Source: Vitrella brassicaformis CCMP3155 (lineage: Eukaryota > Protista > Chromerida). From it: DNA of 64,000 nucleotides. The position numbers were made by a program, and so were the translations under genes. The notes under the pieces were generated by a model. That model was not told the DNA's origin, searched no databases, and saw nothing but the letters and a program-made list of their open reading frames with translations. The stretch is taken from positions 3,974-67,973 of the forward strand of contig CDMY01000485.1 in NCBI GenBank assembly GCA_001179505.1, written 5' to 3'. Of the stretch, positions 1 to 64,000 are shown one piece after another. Each line of letters begins with the position of its first letter. Positions within the stretch are counted from its first letter, which is position 1.

Positions 1-1527
1 GGAGGGGGCGTCGAGGGCACACTGCTGGCCACTCTGTTCGGTGGGAGCTGGGACGGCCGTTTCGTCAAGCTCACCGACAGGGACAAGAAAGAGCGGATGT
101 TCGTCGACATGGATTCCGCCGCCTTAAAGGTCATTCACAACGCCATCTTGGATGCCCGGACCATCCGCAGTGCGACCCACCGGACGGCCGACACCCAGGC
201 CTCCATCAGCCACCTGCTCGAAGACGCAAGAAGACGCAACTTCACTGGTGAGTGGGCAAAGTGGGAGGGAGAGGCTGCTTGTCCGTTTGTCCATCTCTCT
301 CTCTCTGTGCTGGGTGTGTGCAAACAGGGCTTCACGATTTCTGGATCAAGAAGATGCTGTCACCAATCGACTCGGCTGCTGCAGGGACCACTGGTGACGT
401 CACTAATCCACGGCTGTCGGCCAATGACACCCCCAATGAGCTGAGTGACTTCGTGAAGGCGGCCGATGCCTTCGTCAAGGCGTTCGCCGCTGAGAAGGCC
501 CGGCTGGAGGGTGAGCTGGCGGCCGCCAAACGGCGGTATGAGAACCTCGGCAACGAAATCAAGGTGACTGATGATCAGAAAGCAGCTGCAAGAGGACGAG
601 CTACATATACCTCCGATGCTCTGCCTATGTGTCTGTGTGTGTGTGTGGATCAGGCCCTCACGCCATTCCTGGCGCCTCTGAATGGCGAAGATCCGATCCG
701 TTCCGTGAAGGTCTGTGGAGAGAGCATCGCCACCACACAATCGACCGTCGACGAAATGAGCGACAAACTTCGGAACCGCTTTGACATGTAAGCGCCAGGC
801 AGATACCCAATACACGACGGTCCACTGGTGCTTTATGTGTGTGTAGGTGGTCGCGACCAGTTGAGGACGTTCAGCCCGAACACGTCAGCCGTATGGTCGA
901 CCACTACCGCCGCAAACGGCTCGGCGCGTCGGCCGCCGACATGGCTGCGGTGCTGACGATGGCCAGTGCGACAGAGCAGCATGCCTTCGACGCCAATGCG
1001 TTTATGTATGGCCTCACCGACGAGAGCCCCAAAGCCAGCAAAGCACATCAGACATTGTGAGTAGGACGAGGAAGCACAGGCACTCATGTGATGATTGTGT
1101 GCACTGTTGATCGTTCAGCGGTGGCCTCGGGCAAGTGCCATCCATGCAGCAGCGACGGTAAGACACCAACAACACACTGCACTCGTGTCTTCACTCACTG
1201 TGTTGTCTGTCACTGCTCAGTTTTGGCTTCGCGCAGATGTCGAATGGAGTGCAGTACAAAATCGTGCAGCAGGGCAGTGGGCCCAAACCGACACGTGACC
1301 AGAGGATCAAGTACGACATCGTCGATTGGCGTGACGACTTCGACGGACAAGACAAGATATGCGAGGACCGTGGGCGGGAGTATCATGTGTCTAGTGCTGT
1401 TGAGTGGTGGCAGGAGCTCTTCACTGACATGCGTGTGGGTGAGGTGCGGCGATGCATCGTGCCGGCCACACCAGCCGGTAGAAATGAGCTGTATATCGAG
1501 TATAAGTTGGTGTCCATTACGTCTTAA
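1..1527 (+). CDS. BTB/POZ - coiled coil - BTB-like - FKBP-like protein, copy 1 (5' end lies upstream of the window)
   Basis: Frame 1 opens inside a T1/KCTD-type BTB (GTLLATLFGGSWDGRF...RMFVDMD). Spliced exons give GLHDFWIKKMLSP, ALTPFLAPLNGEDPIRSVKVCG, WSRPVEDVQPEHVSRMVDHYRRKRLG and an FKBP-like C-terminus (SNGVQYKIVQQGSGPKP...DFDG...EWW...MRVGEVRR) ending at TAA 1525-1527. Splice phases join in frame. Confidence 0.85.
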
Positions 1528-2300
1528 GGGGCGGACGAAATTTGTGTGCGCTCCAGGAGATTATCACTAATGCGAGTGTGGGTGAGATGAGATGCCAGTT
1601 AGGATGAGCGTTATTGGAACAGAGTGATGATCTCTTGCCGTTTGGCTCCTTGTCATTTGCTCGACTGCTCTTATGGAATTTGGTTTGCTGCTCTGCATTG
1701 CGCTGGCTGGGTGTGCGGTCAACCTGCTCTGTCCTATAGTGTAGCAAAGTATCCAATTTTGCTTTGCTTACATTCATGACGACAAGACGACACACATGAG
1801 CGAATTCTGTTCGTTAACAGGAAGGGAAGTCACTCGCACACGCAAGCAGCCACTCATGCAAGGCAACACGTGCACTCTGACACGAATCACAGACACATAG
1901 CGGAGCTCTGCAAGAGTCATCATCGGATCAAAAATCCCCCCACCGGCACGCCCTTCTCGCCTTAGACAGGGCCGCCAGTGGGATCGATCACACCAGCAGC
2001 AGCGGCAGCACGAAAAGCACAGCAGCAGGGAGGGAGGACATGCAGTGGTGGGAGGGGGGTTGATTTGTACATACGGCTAGAGAGCTGGAGAGCTATGTAT
2101 CCATCCAAGAAATGAATGAACACCATGCAGCAACACAGAGGAAGAAAAGCGGCACACAACGAAAACCTCTCACACACGTGTGACAAAAACCCATTGGCCA
2201 TGTCAGCATCATGAAGAAGGGCACGAAGATAAGAGAGAAAAGCCCAATGGCCGCCCACCCGCCCAGCCGGCCTGTCTGGCTGGCTTGCCGGGCAGTCTGT

Positions 2301-5015
2301 CTATCCGCCCTTCCTGAGCATGTTCATCATGCCGCCCCCGCCCCCGGCCCCCCCACCGCCCAGCATGTTGAGGAAGGGCGTGGCGTACTCCATCGCCCGC
2401 ACTGGAGGGTGCTCCACCGCATCGAACTGCGTGTAGCGGGGCTTCAGGTTGTTGCCCTTGATCCTGAGCGAAAAGACACACCCACACACTCTCTCTCAAG
2501 TAGGTTGGTTGGTTGGTTGTGTGTTGGCGCACCTCATGAAGGCTCCCTTGTTGCCCATCTGGTCGCAGTAGTTGGGCGCGCTGAACACCGTCACCTAAAC
2601 CACACACGACACAAGATACATCGCTGCATCATTCTCTCCCTCTCCCTTCCTCCCTCTGTGCGTACCAGTTTGCCATTGCATTCCTCCTCGTAGCCCTCCT
2701 CCTTCATCTCGTGAGAGCGCACCAGCAGGTCCAGGTTGTTCTCCTTCAGGAACCGCTCAGTCACGTCCGGGCCAAACGCAACCCCCACGCCGCGCTTCGA
2801 CGGTGCCCGGCCATCCAGCTTCTGCGGATCCGACCACAGCAACTCCACCATCAGACCTGCACACACACGCACACACACAGAGAGAGAGTGGCGTCGTGTT
2901 GCAGGATGTGTTGTGGTGGGGGTGGAGACCCTCGTCTGGCGGTTCTCGGTTTCTGTCGATGCTTGCGATGTCGGAGAGCTTGACGCCATCCTTGCTGAAC
3001 AGACCTGCCGGAAGATGGGCGCTCGGCTGTGTGTGTGTGTGTGTGTGGCTGGCTGACCTCCGTGGACGACGAGTATCTTGTTGTTGATGACGTGCGCCAG
3101 CGGCAGCAGGTTGAAGGCCTCAGTGCACAGGTCATACAGCTTCTCGTCGTACTTCTTGATCACCTCACCTGCACACACACACACATAACACACCACACAC
3201 ACATGACAGATCCCCGGAGATGGGCATCTGTCTGCCATCCCCTCCCCTCCCTCCCTCGGCTGCATACGCACGTACGTACCGTGGAAGCCATACATCCTGT
3301 TCATGCTCTGGGCCTCGTGGTTGCCGCGGGCCAGGTGGAAGTGATTCGGGTACAACAGCTTGCCTGCAAACAGCGCCAGGATCACCTGCACACACCACAC
3401 GACGCACACAGACAACCACAAGGGCGTTGTTGTCGTGTTTTGCATCTCTCGATTGTGCGCGTGTGTGTGTGTGTGTGACTGACTGACTGACCTCGACAGA
3501 GAAGGACCCCCTGTCGACGAAGTCGCCGTTGAAGAGGTAGGGGTTGGTCTCACTGGGCGGGCCGTTGATCTTGAAAATGTTCAACATGTCGTAATACTGC
3601 ACACATGCACAACACACACACACAGACAGATGATTGTGGCGCTTATCTGATCTCTCTCTGTCTGTCGGCCTGAGTGGTGATCCACCCACCCAGCCACCGA
3701 CCTGGCCGTGCACATCGCCGCAGATGGTGAATTCCTCCTGTGGCTGCAGGTCGACCCTCACGAGTGTGGGTACCGTCCTGAGCAGCCTGATGATGTCCAG
3801 CACCATCATGTACGCGTATCGCCGATGCAGCACATTGCCGGGGGTCTGCACACAGCAAAGACAGAGAGAGAGAGAGAGCGAGAGAGAGAGAGGTGGGTGA
3901 GGTTATGTCGCTCCGGTTGGTGGGCAGACCTACCTTGATGTATTCTGTGAGCTGGTGGAAAAACTCCTTGTCGATGCTGCCGCTCCTGTAGTGGGGGCCC
4001 TTGTACGACGCGTCCACCTCAATCGACATCGGGTCAACCGTCTCAGACGCCGGCTTGGTCCGATCTGACAGCCATACAACCACCACCACAGCACACACAC
4101 ACGTGTACAAGAGCATCAGCAACAGTGTATGTATGCGTGTCTGCCTGTGTGTGTGTGTGTCTGCCTGAGTGTGTAGAGTGTGGTGTGTTACTCACCGATG
4201 CTGATGGCCTCGGCGAACTTCTGTTCCCTGACCTGCTTCTGGCACTCCTTGAGCCGCGCGGCCGCATCGGCGTCCAAACCGCCCCCCATCTTGGTCACCG
4301 CTTGAAAATCTATACACACAAACAGCCAGTGGATGAATCCATGGTGCGGGTGAAGCACACGGTGAGGGAGGGAGGGAGGGAGGGAGGGAGAGGATGAGGT
4401 AAGAAGGTACCTTTGAGAGCATCTTTCCACTTCTGGAGGCACATGTACGCGCATCCTCTGCGGTAGTAGGCCTTGGTAAAGTTGGCCTTCAAATCGATGG
4501 CCTTCTCCGCATCAATGATGGCCGAACCTGCACACAACAAGCCCACACACACACACACGCACACACATACAGAGAGAGGGAGACAGACAGATCCACCGCC
4601 ACACGTGGCACACGTGCGCTGCGCTGGTTGACCGACCGTAGTTCTCCAGCCGGAGCTGTGTGAAAGATCTGTTTGAGTAGTAGATGTGCAGGTTTGGGTT
4701 GGTAGGCGTGGAGGCGTCGATGGCCCTGGAGTACTCCTCCTCTGCATGGATGAAGTGGTTCTGCTTGAACAGCTCGTTGCCCTTGTCCTTGTACTTCTCC
4801 GCCAACTCGTCGTCGCCATCGCCGTCACCATCACCGTCACCGTCAACATCAGCCTGTCCCTGCGGCGGTTGCCCCTGCGCGTTGCCGTCAAGGTCTGTCT
4901 CCTCTTTGACCATCGCGGCCGGCGGGTCAGCGGCGTCGATCTCGCCGTTGTCCTTCTCACCCGACTCGCGACTCGCTGTTGAGTCCGTGTCGGCAGATGG
5001 CTTTATGCCGTTCAT
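2301..5015 (-). CDS. PP5: Serine/threonine protein phosphatase 5 (TPR + PPP catalytic domain), multi-exon
   Basis: TPR motifs ([39 protein letters not shown]) are followed by the PPP signatures [33 protein letters not shown] and [10 protein letters not shown]. Stop is at 2301-2303. The start is uncertain: MNGIKP at 5015 is preferred, but the ORF stays open to 5201. Confidence 0.95.
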
Positions 5016-5251
5016 TGTGGTGTTGCGTGACCCCACAGGGTTTGGGTGCAGGGTTTGCGGGTCACTGCCCGCGAAACGAAAGAGAGGATCCTGAAAAGTC
5101 TTCCGTTGTCCGATATTGAGCATCTTGTCCTGTCGCCACTGTGTGCAGCCCAGCGACCCGTGTCCCTGCCCGAGTAGATAGACAGATCTGTTGCTGCTCA
5201 CCTATCTCCCGCCCCTCTGATATTGACTGAAAGAGTCACACTCTCCACGCG

Positions 5252-6485
5252 ATGTGCGCCAAGGTCGAGATCAAGTCGAACCTGCCCCCGCCCCACTCGC
5301 GCACCGAGACGTTCCGCAACGCCGTCGGCGACGACAAACTCTGCGAGGAGATCATCGACACACTCAAGGTGAGTGGAGTGATGCGCAACACGCAGAGAGA
5401 GGCGCAGGGAGGGTGCTGGGAGGTGTCTCAGGGCCGCAGCGACAGGTCCATCCATTTTGCTTGTGCTGCCGTGTTTTGCCTGTCAGAGTTTTGACAAGGA
5501 CGGCGACGGCAAATTCGATATCGGCGATGTGGCCGCTGCAGCCCGACAGGTGCCGACACATCCACGTAGTCACTCGGAGTGCACGCGCGGCCGGGGTTCT
5601 ATTCATTCATCCCATGTGTGTGTGCTCGTGTGCTGTGTGCAGGTGGTGGTGTCCCGCAAGACCAACCGCCACCTGCGATGGTCTGTGGTCGGCCTGGCCA
5701 TCGGCTGGGTGCTGACCCTCCTGGTGCTCTTCGGCCTGGTCATCGCGTCCATCCGCCTCATGCGCCAGTCGACCATCGCAAATGACGGCCTCATGAGAAC
5801 CGTAGGCAAGAGCAGCGTCCCCGTCCGTAAGTCGCCGCACACAGAGAGAGAGGGAGAGAGTTGGGGAATGTGTGTGTGTGTGTGTGTGTGTCAGGCACAC
5901 AGCCCAACACCCAGGCGGTTCAGCTGTGGGACGTGGTCCGCAAGGACATTCCGGTTCGCCAGTACGACGACCTCATGACGGTCAGCTACAAGTTCCAGGA
6001 CGGCACCGACACCATCTACAGGGTCGACTGGATCGAGCAGAAGCCGAACGAGAAACTCACCATCTACGTCGCCGGCGGACGATACCTCGTCGCCACTGAA
6101 GGTGAGTACCCCTTCCCCCGGCCCGCACCACCACGCTCATGTGTGATGTTGTCATGTGTTGTGTGTGGTGGTGGTCAGATTCGATATCTCTGTACGGCAC
6201 GACCGGCGATTTGCTCGAGAAGACCGCCTACCCGTCCAAGGAGCGCCGCCGGCTGCAGGTGGACTTCGACTCAGACACCGAGGCCGCGCGCCTCATCCCC
6301 GGCTGCATTGGGCTGCCAGAGCTGTGCTGCCAGGGCGCCGCGTCATGCCTCTCCGGTATGGATGGATCTCACACGGACACGCACGCAAAGCAGACAGTGA
6401 GATAGAACGTGTGTGTTTGTGTGTCCGGTCAGGTTTGCAAGGGACAGCTTCCTTGTCGACGAGCTCGCCCATCGGCGACCCCTAG
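5252..6485 (+). CDS. Uncharacterised single-pass membrane protein with an N-terminal EF-hand-like loop
   Basis: Six exons join in frame: MCAKVEIK...TLK / SFDKDGDGKFDIGD... / hydrophobic helix WSVVGLAIGWVLTLLVLFGLVIASI / TQPNTQAVQLW... / DSISLYG...KERRRLQV...CIGLPELCCQGAASC / GLQGTASLSTSSPIGDP*. Confidence 0.75.
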
Positions 6486-6499
6486 ACACACACAGACGC

Positions 6500-9400
6500 A
6501 CTCTCACACATCATAGCGTTGCTACGTGTTGCTAGCGGCTGGGTGGCGCGTCCACCTGGCGTTTTGGTAGTAGGCACGCGGCCGTCGACGGCTGGCCAGC
6601 GAGGGCCGCGTGATGCGTGCCGGTAGATGCCTGGGTGCGTGTGTGTAGATGCTTCTTGCGGACGGAGGGCGTGGCGTACGTGTGTGGATGTGGGTGTGCA
6701 TATCTCTCAGTGGATGCGTCTGTGTGTGTAGCTGTCCAGGTGGGCGCCTGGCTGGCTGACCGCCGCTCTGTGGGGTTTTAAGTGCTTTTTCCCCACTCTC
6801 TGGGCGCCGCCTGCCTGCCAGCCAGCCGGCCTGCCGGCCTGCCGATGAGGGCTATCTGTCGGTGGGCTGATGGATCGATTGCCCTCCGTTTCCATTTCCA
6901 CTTCTTCTCCCTCTGTGCCGTCTTGCTCGTCACGCCATGCCATTTTTAAGCCACGCATGACTGATTGGATGGATGGATGTGTCGCACATGCGTCGCGCGA
7001 GTGTCGGAGGGAGCGGAGAGACAGGAAGATACAGACAGTCGATGGACGGATGGACGGACGGATGAATGGATGGATGGAGGGGTGGGCTCGGTGCTTGGGT
7101 GCGCATCGGCGCACATTTCGTTGTGAATGATCGAATGATGCTGGTGTGTGAATGGCTGGCTGCCCGAGTGAGTGTTTCTATCTGACTGTTTGTCGGTCAG
7201 TCGGCCTGAATGTCTGTCTGTCTGTCTGTCTTGTCGGTACGAGTGTTTTGCTGGACGCCCATTCATCGAGCGGGCAGTTACGGGAGGGAAGTGGCATGTC
7301 GCTGCGTTGATCGAGATTCTGGATCAACGAAGCAACGTGTCATGGGTCTGCTGTGACTGCCTGACGATGGACCTGAGCGCACGGGACTGTCTGTCTGTCT
7401 CAGCTGGTGTCTTTTTCCTTTTTTCTATGGGCTGGCTTGTCGTTGGATGCATGTGCCTGTCTGTGCCTGGATGGCCTCTTCCCTCTCTATGCTGTCTATG
7501 CTACGTGCGTCGCGTCAAATTCACGCCACGTCACGGCGGCAGGCGTCGCATCAGATGCATGTGACTGACCGGTTTGGCTGGCGCCCCCTTTTTTGATCGC
7601 CTTCGACGGATGGATGGCGTGACTGACGAGTGGGTGAGTGGCTGATGTCTTGCGGGCTGGGAGGAGAGAGGGGCTGTTGTGTCGCTATATCGCTGTGTTG
7701 CCTGTGTTGTACCAGGTTTTGTTGTCTCGTCGTTGCGTGTCGTGTGCTGTGGTGTCGTGCTGGGCGGTGATTGGTTGATTCGGTGACGGAGCTGCATGGA
7801 CGAATTGACGAACCGTCGGACTCGTTCGTTCATGTGGGAGTTTTTTATTTGACGGGGGGAGGGATGTGTGTGGCCTTTTGTTATTGACTGTCTGGCTGGA
7901 ATGGCTGACTGATTGACTGCCTCAATTCGCTCGCTGCTGGCTGTCTGCCTGGCTGCCTGGCTGCCTGCCTGCCTGCCTGCTGGCTGCTGGCTGCTTGTCG
8001 GTGTGTAAGTGTTGATATGCGTGTCTGTCCATCATGTCTCTCCTCTCTATCAGCTATCAATCGTTTCCTACTCTCTCTCTGGTTCCCTCTCCATCTTCTC
8101 ATCATCTCTCCTTCCTTTCTGCTCCGGCTGGGCTGCTCGTCTCGGTGCAGGAGGTTTTGATCGATTCACACCTTCACCCGCTGTGTTGTGTGTTGTCACC
8201 TACGCGACCGCACACATATACACATATATACATACATACACACGCACAGACGCCCCCGCGATTGCACCCCTTTCTGGGGCATCGAGGTGTGGTTGTCTGT
8301 CGCGAACGGCGTGTGGCATTTGAAGAAGGTTTGTCCATGCATCCCTTCATCCAATGGCGAAAGACAGACAGACAGACAGACAGGCCGCCGCTTCGCTTTC
8401 ACATGCATAGCCCACCTACCTGGGCATGCTGGTGGCTGGTGTGTCTGTGTGCTTTCGCGTATCACGTGGGCGCGGGGGGCTTTATAGTAGCGGGACATCT
8501 GCTGCCGGACAGATGTGCACATTGACGGGGGCTGGGCGGGTTTATATAAACCGGTGGACATGGATTTTTCCTCTCGTGGCGATCTCGCTGCTGCCGGTGA
8601 GCGACCGAAGACAGAGAGAGCGTCGGGAGAGGAGAGGAGAGAATGGCTGCATAATACATGGATGAATGGATGGATAGACTGGGTGGACACTCTCTCACTC
8701 TATACTCGCTCTACTTCTTTGTCAAGACCTCTCTCGCTCTGTCTCATTTCGGTTGTGTGCTCGACGGCTTTCCTCCTCCTCTCTCGACTCACTCGAGCAC
8801 ATAATTAGTGTGCATAGCTACGGATGCGATGGATGGATGGATGCCATGATGTGTGTGTGTGTGTGTGTGGCTGTAATGACCTTCCTACCTGTATTGTGCA
8901 TATCGATCTGCCATATCTCCTGTCTCTCTCGCTCGACCGACACACACATTCACAAACATTGCATCCCCACCACCACCCACCGCCGATCCGCCCATGCCCA
9001 TCCCATCACCGGCTGGCCGAGCGTCTTGCCTGTCTGCTGCCTGCATACCATAGCTCAATGTGTACACACGTACGTATTAACCGTGATGATGATCGATCGT
9101 GATGCTGGATGCATGAACGAACGACTGAAAGAGAGAATGGAGAGCCTTTTTTGTTCATCCCTCATTGTAGGCAGCTCGGTCGTCAAGTCGGGCTGACACT
9201 CACTCGTGGCCTGTCTGTCTACGTGCGTACCTACGTACGTACGTACATACACGTTCGTCGGTCGGGGCTCCTACACAACTACACTAACACTTGTCGGCCA
9301 CAGAGTGCAATGGCATGGAATGCGATGGGCTGGGTGGTGGTATTGGGTGCGGTTCACTGGCTGCATGGGTAAGGACACGTACGTACGTAGGATGCACTTA

Positions 9401-9600
9401 CTATTTCTCGTCTTGGCTGGGGAATGTACAAGTGGGTAACACACAGACACGAATCGACGACTCAACGCATCACTGTCACCCATGAGACATACCAAGCGAG
9501 TGCAACTCCGTCCATTCAGCGAACGAGCAACACCCGTTGACACACATGATCCACTGATACCTTGTGGACACACACATTGCTTCTTCGCGATGGATTCGAG
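6500..9600. repeat. Microsatellite-rich intergenic region: (GGAT)n, (GTCT)n/(GACA)n, (CCTG)n, (TG)n, (ACGT)n
   Basis: Simple tandem repeats are directly visible, e.g. 6965-6978, 7214-7229, 7950-7992, 8364-8381 and 9231-9246. ORFs here are low-complexity artefacts. Confidence 0.8.
8539..8552. promoter_or_regulatory. Palindromic TATA-like element GGTTTATATAAACC
   Basis: A perfect 14-bp palindrome with a TATA core in GC-rich context. A second TTTATA lies about 60 bp upstream. No transcript can be assigned to it. Confidence 0.25.
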
Positions 9601-9671
9601 CCCCTTCCTGTGAACGTGATCGCACTGCGAGCTTGAAGGTGAGAAGGTGAGAAAGGGCACTCAACGCGGCG

Positions 9672-12031
9672 ATGGAGGAGCACAGGGTGTCACGGTCAAG
9701 ACCAATGGCGAGAAGCGCCCCTCCCCGCTCACAAGATGAGGACGAGCAGCGTGCGTCATCTCCTCCAGCCGTCGCATCGCCGCCACGCAGCCTGTGGTCC
9801 GCCCACAAGGCCTTCATGCAGACCTGGGGAGGCCAGCTGGTAAGCGCTGAGGATCCCCCGACGCGCGAGAGCCGCTTCCTGCGTGGAACTTGTGAGTGTG
9901 TGTGCGTGCGTGTGATTGCAGGAGGAGTGGTGTCGGTTGCTGCTGTATCTGCTGCCCGTTGAGGAGGCTGACCCAGCCACCGAGACCAGAGCACAACTCG
10001 GTGAGGGCAGGAATGGAATGGCCGCGCGGCAGTTCTTTCTGCTCGTGTTATCACTTGTGTGTTGGTTTGATGTGTGTGTGGGTTCTGTGCAGCGTACAGT
10101 GCGGTTGATTTGTTCTCGCTGTACCGTGAGTCCGTGCAGGCGCCCGCAACCGACCTGCCCGTGCTGGCCCGACTCCCAAACAAACAAAAGTGAGACCAGA
10201 GGAGGAACACACCGAGCGATGCAGTCATCCTGGCGTGTCTGTTGTATGTTGTATGTGTGCAGGATTGCGTATGTGTGGCTGAGTCTGGTGCTGCGCAGCC
10301 TGCGGTGCATCCAGGTGCTGCTCGAGATGTGGGAGAGCAGACGACACGGGTTCAGGGCCTCCATGAGGCTCTGCTTCAAAATCGAATGCGTCAAGTAAGA
10401 GGCAGACAGACAGAGAGATACCACCAAACACCCACCATGCACACATCTATCTGCTTTTCTGTCCGTTCCTTCATCCTCACCAACCAGGCTGGTGCTTCGT
10501 GTGGCCATCCAGCAGCTGTCGCCCTTCGGGCTCTATGTCGACGAGGAGTGCCTCTGGTCAACCAGCACCGCTGCGCACCACCAGCTCGAACCACACTCGC
10601 AACACCAGTCGGCATCACCATCGGCCCCGGCACATCCGGCCTCGCGCCTCCCGTGGGTCGGCCGGCGCACGGGCCGCACCATCCGCGAGCTCACCACCCT
10701 CCCTCCTCCCGCACCATCAGCGGCACCGCCACCAGCCCCCCTGCCAGATTGGCAGCAGACGATCCTCAGCTCTGTCGATGCGGACGGGCCCGCCGGGCAG
10801 TCACATGCGCATCAGCAGGGCGCGGCGAGAGAGGGCGTCGGCACTCACGAGGGCGAGGGCGAGACCAGCAGCATGGCGAGCAGCACCACTACCGCGTCGA
10901 CAGACAGCGCCACAGCGGCACCAGGGGCAACGCACAAGCAGGACAGCGAGCCGTCGAGCAGCACCAATGCGTCGCCCTCCCAGTCGCCCGACGTGCTGCC
11001 GCCGCCCAGCAGCCCAACACACGACGGCGACAGGAAGGGCAAGTTCGTCCCTGTCGGTGTGCGTGGGAGGGATGCCTCTCTGACGTCGTCGTCGTATCGC
11101 GAGTGCCCGTGTGCTGCGTGTGCTGCCGGTGGTGGAGAGGGTGAAGACGGTGACCATGTGGACGTGGGAGATGAGGCATTTGGGCGGCGAGGGCGGTATT
11201 TTGTGAGCGAGGCGGACCTGAAAGTGTTGTTTGACCAGTGGATGGCGATCAAGGACATGGCCAGACATGCAGCCGATCCGTCGCGGTGAGTGCAGAGACA
11301 TCCAATGGTTCCAGATGCATTGCATTTCTTCTCCCTTTTGTGTGTGTGTGTCCGTTGCTGCCTTGCCTTACTACAGCCGTGGGTTAGTGTTGGGTGAGGC
11401 CCTGTTCCATCTGCGGCCGCTGCTCCACTCCTTTCTGCTCAGCCAGGGCGGCGACAAACCCGGATGGATGCCATGGGTCATCGCTCTGGGTGCGTGAGAC
11501 ACATCAGACCACCGATGGCCTCTGTCGTCTTTGTGTATCTATGGGGGTGTCTGTCTGTCTGTGTCTGTCTGTTGCTCGTCAGGTATGGATTTGGTGAGTT
11601 CCCAGTGTCTGCACGGCCACGCGCGGCGGTGGAGCTCCTTCACGCCGTTCGAAATGGCGGAGCTGCAGAGAAGGTCAGCCATGTCACATCACGAGATCCA
11701 CACCAGCCACAGCTGTCTTCACGTGTGTCTCATATTGTGCATGTGTCTGTGTGCGTGTGCGTCAGGCGTAGCGCCTTGTCGTTGGCGCTGGTGCGGTCGC
11801 CGTTTTTCGACAAGTTCCTGGAAGCACCATGTCAGCAAATAAACAGACTCTGCGCGGCGGTCGTCACCACTATTGGACTCTTGTGCCTGGGCTGTTGTTG
11901 TTGTTGTTGTTGTTTATGCAGGTGTGCAGCTGGACCATGTGATCAAGCGCATCCCGTTCCTGTCGCTCATCAGCGCACTCGACACCTTCCTCGCACTCCG
12001 GCCATACTTCTTCTCCACCAGCGGCAGCTGA
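9672..12031 (+). CDS. PEX16: Peroxisomal membrane biogenesis protein Pex16 with a long low-complexity insertion
   Basis: Spliced product shows Pex16 hallmarks: N-terminal LEEWCRLLLYLLP, LRCIQVLLEM...IECVK, GEALFHLRPLLH...WMPWVIALG, EMAELQRR...LVRSPFFDKF and C-terminal IKRIPFLSLI...YFFSTSGS* (TGA 12029-12031). Start codon uncertain. Confidence 0.85.
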
Positions 12032-13839
12032 GCTAGCTCAGCCCACACACACACACACACACAGCATCTGTAAACACTGGTTGTGTGTTCTCTTCCCGGA
12101 CACCATCCATCGTCCACACGGCGCACACGGCTTTTCCACACACACACCTATGTGTACGCACATGGCCGTTTTTCCTCTGCGTTATTTATTTTTTCTTTCC
12201 TCTTACTCGGTCGCCGCCGTGGAGTTTGTGTCTGTGTATGTCTGTGTCGGTGGGGTGGGGTGGGGTGGGTGATTTGGTTAGTCGGGGCGAAGAGGGGAGG
12301 GGAGAGGGTGAGGTGAGGGTCACCATACCACCACGGGTAGCGCTGTCTGTGTGAGTCAGTCAGTCCGTGTGTTGGTCTTTCTGTCTGTGTATATTCATTC
12401 TGCTATGAATCAGTCGGTCTGAGTGTGTGTATGTGTGTATAATGGCCCTGGATGGACGGTTGGCTGACTCACTGCTGCAGTATTGGCCGAGGGACGCCAG
12501 CCAGGTGCCTCCCCTCCAGACACACAGCCAGCCACTTGTACGTCTGTCTCTGTGTCTGTGCGCGTGTGTCGCGTGCGTGGCGCCGGCATGGTATGGATTT
12601 CGCCTTCACAGTGAAGGGTCACACTTTTGTCGTGTTAGATGTTGTAAAAGAGCCGAGTCAGCCACACCGCACCACACACAACCAAAAGGAAACGAACGAA
12701 CGATCAAACGTTCGTCACATCCATGTGGCACCCCTGCACCCACTCGAGACAAGGCCTGTAACTCATAGCTAGATGCACAAACATGTAATCCTGTACAGCT
12801 TGACGCGGCCGATAAAGTGAGCACCAGGTTCGAGATGGGACGCCCACCGACACACGAGTGACATCAGAGCAGACATCAACGACACGCAACCATAGCGAAT
12901 CAAATCAACACAAGTTGTGCAGCATCGTGACAGCCGCCTCCCCGTGTCACTCATGTCGCCCCCATGTGTGATGCGTCGCATACCCGAGGGCAAAGCACCA
13001 GCCCATCAGTGCGTCTGACTGGCTGACACTTCGCCATCCGACACGCCACCCACCACCACACACGGCAACACAAAAGAGGGACTGGAGTGGATTCGAGACA
13101 CAGGCAACACAGGCAGACAAGACAGACAGATACAAAGGCCTTTCCTCTCTGTCTCTTTCTCTGCACCTCTGTCTGTGGCCCGTGTTGCTGAACACACTTT
13201 GAGCGAAGCGATCTGGTGCCAGCAAAACTGCCGTAGGACCGTGCAGACTCACATACATCAGTGTAGCCACTCATTCACTCATGCACCCCTCCCACATCCC
13301 ACATATGCACACCAACCTCAGCCCGACGGTCACGTCCACAGCACCCCATCAACCACCACTATCGACACACATGCACACAAACATCAGACGCCGTCGTCAA
13401 GTGGGTTGCCGTCAGCCGTCACTTCCGTCTCAGCTTCAATCACATTGCCGTCAACAACACGGGAGGGAGCCGGCCGCATTCATGTCCTCAGGGCGGATGT
13501 CCTCTCTGTGTCATACCGGCATCCTCCGCTGGAGGGCGAGTGTGCACCTGCGCACCTTGCAGGTCGCTTCAGTGTTTCCGTCGCCGGGAGCACCCTTCTC
13601 TCGTAGGGAGTCTCAGCTGATCCAGCACAACACACAGCGCAGCACACACAATGAGAAAAGGGCAGAGGGCGGACGAATTGAATGCCCACCGACGGACATC
13701 AGCACCACACTGAAGGCGGTGAAATCGCCCATCTCGCACATCTGCAACAAACGAACAGGCAGATCTATCAAGTTTGGACTGCAGGGAATTCCCCTGGGGG
13801 CTCACCCTCTCGTCCCCTTGCCACAAGGTCGCACTCGAT

Positions 13840-13946
13840 GGCACTGCAGAGTGTGGGTGATGAATTCGACGTTCGTCGGGGGGTGTCTGGTCCTACCGAG
13901 CTCCCACCGACGAACGTCGAATTCATGACCCAAACTCTGCAGTGCC
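13840..13946. repeat. Long hairpin / inverted repeat (44-bp arms, 3 mismatches, 19-nt loop)
   Basis: The left arm 13840-13883 GGCACTGCAGAGTGTGGGTGATGAATTCGACGTTCGTCGGGGGG is the reverse complement of 13903-13946 except at 3 positions. Confidence 0.95.
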
Positions 13947-15027
13947 CGATGGCAAGCTCGCAGAGGCCTCCCCCTTCCCCTTCGGAGCTGGAGGCATCCC
14001 AAGCATCAGGTGGTCAGAGAGCCTCAGATCAGCCGACGAAGAAGTAGATCTGAGTGAGATCTTCATCGATGAATGTGTGTGTCCCCTGTGTTGGTCAGGC
14101 CGGCAGGGCACCACCGTCATCCATCCATCCGTCAGCATCAGCGCCAACCAAACAAGCCGCGTAGACCGGCCAGCGACGCACAGGCACGCCATGAGGCTGC
14201 AGCCCGGCCAGAAGAAAGACACTCAGTGGTGTCTTGCTGCGTATTCCTGTCTGTGACTTGAAGAGGCCATGACTGACGGAGTGGTTGACGTGGGCATCTT
14301 CAAGTGCGGCCGCAACGTGCTGGAGGACTTGTCCCGCCCCGGCGAGCACTTCTACGAGCTGAACGCGCTTGTGCCAGACCGCGACAAGGAGCGCATCTAT
14401 CTGCCCATCGACCTCTGCCGCACCAGCGTCAATTAGGGATGAGCCAGTCGCATAGAAAGTCGCCACACGTGTGTCACAATGCTCTGATGTGTGTCCAGCT
14501 TCTACACCAAGGACAGGAATGGCCGCAAGTCACTGCTGCCACGCGGAGTACTGCCCAGCGACAAGTGAGCGGCGTGCAATACACCAGTAGACAAGGCGCA
14601 TTCATCGTTCATTGGGATGGGTGGGGGTCTGCTGATCAGTATGGGTGTGCCCAATGGCAATGGTGCCACACTGCGGCGCCAGGAGGTGTCTTCACCAACC
14701 ACAGCCGGCCAGGGCGGCGGTGATGTGTTTACTCGGTCGCCGTCGGGTGTGTTCTATCAAGTGGTGCAGCATGGCAGTGGGCCCAAACCGACAAGTGACC
14801 AGCGCGTCAGGTACGACTACATGGGGTGGCGTGACGACTTCGACGGACAAGACGCGACAGGGGAGGGCCGTGGGCTGGTGTTATGTGTGTCTGGACAACC
14901 TGAGTGGTGGCAGGAGGTCTTCACTGACATGCGTGTGGGTGAGGTGCGGCGGGTCATCAAGCCGGCCAGACTCAGCTCCACTGGAAAGGAGGTGTACAAA
15001 GAGTATAGGCTGGTGGCCATCCTGTGA
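13942..15027 (+). pseudogene. FKBP-like family member (copy 2) with a divergent non-BTB N-terminus; reading frame could not be joined, possible pseudogene
   Basis: The FKBP-like exon at 14720-15027 is clear and homologous to the other copies. The upstream coding-biased block 14265-14436 (MTDGVVDVGIFKCGRNVLEDL...LVPDRDKERIYLPID) ends in TAG without a phase-compatible GT donor. Confidence 0.5.
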
Positions 15028-15898
15028 GCACTGTCTCCTGGTGTGCTCCGTGTGCGTCTGTGGCGGTGAGGCACCATGCATCCAGCTGTCGTTTCGGATT
15101 TTTGTAGCCAGCTGGTTGGTCGTGTCTATGGCGGTATGGTGTGTGCGCGCCTTGGCTGCTGCGTACATCCACAAAAAACATCCATAATCCATGCATCAGT
15201 GCATTGGCTGTGGTGTAGTCGCTTTATCTTTTGGCGACCGATGGAGGTGCCGCTACAATGACTGAGAAGCCGGCTGGTTCGGTCATCCAGCAGTACTGTC
15301 TACCTGTCAGTGAGTTTCCGTTTATTGAGTGCATGTGTGCATAGTGGGGAGATGCATGGCGAGGATTTTGATGATTTCAATCAATCGATGAACGGGTGCG
15401 TCACACCACACACTGACGAGTCAGCCAGCCGAAGACCATACATGCATCGTGACAGCTGGACATCCGGTGAGTCAGAGTCACTCTGAGAGCCGTGCGCTGG
15501 CGTTCATGTGGGGTGGTGGGCAGAGTGGTGCGCAGAGCAATGTCTGTAGGTGTTCTGGCCTGGCCAGCTAGACACAGCTGGCTGCTTTTTCTTGACAAAC
15601 CTCTCTGTGTTGTTAACTGACTGGGTTCAGCATCTCATGGGTGCACACGTAGACGGTACTATTATATGTCAGATCAGCGTGATTAATACGAACATCAGCT
15701 CACCAAGTCTCTATATTCGCGTGAGACCCAATATATAACATTAACACAGCATGACGAATAAAAGGGGAATCAGACGTCCATGCAGAAGAGAAGGCCACGC
15801 AGCACGCACACGAGAATGACAACGGAGACACCGTCCCGCAGCAGGTGGCCATGAGAAAACTCATGTGTGCCAAAAAATGACAGGCCCCCGACATACAC

Positions 15899-17528
15899 TC
15901 ACAGGATGGCCTTGAGACTATACTCGCGGTATGCCCCCCCCCAAAAGGCTAGTGTGGCCGGCAGGATGACCCGCCGCACCTCCCCCACACGCATGTCAGT
16001 GAAGACCTCCTGCCACCACTTCTCCCGATCAGACACACGACCCTCCCACCCACGATTCTCGCCTTTCTTGTCTCGTCCGTCAAAGTCGTCACGCCAGTGG
16101 ATGTAGTCGTACCAGACGCACTGGTTGCGTGTCGGTTTGGGCCCACTGCCCTGCTGCACCACTCGGAAGTGCGCACCAGACGGCAACCGAATGAACACAT
16201 CACCGCCGCTGCCCTGGCCATGCGGAGAGCTGCGAAGAGGAAGAGAGGGAGCCAATCATAACGTCGCCGATCACTTCTCCCTTCCGTCTCACCTGTGCGT
16301 GTCGATGCCGTACATGGCGGCCGTCTTGTTGAAGGACTCCTGCTTGGCCACGCCGTCCAGCTGGAGTGGCGCCTTGACACCCTCACCAATCAGCAGCTGT
16401 GTGTCGGTGAGTGAGGCAGCGTGTCGTTTGCGGCGGTAGTAGTCCACCAGACGGCGGACGTGGTCGACAGGCACATCCTCAACGGGAGACGGCCACCTGA
16501 TCGACGACAACACACATACCATATGCCCGTGTTGTTGTGTGCTCTCCTGATGCTCACATATCGAATCGGTTGCGCAGCCCGATGTCGCCCATCTGGTCTA
16601 GAGTGTACTGCACCGTCGAGACGAACATTCCGCACACATCGACCGACCGGATGGGATCGCCGCCACTCAGAGGCGCCAGGAAGGGCGTGACGGCCTGATG
16701 TGCAGACCAACAGACAGACAGACAGACGCACTCATGGACAGCCTGCAGTGCTTCGGTTGTCCTGATTTCTCTTACTCACCTTGATTTCGATCATCGCCTG
16801 GTCGTATACCGCCTTCTTGGCCGCCCGGTCCCTGTCGAGCTCCTTCTTCTTTGCTGTGAAGGTCTTGATGAACTTCTCCACCTCGGCCACGACCCCTCTC
16901 AGTTCTGGCAGCACCCCCTGTGACGGCAGGGTCGGCTCTTTGGAGTTCTTTGGTGTGGCTGCAGATGCGTCAGTGGGCGACTTGTCGATGGGCGACAGGA
17001 GCAGTGCCGTCCAAAAGTCATGAAGACCTGGGCGCAATACACACACACACACATACACACACATACACACACAAATGCAGGAGACCATGAGTGGTTGCTT
17101 CGCGCTTCATGACCTTGATAGTTGCGCTTCTTCGCATCGTCCACCAGGTGGTCAACCGAGTCCTCCCCGCCCAGCAGGTCCTCGAGCATCGCCTCAAACG
17201 CACGCGGACACACATCGATGAAGATGCGGTTGTCTGCATCACGACCCAGCCGCCCATCCCATCGGCCACCGAGCAGCACCGCCAGCAGGGAGCCCTTGCT
17301 GCTCGTCAGGTGCTTCCGACGAACACAGCACACACTCCCGCCGACGTTGAGCAGCAGCAGGTCATCACCAGAGGCCGCCGAGCCGTCAGACGCGCCGTGG
17401 TCGCTCAGCAGCCTGCCGACGTTGTAAGTCGATGCGATCTCTGCGCGCTCTGCCTCGAGGCTCTCCATTGGGCCGAGGATCTGCCTGTCCAGTCGGCAGA
17501 GGGCCTCATGGCGAGTGAAGGGCTCCAT
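15899..17528 (-). CDS. BTB - coiled coil - BTB-like - FKBP-like protein, copy 3 (divergent, apparently intact)
   Basis: LLLLNVGGSVCCVRRKHLTSSKGSLLAVLLGGRWDGRL...IFIDVCPRAF, then LHDFW, AVTPFLAPLSGGDPIRSV, WPSPVEDVPVDHVRRLVDYYRRKR and an FKBP-like exon ending AIL*. Exon positions match the other copies. Confidence 0.85.
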
Positions 17529-17821
17529 GACAGCAGACCTGACGACAAACGGCAGATGAATGAATTCATCAGATCTTCCTGATCACAGTCTCTGTATGTC
17601 ACTCCTCAGCTCTCCTCTTACCTCTTTCTTCTGCTTTCAATGGAGTTTTCACAACGGCAGCTGGAGTTTTCACAATCCTTGCGGGCTTTGATAGTGCTTT
17701 GATTTCTTTCGAAGCAAAGCTCGGCGTCGAGGGCGTCACACAAGTGAGGCAGGAGCGAGACAGCAATCAAAATCGAGCCAGATCTATCATGCTTGTGTGG
17801 TTCACAGGCACATCTGTGACG

Positions 17822-19421
17822 ATGGATGGCGATTTCAGCGTGCCGGCGATGCAGCTTCAGCTGCAGGGGCCATTGACGGCCATCAGCGACGCCATCGGCA
17901 ACCCGCATGGGCAGATCCGCCAAGCCGACGACGACGCCCATCGAGAGAGGCAGAAACACGGCGCCTCCGACCCGTCAAGCGCATCGCCCGATGACGAGCT
18001 GATGTTGAGTGTGGGCGGCGTCGAGTGGCATGTGAGCCGCAAGCACCTGACGGAGGGCGACGGCGTGGAGGGCACTCTGCTGGCGGCGCTGTTCTCGGGC
18101 TGCTGGGACGGCCGGCTGAGGAAGGACGACAAGCAGAGAGTGTTCGTGGACGTTTGCCCAGAGGCCTTCAAGGCCATCCACAAGGCCATCCTCGACGCCG
18201 TCACCCTTCGCAGTGCGGGCAAGACGGTGTCGGTCGGTCACCTGCTGGGTGAGGCCACCAAGCGGGACTACAGAGGTGAGCAGAGGCACAGAGGTCAGCT
18301 ACGCTTCTATTGGGCTGTGTGATGAAGGTTCGCATGACTTCTGGGTCAAGCTGCTGCTGTCGCCGCTCGACAAAGCGGCCTCAGACGCCCCTCCAAGGGC
18401 CGATGGCGAGCCCTCCATATCGGCCACTGACAGCCCCGCCGAGAGTGACGACACTGTCAAGACGGTGGAAGCCATAGTCAAGGCGTTCGCCGCTGAGAGA
18501 GCCCGGCTGAAGGGGCTGCTGGCGTCCGCGAGGCGACGATACACAAACCTCGACAACGAGATCAAGGTGACACACACGATGGGACGAGAGGAGCTACTCA
18601 TCTGGTGCGCCCTGTTTGTGTGTCTGTGTGCGACCAGGCCGTCACGCCATTCCTGGCACCTCTGAGTGGCGAGGATCCCATTCGGTCAGTGAGGGTCTGC
18701 GGCCACGCCATCGCCACCACACAGTCCACCGTCGACGAAATGAACGACAAGCTCAAACATCGCTTCGACATGTCAGCCACACACGGACAGCCTGACAATG
18801 ACAGAGATGCACACCGATGGCTGCCCGTGTGTGTGTGTGTGTAGGTGGCCGCGGCCCGTCGAGGTGGTGCAGCCCGACCACATCGGCCATATGGTCGACC
18901 ACTACCGCCGCAAACGGCTCGGCGCGTCGGCGGCCGACATGGCTGCGTCGCTGACGATGGCCAGTGCGACAGAACAGGCAGCCTTGAACATCAACGCGGC
19001 CATGTACGGCGTCGAGACAGACATAGTCATCTCAGACACCAGGTGGACAGATCGAGGGCAGCAACAGGCCGGGCTGGTGTCGCCATCTGTCGTCTTGTTT
19101 GCCTTTGAAGTGGCGATGTCTTCACGCAGATGCCGTCTAGAGTGCGGTACAAGATCGTGCAGCAAGGGGGCGGACCCAAACCGACACGTGACCAGAGGAT
19201 CAAAGTACGACTGGCTTCAGTGGCGTGATGACTTCGACGGACAAGACAAGAAATGCGAGGACCGTGGGCGGGAGTATCTTGTGTCTGGGTTTGATTATTG
19301 GGCCCAAAAGGTCCTCACTGACATGCGTGTGGGGGAGGTGCGGCGGGTCATCGTGCCGGCCGGAGTGAGTTACAGCAGAAAGGAGCTGTACATGGAGTAT
19401 AGTCTCTTGGCCATTCTGTGA
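17822..19421 (+). pseudogene. BTB-FKBP-like copy 4 with a +1 frameshift in the FKBP-like exon
   Basis: Exon series matches the other copies. At about 19200 it reads AGGATCAAAGTAC where copy 1 reads AGGATCAAGTAC, giving a premature TGA near 19226. This could also be a consensus error. Confidence 0.75.
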
Positions 19422-19850
19422 GCACTGCCTCCTAGTGCGTCATTGGAAAGAAGGCCATCCTGTGAGTGTTCGTCGGGGACGGGCGGTCAGTGCCGTGTAC
19501 GTGTGGCGGTGTGTCCCTTTGTACGTTTTTTGCATGCTTACGGGGGCTGCTAAGTGATGTGTGTTGGGTACCTTTGGCGCGAAGGGTATTTCTCTGTGTG
19601 CCTGATGTGTGTGGCGAGCAAGTGATGAGACCTGTTTTATTGCAAGCGCACGATGACCGGTGCAGATGCCTTTTATCCAATGGTGTGTGGTGTGACAAAC
19701 CATCACGGATGCCAACACGCTTGACTGAGATCGTGACCCCCACCGCATCAGACCCAGAGAGCAAGACAGATGCAAACACATACGTCAAGGACACACAGCG
19801 ACCGACTTGTGACTGGTCGACCCAGCAGTCCATGCCAACGAACTCAACCC

Positions 19851-22313
19851 TCACTCTTCACTGCAATCTTCAAAGGCTACGCGCTGCCCCTCGGCATCGC
19901 GAGACCTCGCCTCCACACACAGGTCCTTGAGTCGTCTAGCGGCTTTCTCGGCCTCATCCCAGCCGACTTCCTCCACGGGATCTCGGTTGGCCTGGTGCTC
20001 CGTGGTGATAGTGGCGAGGGCTCCGTCAAGCGTTTTCTCTACGCCGGCGCGCTTCGTGAGGATCTCCTGCGTGGATTGGTTGCACTTGGGGCTCATGAAT
20101 GCCAGATGGCTGAGCACTAGTGCCACAAACCTGCACAGAGACAGACAGACACACAGACAGACAGACAGACAGACAGACAAGCAGGCAGAGACATGCGATC
20201 GTGCACACAGCTTTTCGCGTCTCACTTTATGAGGCCTGTGTGTGTGGGATGCTCCTCCATGGCCGAGATCAATAGCTCTATACCCTGTCAGTGTCTCAAG
20301 CAGGGATAAGTAAGGCTACCTACTGCATGCCTCTCATTCCTGACCTCACCTCATTCTCGATGATTTTGTGGTGACCAAGATCGACCCTGATGCACAAACT
20401 GCGTGCACACAGAGACACGACCCCACAATAATATGATGCGCCTCGAGGGCGGCATAAGGGATGAGTGGCCGTGTTGTCCGTCTGTCTGCCTCAAGGTGAG
20501 TCTACCTACCAGTATAAGAGTTGGGCGACTGCGTTGCACACCTTGCCGTCCTCGACAAATCTCCTCAGCCCAGTGAGGACCCTGACCAGCCCGTCGTCCT
20601 TCAGCAGCTTGGCACGCAGAGTCGAATCATTGGCCGAGATGGCTGCAATCGCATGGCAGCCCAACCCAAAGACGTCCTTGTCGTTCTGATGCACACGCAT
20701 GGCCTCCATTATGTGACCTATCAGTCAAGGGTGAGACAGGAAAGAAACTCAGTGTGATTGGGTGCAATTGATCAGGCAGGCGCAACATGTACGTCTCGTT
20801 ACCGAGAGCCAGCTTGTTGTCGAGGCTCTGGACGCCGTCCTCCTCAAGCCCGATGATGGACAGCAGCTTTGACAAGCTCTGTTGGACCTTCGGGTCATGC
20901 TTGTGGAACCCCACTAGCTCCAGCATGAAGCTCAGATCTTTTCGAAAACTCACTCGGGTCACGTGCCGGCGATTCGCCCTACTCTTGAAGCACATTCTGA
21001 GCCGACGGACAGACAGACAGACAGACGTGACCTCCTGTCTGTCTAACTGATGCCATGCTCACGTACTTGGCGATCGCAAGTAGGCATAGATGGACCACTC
21101 GACCGCTCACCACACCATATTTTCGCGCCACTTCAGCGATTGCGGGAAAACACACGCCCAGCTCTGGTCATAGAGAGCACAAGACATGATGTTAGCAAAC
21201 AGGCGTCTTCGTGAGACGCCTCGCACCTTCAGCTTTTGGGCCATTCGTCGAGGCCTCGATGATCTTCTTGAGAGCCGACTCAATGATGGGAAAGTCTCGG
21301 TCAAGGTCTCCTGTGTGGCAGAGACGTTCATGCAGAGGAAAGCATTTGTGTGTCTCTCTTTTGCTGCTGGTCGGTACCTGTGAGGCTTCTGAGGTTGGCC
21401 ATGATTGCGTTTGGCAGTTGGATGTTGTCAATGTCCATCTCATCTAGCTTGGATGCTGTAGCGCAAGCCGCTCTAACATGCGACTGTTCCTGACAGACCA
21501 CCGTAGGCAGGCAACAAGGGGCAGAGCATCGCAAATGAGACACATCCTCTACATCGATCGATCAATCGCTTCCAAGACTGCCTGAATCACCACATTGGCG
21601 CTGCGATGACCCATTGTGGTTGATGAGCTCGCCTCCTGACGCTTCAAAGTTGTACCGTTGCTGTGATAGAACAGACGCAGGTGACAGAGTGTGAGCACAT
21701 GTACTCTCTCTCTCTCTCCAACTCACCTATGGGTATCTGCAAAAACGATGATCTTGTCTTTCGCAGAGGCCGGCAGGGAGCGCAGTTCGCCGTCTACTAC
21801 TGTGGCATATCCTCCATGGCCGTCAGCATACACTGGGCAGCCGTCCAGCAGACCAACCGCCCGAGACCGCCTGTCGGGCTCCTGCACAAAACAAACACAC
21901 AACCATGGTTCGTTGACCTGTCTTCCCCTCTGTATCGGTGTGTGGTCAGTCACCTCTGCCAGACAGCCTCCCGACGGCATCCTTGCGTCCGAGAGGCTCT
22001 CGGTGTCAACGGGCGGCCGGCCCGGCCCGCCACTGCCCCGATGGACGATTCGCTGCATCCCGCCAACCAATCAGAAAGTGAGACCTGCACGCACCGCAGG
22101 ATGACACGACATCCCACATGAATCAGATTCAGAGCGGTGCCGTGCCTGTGTCTGATCTGAATCATCTGACCGTCTGTCGGTGGGCCGTGTGCGGGATCTG
22201 GTGGTTTCAGAGGAGGGGGCCTGCATGAAATACACACAGATATGAAAGGACCTCGTCGGATCAGCGGTTGCCGTCACCCTTTGCCCACCTGTTCTTCCCT
22301 CGGCAGGTTTCAC
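19851..22313 (-). CDS. Armadillo/HEAT-like helical repeat protein, multi-exon
   Basis: Exons join in frame with ARM-like repeats: ELGVCFPAIAEVARKY, FMLELVGFHKHDPKVQQSLSKLL, IMEAMRVHQNDKDVFGLGCHAIAAIS, GLVRVLTGLRRFVEDGKVC and GIELLISAMEEHP. Stop at 19851. The 5' exons and start are uncertain. Confidence 0.6.
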
Positions 22314-22471
22314 CTGCGAGCTGAGACGCCCACTGGCGGCGAGCTGAGAAAAACTCTCTCCAAAAGCACCAGATCATCCGAGGCACTGAAAGGTACGAGA
22401 GAAATGCACACACTCATGAGACTTATCAACTGCTGTGTTTGTTGTATTGTGTCAGATCTCCCCGCTCTGGC

Positions 22472-23584
22472 ATGTACAGCGACGTCAGGAAGCTGGTGGC
22501 CGACGCCCAAGCCGCCATCGGCCATCAAACCGAGGTGCCAGGCAGCGACGCCAGTGCGGCCTCCAAGCTGGTGCTCTTTCACTCGCCGACGTCGGTCTGC
22601 AGTGAGAAGTGTCGCACGGTGCTCTTCGAGCTCAACCTGCCCTTCACTTCCCACGCAGTCAACATCCTGGCTCACGACAACTATCACCCAGCGTATGTGG
22701 CCCTGCGTGTGGCGGCTTGGCAGCAGAGTGGCCTTCCCATGGCCGGCGAGAGCGACTATGAGTGGACGGGCAGCAGCAGCGTGGCGGCCAACGGCGTGGA
22801 CTGCTGCGTGGTGCCCACCTTAGTGGATATGAGGGGCGACGGCGAACCCAAGATCGTCATCGACTCATCGGCCATCTGCGAGCACCTGATGGCCGGCACC
22901 GGCCTCCTGCCGGCCGACCCACACAAGGCGGCGATTATAGAGAAGCACATCAAGCTGGTGGACGAAGTGCCCCACCCCGCGCTGCTGTATGAAGGCAATT
23001 CCGTGCACGACAACCGCCCCTGGTTCGCCAAGGTCATGATCGGCAAGGCACACTCCGGGCAGATCGCCGCACTCAAGAAGCGCCTCGCCGAGAAGGGCAA
23101 GACATGGGATGACCCACTGCTGGAAAGGGCCTACAAGGCCAAGGTCAACAAGACCAAGAAGGGGCTGGCCGCGCCGTCCAAGCCGACATACCTCACAGCA
23201 GCTGTGGACAAGACGATGAGTGTGCTCAAGGAGCTGGAAGCCGACCTGGCGGCACACGACGCAGATGGCGGCAGCAGCTATGTCTCCGGCGACAGCATCA
23301 CTGCGGCAGATCTGTTCCAAGCCGTCAATCTGCACCGCCTGCTGCTGCTGGGCAACAGCTGGATGTGGCAGGACCTGCCCCATGTGGCAGCATTCGCCGA
23401 CCGGATGCTGTCGCGGCCGTCGATCCAGAAGGCCGTGATCACCTACCCCGGCATGATCCCCTCACGGCCGACAGCCGACCTCATCACGAAGGATCAAGGC
23501 TTCATCGCTGGCTTCATCCACGGCAGACGCGTCGATTTCCTCAACAGCCTCGTGTTTGTCATGCGACTTATCGGCATGGCTTAA
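22472..23584 (+). CDS. Glutathione S-transferase, LinD (2,5-dichlorohydroquinone reductive dechlorinase)-like; CDS has no introns
   Basis: A single 370-aa ORF with a GST-N fold (LFHSPTSVCSEKCRTVL...VVPTLVD...IDSSAICEHL) and GST-C (ADLFQAVNLHRL...PHVAAFADRMLSRPS). The upstream intron at about 22393-22456 appears to lie in the 5' UTR. Confidence 0.9.
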   Translation: MYSDVRKLVADAQAAIGHQTEVPGSDASAASKLVLFHSPTSVCSEKCRTVLFELNLPFTSHAVNILAHDNYHPAYVALRVAAWQQSGLPMAGESDYEWTGSSSVAANGVDCCVVPTLVDMRGDGEPKIVIDSSAICEHLMAGTGLLPADPHKAAIIEKHIKLVDEVPHPALLYEGNSVHDNRPWFAKVMIGKAHSGQIAALKKRLAEKGKTWDDPLLERAYKAKVNKTKKGLAAPSKPTYLTAAVDKTMSVLKELEADLAAHDADGGSSYVSGDSITAADLFQAVNLHRLLLLGNSWMWQDLPHVAAFADRMLSRPSIQKAVITYPGMIPSRPTADLITKDQGFIAGFIHGRRVDFLNSLVFVMRLIGMA

Positions 23585-24418
23585 GATGGGGTCTGCCCTC
23601 CTTTGGCATCACGTGCACGAGCTCCGAGAGGGTGCTCTGTAGGTGATTGACAGGGCGGAGGTGCGTTGTGGATGTATGTATGTGTGTGGAGTGAGGGAGA
23701 TTTACTGTGTTTTGCTGTCTCTCAGTGGCTCATCCGATCGACGAAGGGCAAAGGAGTGCTCTTGCTGCATGCAGAAGCCAGCACATAGATGCCTGGCTGG
23801 CGTGGAGGATTGTCTGCCTGTCTGACTGTACGACGCGGTTTTTGTAGATGGAAGGGCAGTCATTTGGAGTCAGTTTGGATGTGTGAGGGCTCTGCCGCTT
23901 GCTTGAGAGTGTGTGTGGCGACACTTTCTGATTCCGTCGACACACTTGTCTGCCGTAAACAATCCTTCCGACCAGCAGCAGGTTTATGACTATGAATATG
24001 AATGGCGCCGAAAAGGTGCTCTGTGATTGACTAGGTCGTGTGTGAAGGCGGCAAGGGATGTGGTGTGTTAGGGTGTGAAGTTGACTCCGAACAGTCAATG
24101 TACATCGTATGTGTTTGCATCTGTCTTGCTCTCTGGGTCTGATGCGGTGGGGCTGACGCTCTCAGTCAAGTGTCCATCCATCAATGGTTTCTCCCACCAC
24201 ACACCATTGGATAAAAGGCATCTGCACCGGTCATCGTGCGCTTGCAATAAAACAGGTCTCATCACTTGCTCGCCACACATCTCAGGCACACAGAGAAATG
24301 CCCTTCACGCCAAAGGTACCCAACACACATCACTAAGCAGTCCGTCAGCATGCAAAAACGTACGAAGGGACACACCGCCACACGCACACGGCACTGACCG
24401 CCCGTCCCCGACGAACAC

Positions 24419-26065
24419 TCACAGGATGGCTAAGAGCCTGTACTCGATGTACAGGTCCTTTCCAGTGGAGCTGAGTCTGCCCGGCTTGATGACCCGCCGC
24501 ACCTCACCCACACGCATGTCAGTGACGACCTCCTGCCACCACTCAGCAAACCCAGACACACATAAGACCCGCCCACGGTCCTCGCCTATCTTGTCTTGTC
24601 CGTCGAAGTCGTCACGCCACTGGATGAAGTCATACTTGACGCGCTGGCCACGGGTCGGTTTTGGTCCACTGCCATGCTGCACGACTTGATGGAAGACACC
24701 CGACGGCAACCGAACAAACATCCGCTGCGTGAGGCCATCGCCACTGCAATGGTAAACAGGACGACAGATGGCGACACCAGCCCGGCCTGTTGCTGCCCTC
24801 GAACTGCACACCTGGTGTCTGAGATGACTATGTCTGTCTCGACGCCGTACATGGCCGCGTTGATGTTGAAGGCTACCTGCTCAGTCTCACTGGCCATTGT
24901 CAGCACCACAGCCATGTCGGCCGCCGACGCGCCGAGCCGTTTGCGGCGGTAGTGGTCGACCATACGGCCGATGTGGTCGGGCTGCACCACCTCGACGGGC
25001 CGAGGCCACCTACACACAAAGGCACACACACGCACACACAGGCAGCCATCGGTGGGTATCTCTGTCATTGTCAGGCTGTTCATGTGTGGCTGACATATCG
25101 AAGCGGTTATTGAGCTTGTCGTTCATTTCGTCGACGGTGGACTGTGTGGTGGCGATGGCGTGGCCGCAGACCCTCACTGACCGAATGGGATCCTCGCCAC
25201 TCAGAGGCGCCAGGAATGGCGTGACGGCCTGGTCGCACACAGACACACAAACAGGGCGCAACAGATGAACAGCTCCCCTCTCTCCCCCCATCCTGTGTGT
25301 CACCTTGATCTCGTTGTCGAGGTTTGTGTATCGTCGCTTGGCGGCCTCCAGCTGCCCCTCCAGCCGGGCCGTCTCTGTGTTGGCTGCCCTCACGATGGCC
25401 TCCACGGCGCTGACCAGGGACCCACTGTGGGCGGGAAGGCTCTCGGCCGATATGTTGGGCTCGCCATCGGCAGTCGGAGGGGCGTCTGAGGCCGCTTTGT
25501 CGAGCGGCGACAGCAGCAGCTTGACCCAGAAGTCATGCAAACCTGCACCACACAGCCCAATAGAAGCGTAGCTGACCTCGCGGCGCCTCTGCTCACCTCT
25601 GTAGTCCCGCTTGGTGGCCTCATGCAGCAGGTGGCCGACCGACGCCGCCCTGCCTGCGCTGCGAAGCGTCACGGCGTCGAGGATTGCCTTGTGGATGGCC
25701 TTAAAGGCCTCTGGGCAAACGTCCACGAAGATCCTCTGCTTGTCGTCCTTCCTCAGCCGGCCGTCCCAGCAGCCCGAGAACAGCGCCGCCAGCAGAGTGC
25801 CCTCCACGCTGTCGCCCTCCGTCATGTGCTTGCGGCTCACATGACACTCGACGCCGCCCACACTCAGTGTCAGCTCGTCATCGGGCGATGCGCTTGACGG
25901 GTCGGAGGCGCCGTGTTTCTGCCTCTCTCGATGGGCGGCATCGTCGGCTTGGCGGATCTGGGCATGCAGCTGGCCGATGGCGTCGCCGATGGCGGTGACA
26001 GGCACGTGCAGCCTATCGAGAATCGCAATGGCGCTGAACTTGCGAGCGGCCAAGTCGGCGTCCAT
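24419..26065 (-). CDS. BTB - coiled coil - BTB-like - FKBP-like protein, copy 5 (apparently intact)
   Basis: Starts MDADLAARKF. BTB ELTLSVGGVECHVSRKH...LFSGCWDGRL. Same exon structure as copies 4 and 6. FKBP-like exon ends AIL* at 24419. Confidence 0.88.
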
Positions 26066-26479
26066 CGTCGCTGCTCAACAGATCTCTCAGACCTCTCTGT
26101 GGTGAGCACCTGAATGTCACACAGACAAACGGGATGAATAGATCTTGTTCTTGTTGACTGCTGTGTCACACCCTTGCCTCACCTGATGACATCAGGGCGT
26201 CAGATGATGCCAAGATCTCCTCCGTGCCTCCCTTCTTCAAAAGTCTGAGCTTGCAGGACGCGTGGGAAGGGACGGACGTGGATGTTCACAGCGGGGCCCG
26301 CGGCAGAGGTGTCGTTGCAGGACGACACAGCTTGGGTTCAGGAGCGCGGGATGGATGTATGGATGACTGAATTGATGCCCTTTCCGCCGTATGACGTCGG
26401 CATGGCATCGGATGCGATGTACTTATGGATGCCTCAGGCAGAGGATGATCAGTCGGCCCAGACCACACCATCGGGCACC

Positions 26480-29042
26480 ATGATTAGCAAGGTAAGTAAG
26501 AGAGATCTGGGTCGGAATATGACCCCATGAGTGATCAACAGGTTTGCTGGTGTGCTGTGGTGTGCGTTGTTTGATGCAGTTGTGTACTGACGCTAGTTTG
26601 TTGCGCGAGGGCCTCCAGAGGCTGCAGAGGGACGCACAGCAGAGCCGTGAGGCGTGCCAGCGAGATGGCGGCGGGGTGGCCGAGGCGTTGCTCTCGTCTG
26701 TGGTGTCACAAGTGTCCGTTGCTGAGGCCTCGATGGCCGGTGCAATGGACTCCCTCACCGCAACGGCGGCCATAGCCCTCCCGCAGCCAATGGACGACGT
26801 CAGTGCGTCCGCTGCTGCTGCTGCTGCTGCTGCTGTGGCCATGGAAGCGCCGCCCGAAGAGCCCAATGCTGAGGTCCGGAGGGAGGGATGAATGCGGGGT
26901 GGCATCTGTTCATTTCTGTGCTGTTGCTGTGTTGCTGGCTGGTGCAGAGTAGTGCTGTGGTAGAGGAGGAGGAGGCCGCCCCGACGCCATCGTTTCGCCT
27001 GGTCCACACGTCGGGGAAACCGCCGCCGAACAGTGGACCGGTAAAAGCAAGACAACAAAGACCGCCCATACGTGCACGACCCTGTCGACCTCTGTGTGTG
27101 AATGTGTGTCTTGTACAGCCGTCCCTTCGCCTCTCCCCCGATGAGCTGGCGTGTGTGTTCGGCTTCTACCAGCCCTCAGAGCTGACGCGCGTCGCCACCA
27201 CGATCGGCAAGACGGTCTTCGGCTGGGCGGCCAAGCGATACACCCACCTGACCATCGACGGCTCGGACAAGGGCGGCGTGCGCCAGCAGTGGGAGCGAAT
27301 GCCCCTGGAGGTGGCACACCGGTGGGGCCAGCGGGCCACCAACCTCACACACCTGCACGTCATCTACAAGAACCAAGCCAGCCGCTGGTGCCGTGGGACC
27401 TGGGTGGCGCTGATCGACGGCAATGCAGCGGCCAGGAAGGCCATGAGCCGCGAGAGGGAGGGGCAGTGCGGGGCAGCGGCAGCAGCCAGAGGGCCGGACA
27501 GGCCATCCGCGGCGTCATCCATCAAGGTGCTCAGCTTCGAGGAGGACAGCGACGGAGAACCATACGATGAGGGTGAGGACGTCTCGTCCGCCCCCCTGCC
27601 CCCGTCCCCCTTGCCCGTCGACCTGTCGGTCCTCGAGGAGGTGCACGACATGCCATACGCCTGTGCGGCCGTCCGCATGGGCGACCGCGTGTGGCAGACG
27701 CCATCCATGCGGGTCATGACGCTCAAGCAGGACGAGTGCGATGCTGAGGCCGTGATGGCAAAGTGGATGGCGTCGTGCGAGCATTTGGAGGTGTTTGACG
27801 ACGGAAGCATCTTCGAGATCACGACAGAGCTGCTGACCATGCCGCCCCCCGGCACCTCCCTCGTCCGCCTGCGGTCCATGGGCACCCTCAACCTGGACAC
27901 CGTCGGCACCATCAATCCAGGTCGGGTGGCCGACCTGCGGCAGGCCCTTGTGGCGCGGGGATGTCACATGTCCCTCCGCGAGCTGCCCATTGAGGCCACC
28001 GAGATCACGGCTGAGCACAAGGGGCTGCTGCGGGAGGTGCCGTCGCTGTCGGCGGCAGTGCTGCAGCCGGAGGCCCTCAGCCAGCCGCAGGTGGTCAAGA
28101 AGGCAGACAATCTCGAGATGGAGCTGGAGCTCATCGAGTGGATGGCCGAAGAAGCGCCTCAGGTAGCCAAGACACCACGGGCTGCTGCGCCTCAACACCT
28201 TCAGGCACAATTATCCCCAATGCGGTCTGTCTGTGTGCCTGCAGGTGCAGAAGCTCGTTCGAGAGTTTGCCGCTGTCACCGATGTGGTCTTCTACAAGAA
28301 CGAGCTCACCGACCCCAACGCCGCCGGACACGCGGCCGCATATTTCCCCCGCGCCACCACATTCCGCTGCAATGCGGGACAGCTGCCGCCGCGGGTGCGG
28401 AGCGGCTTGGCCAAGACGGTCGCCAACATGCCCCAGTGCAACACCATCGAATTCGTGGATAATCTCGAGGCGCACCAGGAAGCGCCGAAGAATGCTGTGG
28501 CCTTCCTGGAGTCACTCAAGAGGCACATGGCCACAGGGAAGGGGCCGGGGGCCGGGGAGGGGGGCGATAGCACCGAGGGGGCGACGGAGCGGAGCCTGTC
28601 AGTGCAGATTGAGGTGTCGGCGAATGGCATCTTGCACCACAGCCGGCCGCTGCAGAAGTGGGCGAGCCACGACCTGCCGGCCATCGACGAGGTCACCGTC
28701 TTTGTGATGGGTAAGCACAGTGGGTAAGCAGGGCCACACGAGGTAGACAGCCCACCTGAGCAGCACACACATCACAAGCTTTATGTGTGTTGGCTGCTGT
28801 GTGCAGACGGGCTAGAAGAGGACGACTCGATGGAGGCCTTGTACGGCTCGGTGATGGCGTCGCTCGTCGGCATCATGTCGCGACCCGGTGTGAGCAAGGC
28901 GTCCATTGTCTTCCTGAGTCTTCACGACCTTGGCCATATGAGGCGGCTGTTCCAGTCGCAGCTCGCATGGTTCAACCTGCTGGACACACCATACACCATC
29001 ACCATGGAGGAGGTCACCATCACCGTCGAGACGCGCACGTAG
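26480..29042 (+). CDS. Uncharacterised F-box-like protein, copy A (multi-exon)
   Basis: In-frame exons MISK / LCTDASLL... / SSAVVEEE... / PSLRLSPDELACVFGFYQPSELTRV (F-box-like) ... / VQKLVREF... / DGLEEDD...ITVETRT*. It has a paralogue at 35016-37632. The F-box call is weak. Confidence 0.7.
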
Positions 29043-30479
29043 ACGATACCACAGCTGGTGAAAGGGAACGAACAGGGCGGACAGAGAGGGCACGTGTGTG
29101 CATCTACTTGGTCGTCTGTTATGTTTGTGTGTGCGGTTTCAGGTAGCCGTAGACATCGGCAGCCTGACTGCTGTTGGGGCATTGGTGGCTGCGGGCGGGG
29201 CGGAGGGGAAAACAGCCGATCGAATCTCTGTTGTTGATTGTGGATAGACACTAAAGGATAAATGGACGGATGGATGGATGGGGATATGTGTTGCGTGCAG
29301 CGGCTGTCAATGAGTGTGTGAGACCAACTGCTGGAATAACATGAATCCGTGTGTATACATAAGCTGGGTCCGCATCGGCCTCATCGACTTCACTCCCCAC
29401 TCCCGCTGGCCCCTTGCATGATGCACGTGACATGAGATCGTCAGCCATTATTCGAACACACACATGTGGTTCTTGTGCTGTCCTTATGTGTGGTATTATG
29501 TCAGGTGTGTGTGCTATGCGGAGCGGTGCTTTCTCGCTCGCCTCGAGACACTGGCCAAACACATGATCTTCCTCAGGATAAGATGGACGCACTCTCGTAT
29601 CGCATCGCCGCTGTGCGGCTGTTTGTCTTATCGGTCGCTAGGGTCGGGCCCGAGCAACACGGCAGCGACATACTCACCAGTGTCACCACCATCAAACCGT
29701 CAGACGCTGCGGACCGGGTGAGGTACACCGCAGCGTGTCTGAATACGTACACCGACAATGTCTGTCTGCCTCTTTGCAGATTTGTGGCATTGGTGCTCAA
29801 CCAGCAAGGGCACCAGGTGGCTGTGGTGATGGGCTCAGGAGGGCGGCCTGAGTCGCGTGTGCCGAGTGTGCTGTGTCTCAAGTTGCGAGACTGACTGACT
29901 GACTAACCTATGGGTCTTGAGTGTGTGATCTTCCACTCACGCACAGCCACTGTTGTTCATTCGTCCGTATATGACAGACATACAGTAGATAGCCATTCAT
30001 GAGCTGACTGACTGAGGACCGAGGATCTGATGACACTGTATCTGTGAGCTTGAGGGGTTGCGCTCTTAAGGTGTATTCAGCAATGTGGCCATTCAGGCAG
30101 GCAGATCGAAAGAGAAGAGACATATCGCGAGGAGACTTGCGAAATCGGCACATCGAGCAGGGGGCGGCAATTGTGGGCTGGGCGTCTCGCGCCAGGGCAC
30201 CCCGTGGGGCGAAGATGTGGGGTTTGCTGCACACGCAGCGCAGCCCCCGTGTGCAGGGCCAGGACGGCGGCAGTGTGAGAGACTGCCCCAGTGGTGTTGA
30301 TGAGACGTGCTACATCCAGCTGCCGAGAGTCGACGAGGGCGACGCTGCCGCACAGCAGGCCATGATCCACCACACACAGACAGACCATCCCAAGGTCACC
30401 CTGCAATGCCCTTGTGGCACAGTGGCCAGCGGAGGCCTCTGACGAGTGGCGTCTGTGTGCGTCTGTCTGTCCACTGCAG

Positions 30480-32246
30480 ATGGCGTCGGCCTCGAGTGAG
30501 CACATTCCTCTGCTGCTGGACGATGGCCAAGGGCTGACGGAGCCCCAGCTGCCCGACGTCACCGATGACATCACCAAGGCACCGAGACGCTTCGAGCAGG
30601 TGGGTTGGTGTCAGTCGACTCTGAGGCCTCTAGGACGTCTGTGTGTCGTCTGCAGGTCCCCTTGGTGGGCGCCCCGGCCGCCGACAATTGGTATCCGACA
30701 GATGCACTGAGACGCAGCATCAGATGGGCCATCGACGACAAGGATGCGGAGGGCCTGCGGAAGGTCCTCGACGGTCTGTCGCCTGAGCAAACCGAGAAAG
30801 TGCTGACGACTGGATGGGAATATGGGAGCTCTGCCATCCACTACGCCGCACGTAGGCATCGTCGCACCACTGCACACACATGATGCAGCTGAGTGGCCCC
30901 TGTGTGTGCTTCTCAGTCAAGTGTACGGATGTGGCGGTGTTTGAGGTGCTGCTGCACAACCGACACGACCTGCTTTACCTGAAAGATAAGGTGTCGTGCT
31001 GGACCATTACACTCATTCCGCTCATTAGCCGGCCGATATCTTTCTTCTGTGTCTGTAGGAGGGCGACACGCCTCTTCACAAGGCAGCACAGAAAGGGTCA
31101 GTTGGTTTGTGGAGCAGTCTGTCGAGTGGGGCGGAGAGGAGCTGCTGGAAGCTCGGACCAACGTTAGGACGAGGGAAATCTCGACTGGTGCATCGAACAG
31201 CAAGCGTCTTCTGTCATGCTGTGATTCAGATTGGCTGGAAGATTGGCTGGACGCCTCTTCATGATGCAGCATGTCAGTCACTCCTGCAAATGATAGCCAC
31301 ACAACTACATGAGTCTTCAACGTGTCTCTCCTGCAGTCTCGGGCCATGCCGATGTGGTGGCGGTGATGTTGAAGGTGGACCCACAGCTCTTGAAAATCAA
31401 AACCAGCGTAGGCTGCCCGCACCAATCGACTCTGGTACCTCAACTGTCCCCGCCCGCTAATGTGACAGGAGGGAAAGACGCCTTTCGATTTTGCCCTCAG
31501 AAAGCCGAAAGTCGTCGCTGTGATGGCTGTCGTGGCTGGAGACGTGGCCATGAAGCTGCTCGAGCAAGGCGCGAAAATGGAAGAACTGGACGCCCATGAT
31601 CTCAAGGAGGTGGTGCCTTTCACGAAGGGGTTCCTGAAGGACCGCTCTGATTCGCTGGGCCTCGACAGCCTTCGCTTGTGTGCCTTCTTCCGCAAGCTGA
31701 TGCAGGCACGACAGAAGGACTCCCTCACAGAGTGCGATTGAATGGAGAGGAGGGGACATCATGCGAACATCTGCATGCTTCTTCGTCTCTCTCTCTCCTC
31801 TCTTTTCTTTTTCGTTCTTCGTGCAGTGACTTTGAGAATATTTCCAACTGGCAGGAGGTAAACAGTAAGGACACACACAGTCTTACTTGTCGCATTGATT
31901 GGGGGGTACGATCCGGGTCAGGCACTCACAGCGACTTTCTGCAGCGATACCAGGATGCAAAACTTTGAACAGTCACTTAGAGGCAAAGAGAAAGAATGGT
32001 TCGCGGCGCTCGAGTCTGCGGAGCCCCTCACAGTAGTGACTCAAGGTAGCCAACACAGAGACTTCACCCCCTTTTGGCTGTCGGCCGCTCATGGCGTCGT
32101 CCTTCTGCCAATGATTGTGACAGCCAACTCCATCTCTCTCGTCACAAAGCATTGGCAGCCGCCACCAGTTTTCAGGATAGGCTGCTTTTGCCGGTCGATT
32201 GATTTTGGACCCCGTGATGTCTTCATTACCCGCGTGCTGTCAATGC
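30480..32246 (+). pseudogene. Ankyrin-TRP channel copy A: frameshifted and truncated before the pore
   Basis: Ankyrin exons are homologous to copies B and C. There is a 1-nt deletion near 31107 (GTTGGTTTGTGGAG versus GTTGGTGTTGTGGAG). The first TM exon breaks at 32246 and runs straight into sequence that is the 3' flank of the intact copies. Confidence 0.85.
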
Positions 32247-33066
32247 GAGTGCATGTGTGTGGATCGGCAGAAACCAGTGAGTCCGTGGTTGGTTGCGTCT
32301 GGTGGATGTCTGTCTGTGTTAGGCCAATGGCACGGCAAAGCATAGCATAGCATAGCGTCATATCGGTCCCCAGCGCTCTTATCGTCCAGCCCCACGGGCG
32401 TCGCTCTCTCTCTTCAGATTCGCTCACAGTCAGTCAGTCCGCTACAGAAAAAAAGGAGGCGCAGGTACACAGCTCACCTCACCCCTCACACAGCAGCTCA
32501 CACCACACCATAGCATAGCAGAGTCAGTATGGCACACACACATGGAGGTCCCATGCACCACACGCAGCACAACACAGCACCACCGGCGAGAAAGTACAGT
32601 GGATCAACCGCACCACGTCGTCAACAAGACACCACTCACCCACCAGTCCCCCTGACCCAGCAGCCCAACCCCATCCCACATCACCCCGACCATGGCCCCA
32701 CTCGCCGTGCCGCCCCCCACTGCAGATTCGGGGCGGCACGGCGCACAGCAGTGAGTGCACGGCAGGCAGACACGTACGTGAGAGCCTCGCCCACACACAT
32801 TTCGCTGAGCATCCCCTGGACACGCATTTCATCAGCATGCCTGGTACATGAATTTAGCTGATTTCGAGGTCAGTCATCTGCACTGATCGTGCGCTTGCAA
32901 TAAAGCAGGTCTCATCAATCGCTCGCCACACGTACACAAAAGGCACACAGAGGTGTGCGTTCACGCCCAAGGTACCCAGCACACATCACTTAACAGCACA
33001 CTACCATGCCACGGGAGAGTAGAATCCCGGCCCCGACAAACACTCACGCGAGGGAGGAGAGAGAGC

Positions 33067-34671
33067 TCACAGGATGGCCAAGAGCCTATACTCGATATAC
33101 AGCTCCTTTCCCACACGCACGATGCATCGCCGCACCTCACCCACACGCATATCAGTGACGACCTCCCGGGCCCACTCGGCCCGATCAGACACACGAACCT
33201 CCCGCCCACGGTCCTCGCCTATCTTGTCTTGTCCGTCGAAGCCGTCACGCCAGTGGATGTAGTCATACTTGACGGTCTGGTTGCGTGTTGGTTTGGGCCC
33301 ACTGCCCTGCTGCACAATCTTGTACCGCACTCCAGACGGCATCTGCGTGAAGCCATCGCCACTGCAAAGGCAAAAAAGACGACAGATGGCGACACCAGCC
33401 CGGCCTGTTGCTGCCCTCGATCTGTCCACCTGGTGTCTGAGATGACTATGTCTGTCTCGACGCCGTACATGGCGGCGTTGATGCCGAAGGCCGCCTGCTC
33501 AGTCTCACTGGCCATTGTCAGCACGACAGCCGTGTCGGCCGCCGACGCGCCGAGCCGTTTGCGGCGGTAGTGGTCGACCATACGGCCGATGTGGTCGGGC
33601 TGCACCACCTCGACGGGCCGCGGCCACCTACACACACGCAGGCACACAGGCAGCCATCGGTGTGCATCTCTGTCATTGTCAGGCTGTCCATGTGTGGCTG
33701 ACATGTCGAAGCGGTTTTTGAGCTTGTCGTTCATTTCGTCGACGGTGGACTGTGTGGTGGCGATGGCGTGGCCGCAGACCCTCACTGACCGAATGGGATC
33801 GTCGCCACTCAGAGGTGCCAGGAATGGCGTGACGGCCTGGTCCCACACAGACAGGCACACAAACAGGGCGCATCAGATGAATAGCTCCTCTCCCCCCATC
33901 GTGTGTGTCACCTTGATCTCGTTGTCGAGGTTTGTGTCTCGTCGCTTGGCGGCCTCCAGCTGCCCCTCCAGCCGGGCCGTCTCGGTGTTGGCTGCCCGCA
34001 CGATGGCCTCCACGGCGCTGACCAGGGACTCACTGTGGGCGGGAAGGCTCTCGGCCGCTATGGTGGGCTCGCCATCGGCCCTTGGAGGGGCGTCTGAGGC
34101 CGCTTTGTCGAGCGGCGACAGCAGCAGCTTGACCCAGAAGTCATGCAAACCTGCACCACACAGCCCAATAGAAGCGTAGCTGACCTCTGTGCCTCTGCTC
34201 ACCTCTGTGGTCCCGCTTGGTGGCCTCATCCAGCAGGTGACCGACCGACGCCGTCTTGCCCGCACTGCGAAGGGTCACGGCGTCGAGGATGGCCTTGTGG
34301 ATGGCCTTGAAGGCCTCAGGGCAAACGTCCACGAAGATCCTCTGCTTGTCGTCCTTCCTCAGCCGGCCGTCCCAGCAGCCCGAGAACAGCGCCGCCAGCA
34401 GAGTGCCCTCCACGCCGTCGCCCTCCGTCAGGTGCTTGCGGCTCACGTGCCACTCGACGCCGCCCACACTCAGTGTCAGCTCGTCATCGGGCGATGCCCT
34501 TGACGGGTCGGAGGCGCCGTGTTTCTGCCTCTCTCGCTGGGCGTCGTGGTCGGCTTGGCGGATCTGCCCATGCAGGTGGCCGATGGCGTCGCTGATGGCG
34601 GTGACAGGCACGTGCAGCCGATCGAGAATCGCAATGGCGCTGAACTTGCGAGCGGCCAAGTCGGCGTCCAT
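33067..34671 (-). CDS. BTB - coiled coil - BTB-like - FKBP-like protein, copy 6 (apparently intact)
   Basis: Nearly identical to copy 5 through the BTB exons. FKBP-like exon MPSGVRYKIVQQGSGPKPTRNQ...EYRLLAIL* ends at 33067. Confidence 0.88.
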
Positions 34672-35015
34672 CGTCGCTGCTCAACAGATCTCTGTCTGTG
34701 AGTACCTGCATGTCACACGGATAAATGGGATGAATAGATCTGGTTCTTGTTGATTGCTGTGTCACACCCTTCCCGCACCTGATGACGTCAGGGCGTCAGA
34801 CGATGCCAAGATCCACGTGCGGAGCTCCCTTCTTCAGAAGTCTGAGCTTGCAGTTCAGGAAATGGCAAGGAAAGCGGCTTGGGAGCAGGTGATGCATGTG
34901 GATGGATGGGTAGATGGATGGATGGATGGGTGAATTGATGCCCTTTCCGTCCTGTTGGAATCGTCACAATGATTCCGCCGTATGAGGTCGGCAGGGCATC
35001 GGATGCGACGTAGTT

Positions 35016-35396
35016 ATGGATGCCTCGGCGGCAGAGGATCATATGTCGGCCCAGACCACACCATCGGGCACCATGATTAGCAAGGTAAGTCAGAGAGATC
35101 TGCCGGAATATAACCGATAAGTGACAACAGGTTTGCTGCCGTGCTGTGTGTGTTTTCGTTTGATGCAGTTGTGTACCGACGCTAGTTTGTTGCGCGAGGG
35201 GCTCCAGCGGCTGCAGACGGACGCACAGCGGAGCTGCGAGACGTACCAGCGAGATGGCGGTGGGGTGGCCGAGGCGTCGCTCTCCTATGCGGTGTCACAA
35301 GTGTCCGTTGCTGAGGCTGCCGTGGCTGGTGCAATGGACTCCCTCACAGCAATGGCGGCCATGGCCCTCCCACAGCCAATGGACGACGTCAGTGCG

Positions 35397-35427
<31 letters not shown>

Positions 35428-37632
35428 TGGCCATCGAAGTGCCGCCCGAAGAGCCCGATGCTGAGGTCCGGAGGACTCAAGAGGGATGGGTGCGGGGTGG
35501 CATCTGTTCATTTCTGTGCTGTTGCTGTGTTGCTGGCTGGTGCAGAGTAGTGCTGTGGTAGAGGAGGAGGAGGGCGCCCCGACGCCATCGTTTCGCCTGG
35601 TCCACACGTCGGGGAAACCGCCGCCGAACAGTGGACCGGTAAAAGCAAGACAACAAAGACCGCCCATACGTGCACGACCCTGTCGACCTCTGTGTGTGAA
35701 TGTGTGTCTTGTACAGCCGTCCCTTCGCCTCTCCCCCGATGAGCTGGCGTGTGTGTTCGGCTTCTACCAGCCCTCAGAGCTGACGCGCGTCGCCACCACG
35801 ATCGGCAAGACGGTCTTCGGCTGGGCGGCCAAGCGATACACCCATCTGACCATCGACGGCTCGGACAAGGGCGGCGTGCGCCAGCAGTGGGAGCGAATGC
35901 CCCTGGAGGTGGCACACCGGTGGGGCCAGCGGGCGGCCAACATCGCCCACCTGCACGTCATCTACAAGAACCAAGCCAGCCGCTGGTGTCGTGGGACCTG
36001 GGTGGCGCTGATCGAGGGGAATGCCGAGGCCAGGAAGGCCATGAGGGCGAAGAGGAAGGAGAGGCAGGGCGGGGCAGCAGCAGCAGCGGCAGCAGCCAGA
36101 GGGCAGGACCTGCCATCCGCGGCGTCGTCCATCAAGGTCCTCAGCTTCGAGGAGGACATCGACGACGAGCCGCACCACTACGACGATCAAACTCTACCGG
36201 TGGACCCCCTGCCCCTGTCCCCCCCGCCCGTCGACCTGTCGGCCCTCGAGGAGGTGCATAACATGCCATACGGATGTGCGGCCGTGCGCAAGGGCCGTCG
36301 CGTGTGGCAGACGCCGTCGGTGCGGGCCATGACCTTCAAGGAGGACGACGGTTATTCGAGCGACGCGGCGGGATGGATGACGTCATGCGAGCATCTGGAG
36401 ACATTCGACGATGGCGGCCCGACAGCCCGCTCCAAGCTGAGGCTGCTGTGCATGCCGCCACTGGGGAGCTCCCTCGCCCGCCTGCGATCCATCGGCCCCC
36501 TCAAGCTGCGGAGTGATGAGGCTGTGCAGACAGTGGACAACCTCCGGCAGGCCTTTGTGGAGCGGGGATGTCACAAGTCCCTTCGCGAGCTGCCCATTGA
36601 GGCCACCGAGATCACGGCGGAGCACAAGGGGCTGCTGCAGGAGGTGGCCCTGCTGTCGGAGGCAATGCTGCAGCCGGAGGCCCTCAGCCAGCCGCAGGTT
36701 GTCAAGAAGGCAGACAATCTCGAGATGGAGCTGGAACTCATCGAATGGATGGCCAATGAAAGACCTCAGGTAGACAAGACACCACGGGCGGCTGCGCCTC
36801 AACACATTCAGACGCAGTTGTCCCCAATGCGGTCTGTCTGTGTGCCTGCAGGTGCAGAAGCTCGTTCGTGAGTTTGCCGCTGTCACCGATGTGGTCTTCT
36901 ACAAGAACGAGCTCACCGACCCCAACGCCGCCGCACACGCGGCCGCATATTTCCCCCGCGCCACCACATTCCGCTGCACGGCGGGAGAGCTGCCGCCACG
37001 GGTGCGGAGCGGCCTGGCCAAGACGGTCGCCAACATGCCCCGGTGCAGCACCATCGGCTTCGTGGATAATCTCGAGGCGCACCAGGACGCGCCGAAGAAT
37101 TCTGTGGCCTTCCTGGAGTCAGTCAAGAGGCACATGGCCACAGGGAAGGGGCCGGGGGCCGGGGAGGGGGGCGATAGCAACGAGGGCGAGACGGAGAGGA
37201 GCCTATCAGTGAACATTGAGGTGTCGGCGAAAGGCATCTTGGACCACAGCCGGCCGCTGCAGAAGTGGGCGAGCCACGACCTGCCGGCCATCGACGAGGT
37301 CAACGTCTATGTGATGGGTAAGCAGTGCCACACGAGGTAGACAGCCCACCTGAGCAGCTCACACATCACGAGTATGTGTGTCGCTGCTGTGTGCAGACGG
37401 GCTAGAAGAGGACGACTCGATGGTGGCCTTGTACGGCTCGATGATGGCGTCGCTCGTCGGCATCATTTCGCGACCCGGTGTGAGCGAGGCGTCCATTGTC
37501 TTCCTGAGTCTCCACGTCCTTGGCCATATGAGGCGGCTGTTCCAGTCGCAGCTCGCATGGTTCAACCTGCTGGACACAGCATACAGCGTCACCATGGAGG
37601 ACGACACCATCACCGTCGAGACGCGCACGTAG
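35016..37632 (+). CDS. Uncharacterised F-box-like protein, copy B
   Basis: Same exon series as 26480-29042 and open throughout, ending ITVETRT* at 37632. Start is either MDASAAED (35016) or MISK (35073). Confidence 0.7.
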
Positions 37633-39344
37633 ACGATACCACAGCTGGTGAGAGGGAACGGAGAGGCCGGACAGAGAGGGCACGTGTGTGCATCTACTTG
37701 GTCGCCTGTTGTGTGTGTTTGTGTGTGCGGTGTCAGGTAGCCGTAGACATCGGCAGCCTGACTGCTGTTGGATGAAGTATTGGTGGCTGCGGGCGGGGCG
37801 GATCTCTGTCGTTGATTGTGGATAGACACTAAAGGATAAATGGATGGACGGATGGATGGGCATATGTGTTGCGTGAAGCGGTTGTCAATGACTGTGTGAG
37901 ACCGACTGCTGGAATACCATGAATCCGTGTGTATACATAGGCCTATGTGGGTCGCATGGGCAGATGTGTGTGAGTGCAGCGGTTGTCAATGACTGTGTGA
38001 GACCGACTACTGGAGTAACATCAATCCGTGTGTATATATATTGGGTGGGTCCGCATCGGCCTCATCGACTTGACTCATCACTCCTGCTGGCCCCTTGCAT
38101 GATGCACGTGACATGAGATCGTCAGCCATTATTCGAACACACACACGCGGTTCTTGTGCTGTCCTTTGTGTGGTATTATGTCAGGTATGTGCTATGCAGA
38201 GCGGTGCTTCCTCGCTCGCCTCGAGACACTGGCCAAACACATGATCATCCTCAGGGGAAGATGGACACACTCTCGTATCGCAGCGCCACTGTGCGGCTGT
38301 TTTGTTTTGTCTTAATGGTCGTTAGGGTCGGATCGGACCAACACGGCACCGACATGCTCACCAGTGTCACCACCATCAAAACATCAGACGCTGCGGAACG
38401 GATCCCACATATATGTACACCGACAATATCTGTCTGTCTGTCTGTCTGTCTCTGTGCAGCTTTGTGGCATCAGTGCTCAAGCAGCAAGGGCACCAGGTGT
38501 GTCGTGTGTGGCTGCGGTGATGGCTCAGGAGGGCGGCCTACGTCGCGTGTGCCGAGTGTGCTGTGTCTCAAGCTGCGCGACTGACGTGACTGACTAACCT
38601 ACGGGTTTTGAGTGTGTGCTTTTCCTCTCCCCTTCGCTCTGCCACTGTTGTGCATACGTTCATTCGTCCGGATATAGTCAGGATAGACATAGATAGCCAT
38701 TCATGAGCTGACTGACCGAGGAGCGAGGATCTAGATCTGATGACATTGTGTGTGCAGCAGCAGTATGTTGTGTGAGATACGTTAACTCATAGCCCAACGG
38801 CAGGAAGAGTCTGGCGGTCTCTCATGTAATGAACTGCGTCAACATAGTATCTGTGAGCTTGAGAGGTTGCGCCCATAATGTGGCACTGTATGTGTGCGAG
38901 GAACGACTTCATGTGTGTTCAGCAATCTGGCCATTCAGACAGGCAGATCAAAATAGAAGACACAGCTTGAAGAGAGGCGATGAAGAGAGTTGCGGCATGC
39001 AGCGTGGGGGCGGCAATTGAGGGCTGTAGCCGCTGCACTCTTGCCGAGTCGCGCCACAGCCCTCGTGGGAAAGATGTGGGGTTTGCTGCGCACGCAGCGC
39101 AGCCCCCGTGTGCAGGGCCAGGAGGGCGACAGTGTGCGAGACGGCCACAGCCGCCCCAGTGGTGTTGATGAGGCGTGCTACATCCAGCTGCCGAGAGTCG
39201 ACGAGGGCGACGCTGCCGCACAGCAGGCCATCCACCACACACAGACAGACCATCCCAAGGTCACCCTGCAATGCCCTTGCTGCACAGTGACCAGCGGCTG
39301 CCTCTGACGCCTGGTGTCTGTGTCTGTCTGTCTGTCCACTGCAG

Positions 39345-42300
39345 ATGGCGTCGGCCTCGAGTGAGCACATTCCTCTGCTGCTGGACGATGGCCAAGGGCT
39401 GATGGAGCCCCAGCTGCCGGACGTCAGCGATGACATCACCAAGGCACCGAGACGCTTCGAGCAGGTGGGTTGGTGTCAGTCGACTCTGAGGCCTCTCGGA
39501 CGTCTGTGTGTCGTCTGCAGGTCCCCTTGGTGGGTGCCCCGGCCGCCGACAATTGGTATCCGACAGATGCACTGAGACGCAGCATCAAAAAGGCCATCAA
39601 AGAGTCAGATGCGGAGGGCCTGCGGAAGGCCCTCGCCGGTCTGTCGCCTGAGCAAACCGAGAAAGCCCTGACGACTGGAGGGTGGTATGGGTCTGCCATC
39701 CATTACGCCGCAGGTATGCCTCTTCGCATTACAACAAACACATGATGCAGCCGCGGCCCCTGTGTGTGCTTCTCAGGCGAGTGTAGGGATGTGGCGGTGT
39801 TTGAGGTGCTGCTGCACAGCCGACGCCACCTGCTCAACCTGAAAAACCCGGTATCGTGCGCGACGGTTATACTCATTCTGTCCGTCAGCTGACCGGTGTC
39901 TTCCCAACTGTCTTCATGCTGTGTCGGTAGAATGGCCAGACGCCTCTTCATCGGGCAGTACAGACGGGGTCAGTTGGTGTTGTGGAGAAGTTTGTCGAGT
40001 GGGGCGGAAAGCATATGTTGGAAGCTCGGGCCGACGTAACGATGGGACAATGTCGAGTGGTGCATTGGACATCATGTCTTCTGGTTCGTGCTGTGTCTGT
40101 AGTTTGGCTGGACGCCTCTTCATACGGCAGCACGTCAGTCACTCCTGCAAGTGACAGCCACAAGTACATGAGTCTTCGACGTGTACCTCTCCTGCAGAAG
40201 AGGGCCATGTCGATGTGGTGGAGGTGATGTTGAGGGTGGACCCACAGCTCTTGAAAATCAAAAACGTAGACTGCACTGCACCTATCCAGTTTCGTCTTGG
40301 AATTGTCCCTGCCCGTGACTCTGACAGGAAGGAAAGACGCCTTTCGATTTGGCCCTCAAAGGAAAGAAGCTGATACTCGTTGCTGCGATGGCTGTCGTGG
40401 CTGGAGACGTGGCTGTGAAGCTGGTCGAGGGAGGCGCGAAAATGGAAGATGTGGACGCTAAGGATCTCAAGGAGATGGTGCCCTTCACGAAGGGGTTCCT
40501 GAAGGACCGCTCTGATTCGCCGGGCCCCGACCGCCTTCGCTTGTGTGCCTTCTTCCGCAAGATGATGCAGACAGGGCAGAAGGACTCCCTCACAGAGTAC
40601 AGAAAGGGAGCAACACAATGCGAACATCTGCATGTCTGTGTGAGTACCTGCAGTGACCTCGGAGCCATTGCAGACCGGCAGGAAGTAATCAGGAAGGGAC
40701 ACACACACCGCATTCTGCATTGCCCATCGCTTTAGGCTCTCACAACAAACTTCTGCAGCGATACCAGGATGCGGGACTTCGAAGAGTCACTCAAAGGCAG
40801 AGAGACAGAGTGGTTTGCACTGCTTGAATCGGCGGAGCCCCTCACTGTCGTCACTCAAGGTGACCCACAAAAGGGATTTCCCATTCTCGGTCTGTCCGTT
40901 CATGTCTCCTCCTTTCCCTCTGCTGCGAATGATTGCGACAGCCAACTGCATCTCTCTCGTCGCCAAGCATTGGCATCCACCAGTTGGAGTAGGGGGGATT
41001 CGGCTGTCGCCCCGTGACATCTTCATCAGCCGAGTGCTGTCAATGCTGCTCATGTAAGACAGCAGACATGCACTACGATGGAGGCAGAGAGAGCGCATGG
41101 CATCTCTTCTCTCTCTGTGTGTGCCTTGCAGGGTGGCCTTTGTGCTGCTGCACATCGAGTCGATCAGAGGAGACAGCGGCATGATCATGGCGGGGCTGTG
41201 GCCGGCGGTGTGGCTGTGGGGTGCGGTGCTGACCGGAGGCGGCTTCAATTTACAGGAGGCCTTCCAAGTGAGACAGACGAGAGGAGACATGACTTATCAC
41301 GACTAACACGCATCATGCTTATGCGTGTGCAGGGCATCCGCCTGAAGGCAGCGTACTGGGCCGACTCATGGTACGAGTCCGAAATGCAGAGGCAGCCATA
41401 CTGGCGGCCTCATCTTCACGCTGTTGTTGGCATACATCACTGCAGGAATGTCATCGATATGTCTTCAAGCCTGGCGATCGCTGCCTTCATCGCCGTCCAC
41501 TTCCGAGGCTACTCTGCCGAGGCGGAAGTGAGCTCAGGGATCGTCATAGCGCTGCTCTTTGCGCTGCGCCTCCTGCAAACCGCCAGCCTGCAGCCAACCG
41601 TGGGGTCACTCATCCTGTCAGTGAGAGAGAGAGCCACACAGACACACAGAGAGAGACAGAGAGAGAGAGGCGTCTGATGCTGTGTGTGACGGGTGTGTGT
41701 GTCAGTGCGATCGTGAGGATGTTTTCGGACATCAGCATCTTTCTTTGTCTGTACGTCTACATCCTGCTGGTCTTCGCGGGCGTCTTCACCGTCCTCTCGT
41801 CCGATGAAGACCACCAGTACTTCGGCTCCTTCCCCAAAGCCACACTCACACTGTAAGTATGGGACCTCATGAGAAGACACAGAGGAAAGGGACACCTGCC
41901 TCTCTCCGTCTTGTCGTGCTGTGCAGTTTCTTTGCCGGACAGGGCGACTTCAACGAGGCGCTGACCAACGCCATAGAGAGCCACGACACGCTGGGGGCCG
42001 TCCTGCTGTTCACATACGTCATCCTCTCGTCCATCATACTCGTACGTCGGCACCACTCAGGCAGTCAGCACCACACAAGGACTCCCTTTGTCTGTCTCTC
42101 TTTGTGTCTGTCGGCATCCATCGATAGCTGGACCTGCTCATCGCCATCATGGTGAGACAGACACGAGATACAAGCCTTAGGGACATCGACAGGGCGACGG
42201 ACAAGGCGTGTGTGTGTCACCATTAGGCGTCGACGTATGCGGCCATCGAGGAGACACAGGCTGCACAATATCAGTATCAGAGACAAGGGAGACAGACAGA

Positions 42301-43318
42301 CAGACAGCGGCGCATAATGGTCCTCTCTCCGCTCATCTACTCAGGCTGCTGCGGATTCGCGTGTTGAATGAGTACCTCACAATGCCTCGCCACGAGAGGC
42401 TGCCGCCGCCATTCAACCTCATCGGTCGGTGCGACACGAGACATGACATGTGGGCATGATCTGTGTCTGTGCAGCTGTGTTCGTGTCGGAGCCCCTGCGA
42501 TATCTCGCCTCCCTCATAAGCGAACAACGGCGGGAGCAGTCGGCACTCTGCCGCATTGCCTTCTGGTCGATGAAAGTCGTCTACGTCACCGTCGACGGAC
42601 TCCTGCTTATCGTCGCCTTCACACCCGTGGCCACCTACAAAATGCTGGAGGATATTCTCCGAGCGATAGGGAAGGGGGACTATGTGGTGGTACTGTGTCA
42701 CGTACTCTGCTTACCCCTTCTCATCCTCCTGACGCCCGCTAATCTTCTGTGCCACTACGCCCAATGGGTGAGGGTCAGAAGACACGCGAGATCAGACAAA
42801 AGCAGAGGCACTGTCTCGTTTCTCTGGAATGTTCGCTTGGCAGGGGCTGCTGTTTTCTTTTGACGCCACCAAAACCGACAGCGCGGAGACGGCTGATGAG
42901 AGACGCAAAGCACGGGAATCATACAAGGACCGCATCGACAAGTGGATTGAGGCGGCAGACCATCACGACTCGGGCGTACCTGACGTCATGGGAGGTGAGA
43001 CAGGACAGACAGGCGTCTCACGAGGAAGGCGACAAGGCTGTGTCTGTCTATGTGCTGCAGCCCTCAGGCAGTTCAAAGCCGAAATCCAACCAGGTGCCAA
43101 AGTGAAGAATCTTGTATATTCGCCTTAATCCATCTCGACTTCTCTCTCCCTGTCTGACTGTCCCAGTTGTGCAACAGATGGACAAGCGACAGACGGAGAT
43201 GGACAAGCGACAGACGGAGCGACAAGACGCCCGGCACAGGCAGATGGAGAAACGGCTGACCGAGATGGAGGTAGGGATGGAGGCGCTCATCAGGGAGATC
43301 AAGGCGAAGATCAAATGA
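39345..43318 (+). CDS. Ankyrin-repeat TRP-type cation channel, copy B (intact, about 19 exons)
   Basis: Ankyrin motifs GQTPLHRA, GWTPLHTAAQEGHVDVV and GKTPFDLA. TM region YWADSWNVID (S3), LRLLQTASLQPTVGSLILAIVRMFSDISIFL (S4-S5), FGSFPKATLTLFFAGQGDF (pore) and LDLLIAIM (S6). TRP-domain LPPPFNLI and a C-terminal coiled coil. All splice phases checked in frame. Confidence 0.9.
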
Positions 43319-44375
43319 CAATAGACAAGTGCATGGCTCCTGCATGAACACCATAACCGATCGTGATGGATGGCCCATGCAGATCTCAATCCGTCTGACG
43401 CCCATTCAGCTTTCTGCCCGGATGGCTGAAAGTCGACACAAATGAATATGGCTGCCCCCTCGTGGCGCCGCCAGTTAACCAGGGAGACAGAGAGAGATAC
43501 ACTTAAAGGTTTGACTTGAGGGATGTGTGTGGTCCAACGGTGCATGGTCCAAATCCACAACGCACGGACAGAGACACACACAGACATGCCGTCATGCACA
43601 TCACACACGGATGCATCACACAGACAGACAGGCAGTGTGTTCGCATGGAGCAAGTCACTTCGGCCTCTGAGCAGGCAAGCCAAGTCAAAAGGGGTCGATG
43701 ATGAGGCGGGCGGCAACCCCCTCCTCTCCTTCTGCCGCCATCACGCCCGTGTGTGACCCGACTCGACGTGCCGCGATGCCCACACACACAATGAGTGTGC
43801 AACGGCGGCGACACGGTAGGCCGGCCCCTCTTATGTGGTGGTAGCCTCTCTGTCTTTCTGGCTAGACCGACCCTCACGGTGGCATGGCACTTGCCGCTGG
43901 CTGGGTGGTATGGTCATTCTTCACATGAGGCAGTGGGCACAATATGGGTTTTTGACAAATGTAGCCGCCCGACGCAGACAGGCAGGCAGGCAGGCAGTGA
44001 GAGAGCGACGGGTGGACGCATTGCAGGCATGCAGTACATAAGCTAAGTGCAGCACCAGCTGGCTGATCGACCCTGGCTGGCTGGCTGGTTTCGTGGGCTC
44101 ATCTCTTCTTCCCTTCTCATCGCCTCTGCCCCTCACTCCCGCCGATCCCCACTGTCCATCTCTGTCTGTCGTGTCATCTGTTCTGTCGAGTGCGTGTGTG
44201 TGGGGGCGACGATCCAAAATAGAGTGAGGGCATCAGCAAGGCACCGTGTGCAATTCACCGCAGTGGCAGCCAGGTCAAAGGGTAGCCAGCCAGGCAGCTG
44301 AGCGGCAGAGAAGGATAGGCAACCGAGTAAGTGCATGTGTGTGTGTGGATCGGCAGAAACCAGTTAGTCCGTGGT

Positions 44376-44449
44376 GGAGATGGAGGCTGACGGAGATGGA
44401 GGCAAGGATGGAGGGGCACATCAAAGAGATCAAGGCGAAGATCAAATAG
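44376..44449 (+). pseudogene. Orphan fragment of the TRP terminal exon
   Basis: RLTEMEARMEGHIKEIKAKIK* followed by TRP-type 3' flank, with no upstream TRP exons. Confidence 0.8.
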
Positions 44450-45059
44450 GCGGCGTGAGACACCAACTGACTGCACGGCCTCTTGGTGAACAAGATACAC
44501 CAAACGTGATGGATGGTCCGTGCAGACGTCAAGCAGACATGCATGTGACTCAATCTGTCTGACGCCCATTCAGCTTCCAAATTCATAAGTGGCCTCTGCC
44601 CGACTGACGCTCTGTTTTCGGTCAACCAATGCAAACGAACGAACACGTGAGGTCAGACATCAAGGAAGGGCCTTGATCGCATAGCACCACCCAAATCAAT
44701 CATGAAACGATGACATCGATGGAAGTGCCAACACATAAGCCGTGGTGGCTCCCCAACATCTCGTACAATATATATGTATGTATATACGTGTACGTAGACG
44801 CCCCTCCGTCCGTCCAGGCGCACACTGGACATCCTGCCTGCCCTCCCTCCCTGCCTGCCTGCCTGTTACCTAAAACAGCCAGACGCCAGCAACACTATCT
44901 GCAACACATCACAAATCGATCAACGGACACGTGTGTGTGTGAGCGCAACTTTTGTTGTGGCGCCTGTCCCTCCACTGACCTTTTCCACATGTCCGTGTGG
45001 AATAGAAGATGTCGACGTGGTGCCACGTTGCGCTCCTAGTGAGTCACCACAGACTTGCG

Positions 45060-45441
45060 CGTGCCGCAAGAGCCCTGGATGATGCACGTGAGCCAGCACC
45101 GCAGACGCGGCCGGCTCGTTGTGACCACAGCATATGGTTGGTGGGTGTATGAATGTTCCTTCCAACCAGCACTCGGGTTAATGAGCCTGCATGGACAACG
45201 GCGAGAAGGCCAGCCCGAGCTCCTGCTCGTTGACGCCCCTCGGCAAGTTGCGGATCAGCAGCGCACACGGCCTAGCGGCGCTTTGTGACCACACCCTGCC
45301 GCTTGCCCGCCCGGGGTGGCGACGGACAGCAGGCCCTGTGGTGGTGGTGGGTGCCGCGGCCATGCTGGCGGAGGGGTCGTAGGGGCGGTTCACTGCAGTG
45401 CTGGCGTCCATCCCTCGTCCCCTCACCCTGCCGCACCGCAT
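45060..45441 (-). pseudogene. Possible decayed RRM (RNA-recognition motif) coding fragment
   Basis: LLIRNLPRGVNEQELGLAFSP resembles RNP2 plus helix 1 and is followed by a stop. RRM-like pieces (GSLTRVLVGRN, YAVVT) continue in other frames. Confidence 0.35.
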
Positions 45442-46683
45442 GCAGCCGGCAGTCCTTCCGCAGCTGCGATGCGCCGCTCACTCATTCACAAGATGCATCC
45501 ACCTGAGCAGGCAACAGCCCATGGGCAACAGCCATACAAGAGTGATGTGGGCTCATCTCCTGACTGCTCACCGGGCAGAGGAGAGTGATGCTGGTTGGAA
45601 CCAAGCAGCAGTGTGATGGATGTCGCTCGTAAAGAAGACCTTGACGTCCGACAAGATGAGGGCTGATGCCTTGATGGTCCGCTCACATTGATTTCCAAGG
45701 CAGTAGCCAACTCAAGAGCCAACTCGTCATGGTCCTCACAACCGCGGATGACTGCAAACAGGAGAGAATAGAGGCGTGACTGCGTCCTGTCCATCCTCCT
45801 TGCCCAGAGTCCCTACCTGTGTGAGCTCGGACCTTTCCTCTTTCCCTCCCCTCCTCCCCCGTGCGAGCTAAGCTGAAAAAGCTCGCAATCGCGACGAGGT
45901 GCTGGAGAACCTGAAAGGCTATCTGCCATCCAGCGACACGTCCACTGATCGTCTGCAGCTGCAGCGTGTCCGTCTAGACGGGTCCGACGCAGATGGAGCA
46001 CCGCAACGGGTCTGACGCCGCACCCCGTGACCAGCGTCTGATACAAAGGTGAGCACCACGGAGACAGGGACGGGGAGCGAGCAGCGGGACTGACGCAACC
46101 GCCGGCTGTCTCGCCGGCTCCCCACGACAGTGCACGCTGCATGTGGACGTTGACGCAATCGCTGACGTGTGGCTGCGATGTGGTGGTCTGTGCTGCAGGT
46201 GTAGAAGCCTCGCTGTACGTCTCTGAGACCCTCGTGAGGCACCCGTGACTTGTCAGACCCTCCATCGACCACCTCTCGGCGTCTCGGCACTGCTTGTCCC
46301 TCCTCAGCTCCCTGTGACACTTCTCGGCGACCCACCAAGGAGGGCGGCAGCACGTCAGGCGAGCGCCAAAACCGTCCTCTGCTATCCGTCTCGGCGTAGA
46401 AGAAACGCATAGGCCAACCGGGCCACTCAGCCACCAAGCCAGCTGCGGTTGACAGCTGTTGGCGGAGGAGGACACTCGCTCACTGCCCACTCACTGTGGC
46501 GTGAGTCGTTCCATCGGATTGTCTTAGCCTTCAGCAAGCGGAGCGCTTGCTTGGTTGTCGTCGGCGGGAGCACTTCGTCCAGCCACAGCCTTCCGACCAA
46601 CCGACCTACTGAGCACGTTTGTCTATATTTCCTGATCGACCATCGGTCAGCTGGATCCTGCTATCGATCCATCGAGTAGAAGA

Positions 46684-49600
46684 ATGTCGTTGTCGCCGCT
46701 CCCGAGCGGCCTGCAGATGGAGTCTCCTCCCGACACCAACCCCGAACAACAAGGTGAGCCGTCACCCACACACCACGACACCACACAAGACGCCACTGTG
46801 TGTGTGGTCTTGTGGTGTGTGGCGGTGTTCAGGAGACATGAGCCAGGAGGGTATCTCGGCTGGTGTGATGGATGACGCTGCTGCGATAGAGGCCGAGAAG
46901 CCTGTTGAAGCTGATGCCGCCCAGCCAGCAGGGCCATCAGAGAAAAGCGCCACGGAGGGAGAGAGGGGACAGGAGACGACACACGGCATGAAAGGTCAGG
47001 CAACTCACCAGCCGACACACAGCAACACTCGTCTCATCCTATGTGTGTATGTGTGTGATGTGTGGGCAGATTCCCTGTGTCCACCCCTTCTGGCTCCCTC
47101 GGCTACACCATCACCGGCTGCCGACACATCCGCCCCCAAACCACAGCCGCAGCCACTAGTAGCGTCGATCGGAGATACCATGACGGCCACCCGTGCCGCA
47201 TCAGATGTCTTCCCCACCCCGCCCACCGACACCACCAACACCACAGCGCCACTCTACGCCCCCATCGGCCGCACCGCAGACCCCCTTCCGAGCGCCAGTA
47301 GCAAGCTGCCGCCCCTTCCCGAGCCATCGGCCACGTCGACGGGCGCCTTCAGCCTGTTTGGTGGCGGCGGCTCTTCCCTCTTCTCACAGCCGCCCCCGAC
47401 GGCCAGCATGGCGTCCATCGGCGAGTCGGCGTCGACATCGTGGGGGGACCACGACTCCATCCAGATGCTCAAATCCATTTGGAAGGGACCACTGCCGTCA
47501 TCGGACACCAACACCATCGGCACAACAGCCGCAGCCGCAGCCAAGGCACCGGGCGCCGATGTCGGGGGCGGTCTGATGCCCTCCTCCTCCAGCACGCTGA
47601 GCACGGCCGTGACGGGCATGTCGCAGGCTGCACCGCCCACACCCACCGATGCCAACGGCCGCACACCCACCGGGCTGCGGACGCCTGAGGGCGCCGTGTC
47701 GTCCTCTACCGGTGCTTCGGGTGCATCAGGTGTGCAGCGCATCGGGCAGGGTCAGCCACCGCCGGTCGGCGACGGTCCGACCAAGATAGAGTCTGGCATT
47801 TTGAAGGAGCTGCTGCGGCTCGGGAAGCTGGCACAGAGCAATCCCGCCATGGCTGAAGGACTGCTAGGTGACTTCACAGCACGGACAACACGAAAGCCAC
47901 GCGCAGACGCAAAATGTCGTGATGTGTCGTGATGTGTTGTGGTCGTGATGTGTGTGCAGTAGGCAAGGATGACATGACCATGTTGTCGGTGTTGGCCAAG
48001 GCGCTGGCCAACGGGGCGCTGACGACCGAACAGCTGCAGGAAATCCTCATCAAGCCAGGCGCCGCCAACGAACCCAAACACGTTCGGACCACTGCCGCCG
48101 GTGCTGCCCCTGCCGCAGTTTCTGGTGGCGTTGCACCAGGAGATATCTCAACTGCATCGCAGTAAGCACATAACACAAACCACAGAGACACACCCAGGGC
48201 AGCAGCATCTGTATTGCCCTCTCTTCATGTCGTGTGTTGGATCGCTCCCTCAGCTTTGCGCTCCCTCAGCGCGCGACGTCTCACCCCTCTAGCGACTCGT
48301 CAGAGCGCCCGTCGACCATCCAGGCCACATCGCCCTCCCAGCCCCCTCCCCCTCCCCCCGCACAGACCCCACCGCCCCTCCACCACCAGCAGCTGGGGGG
48401 CCACACCCCCTCATCCGCCAGCACTGTCGCGCGAGGCATCGATGCTGCTGGTGCCGCCGGTGCGGGTGCGTTTCCCCCGTCCAGTGAGGGCACTCCCCAA
48501 CTGAACAAGAGCCAGCAGGCCATGCGCGACCTGCTGGCCAACGAGGTGCGCAAGACCATCTCCATCAACTCTGAGGAGCTCCCGTTGCCGCGGCTCTACA
48601 CGCAGCCCAAGGCGGCGCCACCCGTACCGAATCTTCTGGGCGCCGCCGCTGCGACGCGCCCGCAGATTCCCCGGCCGCGGCCCACTGAGGTGCCTTACGC
48701 GGCCAGCCTGCCGGTGCAGCAGCAGCTCCAGTCTACGGGGCGGCCCACCGTCCCCCTCCCGCCCGGCGTGAGTGCCGCTACGCTCACTGCCACCACTCTG
48801 CTGCTGCAGCGGGGCCCTCCCTCTCTGCTGGGCGCCGCGCCAGGCGTCCCCAAGAGGCCCCAGCCACCCCCACCACAGCTACCACAACTGCCGCATCACT
48901 CCCCCCAGGCGCCCCAGCCGCCACGCCCGAGGCCCCCACCGCTGTCGACCCTCCAGCTGCCAGCCTACGCGGGCGGCGGGCCGGGGACGCCAGGTCAGCG
49001 GGTCAAGCCGCCAGGCGAGCGTCCGCTGACCAAGATCGACCCCACCATCATCAACCGACTCGTCGACGTGGTGCGGCAGGCCCTCAGCGAGCCGGTGGAG
49101 ATCGGAAGGGCACGGCTGGAGCAGGCTGTGCAGCAGGTGGGTGGGGTGGGCGTGTTGGCCTCGCTCCTCACCATGGCCGTCGCGCAGCCTGGCGGGCCCC
49201 CTGGGGGGGCGCCTGCGCGGCCCCGGTCGCCGTCAGTGCCGGCTGACTCTCATGGAGCGAATCTCGCGTCGAGGCTGATGACCAGTTTGGCTGCGTTGGA
49301 CTCGGCCAGCGCGTCTGCACCGACGCCCCCTCCCTCGTCCACCAAGCCGCCCGACTTCTCGCCTCCCACGCCCACATCGACGTCCGGTTTGATGCTTCCC
49401 CAGCCACCCCCTCCACCGGCCAGTGACATGCTGGCGAGCCTCATGGCGGTTGGCGGCGCTGCTGGCCCACCGCCCATGACGCCTCCGTCGATGCAGCCTG
49501 ACGACTGGGGCTACAGCCGGTCGCGGCAGCCGCAGCCGCAGAGCCCTCACAGCATGCACCTGTCCGACCTGACCGACATCAACGCCCTCAACCAGAAGTT

Positions 49601-52453
49601 GCTCCGCCAGCAGGCGGCTGCGGCTGCAGCTGCTGCAGCAGCGACATCGGCATCGGCGTCCCCCCCGCCCCCATCTCCACCGCCAGGCTTCGGCCCACCA
49701 CCGGGGTTCGACGAGCCCAACGAGATGGTGGGGTTGAGTGCCGGGCCACTGACACTCCCGGCCCCAGTGCAGGGTTCGGCGCTGGCCACATCCAGCAGTC
49801 TCAATGCCGACGCGCCTCCTTTCACTATGCCCGAGACCAGCACGAGCCTCCCTGACGTGTCAAAGCCGCCGCCGGTGCCCGAGGACGCGCAGCCGCAGGG
49901 GCCGGACAAGCAGCTCATCATCGACTCGCTGCTGGACAGCATCGGGGCCGCCGAGGTGGGCGTGGGCGGCGCATCGGTGTCTGCTGAGGAGGGGGGAGAG
50001 AGCAGTGTGGGCGATGTGGCGGGGGAGGTGGCGAGCAGTGTGCCGGTGGTGGAGCGGGCGCCGTCGCCCTCTGCGGTGCCGCCATACGCCTTCCCCCCTC
50101 ACCCACGTGAGGCGTCCGAGACGGCAGAAGCAAAGATCCACTCACTCTTCACCGGTAAGAGGGGACTAGGCGGGAGACGACCAACACGCACACACCGCAA
50201 TGCATCCTCATCTCGTGTTGTGATGCGTTGTGTTGTGTTGTGTGTGTTCAGAGTCGCCCAAGGCGGCCAAGAGTGAGCCTGTCAAGGTGCCCTCACCGTC
50301 GGCCTCCCTCCCGCCCCCCTCACCCATCCCCCACTACGAGTGCGACGACGCCTCACCCAAGTCCATCAGCACCGTGTCCGACACCAACGACGGCACCGTC
50401 ATTGTGATCGTGGAGCACCACCGAGCCGTCGACGTGACGGTGGAGGGTGCGGTGCAGACCCTCAACAATGTCGAGTCGTTCGTGTTTGCGTCGGCTGAGG
50501 TCAGGCCGGGCGACAGCGTCAGCACCCTGATGAGGGCGGCGGCCTCTCGGCCCGGTGTCGAGACACAGGGGCCGCTGGTGCCGGTGCACCCCGACGGCAG
50601 CCCCGTGACCCATCCCAACATCACCCGCTGCCGTGACGTGGGCGTCGTTGTCGAGAGGGAGAGCAGCCGCCACCTGCTGTGCTTCATCAAGCCGCGCGCC
50701 AAGCCGCCCACGGGGGGCAGCACCGAGGGCAAGGTCACCATCCTCGTGCTCAAGTGGGATGTGGACCCCGAGAAGCGCTACGAGCCTGACAACAAGCTGG
50801 TGGAGACCGAGGACTTCCACTCCGGTTCGAAGATATCGGAGGTGGTGAGGCTCGTCAACGACCAGTATCCCCGGCACATGTTCATGGCCGTCGGCCTGGA
50901 TGGCAAGGCGCTCCCCAAACCGGGCGAGAAGACGGTCAGCGTGGCTGAGGAGAAGTACTCCATCGCAGAGGAGAACGAGGAGGGCGAGATGGAGGAGCGG
51001 ACCGTATACGTGTTGTACGTCAAGAGCATGAAGGCACACGACCCCGACAAGGGACCCCTCCGCATTGCTGCGCCCGAAGCGGTGAGTCAATGGGTGGCCG
51101 AGGGCGAGGGACAGAACAGGGCACAACACAACACAAAACACATTTCGGCACCCCCTCACTCCTTCTCTCTGATGTGTCTGTGTGTCTCTCAGGGTCTGCA
51201 TCGACATGTCAGCGGCGCCCAGACCCTGACAGAAGACCGCGACGGTGAGTCCAGCCGCTCCAGCCGTGACGCGGGCAACCGCTCCCTCACCTACCCCGAC
51301 CTCGACAGCGCATGGGAGGAGTACTCAGGCCGCCAGCACGACCACCGCGACCGAGACCCAGAGGACTACGCCTCCTTCCACAAGAACTCCTACCGCCGGG
51401 ATGGCACCTTCCAGCCCGTCGGAAGCAAGCGCAGCGGCAAAAGCGGTCGCTCCCGCTCCAAGGGCGGCTCGTCATCACGCGATGACTCCTTCTACGATGA
51501 GGGCGACTATGACGGCTATGGCGACTACGGTGACCGCGCCGGCATGCGCAGCCAGTGGGAGTACGACACCAAGACAGACCAGAGCGGCCGCAAGCGCAAC
51601 AGGCGACGCGACACGCTGTCAGACGACCGATGGGGTGACCCTCCCGAGGCATCCAGCCGCTCCAAGGGCCGGCAGGGGTCGCGCCCTCGCCAGTGGGACA
51701 ACGACGACACAGGCGGGTTCTCGCCCAACGTNNNNNNNNNNNNNNNNNNNNNNNNNNNNNNNNNNNNNNNNNNNNNNNNNNNNNNNNNNNNNNNNNNNNN
51801 NNNNNNNNNNNNNNNNNNNNNNNNNNNNNNNNNNNNNNNNNNNNNNNNNNNNNNNNNNNNNNNNNNNNNNNNNNNNNNNNNNNNNNNNNNNNNNNNNNNN
51901 NNNNNNNNNNNNNNNNNNNNNNNNNNNNNNNNNNNNNNNNNNNNNNNNNNNNNNNNNNNNNNNNNNNNNNNNNNNNNNNNNNNNNNNNNNNNNNNNNNNN
52001 NNNNNNNNNNNNNNNNNNNNNNNNNNNNNNNGCGGGTTCTCGCCCAACGTGAGTGCCATCCTGGGGCTGCCGACCAGGCGTGAGAAGGGCGAGGCGGGCC
52101 GCACCGTCCGGCGCAACAACAACACCGACTCGCTGTGGATGAAGAAGTCGTCAGAGGAGGAGATGTCCAGCGAGGGGGGCGGTGGGCCGACCACCACGTC
52201 GGCTGGGCCACGCGCGGCCGAGACTAGCAGTGGTAGTGGTGTGGGGGATGACGAGGGCAAGAAGGGGGCTTCTCGCGGTGCCAAGGGGGCTGCAGCATCA
52301 GCATCAGCCGCAGCAGGGTCGGCTCGCGAGCGGCCGTGGGATCGGCCGGCGGGTTCTAAGTGGGTGGCCAAGAGCGACGGGACACCCAAGGCCACGTCGC
52401 CATCGTCTGTGGCGGACGGGGGCGAAGCTGATACCAGCAATACGGACGCTTGA
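46684..52453 (+). CDS. Large Pro/Ser-rich protein with PAM2-like and PPGF motifs, a globular (possibly ubiquitin-like) region and an R/D/G-rich tail; spans an assembly gap
   Basis: Long coding-biased exons (46814-, 47069-, 47959-, 48252-50155, 50251-51081, 51192-) join in frame. Stop TGA at 52451-52453. Confidence 0.8.
51732..52031. other. Assembly gap (300 N)
   Basis: Run of N. The identical 19-mer GCGGGTTCTCGCCCAACGT sits on both sides. Confidence 1.
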
Positions 52454-53907
52454 TCCGTCCTTGATACCCAAAGGCGTGCGCCATCTAGTCTATATGTAAG
52501 TGAAGTGCAACGACACAACGACACAAACCAGCCACTGGCAGTCCAGCCGCTTTCATGGTCTTTGTGTGTGCGGTGTCAGGCATGTGGTGTGACTGATGTA
52601 CTGCGTACTGAGCGTCTCTCCTCTTCTCGTCTCGTCTCGTCTCGTCGTCTTTTTGACCATGTTTTTGCCTCAGGCGTCCGCCACGGAGCCCACGCGCTCG
52701 CGCATTCATTGATTCTTTCGACACTAGGGAACTCTCTCTACACTACTTGCTCACTGACTACTACTACTACACACCTTTTCTACCCTGCCTCTTAACTGCC
52801 TGCTTGCCTCTCTGCTCATCTCTCCCTTCCTGCCTGTGTGTGCCTGTGTGTGTGTGTGTGTGTGTGTGAATCCATCATATGTCCGTAACGGTATTTGGTC
52901 TCAATTAAGCATGGCAAGCCGGACAGCAGCCAGCCAGCCGACCGAGCACAAGTGCAAGCCGCAAAGCAAGGAGGGCGGACAGGCCAGCCCTGTTCTCCCG
53001 TCCCGTCCGTCGATTTTCTTCTCAGTCTCGCCTGCCCATCTGTCTGTCTAGCATCGCTGCCTCCCTGCGACGGTCGGGGTGGTGGGTGTGGCGGGCGCAG
53101 GCAGGGGCGAGTGCCTGCCTGCCTGCCACGGTGTGGTGTGGTGTGGTGTGTCTGTCTTTGTCTAGACGGTGTATGTGTGTGCGAGGGCTTATACAGGTGC
53201 TAGAGGCAGCGAGACGTATCGGCTTGGTCGGCTGGGCCCATTACTTTCCTATACATTCAACCTGCGTGCTTATGTATCCATGCCTGTCTGTGCGTGAGTG
53301 TCCATCCATGGATGAGTGAGTGAGCGGAAGACATAATGCATATGTGTGCATCGGATTGCGGGGCGGGAGTGGTGGGTGGGGGAGTGGGGGTGGGCGGGTC
53401 CCTCTCTCTCTTTCTAGCCTCCTCGTCTCTCTCCCTATTCCATCTGCCCGACCGCCCCCAATGCACGCTGCGTCTGTTGTCTGTCCACGACATACCCATG
53501 TCCTTTTCTTTCTTTTCCCCCCTCCCTCCTAAGGTTCTTTGCTGTAGGCGTGGCGTGGCGGCGGCCGCTACTCGCCACCTCTCGAGTAGCGGTGCTGCCC
53601 GCCACTGTCTGTTTCGTTGAACGCCTTCCCTCCCCGATAATGCCTGGCTGGCTGGTTGGCTGCTGCTGAATGAGTGGGTGAGAGGGGGCGGGCTGCTTGC
53701 TTTGATAAGAGGGGGCTGGGTATGGTGAGCTGCTGTGTGTTTGTCTTGACCTGCAATTGATGATCGGCTGCTGTTCTGCATGACTGCTTGCTTGAATGGT
53801 TGTTGAAGAAAACCGGCTGGCTGAGCGAGTCGAATGCCTGCCTGCCTGCCTCCTAACTAACTGACTGACTGACTGTTTCTTGCCTTAATTGTCCAAAGCT
53901 TTATCGA

Positions 53908-56900
53908 CGTGAGGCTCTCACGTACGTGTCTGCCTGCCGTGCACTCACTGCTGTGCGCCGTGCCGCCCCGAATCTGCAGTGGGGGGCGGCACGGCGAGTG
54001 GGGCCATGGTCGGTGTGATGTGGGGATGGGCTGCTGGGTGAGGGGGACCGGTGGGTGGTGTCTTGTTGACGTGGTGCGGTTGATCCACTGTACTTTCTCG
54101 CCGGTGGTGCTGTGTTGTGCTGCGTGTGGTGCATGGGACCTCCATGTGTGTGTGCCATACTGACTATGCTATGCTATGGTGTGGTGTGGTGTGAGCTGCT
54201 GTGTGAGAGGTGAGGTGAGCTGTGTATCTGCGCCTCCTTTTTTTCTGTAGCGGACTGACTGACTGTGAGCGAATCTGAAGAGAGAGAGAGCGACGCCCGT
54301 GGGGCTGGACGATAAGAGCGCTGGGGACCGATATGACGCTACGCTACGCTATGCTATGCTTTGCCGTGCCATTGGCCTAACACAGACAGACATCCACCAC
54401 ACGCAACCAACCACGGACTAACTGGTTTCTGCCGATCCACACACATATGCACTCACTCGGTTGCCTATCCTTCTCTGCCGCTCAGCTGCCTGCCTACCTT
54501 TTGACCTGGCTGCCACTGCGGTGAATTGCACACGGTGCCTTGCTGATGCCCTCACTCTATTTTGGATCGTCGCCCCCACACACACGCACCCGACAGAACA
54601 GATGACGCGACTGACAGAGATGGACAGTGGGGGGGCGGGAGTGAGGGGCAGAGGCGATGAGAAGAGAAGAACAGACGAGCCCACGAGACCAGCCAGCCAG
54701 GATCGATCAGCCAGCTGGTGCTGCACTTAGCTTATGTACTGCATGCCTGCAATGCGTCCACCCGTCGCCCTCTCGCTGCCTCTCTGCCTGCCTGCCTGCC
54801 TGTGTCGGGCGGCTACATTTGTCAAAAACCCATATTGTGCTCACTGCCTGGTCATGTGAAGAATGACGATACCACCCAGCCAACCAGCGGCAAGTGCCAT
54901 GCCACCGTGAGGGCCGGTCTAGCCAGAAAGACAGAGAGGCTACTCCCACATGATAGGGGCCGGCCTACCGTGTCGTCGCCTCTGCACATTCATTGTGTGT
55001 GTTGGCATCGTGGCACGTCAAGTCGACTCACACACAAGCGTGATGGCGGCAGAAGGAGAGGGGGCTGCCGCCCTCCTCAGCATCGACCCCTTTTGACTTG
55101 GCTGGCTTGCTTGCTCATGGGCCGAAGTGACTTGCTCCATGCGAACGCACTGCCTGTCTGTCTGTGTGATGCATCCGTGTGTGATGTGCATGACCGCATG
55201 TCTGTGTGTGTCTCTGTCCGTGTGTTGTGGATTTGGACCATGCACCGTTGGACCACACACATCCCTCCATTCAAACCTTTAAGTGTATCTCTGTCTGTCT
55301 CACTGGCGGCGCCACGCGCGGGCAGCCATATTCATTTGTGCCGACTTCCAGCCATCCGGTCAGAAACCAAGTGCTTGGGCAGTCACACATTCCTGCATCG
55401 ACCATCCATCACGTTTGGTGTATCTTGTTCACCAAGAGGCCGTGCAGTCAGTTGGTGTCTCACGCCGCCTATTTGATCTTCGCCTTGATCTCTTTCATGT
55501 GCCCCTCCATCCTTGCCTCCATCTCCGCCTGTCGTCTGTCCATCTCCGTCAGCCGCTTGTCCATCTGCTTTTCCGTTTGTTTCTGCTCTGTCCGCACCTC
55601 CGCGAGTTGTGTCCGCATCTCCCGCAAGGCTGAGGGGCAAAGAAATGAATGGGCTTCCGAAGAAAAAGAGTGCTCTGCCGTGTACTGCCTCCCTGTGGGT
55701 CCTGTCTCACCAGCCATGACATCAGGCACGCTCGAGTCGTGATGGTCGGCCGCCTCAATCCACTTGTCGATGCTGTCCTTGAATTTGATCCGTGCTTTGC
55801 GTCTCTGATCAGCCATCTCCGAAATGTCAGTTCCGGTGGCGCCAAAAGAAAACAGCCCCTACCCGAGAGAAACGAGACAAAGCCATTGATTGTCTCATGT
55901 GACTTGTCTTAAGTTGACCCTCACTCGCTGGGCGTATTGGCACAGAAGAAAAAGTGACATCAGGAGGATGACAAGGGGTATGACCAGTACCTCCCAATAG
56001 TTCCCTCCCCGTATCAGTCGTGGGAGACGCTCCAGCACTTTGTAGATGGCCACGGGTGTGAAGGCGACGGCGAAAAGGAGTCCGTCGACGGTAAAGTACA
56101 GAGCCACCATCGACCAGAAGGCAATGCGGCAGAGTGCCGACTGATGTCGCCGTTGTTCGCTGATGAGGGAGGCGAGATACCGCAGGGGCTCCGACACGAC
56201 CACAGCTGCACACACACAGATGCCCACATGTGACGGATGCATTTCATGACTCTTGTGGCACCGACCGATGAGGTTGAATGGCGACGGCAGTCGCTCGTGG
56301 TGCGGCATTGTCAGATACTCATTCAACACGCGAATACGCAGCAGCCTGCGGAGATGAGCGGAGAGAGGGCCATTATGTGCCGCTGTCTGTCTGTCTGTCT
56401 CCCTCGTCCCTGATACTGATATTGTGCAGCCTGTGTCTCCTCGATGGCCGAATACGTCGACGCCTGACATACACAGAGAAAGATTGAACAGCCACATGGC
56501 CCACTCGATTTCCCTTGTATCTCGTGTCTGTCTCACCATGATGGCGATGAGCAGGTTGAGCTATCGATGGATGCCGGCAGACACAAAGAGAGACAGGGAC
56601 AACAAAGGGAGTCCTTGTGTGTTGCTGAGAGAACGAGTGGTTTCGACGTACGAGTATGATGGACGAGAGGATGACGTAAGTGAACAGCAGGACGGCCCCC
56701 AGCGTGTCGTGGCTCTCTATGGCGTTGGTCAGCGCCTCGTTGAACTCACCGAGACCCGCGTAGAAACTGCACAGCACAACAAGACAGAGAGAGGCAGGTG
56801 TCCCTTTCCTCTGTGTCTTCTCATGAGGTCCCATGCGCACAGAGTGAGTGTGGCTTTGGGGAAGGAGCCGAAGTACTGGTGGTCTTCGTCGGACGAGAGG

Positions 56901-59710
56901 ACGGTGAAGACGCCCGCGAAGACCAGCAGGATGTAGACGTACAGACACAGAAACATGCTGATGTCCGAAAACATCCTCACAACCGCACTGACACACACAC
57001 ACCACACACAGCATCAGACGCCTCTCTCTGTGTGTCTGTGTGGCTCCCTTTCACTGACAGTATGAGTGGCCCCACGGTTGGCTGCAGGCTGGCGGTTTGC
57101 AGGAGGCGCAGCGCAAAGAGCAGCGCTATGACGATCAATGAGCTCACTTCCGCCTCGGCAGAGTAGCCCAGGAAGTGGACGGCAATAAAGGCAGTGATCG
57201 CCAGGCTTGAAGACATGTCGATGACATTCCTGTGCAGTGATGTATGCCATAAAGATGAGGTCGCCAGTATGGTTGTCTCTGCATTTCGGACTCGTACCAT
57301 GAGTCGGCCCAGTAGGCTGCCTTCAGGCGGACGCCCTGCAGACACACAGAGGGGATGTCGTCGTTTCTCAGTCATGTCTCCCGATCTATCTCACTTGGAA
57401 GGCCTCCTGAATCACGAAGCCGATGCCGGTCAGCACTGCCCCCCACAGCCACACCGACTGGCCCATCACGGCACTCTCAATCACGCCGCTGTCTCCTCTG
57501 ATCGACTCGATGTGCAGCAGCACAAAGGCCACCCTGCAACACACACAGACAAGAGGTGCCATGCGCTTTCTCTGCCTCCATCGTGGTCCATGTCTGTCGT
57601 CTTACATCAGCAGCATTGACAGCACGCGGGTAATAAAGACATCACGGGGTGCAAACTGAATCCCAAAAAAGTCAGTATGTGGTGGTTGCCAGTGCTTTGT
57701 GACGAGAGAGATGCAGTTGGCTGTAACAATTATTGGCAGAAGGACGACGCCATGAGCGGATCGACAGCCAAAAGGGTGAGGTCTCTGTGTTGGCTACCTT
57801 GAGTCACTACTGTCAGGGGCTCCGCAGATTCGAGCAGCGCAAACCACTCTCTCTCTTTGCCCTTAAGTGAGTTTCGGAACAAGTCTTCGTCTGTATCGCT
57901 GCAGAAGTTAGCCGTGAGAGCCTGAACCGATTGGATAATCACACGCAGAAGCAGAGGACGCCTGTGTGTGTGTGGAACATTTACCTCGTTCCAGCCTGCT
58001 GTCTTCTCTAAATCACTGCACACAAAACAAAAGGGGAAAAAGGTGCAGACTCGCATTGTGCTCCGATTCTCTGTCCAACTCACTCTGTGAGGGAGTCATT
58101 CTGCCGAGACTTAATCAATCGGCGGAAGGTAGAGCACCAGCGGAGACTGTCGACGCCCAGCGAATCACATCGCCTCAGGCACTGTCCTAAGCCGTATTTC
58201 GCGTAGGGGACCGCTTTGGGAAGGAGCTCTGGATCCTGCAGCACGCTCTCGAGCTTCTCGTCATCTGTCCCCAGGAGCTCCATAGCGACCGCCCCAGCCA
58301 CGGCAAACATCGCACCAACGAATTTTGGGTCGTTTGCCCTCACATAGGTTTCCTCGAGGGCAAAATCGAGAGGCGTCCTTCCGTACTGTCAGAGTCACAT
58401 AACCAGGGACAATACCGAGAAATACCTCGGCGCAGTGCAGCGTACATTGTTTTTGATCCTCAAGAGCTGTGGGTTCACCCTTAACATCCACTCCACCACA
58501 TCGACATGGCGATTCCCTGCAGGAGAACACAAAGAGACACGTTGAAGACTCATGCCCTTGTGGTTGTCATTTGCAGAAGTGAATGACATGCTGCCCGATG
58601 AAGAGGCGTCCAGCCATCCTACAGACACAAAATGGAGAAGACATCTGTCAGCTGTTCAATGCACCAGTCGACATTCCTTTATCCTTACGTTGTCCCGAGC
58701 CTCCAGCAGTTCCTTTCCGCCCCACTCGACAAACTTCTCCACAACACCAACTGACCCTTCTCTTGCTGCCAAGTGAAGAGGCGTGTTGCCACCCTACAGA
58801 CACAGCATGAGGGCAGCAGTGAAGACATCGGTCGGCTGATGAGTAGAATCAGTGTAATTGTCGAGCACGATACCCCATCTTTCAGGTTGAGCAGGTGGTG
58901 TCGGTTGTGCAGCAGCACCTCAAACACCGCCACAGACGAACTTCGCCCTGAGGAGCACACACAGGGGCCACTCAGCTGCATCATCATGTTTGTGTCGTGA
59001 TGCGAAGAGGCGTACCTGCGGCGTAATGGATGGCAGATTCTTCGTTCCGGTAGCCGTATCCAGTCGTCAGCACTTTCTCGGTTTGCTCAGGCAACAGACC
59101 GTCGAGGGCCTTCCGCAGGTCCTCCGCATCTGACGCATCGATGGCTTTCTTGATGCTGTCTCTCAGTGCATCTGTCGGTTCCCACTCGTCGGCGGCCGGG
59201 GCGCCCACCAGGGGGATCTGCAGACGACGCACAGACGTCCGAGAGGCCTCAGAGTCGACTGACACCAACACACCTGCTCGAAGCGTCTCGGTGCCTTGGT
59301 GATGTCATCGGTGACGTCGGGCAGCTGGGGCTCCGTCAGCCCTTGGCCATCGTCCTGCAGGAGAGGAATGTGCTCACTCGAGGCCGACGCCATCTGCAGT
59401 GGACAGACGCACACAGACACCACTCGTCAGAGGCAGCCGCTGGTCACTGTGCCACAAGGGCATTGCAGGGTGACCTTGGGATGGTCTGTCTGTGTGTGGT
59501 GGATGGCCTGCTGTGCGGCAGCGTCGCCCTCGTCGACTCTCGGCAGCTGGATGTAGCACGCCTCATCAACACCACTGGGGCGGCTGTGGCCGTCTCGCAC
59601 ACTGCCGCCCCCCCGGCCCTGCACACGGGGGCTGCGCTGCGTGTGCAGCAAACCCTACATCTTTGCCACACGGGGTCTCCTGGCGCGAGACGCCCACCCC
59701 ACAACTGGGG
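53908..59710. repeat. Inverted duplication of the ANK-TRP gene with its flanks
   Basis: Reverse-complement match to about 39050-44380, and to 30170-32787 at both ends. Confidence 0.9.
55469..59393 (-). CDS. Ankyrin-repeat TRP-type cation channel, copy C (apparently intact)
   Basis: MASASSEHIPLL start. Ankyrin motifs GNTPLHLAAREG and GWTPLHRAA. Pore FYAGLGEF, S6 LNLLIAIM, LPSPFNLI and coiled coil ending KEIKAKIK* at 55469. Splice phases were checked through the ankyrin and first TM exons. Confidence 0.9.
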
Positions 59711-60371
59711 CCCCCAGCTGCACGTGCGAGCTTGAAGTTGGATATGAGCAATTAGGCCTCTTCCCTGCCTTGCCGTGCCTTATGTGTGTGTGGACTCCCT
59801 CGCCGGCTAATCGTCATTGGGTGCAATACACACAAAGGTATCTGCCGCCTCTCTCGTGTCTCTAGTGGATGTGTCCTTGTTCATCTCCGCGGGCCTGTGT
59901 CTCGGTGTGTCACCTGTAAGCCCGCCTGTGTGTTGATGTGTGTCGTCGGACTGGTGTGAGTGGTCGATTTATGGAGGACAGACTTAACTAGTGCATTTGA
60001 GTATACCAACGAATGCATTCAATGGGTGAGACAGCGAGTGGAAGATCAGTATGCAGTGGTCAGGTCAGTCTGTCAGTCGCGCAGCGCCAGCTCCCTGAGC
60101 CGCCTCGCTTAAGCTTTACGACACCGTCGGCACGCGAGATCGATAAGCCACCCTCCTGGGCCATCATCACAACACACCCAGACAGACAGACAGGCAGACA
60201 GACAGACACCCTCGATGAGCGCACATGAAGTATACACCGTTCTGGATGGGCCAGATTTGCTTCAACGCACATCAAGTCCGTCACACAAAAGTCCCTCAAG
60301 CTCACAGATCTACAGTGTCATCAGCTCCTCGGTCCTCAGTCAGATCAGCTCATGATGGCTACCCTGGGTCG

Positions 60372-63300
60372 TCAGCCACACCGGCTGGCGACTGCCGTGG
60401 TGTACTGCACTGCCAGCACCTTGATCAACAGGCGCGACAGCCACCCACGCGACGCCGGCACTGGCGGAATGCCCCTGCACACCACACACAAGGCGCAGGT
60501 CGGTGTTTGGTCACTCTGGCCGTCGGCCGACTCACCTGTATCGCTCGTCGATGAAGCGCACCATACTCACACAGCTCGTCCCTCTCTCGGTGGCCGCCAG
60601 GTGTTCCGGGACGACGTCATGGCCCTCGACGGTGTGCTCGAGCTGCACCAACACAAGAGAGAGCCATCACGTGTGCTTGACGTGTCTCAATGACCCGATG
60701 GATCTGACCCGCCCCGCCCCGGCTGACGCACCTCGGAGGGAAGCCCGAGCTTTTCGCTAACACACGCCACCAACTCACGGACCACCTGCAGAGCCAAACA
60801 CACACACACACACACACACACACATGGATGGACGCATTGACCTCTGCTCAGGGACTCACCTGCAGAAAGGGCTGGTAGGCGCCCGGGACGACGTTGAATG
60901 CGAGAGGCAGCCCGCGCAGCGTGGCTGTTCGGTGGGAATGGACGGGCAGTCTGAGTGTGGCCGCCCACACCCGAGCTGCGCCGCCATCCGCACCGACAGT
61001 GTCCACAACCGCCGGTCGCATCTCCAACACACCCCTGACAGACATGGCCCACCACCACCATCCGCCGGCCCATCCAGCTATCCGGTGTGTCTGTGTTGTG
61101 TGATCACCACTGTTTGGTTTGCTCGTGCATCAGCGGGACAATGAGAAGGGGCGGTGAATCGCTCTCCTGCGATGCTGACGCGCTCAACGGCCCACCGGCA
61201 GAGTCCCACTGTGCCAAAGTCGACACCTGAAGTCACATGGATGTGTGTGTGGATGAACCTTAAGATGCGCTGAGGGGCTTACGATCTCATCGACGATGCG
61301 CTGTTTGTCCCGAAGGTCCCACTCCATTACCAGCCCCTCCCTTGTTTCGCTCTCGTGCACACCCCAATCCACCAGGGCCGTGTCGAGGATCCTCTTCTTG
61401 CTGCCGACCGACGGCGGCTCTTGAGAGACTGCACCTTCCAGACCAACGCCTCTTGCGTAATGGTCTTGCGTGATGGTGGCGTCGGGGAGTGCGCTGGGGC
61501 TGCGGGCGATGAGGTGCAGCAGACGGTCCACCACCTGCAGAAAACGCAGACATCATCACCGAGTGTGTGATGTGGTGTCTGCTGATCGACTGGCCCTTAC
61601 CTGTTTGTCCGCGATGTCGTTGAGTATGTTCTCGATGTCGTGCCTCGTTGCGGCATCGACAGACTGCACGCATCTGCAGCAACGGCCAGCCAACCAATCA
61701 GTCAGCAACCATCCACCTGTTCTGTTCTGTTTTGTCGTGGCGCTCTCCCTCACCTCTGCACCTGTGCGAGCCGCTTTTCCACTGCCCCATCGGTCAGCAG
61801 CCGGCTGTCCAGGGCATACCGCTCGCAGATGTCACCATCGCCCTCCCCCCCCTCCCCTCTCAGCCCATCGACCAGTTGATGGACCTCCTCTGACGTCACC
61901 TTGATGAACCAGCCATCATCCCCGTCGTCCACCGCCATTGGCGCCGGCCCATCGCCATCGGCCCCTGCTGGCGCTGCTGCTGCCGCTGCAGCTGCTGGCT
62001 GGCTCTCCTCCTCCCGCTTCTCTTCCTCCTTCTCTGTCTTGGTCTGTCGCCTCGGCTGGGAGGCCTCCCGCGGTGTCTTGCGCCGCCGCTTGGGGCCATA
62101 CGCTGACGGCGATGGGCTCGATAGGTCCCCATCGCCACCTCTGAGGTTCTCGTCGCCTTCCCCTCGCACGGGAGTGGATGGCCTGCTGCCGAAGGGTCGC
62201 TTGATTCGGCTCATGATGGACGAGATGATGCCGGGGCTCTTGCCAGCTGTTGCCGGAGGACCGGCAGGCTCCTGCTGACCATCCTGATCGTCTCCTTGCT
62301 CCACTGGCGCCATGTCTTCATCCTCGGCTGCCGCAGCAGCGGCAGCATGAGGCTGAGGGTGCTCTTGTGCTTTGATGGCTGCTTGTGGCGGGAGCTCCTC
62401 TGTCTGGGCAGTGGTGCCACGGGTGTCTGCAGACAGACAAGGATACGCACGTGGGCCGATGAGGATCGATCGACAATCCGCCCCTTTCCCTCCTTTGCGT
62501 ACCCGTCCGAGGCGGAGTGGGCCATGGCGTAGGGCGGCTTCCCACCGTGACTTGCGTGGACACACCGCTGCGCAGTGCCATCCTGGTCACGGCCTCCACA
62601 GCCTGCTGCAGCGAGCGGTCGACCCGCTCAAAGTCCGCATCAACGGGCAGCTGCTGCCCCACCCACGACGCGTCGTCCCACTCGGCCACGAAGCGATGCG
62701 CGTCGGCATCCCACCTCACACGCCCTCGACGAGTGGTGAAGCGAAATGAGCAGCGGCCGAGGAGGAGATTGGCCTTCTTTGTGACATCATCTCCGACTGT
62801 GGGGAAGGTGCCCTGACCCCAGTGGCTCCGTGCTGCACCCTCACTCGAAGCTGGACGTCCAGCGTCCTCCTCGCCACCGATGCATTGCTGGTAGTCTCTG
62901 TCCTCGCGGAAGATCTCCACCGCCCGCCCCCTGTGGATCTCTGTGACAGCTGAGCGTGGGGGCGGCTCGGCGTATCCCGGGATGGGCCCGGTGTCGGGAG
63001 GGGGCGGGAAGGCGCTGTGGCTGAGAGGGAAGGTCCGCCCTTCGTGTGTGTACTGGGTGTGCTGGTCTCTCTTGGCCTCGGGGGCGGGGTCTGTGGCGGT
63101 GTCGACTGATGGGGGTGGAGGGATGTCGGGGCCGCTCGCCACCGTCGGCCTCTTGTTCTTGTAGTAGTGGACATACGTCGAGTCCTGATGCACACACATA
63201 CCAGGTGACACACAGACCAGCACATGACATGTTGCTGAATCGAGCGGTTTCATCGTTCAATGACACGCACCCTGCTAATGCGGTCGAGCAGTTGCCTCAT

Positions 63301-63439
63301 GTATCTGCCGCCATCGTCCTTGACCTCCACCGGAATCTCCACGTTGATCACACGCCTGCAATGACAGCCAAGCGCCACAGTCACATCCTTCGATGGGCAG
63401 CTTTTCCTCTGCTTACGTCACAGTGTGTGGCTCCATCAT
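60372..63439 (-). CDS. Uncharacterised multi-exon protein with a low-complexity middle and a possible degenerate C48/Ulp1-like C-terminal domain
   Basis: Exons join in frame: MMEPHTVT / RVINVEIPVE... / DSTYVHYYK... / DTRGTTAQ... / CVQSVDAA... / VVDRLLHL... / ...LLIVPLMHEQTKQ / WGVLEM... / VVRELVAC... / ...GTSCVSMVRF... / GIPPVPASRGWLSRLLIKV...CG*. Start and domain call are uncertain. Confidence 0.65.
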
Positions 63440-64000
63440 GCTGATGTCCTGTGAGTGTCCTCGCAGCCGTGCGATGGCTCCTCTCAGGCAGGCGATGAAG
63501 CACTCGAAGAAGATGAAGCAATCTGAGAGATGCGCACCGAGTTGGCCGATGAAGCAACCGGAGCGCCCTTTCTCTCTCTCCCCTTCCCTTCCTTTCTCAT
63601 TTGCTTGTGTCAGAAGTGCAAGTCGGTCCAGGGTTTAGGGTCTAGGGTTCATAGACCGACGATCCACTGATCTGTGAGACAGGACGGCTGTTGAGTCTTT
63701 GTCCGTTCCATGAGACAGGCCATGGCGGACAGGACGTCAGACAGGATGGACTGACGCATACTACATGTCCTACGTGGACTCTCCACAAAATCCACAGACC
63801 TTACGTTGCATTGACTTAATCCTTTATCCGGGACTGACCGCCCGGCAGATCCTCTCTTCACCGTTCTCCCCGACTCTCTCCCCCCTATTCTTACATGGGC
63901 GCAGCAATCTGGTTTGTCTTTTCCGCCTGATCGGCAGTTGGGCAGATCCTAACAGGTCTGTCTATCATCCGCCTGTCGGCAGTCTGTCTGTGCAGCAGCC

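What the first reader, a model, noticed from the sequence alone, without database searches (positions are those of the whole stretch)
1..34671. Expanded family of BTB-coiled coil-BTB-like-FKBP-like fusion genes (six FKBP-like copies within 35 kb)
Seen: five genes (1-1527, 15899-17528, 17822-19421, 24419-26065, 33067-34671) share exon structure and the order T1-type BTB, coiled coil, a second BTB-like segment (DPIRSVRVCGHAIATTQSTV...NRFDMWPRPV...RMVDHYRRK), then a C-terminal FKBP-like domain. A sixth gene has only the FKBP-like domain. Known: BTB proteins of the KCTD type often act as Cullin-3 substrate adaptors, and FKBPs bind Xaa-Pro motifs. In these FKBP-like domains the 80s flap (AYG...IPPNSTL) is largely deleted and the F99-equivalent appears substituted. 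Inference: they are non-catalytic binding modules, and this is an expanded family of E3-ligase adaptors using an FKBP fold for substrate recognition. I do not know of a described BTB-FKBP architecture.
Basis: partly seen in the sequence, partly recalled or inferred. Interest (0 to 1): 0.82.

Follow-up and report, generated by a model that had tools for sequence, protein, structure and literature searches.

The report
Vitrella BTB–BTB–FKBP-like adaptor gene family
The alga Vitrella brassicaformis carries a large, lineage-specific family of genes that join two BTB oligomerisation domains to a stripped-down FKBP-fold domain with a highly variable former ligand pocket. They are most likely interchangeable target-recognition subunits of ubiquitin ligases, but that role is untested.

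Summary
The window is Vitrella brassicaformis CCMP3155, contig CDMY01000485.1. It carries five paralogous five-exon genes at the stated coordinates, plus a sixth gene with only the FKBP-like domain.

- **Architecture:** T1/KCTD-type BTB, heptad coiled coil, a second degenerate BTB-fold domain, then a C-terminal FKBP-fold domain.
- **FKBP fold:** AlphaFold pLDDT 91. Foldseek TM 0.72-0.80 to Legionella Mip. Profile E 5e-9.
- **Second BTB:** seen only at fold level (ESM Atlas TM 0.60-0.68; VIA Z 5-6.3). It is below threshold by sequence.
- **Pocket:** the 80s loop is about 9 residues shorter. Pocket-equivalent positions are the most variable (p 0.0007), while F36/D37 equivalents and the core are conserved.
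- **Expression:** RNA-derived contigs show the FKBP exon spliced to the BTB exons.
- **Spread:** 94 domain copies in 78 retrieved proteins. The BTB+FKBP-like fusion appears only in Vitrella among the best 150 hits of 1.84 billion proteins.
- **Other fusions:** the same module is fused to RING fingers and forms arrays of up to six. The BTB-CC-BTB scaffold also carries TLDc or RING.
- **Exon history:** synonymous divergence shows the FKBP exon has a history separate from its scaffold.

The E3-adaptor role stays an inference, strengthened by the RING fusions. One copy (gene 3) is frame-shifted in the assembly. The scan noted this cassette before on other DNA of this genome (s1-205476).

The parts
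1..1527 (+). Gene 1 (P0012, 473 aa), cut by the window start at residue 84. Coding segments lie at about 1-249, 330-563, 654-788, 848-1054, 1120-1158 and 1222-1527. The last is the FKBP-like exon.
13949..15027 (+). Sixth gene, with an FKBP-like domain only. It is annotated as a 199-aa multi-exon product. The FKBP-like exon is at 14725-15027 and is 87% identical in DNA to gene 4's FKBP exon.
15899..17528 (-). Gene 2 (P0028, 444 aa). Exons: 17114-17528, 16780-17027, 16558-16694, 16293-16496, 15899-16229 (FKBP-like).
17822..19421 (+). Gene 3 (P0003, annotated as 380 aa). Exons: 17822-18275, 18328-18566, 18638-18771, 18845-19042, 19111-19421. The FKBP-like exon is frame-shifted by one extra A.
19202..19204 (+). 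AAA run where the paralogues have AA. This is the frame shift in gene 3's FKBP-like exon. It is either a real lesion or a homopolymer assembly error.
24419..26065 (-). Gene 4 (P0001, 454 aa), the reference copy. Exons: 25597-26065, 25304-25542, 25095-25228, 24812-25009, 24419-24743.
   Evidence: Introns 25543-25596 and 25229-25303 are skipped in RNA-type contigs.
25516..25894 (-). Gene 4, N-terminal T1/KCTD-type BTB domain (residues 58-165, across intron 1).
25304..25426 (-). Gene 4, heptad-repeat helix (residues about 196-236), read as a coiled coil.
24812..25228 (-). Gene 4, second degenerate BTB/T1-fold domain (residues 237-345, exons 3 and 4).
24419..24743 (-). Gene 4, FKBP-fold domain, one exon (residues 347-454 plus stop).
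   Evidence: The splice to exon 4 is shown by contig ends at 24746 and 24812.
33067..34671 (-). Gene 5 (P0002, 444 aa). Exons: 34203-34671, 33912-34150, 33703-33836, 33430-33627, 33067-33361 (FKBP-like).

Best explanation
**Shown.** These genes belong to a Vitrella-specific, much expanded family. Each protein has four parts:
- a T1/KCTD-type BTB domain;
- a coiled coil;
- a second, degenerate BTB-fold domain;
- a single-exon FKBP-fold domain derived from Mip-type FKBPs.

The fold core and the F36/D37 equivalents are kept. The 80s loop is cut short, and the residues that line the FKBP12 ligand pocket have become the most variable positions. The FKBP-like exon behaves as a mobile cassette. It has its own divergence history relative to its scaffold. 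It also occurs alone, in arrays of up to six per protein, and fused to RING fingers.

**Inferred.** The two BTB domains and the coiled coil build an oligomer that docks onto a cullin-type ubiquitin ligase. The FKBP-like domains are displayed as non-catalytic, variable target-binding heads. The family would then be a repertoire of substrate receptors, diversified by tandem or segmental duplication and by exchange of the FKBP exon.
For: **Fold and homology**
- FKBP-like domain: pLDDT 91.3. All top Foldseek hits are FKBPs, TM 0.72-0.80. Profile E 5e-9 to Legionella Mip.
- N-terminal BTB: profile hits to K13, SHKBP1 and 5fta (BACURD3; listed as KCTD10 in the fold search).
- Second BTB fold: all ten ESM Atlas structural rows are BTB_2/T1 or Skp1-POZ, TM 0.60-0.68. 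All 50 rows listed by VIA are POZ folds, Z up to 6.3.

**Link to ubiquitin ligases**
- RING + FKBP-like fusions: P0060, P0070, P0193.
- BTB-CC-BTB + RING: P0037. BTB-CC-BTB + TLDc: P0041, P0053.

**Variation**
- Mean entropy is 2.85 at pocket-equivalent columns against 1.84 elsewhere, permutation p 0.0007.
- pN at ten pocket positions chosen a priori is twice that of the rest (49 of 5000 random sets reach it).
- Gene 4 vs gene 5: dS 0.43 in the FKBP exon against 0.07-0.11 in the scaffold. The pattern reverses for gene 4 vs gene 2.
- 16 of 22 proteins have different nearest neighbours for scaffold and FKBP part.

**Selection and expression**
- dN/dS is 0.3-0.7, so there is purifying selection overall.
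- Spliced RNA-type contigs exist.
Against: - No test of Cullin-3 binding, oligomeric state, PPIase activity or ligand binding was possible.
- Not all KCTD-type BTB proteins bind Cul3. KCTD12 and KCTD16 do not (my own knowledge).
- With the a-priori pocket set, dN/dS is 0.89, not above 1. Relaxed constraint therefore explains the variability as well as diversifying selection does.
- The pocket mapping rests on one HMMER alignment to Mip plus FKBP12 numbering from memory.
- The second BTB is not significant by sequence, and my own model of it is poor (pLDDT 58.5).
- Some FKBP folds with short flaps, such as trigger factor, keep isomerase activity (my own knowledge).
Confidence: 0.5

Rival explanations
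1. Oligomeric prolyl isomerase or chaperone of the Mip/FkpA type. An N-terminal oligomerisation module and a long helix hold FKBP domains that fold or hold client proteins, with no link to ubiquitin.
For: - The closest solved relatives of the FKBP-like domain are Mip and FkpA proteins. These combine a dimerisation module, a long helix and a C-terminal FKBP domain (my own knowledge).
- F36 and D37 equivalents are conserved.
- UniRef names some array proteins peptidylprolyl isomerase.
Against: - The equivalents of Y26, F46, V55, I56 and W59 are among the most variable columns, and the 80s loop is about 9 residues shorter.
- Dozens of diverging paralogues and RING fusions fit a recognition module better than a housekeeping enzyme.
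Confidence: 0.2
2. Non-ubiquitin BTB scaffold. In this reading the proteins are auxiliary or regulatory subunits of membrane channels or receptors, as KCTD12/16 are for GABA-B receptors. The FKBP-like domain would bind the channel, as FKBP12 binds ryanodine receptors.
For: - The BTB domains are of the T1 (channel tetramerisation) type.
- BTB-FKBP genes sit next to ankyrin-TRP channel genes, both in the duplicated cassette of this window and at the P0018 locus on another contig.
Against: - Gene neighbourhood means little in eukaryotes. Here it can be explained by duplication of one segment.
- It does not explain the RING fusions or the FKBP-only arrays.
Confidence: 0.15
3. Decaying or selfish duplicate family without a specific function. 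The variability would be simple loss of constraint, and the fusions would be artefacts of gene prediction.
For: - One copy is frame-shifted.
- Some database models are clearly merged genes, with SET or HMG box plus family domains.
- Some transcript assemblies look chimeric.
Against: - dN/dS is 0.3-0.7 in all domains.
- Core positions are invariant across 84 unique FKBP-like domains.
- Canonical introns are conserved.
- Spliced RNA-type contigs from two studies are specific to gene 4.
Confidence: 0.07

Closest known systems
KCTD-type BTB proteins and other BTB Cullin-3 substrate adaptors (KCTD5/10/13, SHKBP1, MATH-BTB/SPOP, Plasmodium K13)
   Same: - N-terminal T1-type BTB, with profile hits to the K13 BTB, SHKBP1 and 5fta (BACURD3; listed as KCTD10 in the fold search).
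- Oligomerisation module followed by a separate C-terminal domain.
- Lineage-specific tandem expansion with a variable C-terminal domain. This recalls MATH-BTB expansions in nematodes and grasses (my own knowledge).
   Different: - Two BTB folds in one chain, separated by a coiled coil.
- The C-terminal domain is an FKBP fold, not MATH, Kelch or a KCTD C-terminal domain.
- Cul3 binding is untested.
BTB_2-TLDc proteins of protists and algae (for example P0079, P0110, P0118; ESM Atlas cluster 'BTB/POZ/TLDc domain-containing protein')
   Same: - They are the closest relatives of the scaffold outside the family.
- P0079 has two Pfam BTB_2 stretches, the second at the position of the family's middle domain, followed by TLDc.
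- Vitrella itself has BTB-CC-BTB proteins with weak TLDc matches (P0041, P0053).
   Different: The TLDc domain is replaced by the FKBP-like exon. The second BTB is much more degenerate.
Mip/FkpA-type FKBPs (Legionella Mip 1fd9/8bjc, Burkholderia Mip-like, T. cruzi Mip)
   Same: They are the best sequence and structure matches of the C-terminal domain, covering profile positions 6-87.
   Different: - The 80s loop is about 9 residues shorter.
- Most pocket residues are not conserved.
- Single copies fall below Pfam's FKBP_C cut-off (13-16 bits against 21.1).
Non-catalytic FKBP-like domains used for protein binding (FK2 of FKBP51/52, AIP/AIPL1, FKBPL, plant TWD1/FKBP42)
   Same: FKBP fold with a degenerate active site, presumably used for binding (my own knowledge; AIP appeared as a weak hit, E 0.53).
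   Different: Those are single conserved genes tied to TPR or Hsp90 co-chaperone functions. They are not an expanded, hypervariable cassette on BTB and RING proteins.
TRIM proteins (RING-B-box-coiled coil-PRY/SPRY)
   Same: This is an analogy only. Both combine an E3-linked scaffold with a coiled coil and a hypervariable C-terminal recognition domain, expanded in tandem clusters.
   Different: The domains are unrelated, and no homology is implied.

Membership tests
FKBP-type PPIase (Pfam PF00254 FKBP_C) | FKBP fold: a five-stranded antiparallel sheet wrapped round a short helix | tested here: met
   The AlphaFold model has pLDDT 91.3 and pTM 0.82. 205 PDB matches reach E<=0.001. The top 50 are all FKBPs, TM by query 0.61-0.80.
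FKBP-type PPIase (Pfam PF00254 FKBP_C) | Sequence match above Pfam's gathering score | tested here: not met
   The window copies score 13-16 bits against a cut-off of 21.1, and two copies have no hit. Homology shows only at profile level, E 5e-9 to Mip.
FKBP-type PPIase (Pfam PF00254 FKBP_C) | Conserved pocket residues (FKBP12 Y26, F36, D37, F46, V55, I56, W59, Y82, F99) and an intact 80s loop | tested here: not met
   Only the F36 and D37 equivalents are conserved (entropy 0.44 and 1.68). The equivalents of Y26, R42, F46, V55, I56 and W59 have entropy 3.1-3.6. The loop is about 9 residues shorter. The mapping uses one alignment plus FKBP12 numbering from memory.
FKBP-type PPIase (Pfam PF00254 FKBP_C) | Prolyl isomerase activity and FK506/rapamycin binding | not testable with these tools
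   Needs a protease-coupled PPIase assay and ligand binding on recombinant domains.
T1/KCTD-type BTB (Pfam PF02214 BTB_2) | Sequence match of the N-terminal domain to BTB_2 or to solved T1-type BTB domains | tested here: met
   The family profile hits 4yy8 (K13 BTB) at E 3.7e-5, 4crh at 2.8e-4 and 5fta at 7.6e-4. BTB_2 matches 9 of 24 members, best E 5.2e-6. Single window copies are just under the cut-off (20.3 against 21.4 bits).
T1/KCTD-type BTB (Pfam PF02214 BTB_2) | The middle domain is also a BTB/POZ fold | tested here: inconclusive
   For: the ESM Atlas model of residues 237-345 matches BTB_2/T1 clusters, TM 0.60-0.68. VIA gives Z 5-6.3 to K13, Kv4.3 T1 and KCTD10. P0079's second BTB_2 aligns at the same place. 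Against: profile E is 0.6-0.8 to Kv4.3 T1, hhalign to the family's own BTB gives nothing, and my own model has pLDDT 58.5.
Cullin-3 substrate adaptor | The BTB domain binds the N-terminal domain of Cullin-3 | not testable with these tools
Cullin-3 substrate adaptor | A separate domain recruits substrates | not tested
   Only indirect evidence exists: a hypervariable pocket and the same module on RING E3 proteins.
BTB_2-TLDc proteins | C-terminal TLDc domain (PF07534) | tested here: not met
   No TLD hit in the 24 family members. TLDc is present in relatives P0079, P0041 and P0053.

The most novel reading that the evidence does not exclude
Vitrella runs a diversity-generating receptor system for ubiquitin ligases. 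One FKBP-fold exon cassette, with a reshaped and rapidly diversifying pocket, is exchanged among BTB-type and RING-type E3 scaffolds by gene conversion and segmental duplication. This would give the alga a repertoire of degradation receptors aimed at fast-changing targets such as viral or parasite proteins. It would be an algal counterpart of TRIM-SPRY or MATH-BTB systems, built on a fold not known to serve this purpose.
Probability: 0.2. Interest if true: 0.85.

Novelty: new variant of a known kind. Interest (0 to 1): 0.6.

Why it matters
BTB and RING proteins with variable recognition domains are a recurring way for eukaryotes to build large sets of ubiquitin-ligase receptors. The recognition folds known so far are MATH, Kelch, SPRY, LRR and WD40.

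An FKBP fold recruited as a hypervariable recognition head, on both BTB and RING scaffolds, would add a new fold to that list. It would also show how an enzyme pocket can be turned into a binding site.

Vitrella is a free-living photosynthetic relative of apicomplexan parasites. The closest solved BTB is that of Plasmodium K13, the artemisinin-resistance protein. The family may therefore help explain how K13-type BTB scaffolds work in this lineage.

The single-exon cassette, with a history separate from its scaffold, is also a clean case for studying exon shuffling and gene conversion in a protist genome.

Tried and rejected
1. **Alternative 3' FKBP exons on one scaffold gene.** P0016-P0019 have 100% identical scaffolds but FKBP parts only 35-78% alike. 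The P0018 locus holds one scaffold and one FKBP exon. The other FKBP versions are absent from that 16-kb contig. P0016's FKBP part is identical to that of another genomic gene, P0015. Chimeric transcript assembly or strain differences are more likely, so the idea is not supported. It is not excluded.
2. **Sequence proof that the middle domain is a BTB.**
   - The family profile against PDB gave nothing.
   - A broader 21-sequence profile gave only E 0.6-0.8 to Kv4.3 T1.
   - hhalign against the family's own BTB gave probability 0.1.
3. **Own AlphaFold model of the middle domain.** It was poor (pLDDT 58.5), and Foldseek gave no hit at E<=0.001.
4. **Positive selection.** dN/dS is 1.4-1.7 at pocket and loop codons only when the variable positions are picked after the fact. 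With the a-priori pocket set it is 0.89. Positive selection is therefore not shown.
5. **Paper searches.** Searches for Vitrella with FKBP or BTB, and for TLDc with BTB and KCTD, found nothing relevant.
6. **Identity of the sixth gene.** P0081 is not the sixth gene of the window.
7. **Joined sequences.** Searches used window references exon by exon, or database proteins identical to the models. Exons were joined only inside local scripts, for translation checks and dN/dS.
Full report
**Source and gene models**

A word search with the 351-aa ORF of gene 4 returned 28 proteins. Those with a source name are all named Vitrella brassicaformis CCMP3155; the unnamed ones come from transcriptome or metagenome sets. 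The contig is CDMY01000485.1 of GCA_001179505.1.

I built the gene-4 model by hand from the sequence. Its exons on the minus strand are 26065-25597, 25542-25304, 25228-25095, 25009-24812 and 24743-24419. The model translates to 454 aa and is identical to database protein P0001.

P0028, P0003, P0001 and P0002 map back with canonical GT..AG introns and the same five-exon layout.
- Gene 1 (P0012) is cut by the window start at residue 84 and has one extra 39-nt exon.
- Gene 3 has an extra A at 19202-19204 that shifts the frame of its FKBP-like exon, so the annotated product ends at 380 aa.
- The sixth gene is annotated as a 199-aa multi-exon product at 13949-15027. Its N-terminal part resembles that of a small transcript-derived protein, P0050.

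No joined spliced sequence was handed to any search tool. I used window references, or database proteins identical to the models. Exons were joined only inside local scripts.

**The C-terminal domain is an FKBP fold**

Single copies fall below Pfam's FKBP_C cut-off, at 13-16 bits against 21.1. A profile of 22 family domains hits Legionella Mip at E 5e-9, and then other Mip-like FKBPs. AlphaFold2 on that alignment gives pLDDT 91.3 and pTM 0.82. Foldseek returns 205 PDB matches at E<=0.001. The top 50 are all FKBPs, with TM by query 0.61-0.80.

The HMMER alignment stops at the conserved Pro, just before the 80s loop. From that Pro to the last strand there are 10 residues, against 19 in FKBP12. 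This comparison uses FKBP12 numbering from my own knowledge.

I took 84 unique full-length domains (94 instances in 78 proteins) and computed the entropy of each column.
- Nearly invariant: the core glycines, W39, D41, the F36 and D37 equivalents, M73, G76, E77, R79 and L100.
- Most variable, entropy 3.1-3.6: the equivalents of Y26, R42, F46, V55, I56 and W59, and the loop remnant.
- Mean entropy is 2.85 at eleven pocket-equivalent columns against 1.84 elsewhere (permutation p 0.0007, or 0.002 without the loosely mapped Y82).

The pocket is the diversified part of the domain.

**The N-terminal BTB and the coiled coil**

The BTB profile hits the BTB of Plasmodium K13 (4yy8, E 3.7e-5), SHKBP1 (2.8e-4) and 5fta (BACURD3; listed as KCTD10 in the fold search; 7.6e-4). 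Pfam BTB_2 matches 9 of 24 members.

Residues 196-238 carry a 3-4 hydrophobic spacing that is conserved across the family. This fits a coiled coil of about five heptads.

**The middle domain**

Sequence methods fail here:
- The family profile finds nothing in PDB.
- A broader 21-sequence profile, which includes distant scaffold relatives, reaches only E 0.6-0.8 to the Kv4.3 T1 domain. That alignment is in the expected register.
- hhalign against the family's own BTB gives nothing.
- My own model is poor, at pLDDT 58.5.

Fold-level evidence all points one way:
- The weak Foldseek list is headed by T1/BTB domains.
- VIA-align gives only POZ folds among the 50 rows it lists, with K13 BTB at Z 6.3, Kv4.3 T1 at 5.5 and KCTD10 at 5.3.
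- The ESM Atlas holds its own model of P0001. Residues 237-345 of that model match ten clusters that are all BTB_2/T1 or Skp1-POZ, TM 0.60-0.68. The first is a BTB/POZ/TLDc cluster.
- In the metagenomic relative P0079, Pfam finds two BTB_2 stretches. The second lies exactly where the family's middle domain aligns.

I read the middle domain as a degenerate second T1-type BTB. I rate this as probable, not proven.

**Expression and splicing**

Logan contigs of four runs were laid on 24300-26200. Runs X1 and X6, from two studies, skip 25229-25303 (75 nt) and 25543-25596 (54 nt) with CT..AC ends. These are introns 2 and 1 of the minus-strand gene.

One contig ending at 24746 continues with 17 letters that equal 24815-24831. 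Another, starting at 24812, is preceded by 8 letters that end at 24743. Both give the exon 4 to exon 5 junction (verified). The FKBP-exon side of the first contig is unique to gene 4 in the window.

X2 and X3 carry the introns, so they are DNA. The FKBP exon is therefore spliced to the BTB exons.

Transcriptome ORFs marked complete (P0014, P0016, P0017) also carry all four parts. Some of these assemblies may be chimeric, as explained under "Evolution" below.

**Extent of the family**

A full HMMER scan of 1.84 billion representatives with the full-length profile gave 1764 hits at E<=0.001 and 25 at E<=1e-30. I scored the 174 proteins in hand with three domain HMMs and looked up sources.
- The BTB-CC-BTB-FKBP-like architecture occurs only in Vitrella proteins, or in transcript or metagenome sequences clustering with them. 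These lie on at least 14 contigs.
- A canonical BTB + FKBP protein from elsewhere should have ranked inside the 150 listed. None did.
- The FKBP-like module also forms arrays: P0031 has six copies, and P0033, P0034 and P0038 have four each.
- It occurs in many small single-domain proteins.
- It is fused to RING fingers in P0060, P0070 and P0193.
- The BTB-CC-BTB scaffold occurs with weak TLDc matches (P0041, P0053, P0055, P0087), with RING (P0037), and in Piridium sociabile without the FKBP part (P0049).
- The nearest BTB relatives outside the family are BTB_2-TLDc proteins of diverse protists.
- The weaker multi-FKBP hits are ordinary bacterial FKBPs, such as those of Phycisphaerae.

**Evolution**

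Between genes 4 and 5, dS is 0.07-0.11 in the scaffold but 0.43 in the FKBP exon. Between genes 4 and 2, dS is 0.7-1.3 in the scaffold but 0.44 in the FKBP exon. dN/dS is 0.3-0.7 throughout.

The DNA alignment of the six FKBP exons is visibly mosaic. The FKBP-only exon at 14726-15028 is 87% identical to gene 4's exon. Scaffold and FKBP identities correlate weakly (r 0.39), and 16 of 22 proteins have different nearest neighbours for the two parts. The FKBP exon therefore has its own history, through exchange or conversion among loci.

Genes 4 and 5 lie in an 8-kb tandem segmental duplication (24216-32246 against 32872-41046). Gene 3 is an inverted copy.

Positive selection is not shown. With ten pocket positions chosen a priori, pN is twice the rest (49 of 5000 random sets reach it), but dN/dS is 0.89. 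Values of 1.4-1.7 appear only with positions picked after the fact.

Four sequences share 100% identical scaffolds but have different FKBP parts. This suggested alternative 3' exons. The P0018 locus, however, has only one FKBP exon. Chimeric assembly is the simpler reading.

**Interpretation**

What is shown:
- the four-part architecture;
- the FKBP fold with a degenerate, variable pocket;
- splicing of the FKBP exon to the BTB exons;
- restriction of the architecture to Vitrella;
- the cassette behaviour of the FKBP exon.

The role as oligomeric substrate receptors of cullin-RING ligases is inferred. The best new argument is that the same module sits on two unrelated kinds of E3 component, BTB scaffolds and RING fingers. 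Cul3 binding and loss of enzyme activity are untested.

Rival readings are a Mip-like oligomeric isomerase or chaperone, a channel-associated T1 scaffold (the genes neighbour ankyrin-TRP channel genes), and a decaying family.

**Earlier notes of this scan**

Note s1-205476, on another piece of the genome, describes the same promiscuous FKBP cassette on RING, BTB and SET proteins. I reproduced the fusions and the variable pocket independently. I reproduced its claim of faster-than-neutral change only in part.

Note s1-218489 (mosaic, hypervariable pocket) agrees.

Note s1-212035 (amplified three-gene cassette) agrees.

Noticed in passing
window 19202-19204: Gene 3's FKBP-like exon has AAA where all five paralogues have AA, which shifts the frame. 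The GenBank model ends at 380 aa. This could be a pseudogene or a homopolymer error in the assembly.
   Followed up: partly
window 24216-32246 vs 32872-41046; 39049-44375 vs 59688-54410 (inverted): There is a segmental duplication of about 8 kb, at 79-86% identity. It carries a BTB-FKBP gene, its head-to-head neighbour (a 735-aa product with no Pfam match) and an ankyrin gene. The adjoining TRP-channel region has a further inverted copy.
   Followed up: partly
L002 (contig CDMY01000842.1) 7668-15482: On another contig, a BTB-FKBP gene (P0018) again lies next to an ankyrin/Ion_trans/YVC1_C (TRP-type) channel gene. A small gene with an FKBP-like domain lies on the opposite strand. This is the same neighbourhood as in the window.
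   Followed up: partly
window 24492-24555: Summed k-mer depth is 10-40 times that of the flanks in all four runs laid. This stretch encodes the nearly invariant M-R-V-G-E-V-R-R motif. It is evidently conserved at the DNA level across many FKBP-like copies.
   Followed up: no
proteins P0016, P0017, P0018, P0019: These have identical BTB-CC-BTB parts (residues 58-345) joined to FKBP-like parts that are only 35-78% alike. The P0018 locus holds only one FKBP exon. The cause could be chimeric transcript assembly, strain differences or unassembled copies.
   Followed up: yes
window 22439-23584 (+): This is an intron-less 381-aa ORF with GST N- and C-terminal domain matches (E about 2e-6). It was already noted by the scan as a possible transferred GST.
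   Followed up: no
window 2591-5201 (-): This is a multi-exon serine/threonine phosphatase gene, with a Metallophos match at E 3e-14 in the 2591-3553 ORF. The upstream exons look TPR-like by eye, which would make it PP5-like. Pfam gave no TPR hit for the 4512-5201 ORF.
   Followed up: partly
window about 9672-12031 (+) and 19851-21980 (-): The called genes here have Pex16 and weak ARM_LRRK2 Pfam hits in the contig's precomputed annotation.
   Followed up: no
proteins P0029, P0039, P0097: These database models join family domains to a SET-named N-terminus, an HMG box or a CBM20-named N-terminus. Some may be real fusions and others merged gene predictions.
   Followed up: no

What the first reader, a model, noticed from the sequence alone, without database searches (positions are those of the whole stretch)
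14720..33350. Hypervariable, mosaic FKBP pocket on a conserved BTB scaffold
Seen: copies 4-6 are nearly identical in their BTB exons, but the FKBP-like domains vary at three discrete patches between invariant blocks (GPKPT, WRDxFDG, TDMRVGEVRR). Patch 1 reads YDIVDW/YDYMGW/YDYIHW/YDWLQW/YDFIQW/YDYIHW. Patch 2 reads EYHVSSAVEW/VLCVSGQPEW/EGRVSDREKW/EYLVSGFDYW/VLCVSGFAEW/EVRVSDRAEW. Patch 3, the flap, differs in length in each copy. The patches are shuffled: copy 5 shares VLCVSG, RLSSTGK and VFxQVVQHG with copy 2, while copy 6 shares PTRNQ, YDYIHW and RVSDR with copy 3, although their N-termini match copy 4. By alignment to FKBP12 these patches border the ligand pocket. Inference: diversifying selection plus gene conversion generate a repertoire of binding specificities, as in immune-like receptor families.
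Basis: partly seen in the sequence, partly recalled or inferred. Interest (0 to 1): 0.78.

Follow-up and report, generated by a model that had tools for sequence, protein, structure and literature searches.

The report
Shuffled, fast-evolving FKBP-like pocket exon
In the alga Vitrella, a cluster of genes ends in a small FKBP-shaped domain whose former enzyme pocket is reshuffled between gene copies and changes faster than neutral DNA, which suggests a family of proteins built to grab many different targets.

Summary
The window (Vitrella brassicaformis, contig C485) has six FKBP-like last exons. The quoted patch strings are exact.

Corrections:
- The flap has three length classes, not six.
- Copy 2 is not on a BTB scaffold. 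It belongs to a gene of about 200 aa with a different N-terminus.
- Copy 4's FKBP exon has a +1 frameshift.

- Copies 4-6 come from a recent segmental duplication. Their 5' exons, introns and 3' flank are 90-97% identical (dS 0.09-0.17).
- The FKBP exon is an island of old divergence (dS 0.37-0.51). It is a mosaic of tracts that match copies 1, 2 and 3.
- PHI p is 0.0015. AU tests reject the copy 4/5/6 clade on this exon (p 0.002).
- Old exon ends survive just past the stop codons of copies 4 and 6.
- My own M1a/M2a code gives LRT 43-152 even with separate trees per segment. About 20% of codons have omega 2.4-3.3, enriched at FKBP12 pocket positions (P 3e-4).
- The same code finds nothing in the BTB part (omega 0.24, LRT 0).
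- Tree-free pairwise tests show only omega about 1 in the patches.

A role as a ubiquitin-ligase adaptor is inferred, not shown. This scan already reported the same cassette family on other contigs (s1-205476, s1-231046).

The parts
1..1527 (+). Copy 1 (c1): a BTB / coiled-coil / BTB-like / FKBP-like gene. Its ATG lies about 248 nt before the window start. FKBP-like last exon about 1216-1524; stop TAA at 1525-1527.
   Evidence: tblastn; exon hits; public model P0167, 473 aa.
14269..15027 (+). Copy 2 (c2): a different gene type with no BTB. Exon 1 is about 14269-14433 (55-aa N-terminal module of unknown function). A small exon is about 14500-14565. The FKBP-like last exon is about 14640-15024; stop at 15025-15027.
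   Evidence: P0009 (202 aa) aligns over its full length at 57% identity. Frame translations. Exon borders are approximate and set by homology only.
15899..17528 (-). Copy 3 (c3): BTB-FKBP-like gene. FKBP-like domain 15902-16207.
   Evidence: Public model P0182, 444 aa. Pfam BTB_2 scores 20.3 bits, just under the cut-off.
17837..19421 (+). Copy 4 (c4): BTB-FKBP-like gene. FKBP exon 19111-19421 carries a +1 frameshift (one extra A in the run at 19202-19204), so it is probably a recent pseudogene or a truncated protein.
   Evidence: DNA alignment A2; sequence. Public model P0159 ends 31 residues into the domain.
19454..19465 (+). Relict of an older FKBP-exon end (GCCATCCTGTGA), 32 nt past c4's present stop. 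The 3' flank that c5 has directly after its own stop follows it.
   Evidence: 3'-flank alignment A5; flank table; sequence.
24419..26065 (-). Copy 5 (c5): an intact five-exon gene. The FKBP-like last exon is 24419-24743, entered through a phase-2 intron. Exon 1 (BTB) is about 25598-26065.
   Evidence: Public model P0157 (454 aa) has the same junctions.
33067..34671 (-). Copy 6 (c6): an intact five-exon gene. The FKBP-like last exon is 33067-33361. The flap is shortened by 5-6 codons. The old stop and 3' flank start about 20 nt past the present stop.
   Evidence: Public model P0158, 444 aa.
24216..31777 (.). Segmental duplication unit. 24216-31777 matches 32872-40634 at 84-89% identity. It holds c5 or c6 with its 3' flank and upstream neighbour genes. 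c4 with its 3' flank (17860-19784) matches the same unit.
   Evidence: blastn of the window against itself.

Best explanation
SHOWN
- The window carries five Vitrella genes with the layout KCTD-type BTB, coiled coil, second BTB-like stretch, FKBP-like domain (c1, c3-c6). A sixth gene (c2) has another N-terminus but the same kind of last exon.
- The FKBP-like domain sits on one last exon entered through a phase-2 intron. It belongs to a cassette family with at least 147 matches in this genome. Every named relative I looked up is from Vitrella.
- The domain keeps the FKBP fold and the F36/D37 equivalents. The 80s loop is about 9 residues shorter. The positions of Y26, R42, E54, V55, I56, W59 and F99 are hypervariable.
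- c4, c5 and c6 arose by recent segmental duplication, but their FKBP exons are old and mosaic. Short tracts of about 30-130 nt match c2, c3, c1 or copies on other contigs.
- Tract ends lie just inside the exon start and at or just past the stop codon. Relict exon ends remain.
- About a fifth of the codons evolve with omega above 1, mostly around the former ligand pocket. The framework and the BTB part are under purifying selection.

INFERRED
- Ectopic gene conversion or cassette replacement among paralogues supplies new pocket combinations. Diversifying selection keeps them.
- The domain is probably no longer a prolyl isomerase. It probably acts as a variable binding module.
- On the BTB genes it would present targets to an oligomeric scaffold, possibly a cullin-3-type ubiquitin ligase.
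For: Fold and family
- AF2 model pLDDT 94.6. Foldseek TM 0.76-0.83 to Mip/FKBP structures. phmmer E 4e-5 to 4dz3.
- At least 147 matches in the genome. Vitrella-only names among 30 looked-up clusters, apart from one weak dinoflagellate hit.
- Gene models agree with public proteins.

Age contrast
- Among c4, c5 and c6, 5' dS is 0.085-0.166 and intron distance 0.05-0.09. FKBP framework dS is 0.37-0.51.
- Fisher tests give p 1e-5 to 8e-3.
- The 3' flanks are again conserved.

Mosaic structure
- c5 matches c2 at 42/42 and 23/24 nt in columns 74-97. It matches c6 at 60/63 in columns 34-54.
- PHI p is 0.0015; it is 0.002 or less for 31 sequences and for third positions alone.
- AU tests. Relict exon ends.
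- Two genes with sister 5' parts carry FKBP exons of different subfamilies (AU p 0.0017).

Selection
- M0 omega is 0.64-0.66. My code reproduces IQ-TREE's lnL.
- M2a against M1a gives LRT 139, 152, 60 and 43. M8 against M8a gives 107.
- A FEL-like grid finds columns 49, 55, 65, 69 and 94 positive with both tree sets.
- Pocket enrichment P 3e-4.
- 5' control: omega 0.24, LRT 0.

Scaffold and expression
- BTB profile hits Kelch13 BTB, SHKBP1 and KCTDs. Cullin genes are present.
- MMETSP transcripts exist for family members.
Against: - Neither is significantly above 1. Relaxed constraint could explain part of the signal.
- Site-model LRTs are inflated by recombination. Segment trees reduce that problem but do not remove it.
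- The mosaic could in part come from short-read assembly switching paralogues inside blocks that are identical over 30-40 nt. No independent assembly or transcript of c4, c5 or c6 was found.
- c4 is broken.
- No evidence bears on binding partners, cullin binding or loss of isomerase activity.
- The full-length model failed (pLDDT 45).
- Pocket mapping rests on a sequence alignment to a Burkholderia FKBP plus textbook FKBP12 numbering. It was not measured on coordinates.
Confidence: 0.7

Rival explanations
1. Relaxed constraint plus concerted evolution, with no diversifying selection. The FKBP-like pocket lost its function and drifts at omega about 1. The 5' parts look conserved only because they were recently duplicated or homogenised.
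For: Pairwise class-level omega is about 1.0-1.2. Among c4, c5 and c6, patch omega is 0.87-0.95. The introns are as conserved as the BTB exons. Recombination is present and inflates site-model tests.
Against: M2a beats M1a, which already allows omega = 1, with LRT 43-152 even with 4-6 separate segment trees. A FEL-like test with site-specific dS still finds pocket columns 49, 65 and 69. Selected sites cluster on pocket and flap. The same code gives LRT 0 on the 5' part, which also recombines. No stops or frame breaks occur in 30 of 31 subfamily exons.
Confidence: 0.2
2. Assembly artefact. The fine mosaic in c4, c5 and c6 arose when a short-read assembler switched between paralogues inside identical blocks such as WRDDFDG and TDMRVGEVRR.
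For: Several tract borders coincide with conserved blocks of 30-42 nt. No independent contig or transcript of these three copies is on record.
Against: Relict exon ends and nested 3' flanks are structural footprints that an assembler would not invent. PHI is significant family-wide and on third positions. Exon swaps are also seen between whole subfamilies on other contigs. Some borders lie in variable sequence.
Confidence: 0.07
3. A decaying family of pseudogenes or selfish cassettes with no cellular role.
For: c4 is frameshifted. The family is very large, clustered and confined to one lineage. No transcript was found for c4, c5 or c6.
Against: Framework omega is 0.23-0.55, with 31 codons under significant purifying selection. 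Reading frames and splice junctions are intact in c1, c3, c5 and c6. Other members have complete MMETSP transcripts.
Confidence: 0.03

Closest known systems
Expanded MATH-BTB (and F-box) ubiquitin-ligase adaptor families of nematodes and grasses (e.g. PMC4091423, PMC6883508)
   Same: A BTB scaffold is joined to a separate target-binding domain. The families form large lineage-specific clustered expansions. The papers describe a less conserved binding domain.
   Different: Here the variable domain is an FKBP fold, not MATH. The BTB is of the KCTD/T1 type. The variable domain is a mobile last exon also found on non-BTB genes. Cullin-3 binding is untested.
TRIM5/finTRIM B30.2 variable loops, and TRIMCyp (PMC2657112, PMC3137616)
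   Same: An oligomeric E3-type scaffold carries a C-terminal recognition domain diversified by duplication and positive selection in surface loops. TRIMCyp shows that a prolyl-isomerase fold (cyclophilin) can be recruited as the recognition module by exon shuffling.
   Different: The isomerase family (FKBP) and the scaffold (BTB, not RING/B-box) differ. The organism is a chromerid alga. The pocket residues themselves are replaced. No pathogen link is known.
Canonical FKBP / Mip prolyl isomerases (PF00254; e.g. 4dz3, 1fd9)
   Same: The five-strand sheet wraps one helix. The FD motif (F36/D37) and the M-x-V-G-E/Q motif after the helix are kept.
   Different: The domain scores below the Pfam gathering score. 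The 80s flap is about 9 residues shorter. Three residues before F36 are deleted. Seven of 10 pocket positions are hypervariable, and F46 is replaced by a conserved Arg.
Gene-conversion-diversified multigene families (MHC; chicken Ig pseudo-V donors)
   Same: Short tracts are copied among paralogues and create mosaic binding sites under diversifying selection.
   Different: This is germline evolution only. There is no sign of programmed or somatic conversion, and no dedicated silent donor array was shown. The tandem arrays seem to be spliced into multi-domain proteins.

Membership tests
FKBP-type domain (PF00254) | FKBP fold (five-stranded sheet around a short helix) | tested here: met
   AF2 pLDDT 94.6. 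Foldseek TM 0.76-0.83 and E about 1e-7 to Mip/FKBP chains.
FKBP-type domain (PF00254) | Score at or above the Pfam gathering cut-off (21.1 bits) | tested here: not met
   The window copies score 13.4-17.1 bits or give no hit. Only the six-domain protein P0001 passes, as a sum.
FKBP-type domain (PF00254) | Conserved aromatic pocket (FKBP12 Y26, F36, D37, F46, V55, I56, W59, Y82, F99) | tested here: not met
   F36 is kept in 29/31 and D37 in 28/31. F46 is Arg in 24/31. Y26, V55, I56, W59 and F99 each show 9-11 different residues. Mapping is by the HMMER alignment plus textbook numbering.
FKBP-type domain (PF00254) | Prolyl isomerase activity / FK506 binding | not testable with these tools
   Needs an enzyme assay.
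KCTD/T1-type BTB (PF02214) | Sequence match to BTB_2 / solved T1-type BTB domains | tested here: met
   c3 scores 20.3 bits (cut-off 21.4) and paralogue P0121 25.5 bits. The family profile hits Kelch13 BTB (E 1.5e-5), SHKBP1 (4e-5), KCTD7, KCTD13-like and KCTD16. c4, c5 and c6 alone give no Pfam hit.
Cullin-3 substrate adaptors | BTB binds cullin-3 and the second domain binds the substrate | not testable with these tools
   Cullin genes exist in the genome, but their type was not determined. Some KCTD BTBs do not bind Cul3 (general knowledge).
Adaptively evolving adaptor or receptor repertoires | Positive selection localised to the binding surface, with the scaffold under purifying selection | tested here: met
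   FKBP exon: M2a LRT 43-152, omega 2.4-3.3, with pocket enrichment. 5' part: omega 0.24, LRT 0. Caveat: pairwise omega is about 1.
Gene-conversion mosaics | Statistical recombination signal and incongruent trees along the gene | tested here: met
   PHI p 0.0015. AU p 0.002-0.003. dS discontinuity p 1e-5. Relict exon ends.

The most novel reading that the evidence does not exclude
Vitrella runs a germline-encoded recognition repertoire built on a stripped FKBP fold. More than 100 pocket variants are shuffled by cassette gene conversion and plugged onto BTB, SET and other scaffolds. They would tag diverse, perhaps foreign (viral, bacterial or host-derived), proline-containing targets for ubiquitination. 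That would be an immune-like or self/non-self system of a kind not described in alveolates.
Probability: 0.15. Interest if true: 0.85.

Novelty: new variant of a known kind. Interest (0 to 1): 0.66.

Why it matters
FKBP pockets are normally among the most conserved parts of the proteome. Here the pocket is the fastest-evolving part of a domain copied more than 100 times and moved between genes as a symmetric exon.

If the products are ubiquitin-ligase adaptors, this is a new recognition fold. It sits beside MATH, F-box partner domains and B30.2, in the closest photosynthetic relatives of malaria parasites.

It also offers a compact natural library of FKBP-fold binders, and a clean case for studying how exon-scale gene conversion and selection interact. 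My searches of the held paper library found nothing on it.

Tried and rejected
- The GENECONV-like run test gave many 'significant' pairs. The runs sit mostly in conserved blocks, so rate heterogeneity confounds the test. I did not use it as evidence.
- The first FEL implementation timed out. I replaced it with a grid version.
- The full-length AF2 model of paralogue P0058, from five sequences, failed (pLDDT 45). There is therefore no model of the domain arrangement or of the second BTB-like region.
- The protein-level AU test of the c4/c5/c6 clade was only borderline (p 0.06). The DNA test was decisive.
- A whole-exon c3+c6 clade is rejected (p 0.017). Their likeness is limited to short tracts.
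- c2 as an 'orphan donor cassette' was rejected, because it has its own upstream exons.
- Tandem cassette arrays as silent donor arrays were considered unlikely. The public model P0001 splices them into one multi-FKBP protein.
The family analysis therefore uses 47 exons from about 300 kb, not all 147 or more.
I rebuilt the step from files.
- No joined spliced model was handed to any search tool. Spliced coding sequence was built only inside scripts for dN/dS. Full-length searches used public protein ids.
- Exact look-ups of P0157 and P0158 in other assemblies found nothing.
Full report
ORGANISM AND OBJECTS

The window is G000:C485:3974-67973 of a 72.7-Mb genome in 1064 contigs. Public proteins encoded here are labelled Vitrella brassicaformis CCMP3155.

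tblastn with copy 5's reading frames finds six FKBP-like units:
- c1 at 1216-1524 (+)
- c2 at 14716-15024 (+)
- c3 at 15902-16207 (-)
- c4 at 19111-19421 (+)
- c5 at 24419-24743 (-)
- c6 at 33067-33361 (-)

CHECK OF THE OBSERVATION

The alignment of the six translations (A1) reproduces every quoted patch string and the three invariant blocks.

Corrections:
- The flap has three length classes, not six.
- c1 lies outside the stated range.
- c4 has one extra A in the run at 19202-19204, which shifts the frame. Its public model P0159 ends there at 380 aa.
- c2 has no BTB. P0009, a 202-aa Vitrella protein, aligns over its whole length from window 14269. c2 is therefore the last exon of a different, short gene.

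GENE MODEL

A DNA alignment of c4, c5 and c6 (A2) with GT-AG sites gives five exons:
- exon 1: BTB
- exon 2: coiled coil
- exons 3-4: a second BTB-like stretch
- exon 5: the FKBP-like domain, entered through a phase-2 intron

The junctions are the same as in public models P0157 (c5), P0158 (c6), P0182 (c3) and P0167 (c1).

I built the spliced coding sequence only inside scripts. No joined model went to a search tool. Full-length searches used public protein ids.

WHAT THE DOMAINS ARE

FKBP-like domain:
- Pfam FKBP_C stays below its cut-off (13-17 bits against 21.1).
- phmmer finds Burkholderia and Legionella Mip-type FKBPs (E 4e-5).
- An AF2 model built on 47 family members has pLDDT 94.6. It matches FKBP and Mip structures at TM 0.76-0.83.

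BTB domain:
- It is just under the Pfam cut-off in c3 and above it in paralogue P0121.
- A family profile hits the BTB of Kelch13, SHKBP1 and several KCTDs.
- A full-length model failed (pLDDT 45).

FAMILY

- The c5 domain has at least 147 matches in its own genome, clustered on C1000, C748 and C364.
- A profile search of 1.84 billion representatives gives 1608 hits. The top hits are single C-terminal domains or tandem domains.
- Of the 30 clusters I looked up, every cluster with an organism name is Vitrella. The exception is one weak hit from the dinoflagellate Apocalathium. The unnamed records come from MMETSP transcript sets and from ENA or JGI contigs.
- Partner domains include BTB, SET, CBM20 and HMG box according to UniProt names.
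- This scan already reported the same cassette family on other contigs (s1-205476, s1-231046). I tested the claims independently here.

AGE CONTRAST

Among c4, c5 and c6:

| Region | Measure |
|---|---|
| 5' exons | 88-98% identical; dS 0.085-0.166 |
| Introns | 90-97% identical; distance 0.05-0.09 |
| FKBP exon, overall | about 80% identical |
| FKBP exon, framework | dS 0.37-0.51 |
| FKBP exon, patches | dS 0.43-0.48 |

- The excess of synonymous differences in the FKBP exon is significant (Fisher p 1.2e-5 for c5-c6).
- High identity resumes in the 3' flank.
- The FKBP exon is therefore an island of old sequence inside a young segmental duplication (24216-31777 against 32872-40634).
- The 'conserved scaffold' is thus mostly a matter of recency. 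Pairwise omega of the 5' part among c4, c5 and c6 is 0.39-0.81.

MOSAIC STRUCTURE

- Segment by segment, c5 is c2-like in alignment columns 5-33 and 55-97, with 42/42 and 23/24 nt in columns 74-97. It is c6-like in columns 34-54 (60/63) and 101-118.
- c6 is c4-like at its start (50/54). It is c3-like in columns 21-33 and 55-73, c5-like in 34-54 and c1-like in 74-87.
- PHI gives p 0.0015 for the six copies. It gives 0.002 or less for 31 subfamily members, and the same for third codon positions alone.
- The 5' tree has (c4,(c5,c6)) at 100/99.
- The FKBP-exon DNA tree pairs c2 with c5 (97/96). AU tests reject c4+c5+c6 (p 0.0024) and c5+c6 (p 0.003).
- At family scale, C364_31063m and C364_47548p have sister 5' parts (100/99) but FKBP exons of different subfamilies (AU p 0.0017).
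- Some clades are congruent (the c1 group), so exchange is frequent but not universal.

STRUCTURAL FOOTPRINTS

- c5 and c3 are followed directly by one type of 3' flank.
- c4 and c6 carry, after their stop, 20-44 nt of a second flank type that is common in the family. The first flank type follows it. In c4 this is preceded by a relict of an exon end at 19454-19465.
- A copy on C748 shows the same nesting.
- Intron-4 ends follow the 5' clade. The 5' junctions therefore lie within the first few dozen bases of the exon.

SELECTION

- M0 omega for 31 exons is 0.64-0.66.
- I wrote M1a/M2a and M7/M8 code with fixed trees. It reproduces IQ-TREE's likelihood.

| Data set and trees | M2a against M1a LRT |
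|---|---|
| One tree | 139 |
| Three segment trees | 152 |
| Six segment trees | 60 |
| Gap-free core, four trees | 43 |

- M8 against M8a gives an LRT of 107 with one tree.
- In these fits 17-23% of codons have omega 2.4-3.3.
- The same code on 298 codons of the 5' part of 18 genes gives omega 0.24 and LRT 0.
- A FEL-like grid with site-specific synonymous rates finds columns 49, 55, 65, 69 and 94 positive under both tree sets. It finds 31 columns negative.
- Conservative tree-free tests are weaker. On independent pairs, omega is 1.17 for 10 pocket columns set in advance. It is 0.55 for the rest.
- My reading is that selection is real but of moderate strength, on top of relaxed constraint.

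POCKET MAPPING

- I used the HMMER alignment to 4dz3 and standard FKBP12 numbering (my own knowledge).
- The equivalents of Y26, R42, E54, V55, I56, W59 and F99 are hypervariable.
- F36 and D37 are kept, and F46 is a conserved Arg.
- Six of the 14 codons with posterior above 0.9 are among these 10 columns (P 3e-4). Ten of 14 fall in pocket plus flap (P 5e-6).
- Distances were not measured on coordinates.

MECHANISM

Shown: duplication, exon-scale and sub-exon exchange among paralogues, and elevated replacement rates around the former pocket.

Inferred: the domain is a binding module that no longer acts as an isomerase. On BTB genes it would feed targets to an oligomeric, possibly cullin-based, ligase. 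Cullin genes exist, but their type and any binding are untested.

LITERATURE

- Searches for Vitrella with FKBP or BTB, and for FKBP/BTB with selection terms, found nothing on this family.
- Comparators are the MATH-BTB expansions (PMC4091423, PMC6883508) and the diversified TRIM B30.2 genes and TRIMCyp (PMC2657112, PMC3137616).

LIMITS

- An assembly chimera is not excluded for c4, c5 and c6.
- No transcript was found for these three copies.

Noticed in passing
window 24419-24424, 15899-15904, 19416-19424; loci L014/L019/L021/L030 (C748:215.8-220 kb), L018/L028/L029 (C364:49-51 kb): The stop codon of the cassette overlaps a good splice donor (..CT|GTGAG..). The exon is also entered in phase 2, so it is a symmetric 2-2 exon. 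In tandem arrays spaced about 480 bp apart, the public model P0001 (788 aa, six FKBP-like units) uses that donor and reads ..LLDIW|TPVGF... The same exon can therefore end a protein or be chained.
   Followed up: partly
alignment columns 74-83 of the FKBP exon (e.g. window 24497-24526 in c5): The invariant TDMRVGEVRR block also has very low synonymous diversity (pS 0-0.2, against 0.37 overall). This suggests homogenisation, a preferred conversion junction, or constraint at the nucleotide level.
   Followed up: no
window 21606-21887 (-): A module of about 45 aa (..GLLDGC.VY.DG.GGY..) matches the N-termini of several unrelated FKBP-like Vitrella proteins (P0005, P0012, P0018, P0060, P0072). No FKBP exon lies downstream here.
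   Followed up: no
window 26382-31777 vs 34973-40634; inverted copies at 53911-59719: The neighbour genes of c5 and c6 are duplicated with them at 83-89% identity. Further inverted copies lie at 54-60 kb without a BTB-FKBP gene. I did not check those names.
   Followed up: partly
window 22439-23584 (+): A 381-aa reading frame with no apparent intron lies between c4 and c5. I did not examine it.
   Followed up: no
A2 columns 1-150 and 691-800 (c4: window about 17837-17910 and 18440-18540): c4 differs sharply from c5 and c6 in its first 24 or so codons and in a 100-nt block of the coiled-coil exon (63% against 95% identity). The 5' part is therefore mosaic too.
   Followed up: partly
L012 / C1000:97-98 kb; P0005: One public protein (P0005, 456 aa) chains three FKBP-like units of very different subfamilies. 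Cassettes of distant types can therefore sit in one gene.
   Followed up: no

Follow-up and report, generated by a model that had tools for sequence, protein, structure and literature searches.

The gene described here poses the question of whether the alga Vitrella brassicaformis CCMP3155 has captured a reductive dehalogenase from a bacterium and, if so, when. The gene lies in the window (the whole 64-kb stretch of DNA that was analysed), and its product resembles LinD, the 2,5-dichlorohydroquinone reductive dechlorinase of Sphingobium indicum/japonicum UT26, which is encoded on plasmid pCHQ1. The initial annotation had read it as a bacterially derived haloaromatic dehalogenase that would fall within the bacterial LinD clade. 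The analysis corrects this story: no fresh bacterial dehalogenase has been captured by the alga. Instead, the gene belongs to a eukaryotic branch of the LinD family that had not been described before; our literature search found no description of LinD-family proteins in eukaryotes.

An intron-less LinD-like gene and its genomic setting

In the ORF list for the window, the open reading frame occupies 22439..23584 of the plus strand, and its first ATG, at 22472, yields a protein of 370 aa followed by a stop codon:

22472..23584, + strand: complete single-exon coding sequence for a LinD-family GST-fold protein, 370 codons plus TAA

This uninterrupted 370-codon frame bears out the earlier description of a 1.1-kb coding sequence without introns. 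It is unbroken across the entire homologous length, and full-length bacterial homologues align with it from query residue 2-3 to residue ~340-352. Pfam identifies GST_N_2/GST_N_3 and GST_C_2/GST_C_3 domains, a scan against NCBIfam returned only matches to FzlA and Atu5508, both far below threshold, and the structure predicted by AF2 has a pLDDT of 92.3 and a pTM of 0.92. The Vitrella genome holds a single copy of the LinD-like gene. A hidden 3' exon encoding a transmembrane tail was considered and rejected: tblastn with the C-termini of nine relatives found no downstream exon 3' of the stop codon, and hydropathy, scanned in three frames across 23530-24420, revealed no hydrophobic segment in any frame of 23585-24420.

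By tblastn, annotated linD on pCHQ1 and in seven further records (the LinD ORF itself being read from L003) matched residues 26-340, or 85% of the query, at 34.4% identity and an E value of 4e-39, far stronger than the match to GDAP1 (E 7e-12). The searches found 308 related clusters, most of them full-length, and 217 bacterial species loci were confirmed, with identities of at most 38% among the best 80 listed; these bacterial loci concentrate the LinD-like family in Pseudomonadota, including Alphaproteobacteria. LinD is homologous to the Vitrella protein over its full length (a core of 346 aa against 370 aa), and the two have in common an N-terminal helix, the S-x-C-S-x-K-x-R motif, an insertion between helix alpha2 and strand beta3, and a long insertion in the C-domain. 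LinD does not have the ~30-aa C-terminal extension of the Vitrella protein, and linD shares a cluster with linE, hydrolases and regulators, whereas no lin-type neighbours were seen in the Vitrella window. In some bacterial members the protein is joined to an intradiol ring-cleavage dioxygenase (PF04444 with PF00775); such fusions, together with the clustering of linD and linE, link the family to the catabolism of hydroquinone or hydroxyquinol.

The gene sits inside a 68-kb scaffold between Vitrella paralogues, and its neighbours in the window are duplicated paralogues with weak BTB similarity, as detected by self-tblastn. The high DNA identity of these paralogues makes all frames match in self-tblastn, which blurs introns. 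None of 10 neighbouring ORFs matched a catabolic family in Pfam, which gave one weak BTB_2 match. Lower-GC DNA (0.53-0.55) borders the gene, 2.3 kb of it on one side and 0.5 kb on the other; no bacterial gene was recognised there, one ORF having been scanned against Pfam. At 0.82, the GC3 of the gene lies within the range of verified host exons (0.69-0.87), with an RSCU correlation of 0.84. The segment 20160-24135 is reproduced at 100% identity in the two per-run assemblies that were aligned; these Logan contigs (ERR558151 and ERR558149) follow the genome colinearly without gaps, end at the flanking repeats, and probably represent genomic DNA rather than proof of expression.

Introns are present in 94.75% of Vitrella genes, with a median of 6 per gene (supplementary table of the genome paper, PMC4501334). 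Domain searches of the genome returned exon-sized split matches 35-100 bp apart, and those with PF00254, PF02214 and PF00520 gave split, exon-like matches elsewhere and none on the contig of the window. Absence of introns from the LinD-like gene is no sign of recent arrival, since a eukaryotic orthologue in L099 contains a 156-nt GT-AG phase-0 intron (exons read separately at L099:5946-6410 and L099:6474-7223) and the codon usage of the Vitrella gene is host-like.

Glutathione site, insertions and C-terminal extension

Six features of the encoded protein bear on its family and its likely activity:

22574..22615, + strand: strand beta1 and the start of helix alpha1, residues 35-48, with S41-x-C43-S44-x-K46-x-R48 (alignments, DSSP)
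22727..22807, + strand: LinD-family-specific insertion from helix alpha2 to strand beta3, residues ~86-112, with T99-G100-S-S-S103-V104...G108-x-D110 (alignments)
22808..22828, + strand: strand beta3, VVPTLVD, with the canonical GST cis-proline P115 and the LinD-family D119 (alignments)
22862..22867, + strand: D131-S132 at the start of helix alpha3 (81-row alignment)
22961..23191, + strand: long helical C-domain insertion, residues ~164-240, including D164, P167, D180, P183, Y221 and K224 (phmmer, alignment)
23492..23581, + strand: eukaryote-clade C-terminal extension past the bacterial LinD end, residues ~341-370 (alignments)

All of the LinD motifs that had been listed for this protein are present, in the order seen in the LinD family. 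Family alignments of 25 sequences and of 81 rows show conservation of LFH..S.CS.K.R, ENY.P.YV.LR, TG.SSV...G.D..VVPTLVD and PH.ALLY...D.RP, and further of L..AY.AK, ADLF..V.L.R and RPS...A.I..PG..PS. At the N-terminus, DSSP on the AF2 model assigns a strand to residues 33-37 and a helix to residues 42-53. In the 25-sequence alignment (A1), no variation is seen at S41, S44 or R48, and conservation reaches at least 90% at C43 and K46; in the 81-row alignment, S41 is found in 17 of 18 eukaryotic and 48 of 48 bacterial rows, and C43 in 15 of 18 and 48 of 48, respectively. PDB searches found no solved structure of any LinD-family member, and it is by analogy that S41 is the putative glutathione-activating Ser and C43 the putative resolving Cys.

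Within the alpha2-beta3 insertion, G108 and D110 are invariant among the LinD-like rows of the 25-sequence alignment. The TG.SSV...G.D segment is present in 18/18 eukaryotic and ~47-48/48 bacterial LinD-like rows, whereas 15/15 GDAP1-like rows have a gap there, so the insertion does set the protein apart from GDAP1, as first proposed. Downstream of it, all three groups share an invariant P115 and an invariant L117, and D119 is invariant in LinD-like rows only; R79 is likewise invariant in LinD-like rows, and GDAP1-like rows have N at that position. D131 (eukaryotic rows 15/18, bacterial rows 47/48) and S132 (16/18 and 47/48) form what we take to be the E/D-S pair with which GSTs bind glutathione through its gamma-glutamyl group. 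Judged by the presence and conservation of S41, C43, S44, K46, R48, P115, D131 and S132, the predicted glutathione site is intact. The C-domain insertion has a counterpart in the alpha-loop region of GDAP1: by phmmer, query residues 164-321 align with GDAP1 134-292 with few gaps. All three groups conserve D164, Y221 and K224, with P167 and P183 present in most rows of each.

The C-terminal extension consists of the motif G-F-I-x-G-x-x-H-G-R-R-V-D followed by a short, moderately hydrophobic end. It aligns with P0002, P0003, P0008, P0009 and the L099 orthologue and is missing from the bacterial rows. The AF2 model places a helix at 344-369 (block pLDDT 92-97; helix KD 1.1, muH 0.12). The extra tail noted by the initial annotation, FLNSLVFVMRLIGMA, is indeed present and has a Kyte-Doolittle mean of 1.75 over 15 aa; these last 15 aa include an Arg, and no 19-aa window exceeds 1.0. 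By the same scale, the relatives P0008, P0012 and P0013 have 19-aa windows of 1.8-2.1, with P0002 weaker at 1.18, and the C-termini of P0002 and P0012 are basic. Hydropathy thus predicts that several clade members end in what appears to be a genuine, classical tail-anchor transmembrane helix. The Vitrella tail is shorter and weakly hydrophobic by these measures, and the membrane anchor once proposed for this protein is doubtful.

A eukaryotic clade and its origin

We placed the protein by maximum likelihood (IQ-TREE, LG+C20), using as outgroup GDAP1-like rows whose best PDB match is GDAP1; these rows are partly bacterial themselves, and animal GDAP1 is absent from them. The LinD-like rows, eukaryotic and bacterial, split from the GDAP1-like rows at 100/100. 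With the linD match at E 4e-39 and the family insertion, this split upholds the identification of the protein as a LinD-family GST that is neither GDAP1 nor an ordinary GST, and on sequence grounds it is a member of that family.

Within the LinD-like rows, the Vitrella gene falls in a monophyletic clade of 18 clusters (support 100/99). Its closest relatives are eukaryotic, at 42-51% identity, and all 6 of the clade members with readable evidence are eukaryotic; the clade contains no named bacterial genomes. P0007 adjoins genes for MRP-L47 (a mitochondrial ribosomal protein), PAP-fibrillin and FBPase; P0043 lies beside a UCH (ubiquitin hydrolase) gene on a 1.76-Mb contig; P0047 adjoins HSF (heat-shock factor) and CS-domain genes, and P0002 an O-FucT gene; P0154 is an MMETSP transcript. 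Internal branches of the clade are deep, at 0.4-1.4 substitutions per site. Forcing the Vitrella protein into the true LinD subclade (LinD, P0029, P0016, Hoeflea and Pseudahrensia) was 117 lnL units worse and was rejected (AU p = 7.8e-8). By these trees, the protein is not a LinD orthologue and belongs to a separate eukaryotic clade. Its supposed membership of the bacterial LinD clade is not supported; of the proposed placement relative to LinD and GDAP1, the separation from GDAP1-like sequences stands and the grouping with LinD does not.

The root of the eukaryotic clade is less clear. The ML tree nests it inside proteobacterial diversity, in a group of 57 rows (95/82) that leaves verified bacterial lineages outside, and 2% of bootstrap trees recover bacterial monophyly, yet an AU test gave no grounds for rejecting one clade of all bacteria (delta lnL 1.9, p = 0.40). 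Because of this last result, the nesting, and hence the direction of transfer, is not secure. An old transfer from a bacterium to a eukaryote, affecting the whole eukaryotic clade and not specific to Vitrella, is plausible, not proven, from these trees. The claim of bacterial derivation accordingly survives in part: a bacterial origin for the clade as a whole is favoured by the ML topology, and a recent or Vitrella-specific transfer is contradicted by the clade itself.

How the gene reached Vitrella can be explained in other ways. If a bacterial linD-type gene had moved recently and directly into the Vitrella or chromerid lineage, the lack of introns in so intron-rich a genome would mark its late arrival, and the family is overwhelmingly bacterial. 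We consider this extremely unlikely, given that the eukaryotic relatives are closer than any of the best 80 bacterial loci, that their clade is well supported and deeply branched, that grouping with LinD is rejected, that codon usage is that of the host, and that the C-terminal extension is common to other eukaryotic members. That the gene might instead be a bacterial contaminant, or the product of a chimeric assembly join, gains some weight from the ~80% bacterial reads and the 620 removed scaffolds reported for the genome (PMC4501334), as well as from the independent per-run contigs, which halt at the repeats with no bridge into neighbouring genes. This seems to us barely credible for a sequence whose nearest relatives are eukaryotic, whose codons resemble those of host exons, which lies between Vitrella paralogues, and whose lower-GC flanks, where one ORF was scanned, look unlike a gene-dense bacterial contig. 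We regard the gene as a bona fide nuclear gene of V. brassicaformis CCMP3155, with contamination unlikely.

Two further alternatives concern the clade rather than the locus. The eukaryotic proteins could be ancestral, descending from an early eukaryote or the mitochondrial endosymbiont as sisters of all bacterial LinD-like proteins, or the transfer could have run from eukaryote to bacterium. The AU result for bacterial monophyly, the concentration of the family in Pseudomonadota including Alphaproteobacteria, and a report that GDAP1 is closer to bacterial than to eukaryotic GSTs (PMC10104300) are consistent with such an origin. It is nonetheless an unlikely one: the best tree and its bootstraps place eukaryotes within bacteria, bacterial diversity is far larger (130 bacterial rows against 19 eukaryotic in the first tree), and no specific alphaproteobacterial sister group of the eukaryotic clade was recovered in the tree. 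It is also conceivable that the protein is of GDAP1 type, in which case it would be no enzyme but a GST-like adaptor or redox sensor tethered to a membrane. Set against this, which we hold to be very unlikely, are the split between LinD-like and GDAP1-like rows, the LinD-specific insertion, the retention of C43 where human GDAP1 has Ser, and a tail that, by hydropathy, looks too short and polar to form a classical transmembrane helix.

Proposed chemistry and possible kinship with GDAP1

Taken as a whole, the explanation we prefer, and consider likely, is that of a nuclear Vitrella gene for a eukaryotic LinD-like enzyme that arrived by an old transfer. The protein would be a catalytically competent, glutathione-dependent, GST-fold enzyme of a eukaryote-specific subclade that carries the C-terminal extension. 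Ser41 would activate glutathione for attack on an electrophilic (halo)hydroquinone or quinone-type substrate; the resulting glutathionyl conjugate would be resolved by Cys43, and the enzyme restored by a second glutathione. In nature, the enzyme probably acts on a naturally occurring halogenated or oxidised phenolic rather than on a lindane metabolite. A single inter-domain transfer, most likely from a proteobacterium to a eukaryote, would have founded the eukaryotic clade well before the Vitrella lineage arose, and the gene would have stayed, or become, intron-less in Vitrella since. Given the conserved glutathione site and the Ser-x-Cys-Ser motif, our best guess is a thiol-dependent enzyme with substrates of the (halo)hydroquinone type, and by homology it may act as a haloaromatic dehalogenase.

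This proposed mechanism is modelled on two GST-type reductive dehalogenases, PcpC and DrcA. PcpC, a tetrachlorohydroquinone dehalogenase, carries out Cys-dependent, two-step reductive dehalogenation, and both it and the zeta-class GSTs begin helix alpha1 with a Ser-Ser-Cys motif. They are much shorter than the Vitrella protein (~215-250 aa) and have neither of its insertions, and no zeta-class or PcpC chain was among the PDB matches at an E value of 1 or better. DrcA, the DIF-1 reductive dechlorinase of Dictyostelium, is a GST-fold, glutathione-dependent enzyme with an essential active-site Cys, and the Cys-dependent two-step mechanism is established for both DrcA and PcpC (PMC3205185). Its authors described it in 2011 as the first eukaryotic reductive dechlorinase with a mechanism worked out on a natural substrate; it is a Ure2p-like GST, not a LinD-like one (PMC3205185), and the analogy is functional only.

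GDAP1 and GDAP1L1, metazoan tail-anchored GST-like proteins of the mitochondrial outer membrane, provide the best solved-structure match to the Vitrella protein, and GDAP1 is reported to have no conventional GST activity (PMC10104300). The likeness to GDAP1 extends to the long C-domain insertion and an N-terminal S-x-x-S-x-K-x-R motif, and tail anchors occur both in GDAP1 and, by prediction, in several eukaryotic LinD-like clade members. GDAP1-like sequences form a separate clade, do not have the insertion at 86-112, and carry N in place of R79. A more speculative reading, which we think quite unlikely, is that metazoan GDAP1 arose from the LinD-like kind, of which the eukaryotic LinD-like GSTs, catalytically intact and several of them with predicted tail anchors, would be the surviving representatives. 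As a LinD-superfamily protein, GDAP1 could then have kept the C-domain insertion, the S-x-x-S-x-K-x-R motif and the tail anchor, and lost both the alpha2-beta3 insertion and, by a Cys-to-Ser change, the resolving Cys. If this were true, the Charcot-Marie-Tooth protein GDAP1 would gain an ancestral chemistry, in which conjugates of quinone or hydroquinone are reduced at a membrane in a thiol-dependent reaction. Whatever its origin, the set of traits held in common with GDAP1 (the C-domain insertion, the N-terminal motif and the tail anchors of relatives) offers a testable bridge from a bacterial catabolic family to a human disease protein.

For marine protists, the relevance lies in the chemistry that such an enzyme might perform. 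DrcA, the sole eukaryotic GST-type reductive dechlorinase found in our literature search, belongs to another GST class, and a eukaryotic, possibly membrane-associated, LinD-like enzyme would be a candidate for the metabolism of natural halogenated phenolics in these organisms.

A LinD-like gene in its genomic setting

The gene lies on the forward strand in a single frame:

22439..23584, + strand: open frame
from 22472, + strand: coding sequence from the first ATG, 370 codons plus TAA

The initial annotation had noted a likeness to LinD, the bacterial reductive dechlorinase of the lindane pathway, and this resemblance is real: a tblastn search of plasmids hit genes annotated as linD (2,5-dichlorohydroquinone reductive dechlorinase), in Sphingobium indicum UT26S and in seven further records, with E 4e-39 and 34.4% identity across residues 26-340. 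All of the motifs it had named are present, in identical order, in a 25-sequence family alignment and an 81-row alignment. Residues S41, C43, S44, K46, R48, Y71, Y75, R79, G100, G108, D110, P115, L117, D119, D131, S132, I135, D164, P167, D180, P183, K224, D280 and R289 are invariant or nearly so. Pfam recognises nothing more specific in the protein than GST N-terminal and C-terminal domains, an NCBIfam search with it gave zero matches above threshold, and its AF2 model has a canonical GST fold (pLDDT 92.3, pTM 0.92). An exhaustive search returned 308 homologous protein clusters at E <= 1e-3, the majority 320-400 aa long and aligned end to end, and a scan of species genomes confirmed 217 bacterial loci, nearly all from Pseudomonadota, with 30-38% identity among the 80 loci listed. 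In the Atlas, a 347-aa proteobacterial cluster ranks first (TM 0.81/0.86) and GDAP1L1, a metazoan tail-anchored GST-like protein, second (TM 0.66); the best solved structure by sequence is GDAP1 (E 7.5e-12, chiefly residues 164-321).

The claim that the gene is intron-less holds, as the ORF is uninterrupted across the full homologous length; alignments with full-length bacterial homologues start at residue 2-3 and reach ~340-352. Because several close relatives run on into a transmembrane tail, we searched for a hidden 3' exon downstream, but neither tblastn with the C-termini of nine relatives nor hydropathy scans in each of the three forward frames revealed one. Introns occur in 94.75% of the genes in Vitrella, and the median number per gene is 6 (PMC4501334, supplementary table); domain searches of the genome gave matches in exon-sized pieces 35-100 bp apart. 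An intron-less 1.1-kb gene therefore belongs to a minority of ~5%. Support for the intron contrast between the GST gene and its neighbours is at the level of the genome.

The GST gene is surrounded by duplications, and two per-run assemblies run through it:

17800-19785 (+) and 24105-26074 (-): inverted paralogous pair around the GST gene, 80-92% amino-acid identity (for example 19453-19785 vs 24105-24431 reversed, 84%)
~300-1550, 14.7-17.3 kb and 33.0-34.7 kb: further paralogues of the bracketing genes
20160-24135: Logan per-run assembly (L101), gap-free, 100% identity
21403-24106: Logan per-run assembly (L102), gap-free, 100% identity
26600-32800 vs 35200-41050: second large duplicated block, 65-99% protein-level identity
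near 53900-54450 and 57600-59850: inverted copies of the second block

One paralogue copy, the ORF at 16899-17528, has a weak BTB_2 match. The second block holds a 524-aa ORF at 26888-28462, for which a Pfam scan was empty, with an 80%-identical copy at 35465-37066.

Vitrella reads carry heavy bacterial contamination (PMC4501334). That this gene is a contaminant, or was acquired recently, is very unlikely in view of several observations. Its GC3 of 0.82 falls inside the 0.69-0.87 range seen in verified host exons (0.785 when pooled), and its RSCU correlation is 0.84 with host exons vs 0.70 with linD. The gene is single-copy in the Vitrella genome and sits in ~4.3 kb of unique DNA with the inverted Vitrella paralogues on either side; its flanks are lower in GC (0.53-0.55), and no bacterial gene was recognised in them, where the Pfam scan covered one ORF. 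The two assemblies (source runs ERR558151 and ERR558149) agree with 20160-24135 at 100% identity and end at repeats, within ~30 bp of the inverted-repeat start at 24105; they probably represent genomic reads that break at repeats.

Phylogenetic position and origin

The top matches to the Vitrella protein (42-51% identity) are non-bacterial. The contig of P0007 also encodes mitochondrial ribosomal protein L47 along with PAP-fibrillin and FBPase, P0002 adjoins an O-fucosyltransferase gene, and the cluster of P0004 includes an MMETSP transcript; P0043 has a UCH hydrolase neighbour on a gene-sparse 1.76-Mb contig, and the genes next to P0047 include one for an HSF-type factor and one with a CS domain. 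The orthologue at locus L099 (ENA contig ctg12944l, assembly ERZ25878734) is split by a canonical GT-AG intron of 156 nt (L099:6348-6503, phase 0, with an in-frame TGA inside), located between the residues that correspond to S133 and A134: exon 1 ends ...IVVDSK before GTAAGG, and a pyrimidine tract leads to CAG and the exon 2 start, VICEYL.... Prokaryotic gene callers break this orthologue into P0052 and a P0015-like ORF. Another member of the eukaryotic clade, P0041 (624 aa), has a ~275-aa N-terminal extension, without a Pfam domain on record, ahead of a LinD-like domain to which the query aligns at residues 276-571.

Trees were built with FastTree (172 rows) and IQ-TREE (81 rows, LG+C20 PMSF, ultrafast bootstrap / SH-aLRT) and rooted on the GDAP1-like group. 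In both, the window protein stands apart from that group, with LinD-like and GDAP1-like proteins split at 100/100 in IQ-TREE, which argues against an identity as GDAP1. The 18 eukaryote-context clusters, the window protein among them, form a single clade (100/99 in IQ-TREE, FastTree concordant) with no named bacterial genomes in it. Placement in a bacterial LinD clade is not upheld: an AU test firmly rejects a tree in which the window protein joins the true LinD subclade (delta lnL 117, p = 7.8e-8), and LinD orthology is ruled out. The gene is instead a new eukaryotic member of the LinD-like GST family, in an old clade common to several eukaryotes.

Of the proposed bacterial origin, recent acquisition falls away and an early transfer from a proteobacterium is favoured. 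In IQ-TREE, with FastTree in agreement, the eukaryotic clade lies within a 57-row group (95/82) that leaves out verified bacterial lineages, namely a Polaromonas/Pseudomonadota group and P0037, whose genomic context includes a TonB-dependent receptor; bacterial monophyly appears in only 2% of bootstrap trees. The alternative, that the bacteria are monophyletic, is not rejected by the AU test (delta lnL 1.9, p = 0.40), and the nesting, hence the bacterium-to-eukaryote direction, is therefore favoured but not established. We consider that the eukaryotic clade probably derives from one early proteobacterial transfer. Overall, the initial annotation's observation stands, and its interpretation holds in part.

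C-terminal tail and relation to GDAP1

Members of the eukaryotic clade extend past the bacterial end with a common motif, G-W/F-x-x-G...R-K/R-x-D/E. In P0008, P0012 and P0013 this extension runs on into a ~19-aa hydrophobic segment (KD 1.8-2.1), which is weaker in P0002 (KD 1.18); P0002 and P0012 have basic C-terminal ends, the classical tail-anchor pattern. The Vitrella protein, like the L099 orthologue, stops ~12-17 residues past the motif. Its end is moderately hydrophobic, as first noted, but the membrane anchoring proposed from it is doubtful, since the confident AF2 helix at 344-369 is short, has a KD of only 1.1 and contains R352, R353, D355 and R366. The helix is not amphipathic (muH 0.12); peripheral association and packing onto the core are equally possible.

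By phmmer, residues 164-321 align to GDAP1 134-292 with few gaps, spanning the long C-domain insertion, and the N-terminal motif H-S-F-S-S-Q-K-V-R of human GDAP1 matches T-S-V-C-S-E-K-C-R of the window protein. Human GDAP1 (7b2g_A, aligned residues 19-71) has S-x-x-S-x-K-x-R at the start of helix alpha1, as in the LinD family, but Ser where LinD-like proteins carry the near-invariant Cys43. GDAP1 was reported in 2023 to be closer to bacterial than to eukaryotic GSTs, the bacterial family not being named (PMC10104300). On this evidence, LinD-like and GDAP1-like proteins look like sister families. The GDAP1-like group, whose members have GDAP1 as their best PDB match, is partly bacterial: the outgroup (P0113/P0180, P0141) includes a Myxococcales MAG protein and one labelled tetrachloro-p-hydroquinone reductive dehalogenase by IMG, so GDAP1-like GSTs occur in bacteria too. 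The tail-anchored eukaryotic LinD-like clade is an intriguing architectural intermediate, although in the tree it does not come out as ancestral to GDAP1.

Putative function and significance

Eukaryotic and bacterial LinD-like groups keep the hallmarks of the glutathione site (the helix alpha1 Ser, strand beta3 cis-Pro and helix alpha3 D-S pair), and Cys follows two residues past the Ser in 15 of 18 eukaryotic and all 48 bacterial rows of the 81-row alignment. By analogy with the dehalogenases PcpC and DrcA (PMC3205185), glutathione activated by Ser41 would displace halide or add to a quinone, Cys43 would attack the glutathionyl conjugate to release the reduced product, and a second glutathione would regenerate the enzyme. 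The finding holds no mechanistically unprecedented features. Some bacterial LinD-like proteins are fused to an intradiol ring-cleavage dioxygenase (PF04444 Dioxygenase_N and PF00775 Dioxygenase_C):

P0188, P0189, P0193, P0197: bacterial fusion proteins, ~640 aa
among loci L005-L084: bacterial fusion ORFs, 617-668 aa

These fusions are a Rosetta-stone link, and linD shares a gene cluster with the ring-cleavage gene linE; both connect LinD-like proteins with the catabolism of hydroquinone or hydroxyquinol. In a marine alga, the natural substrate is unlikely to be a lindane metabolite.

Our search of the available library of papers found no description of LinD-family proteins in eukaryotes; it surfaced DrcA, a eukaryotic GST-type reductive dechlorinase that is Ure2p-like (PMC3205185). 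The finding delineates a so far undescribed subfamily of eukaryotic enzymes and hints at a connection with GDAP1.
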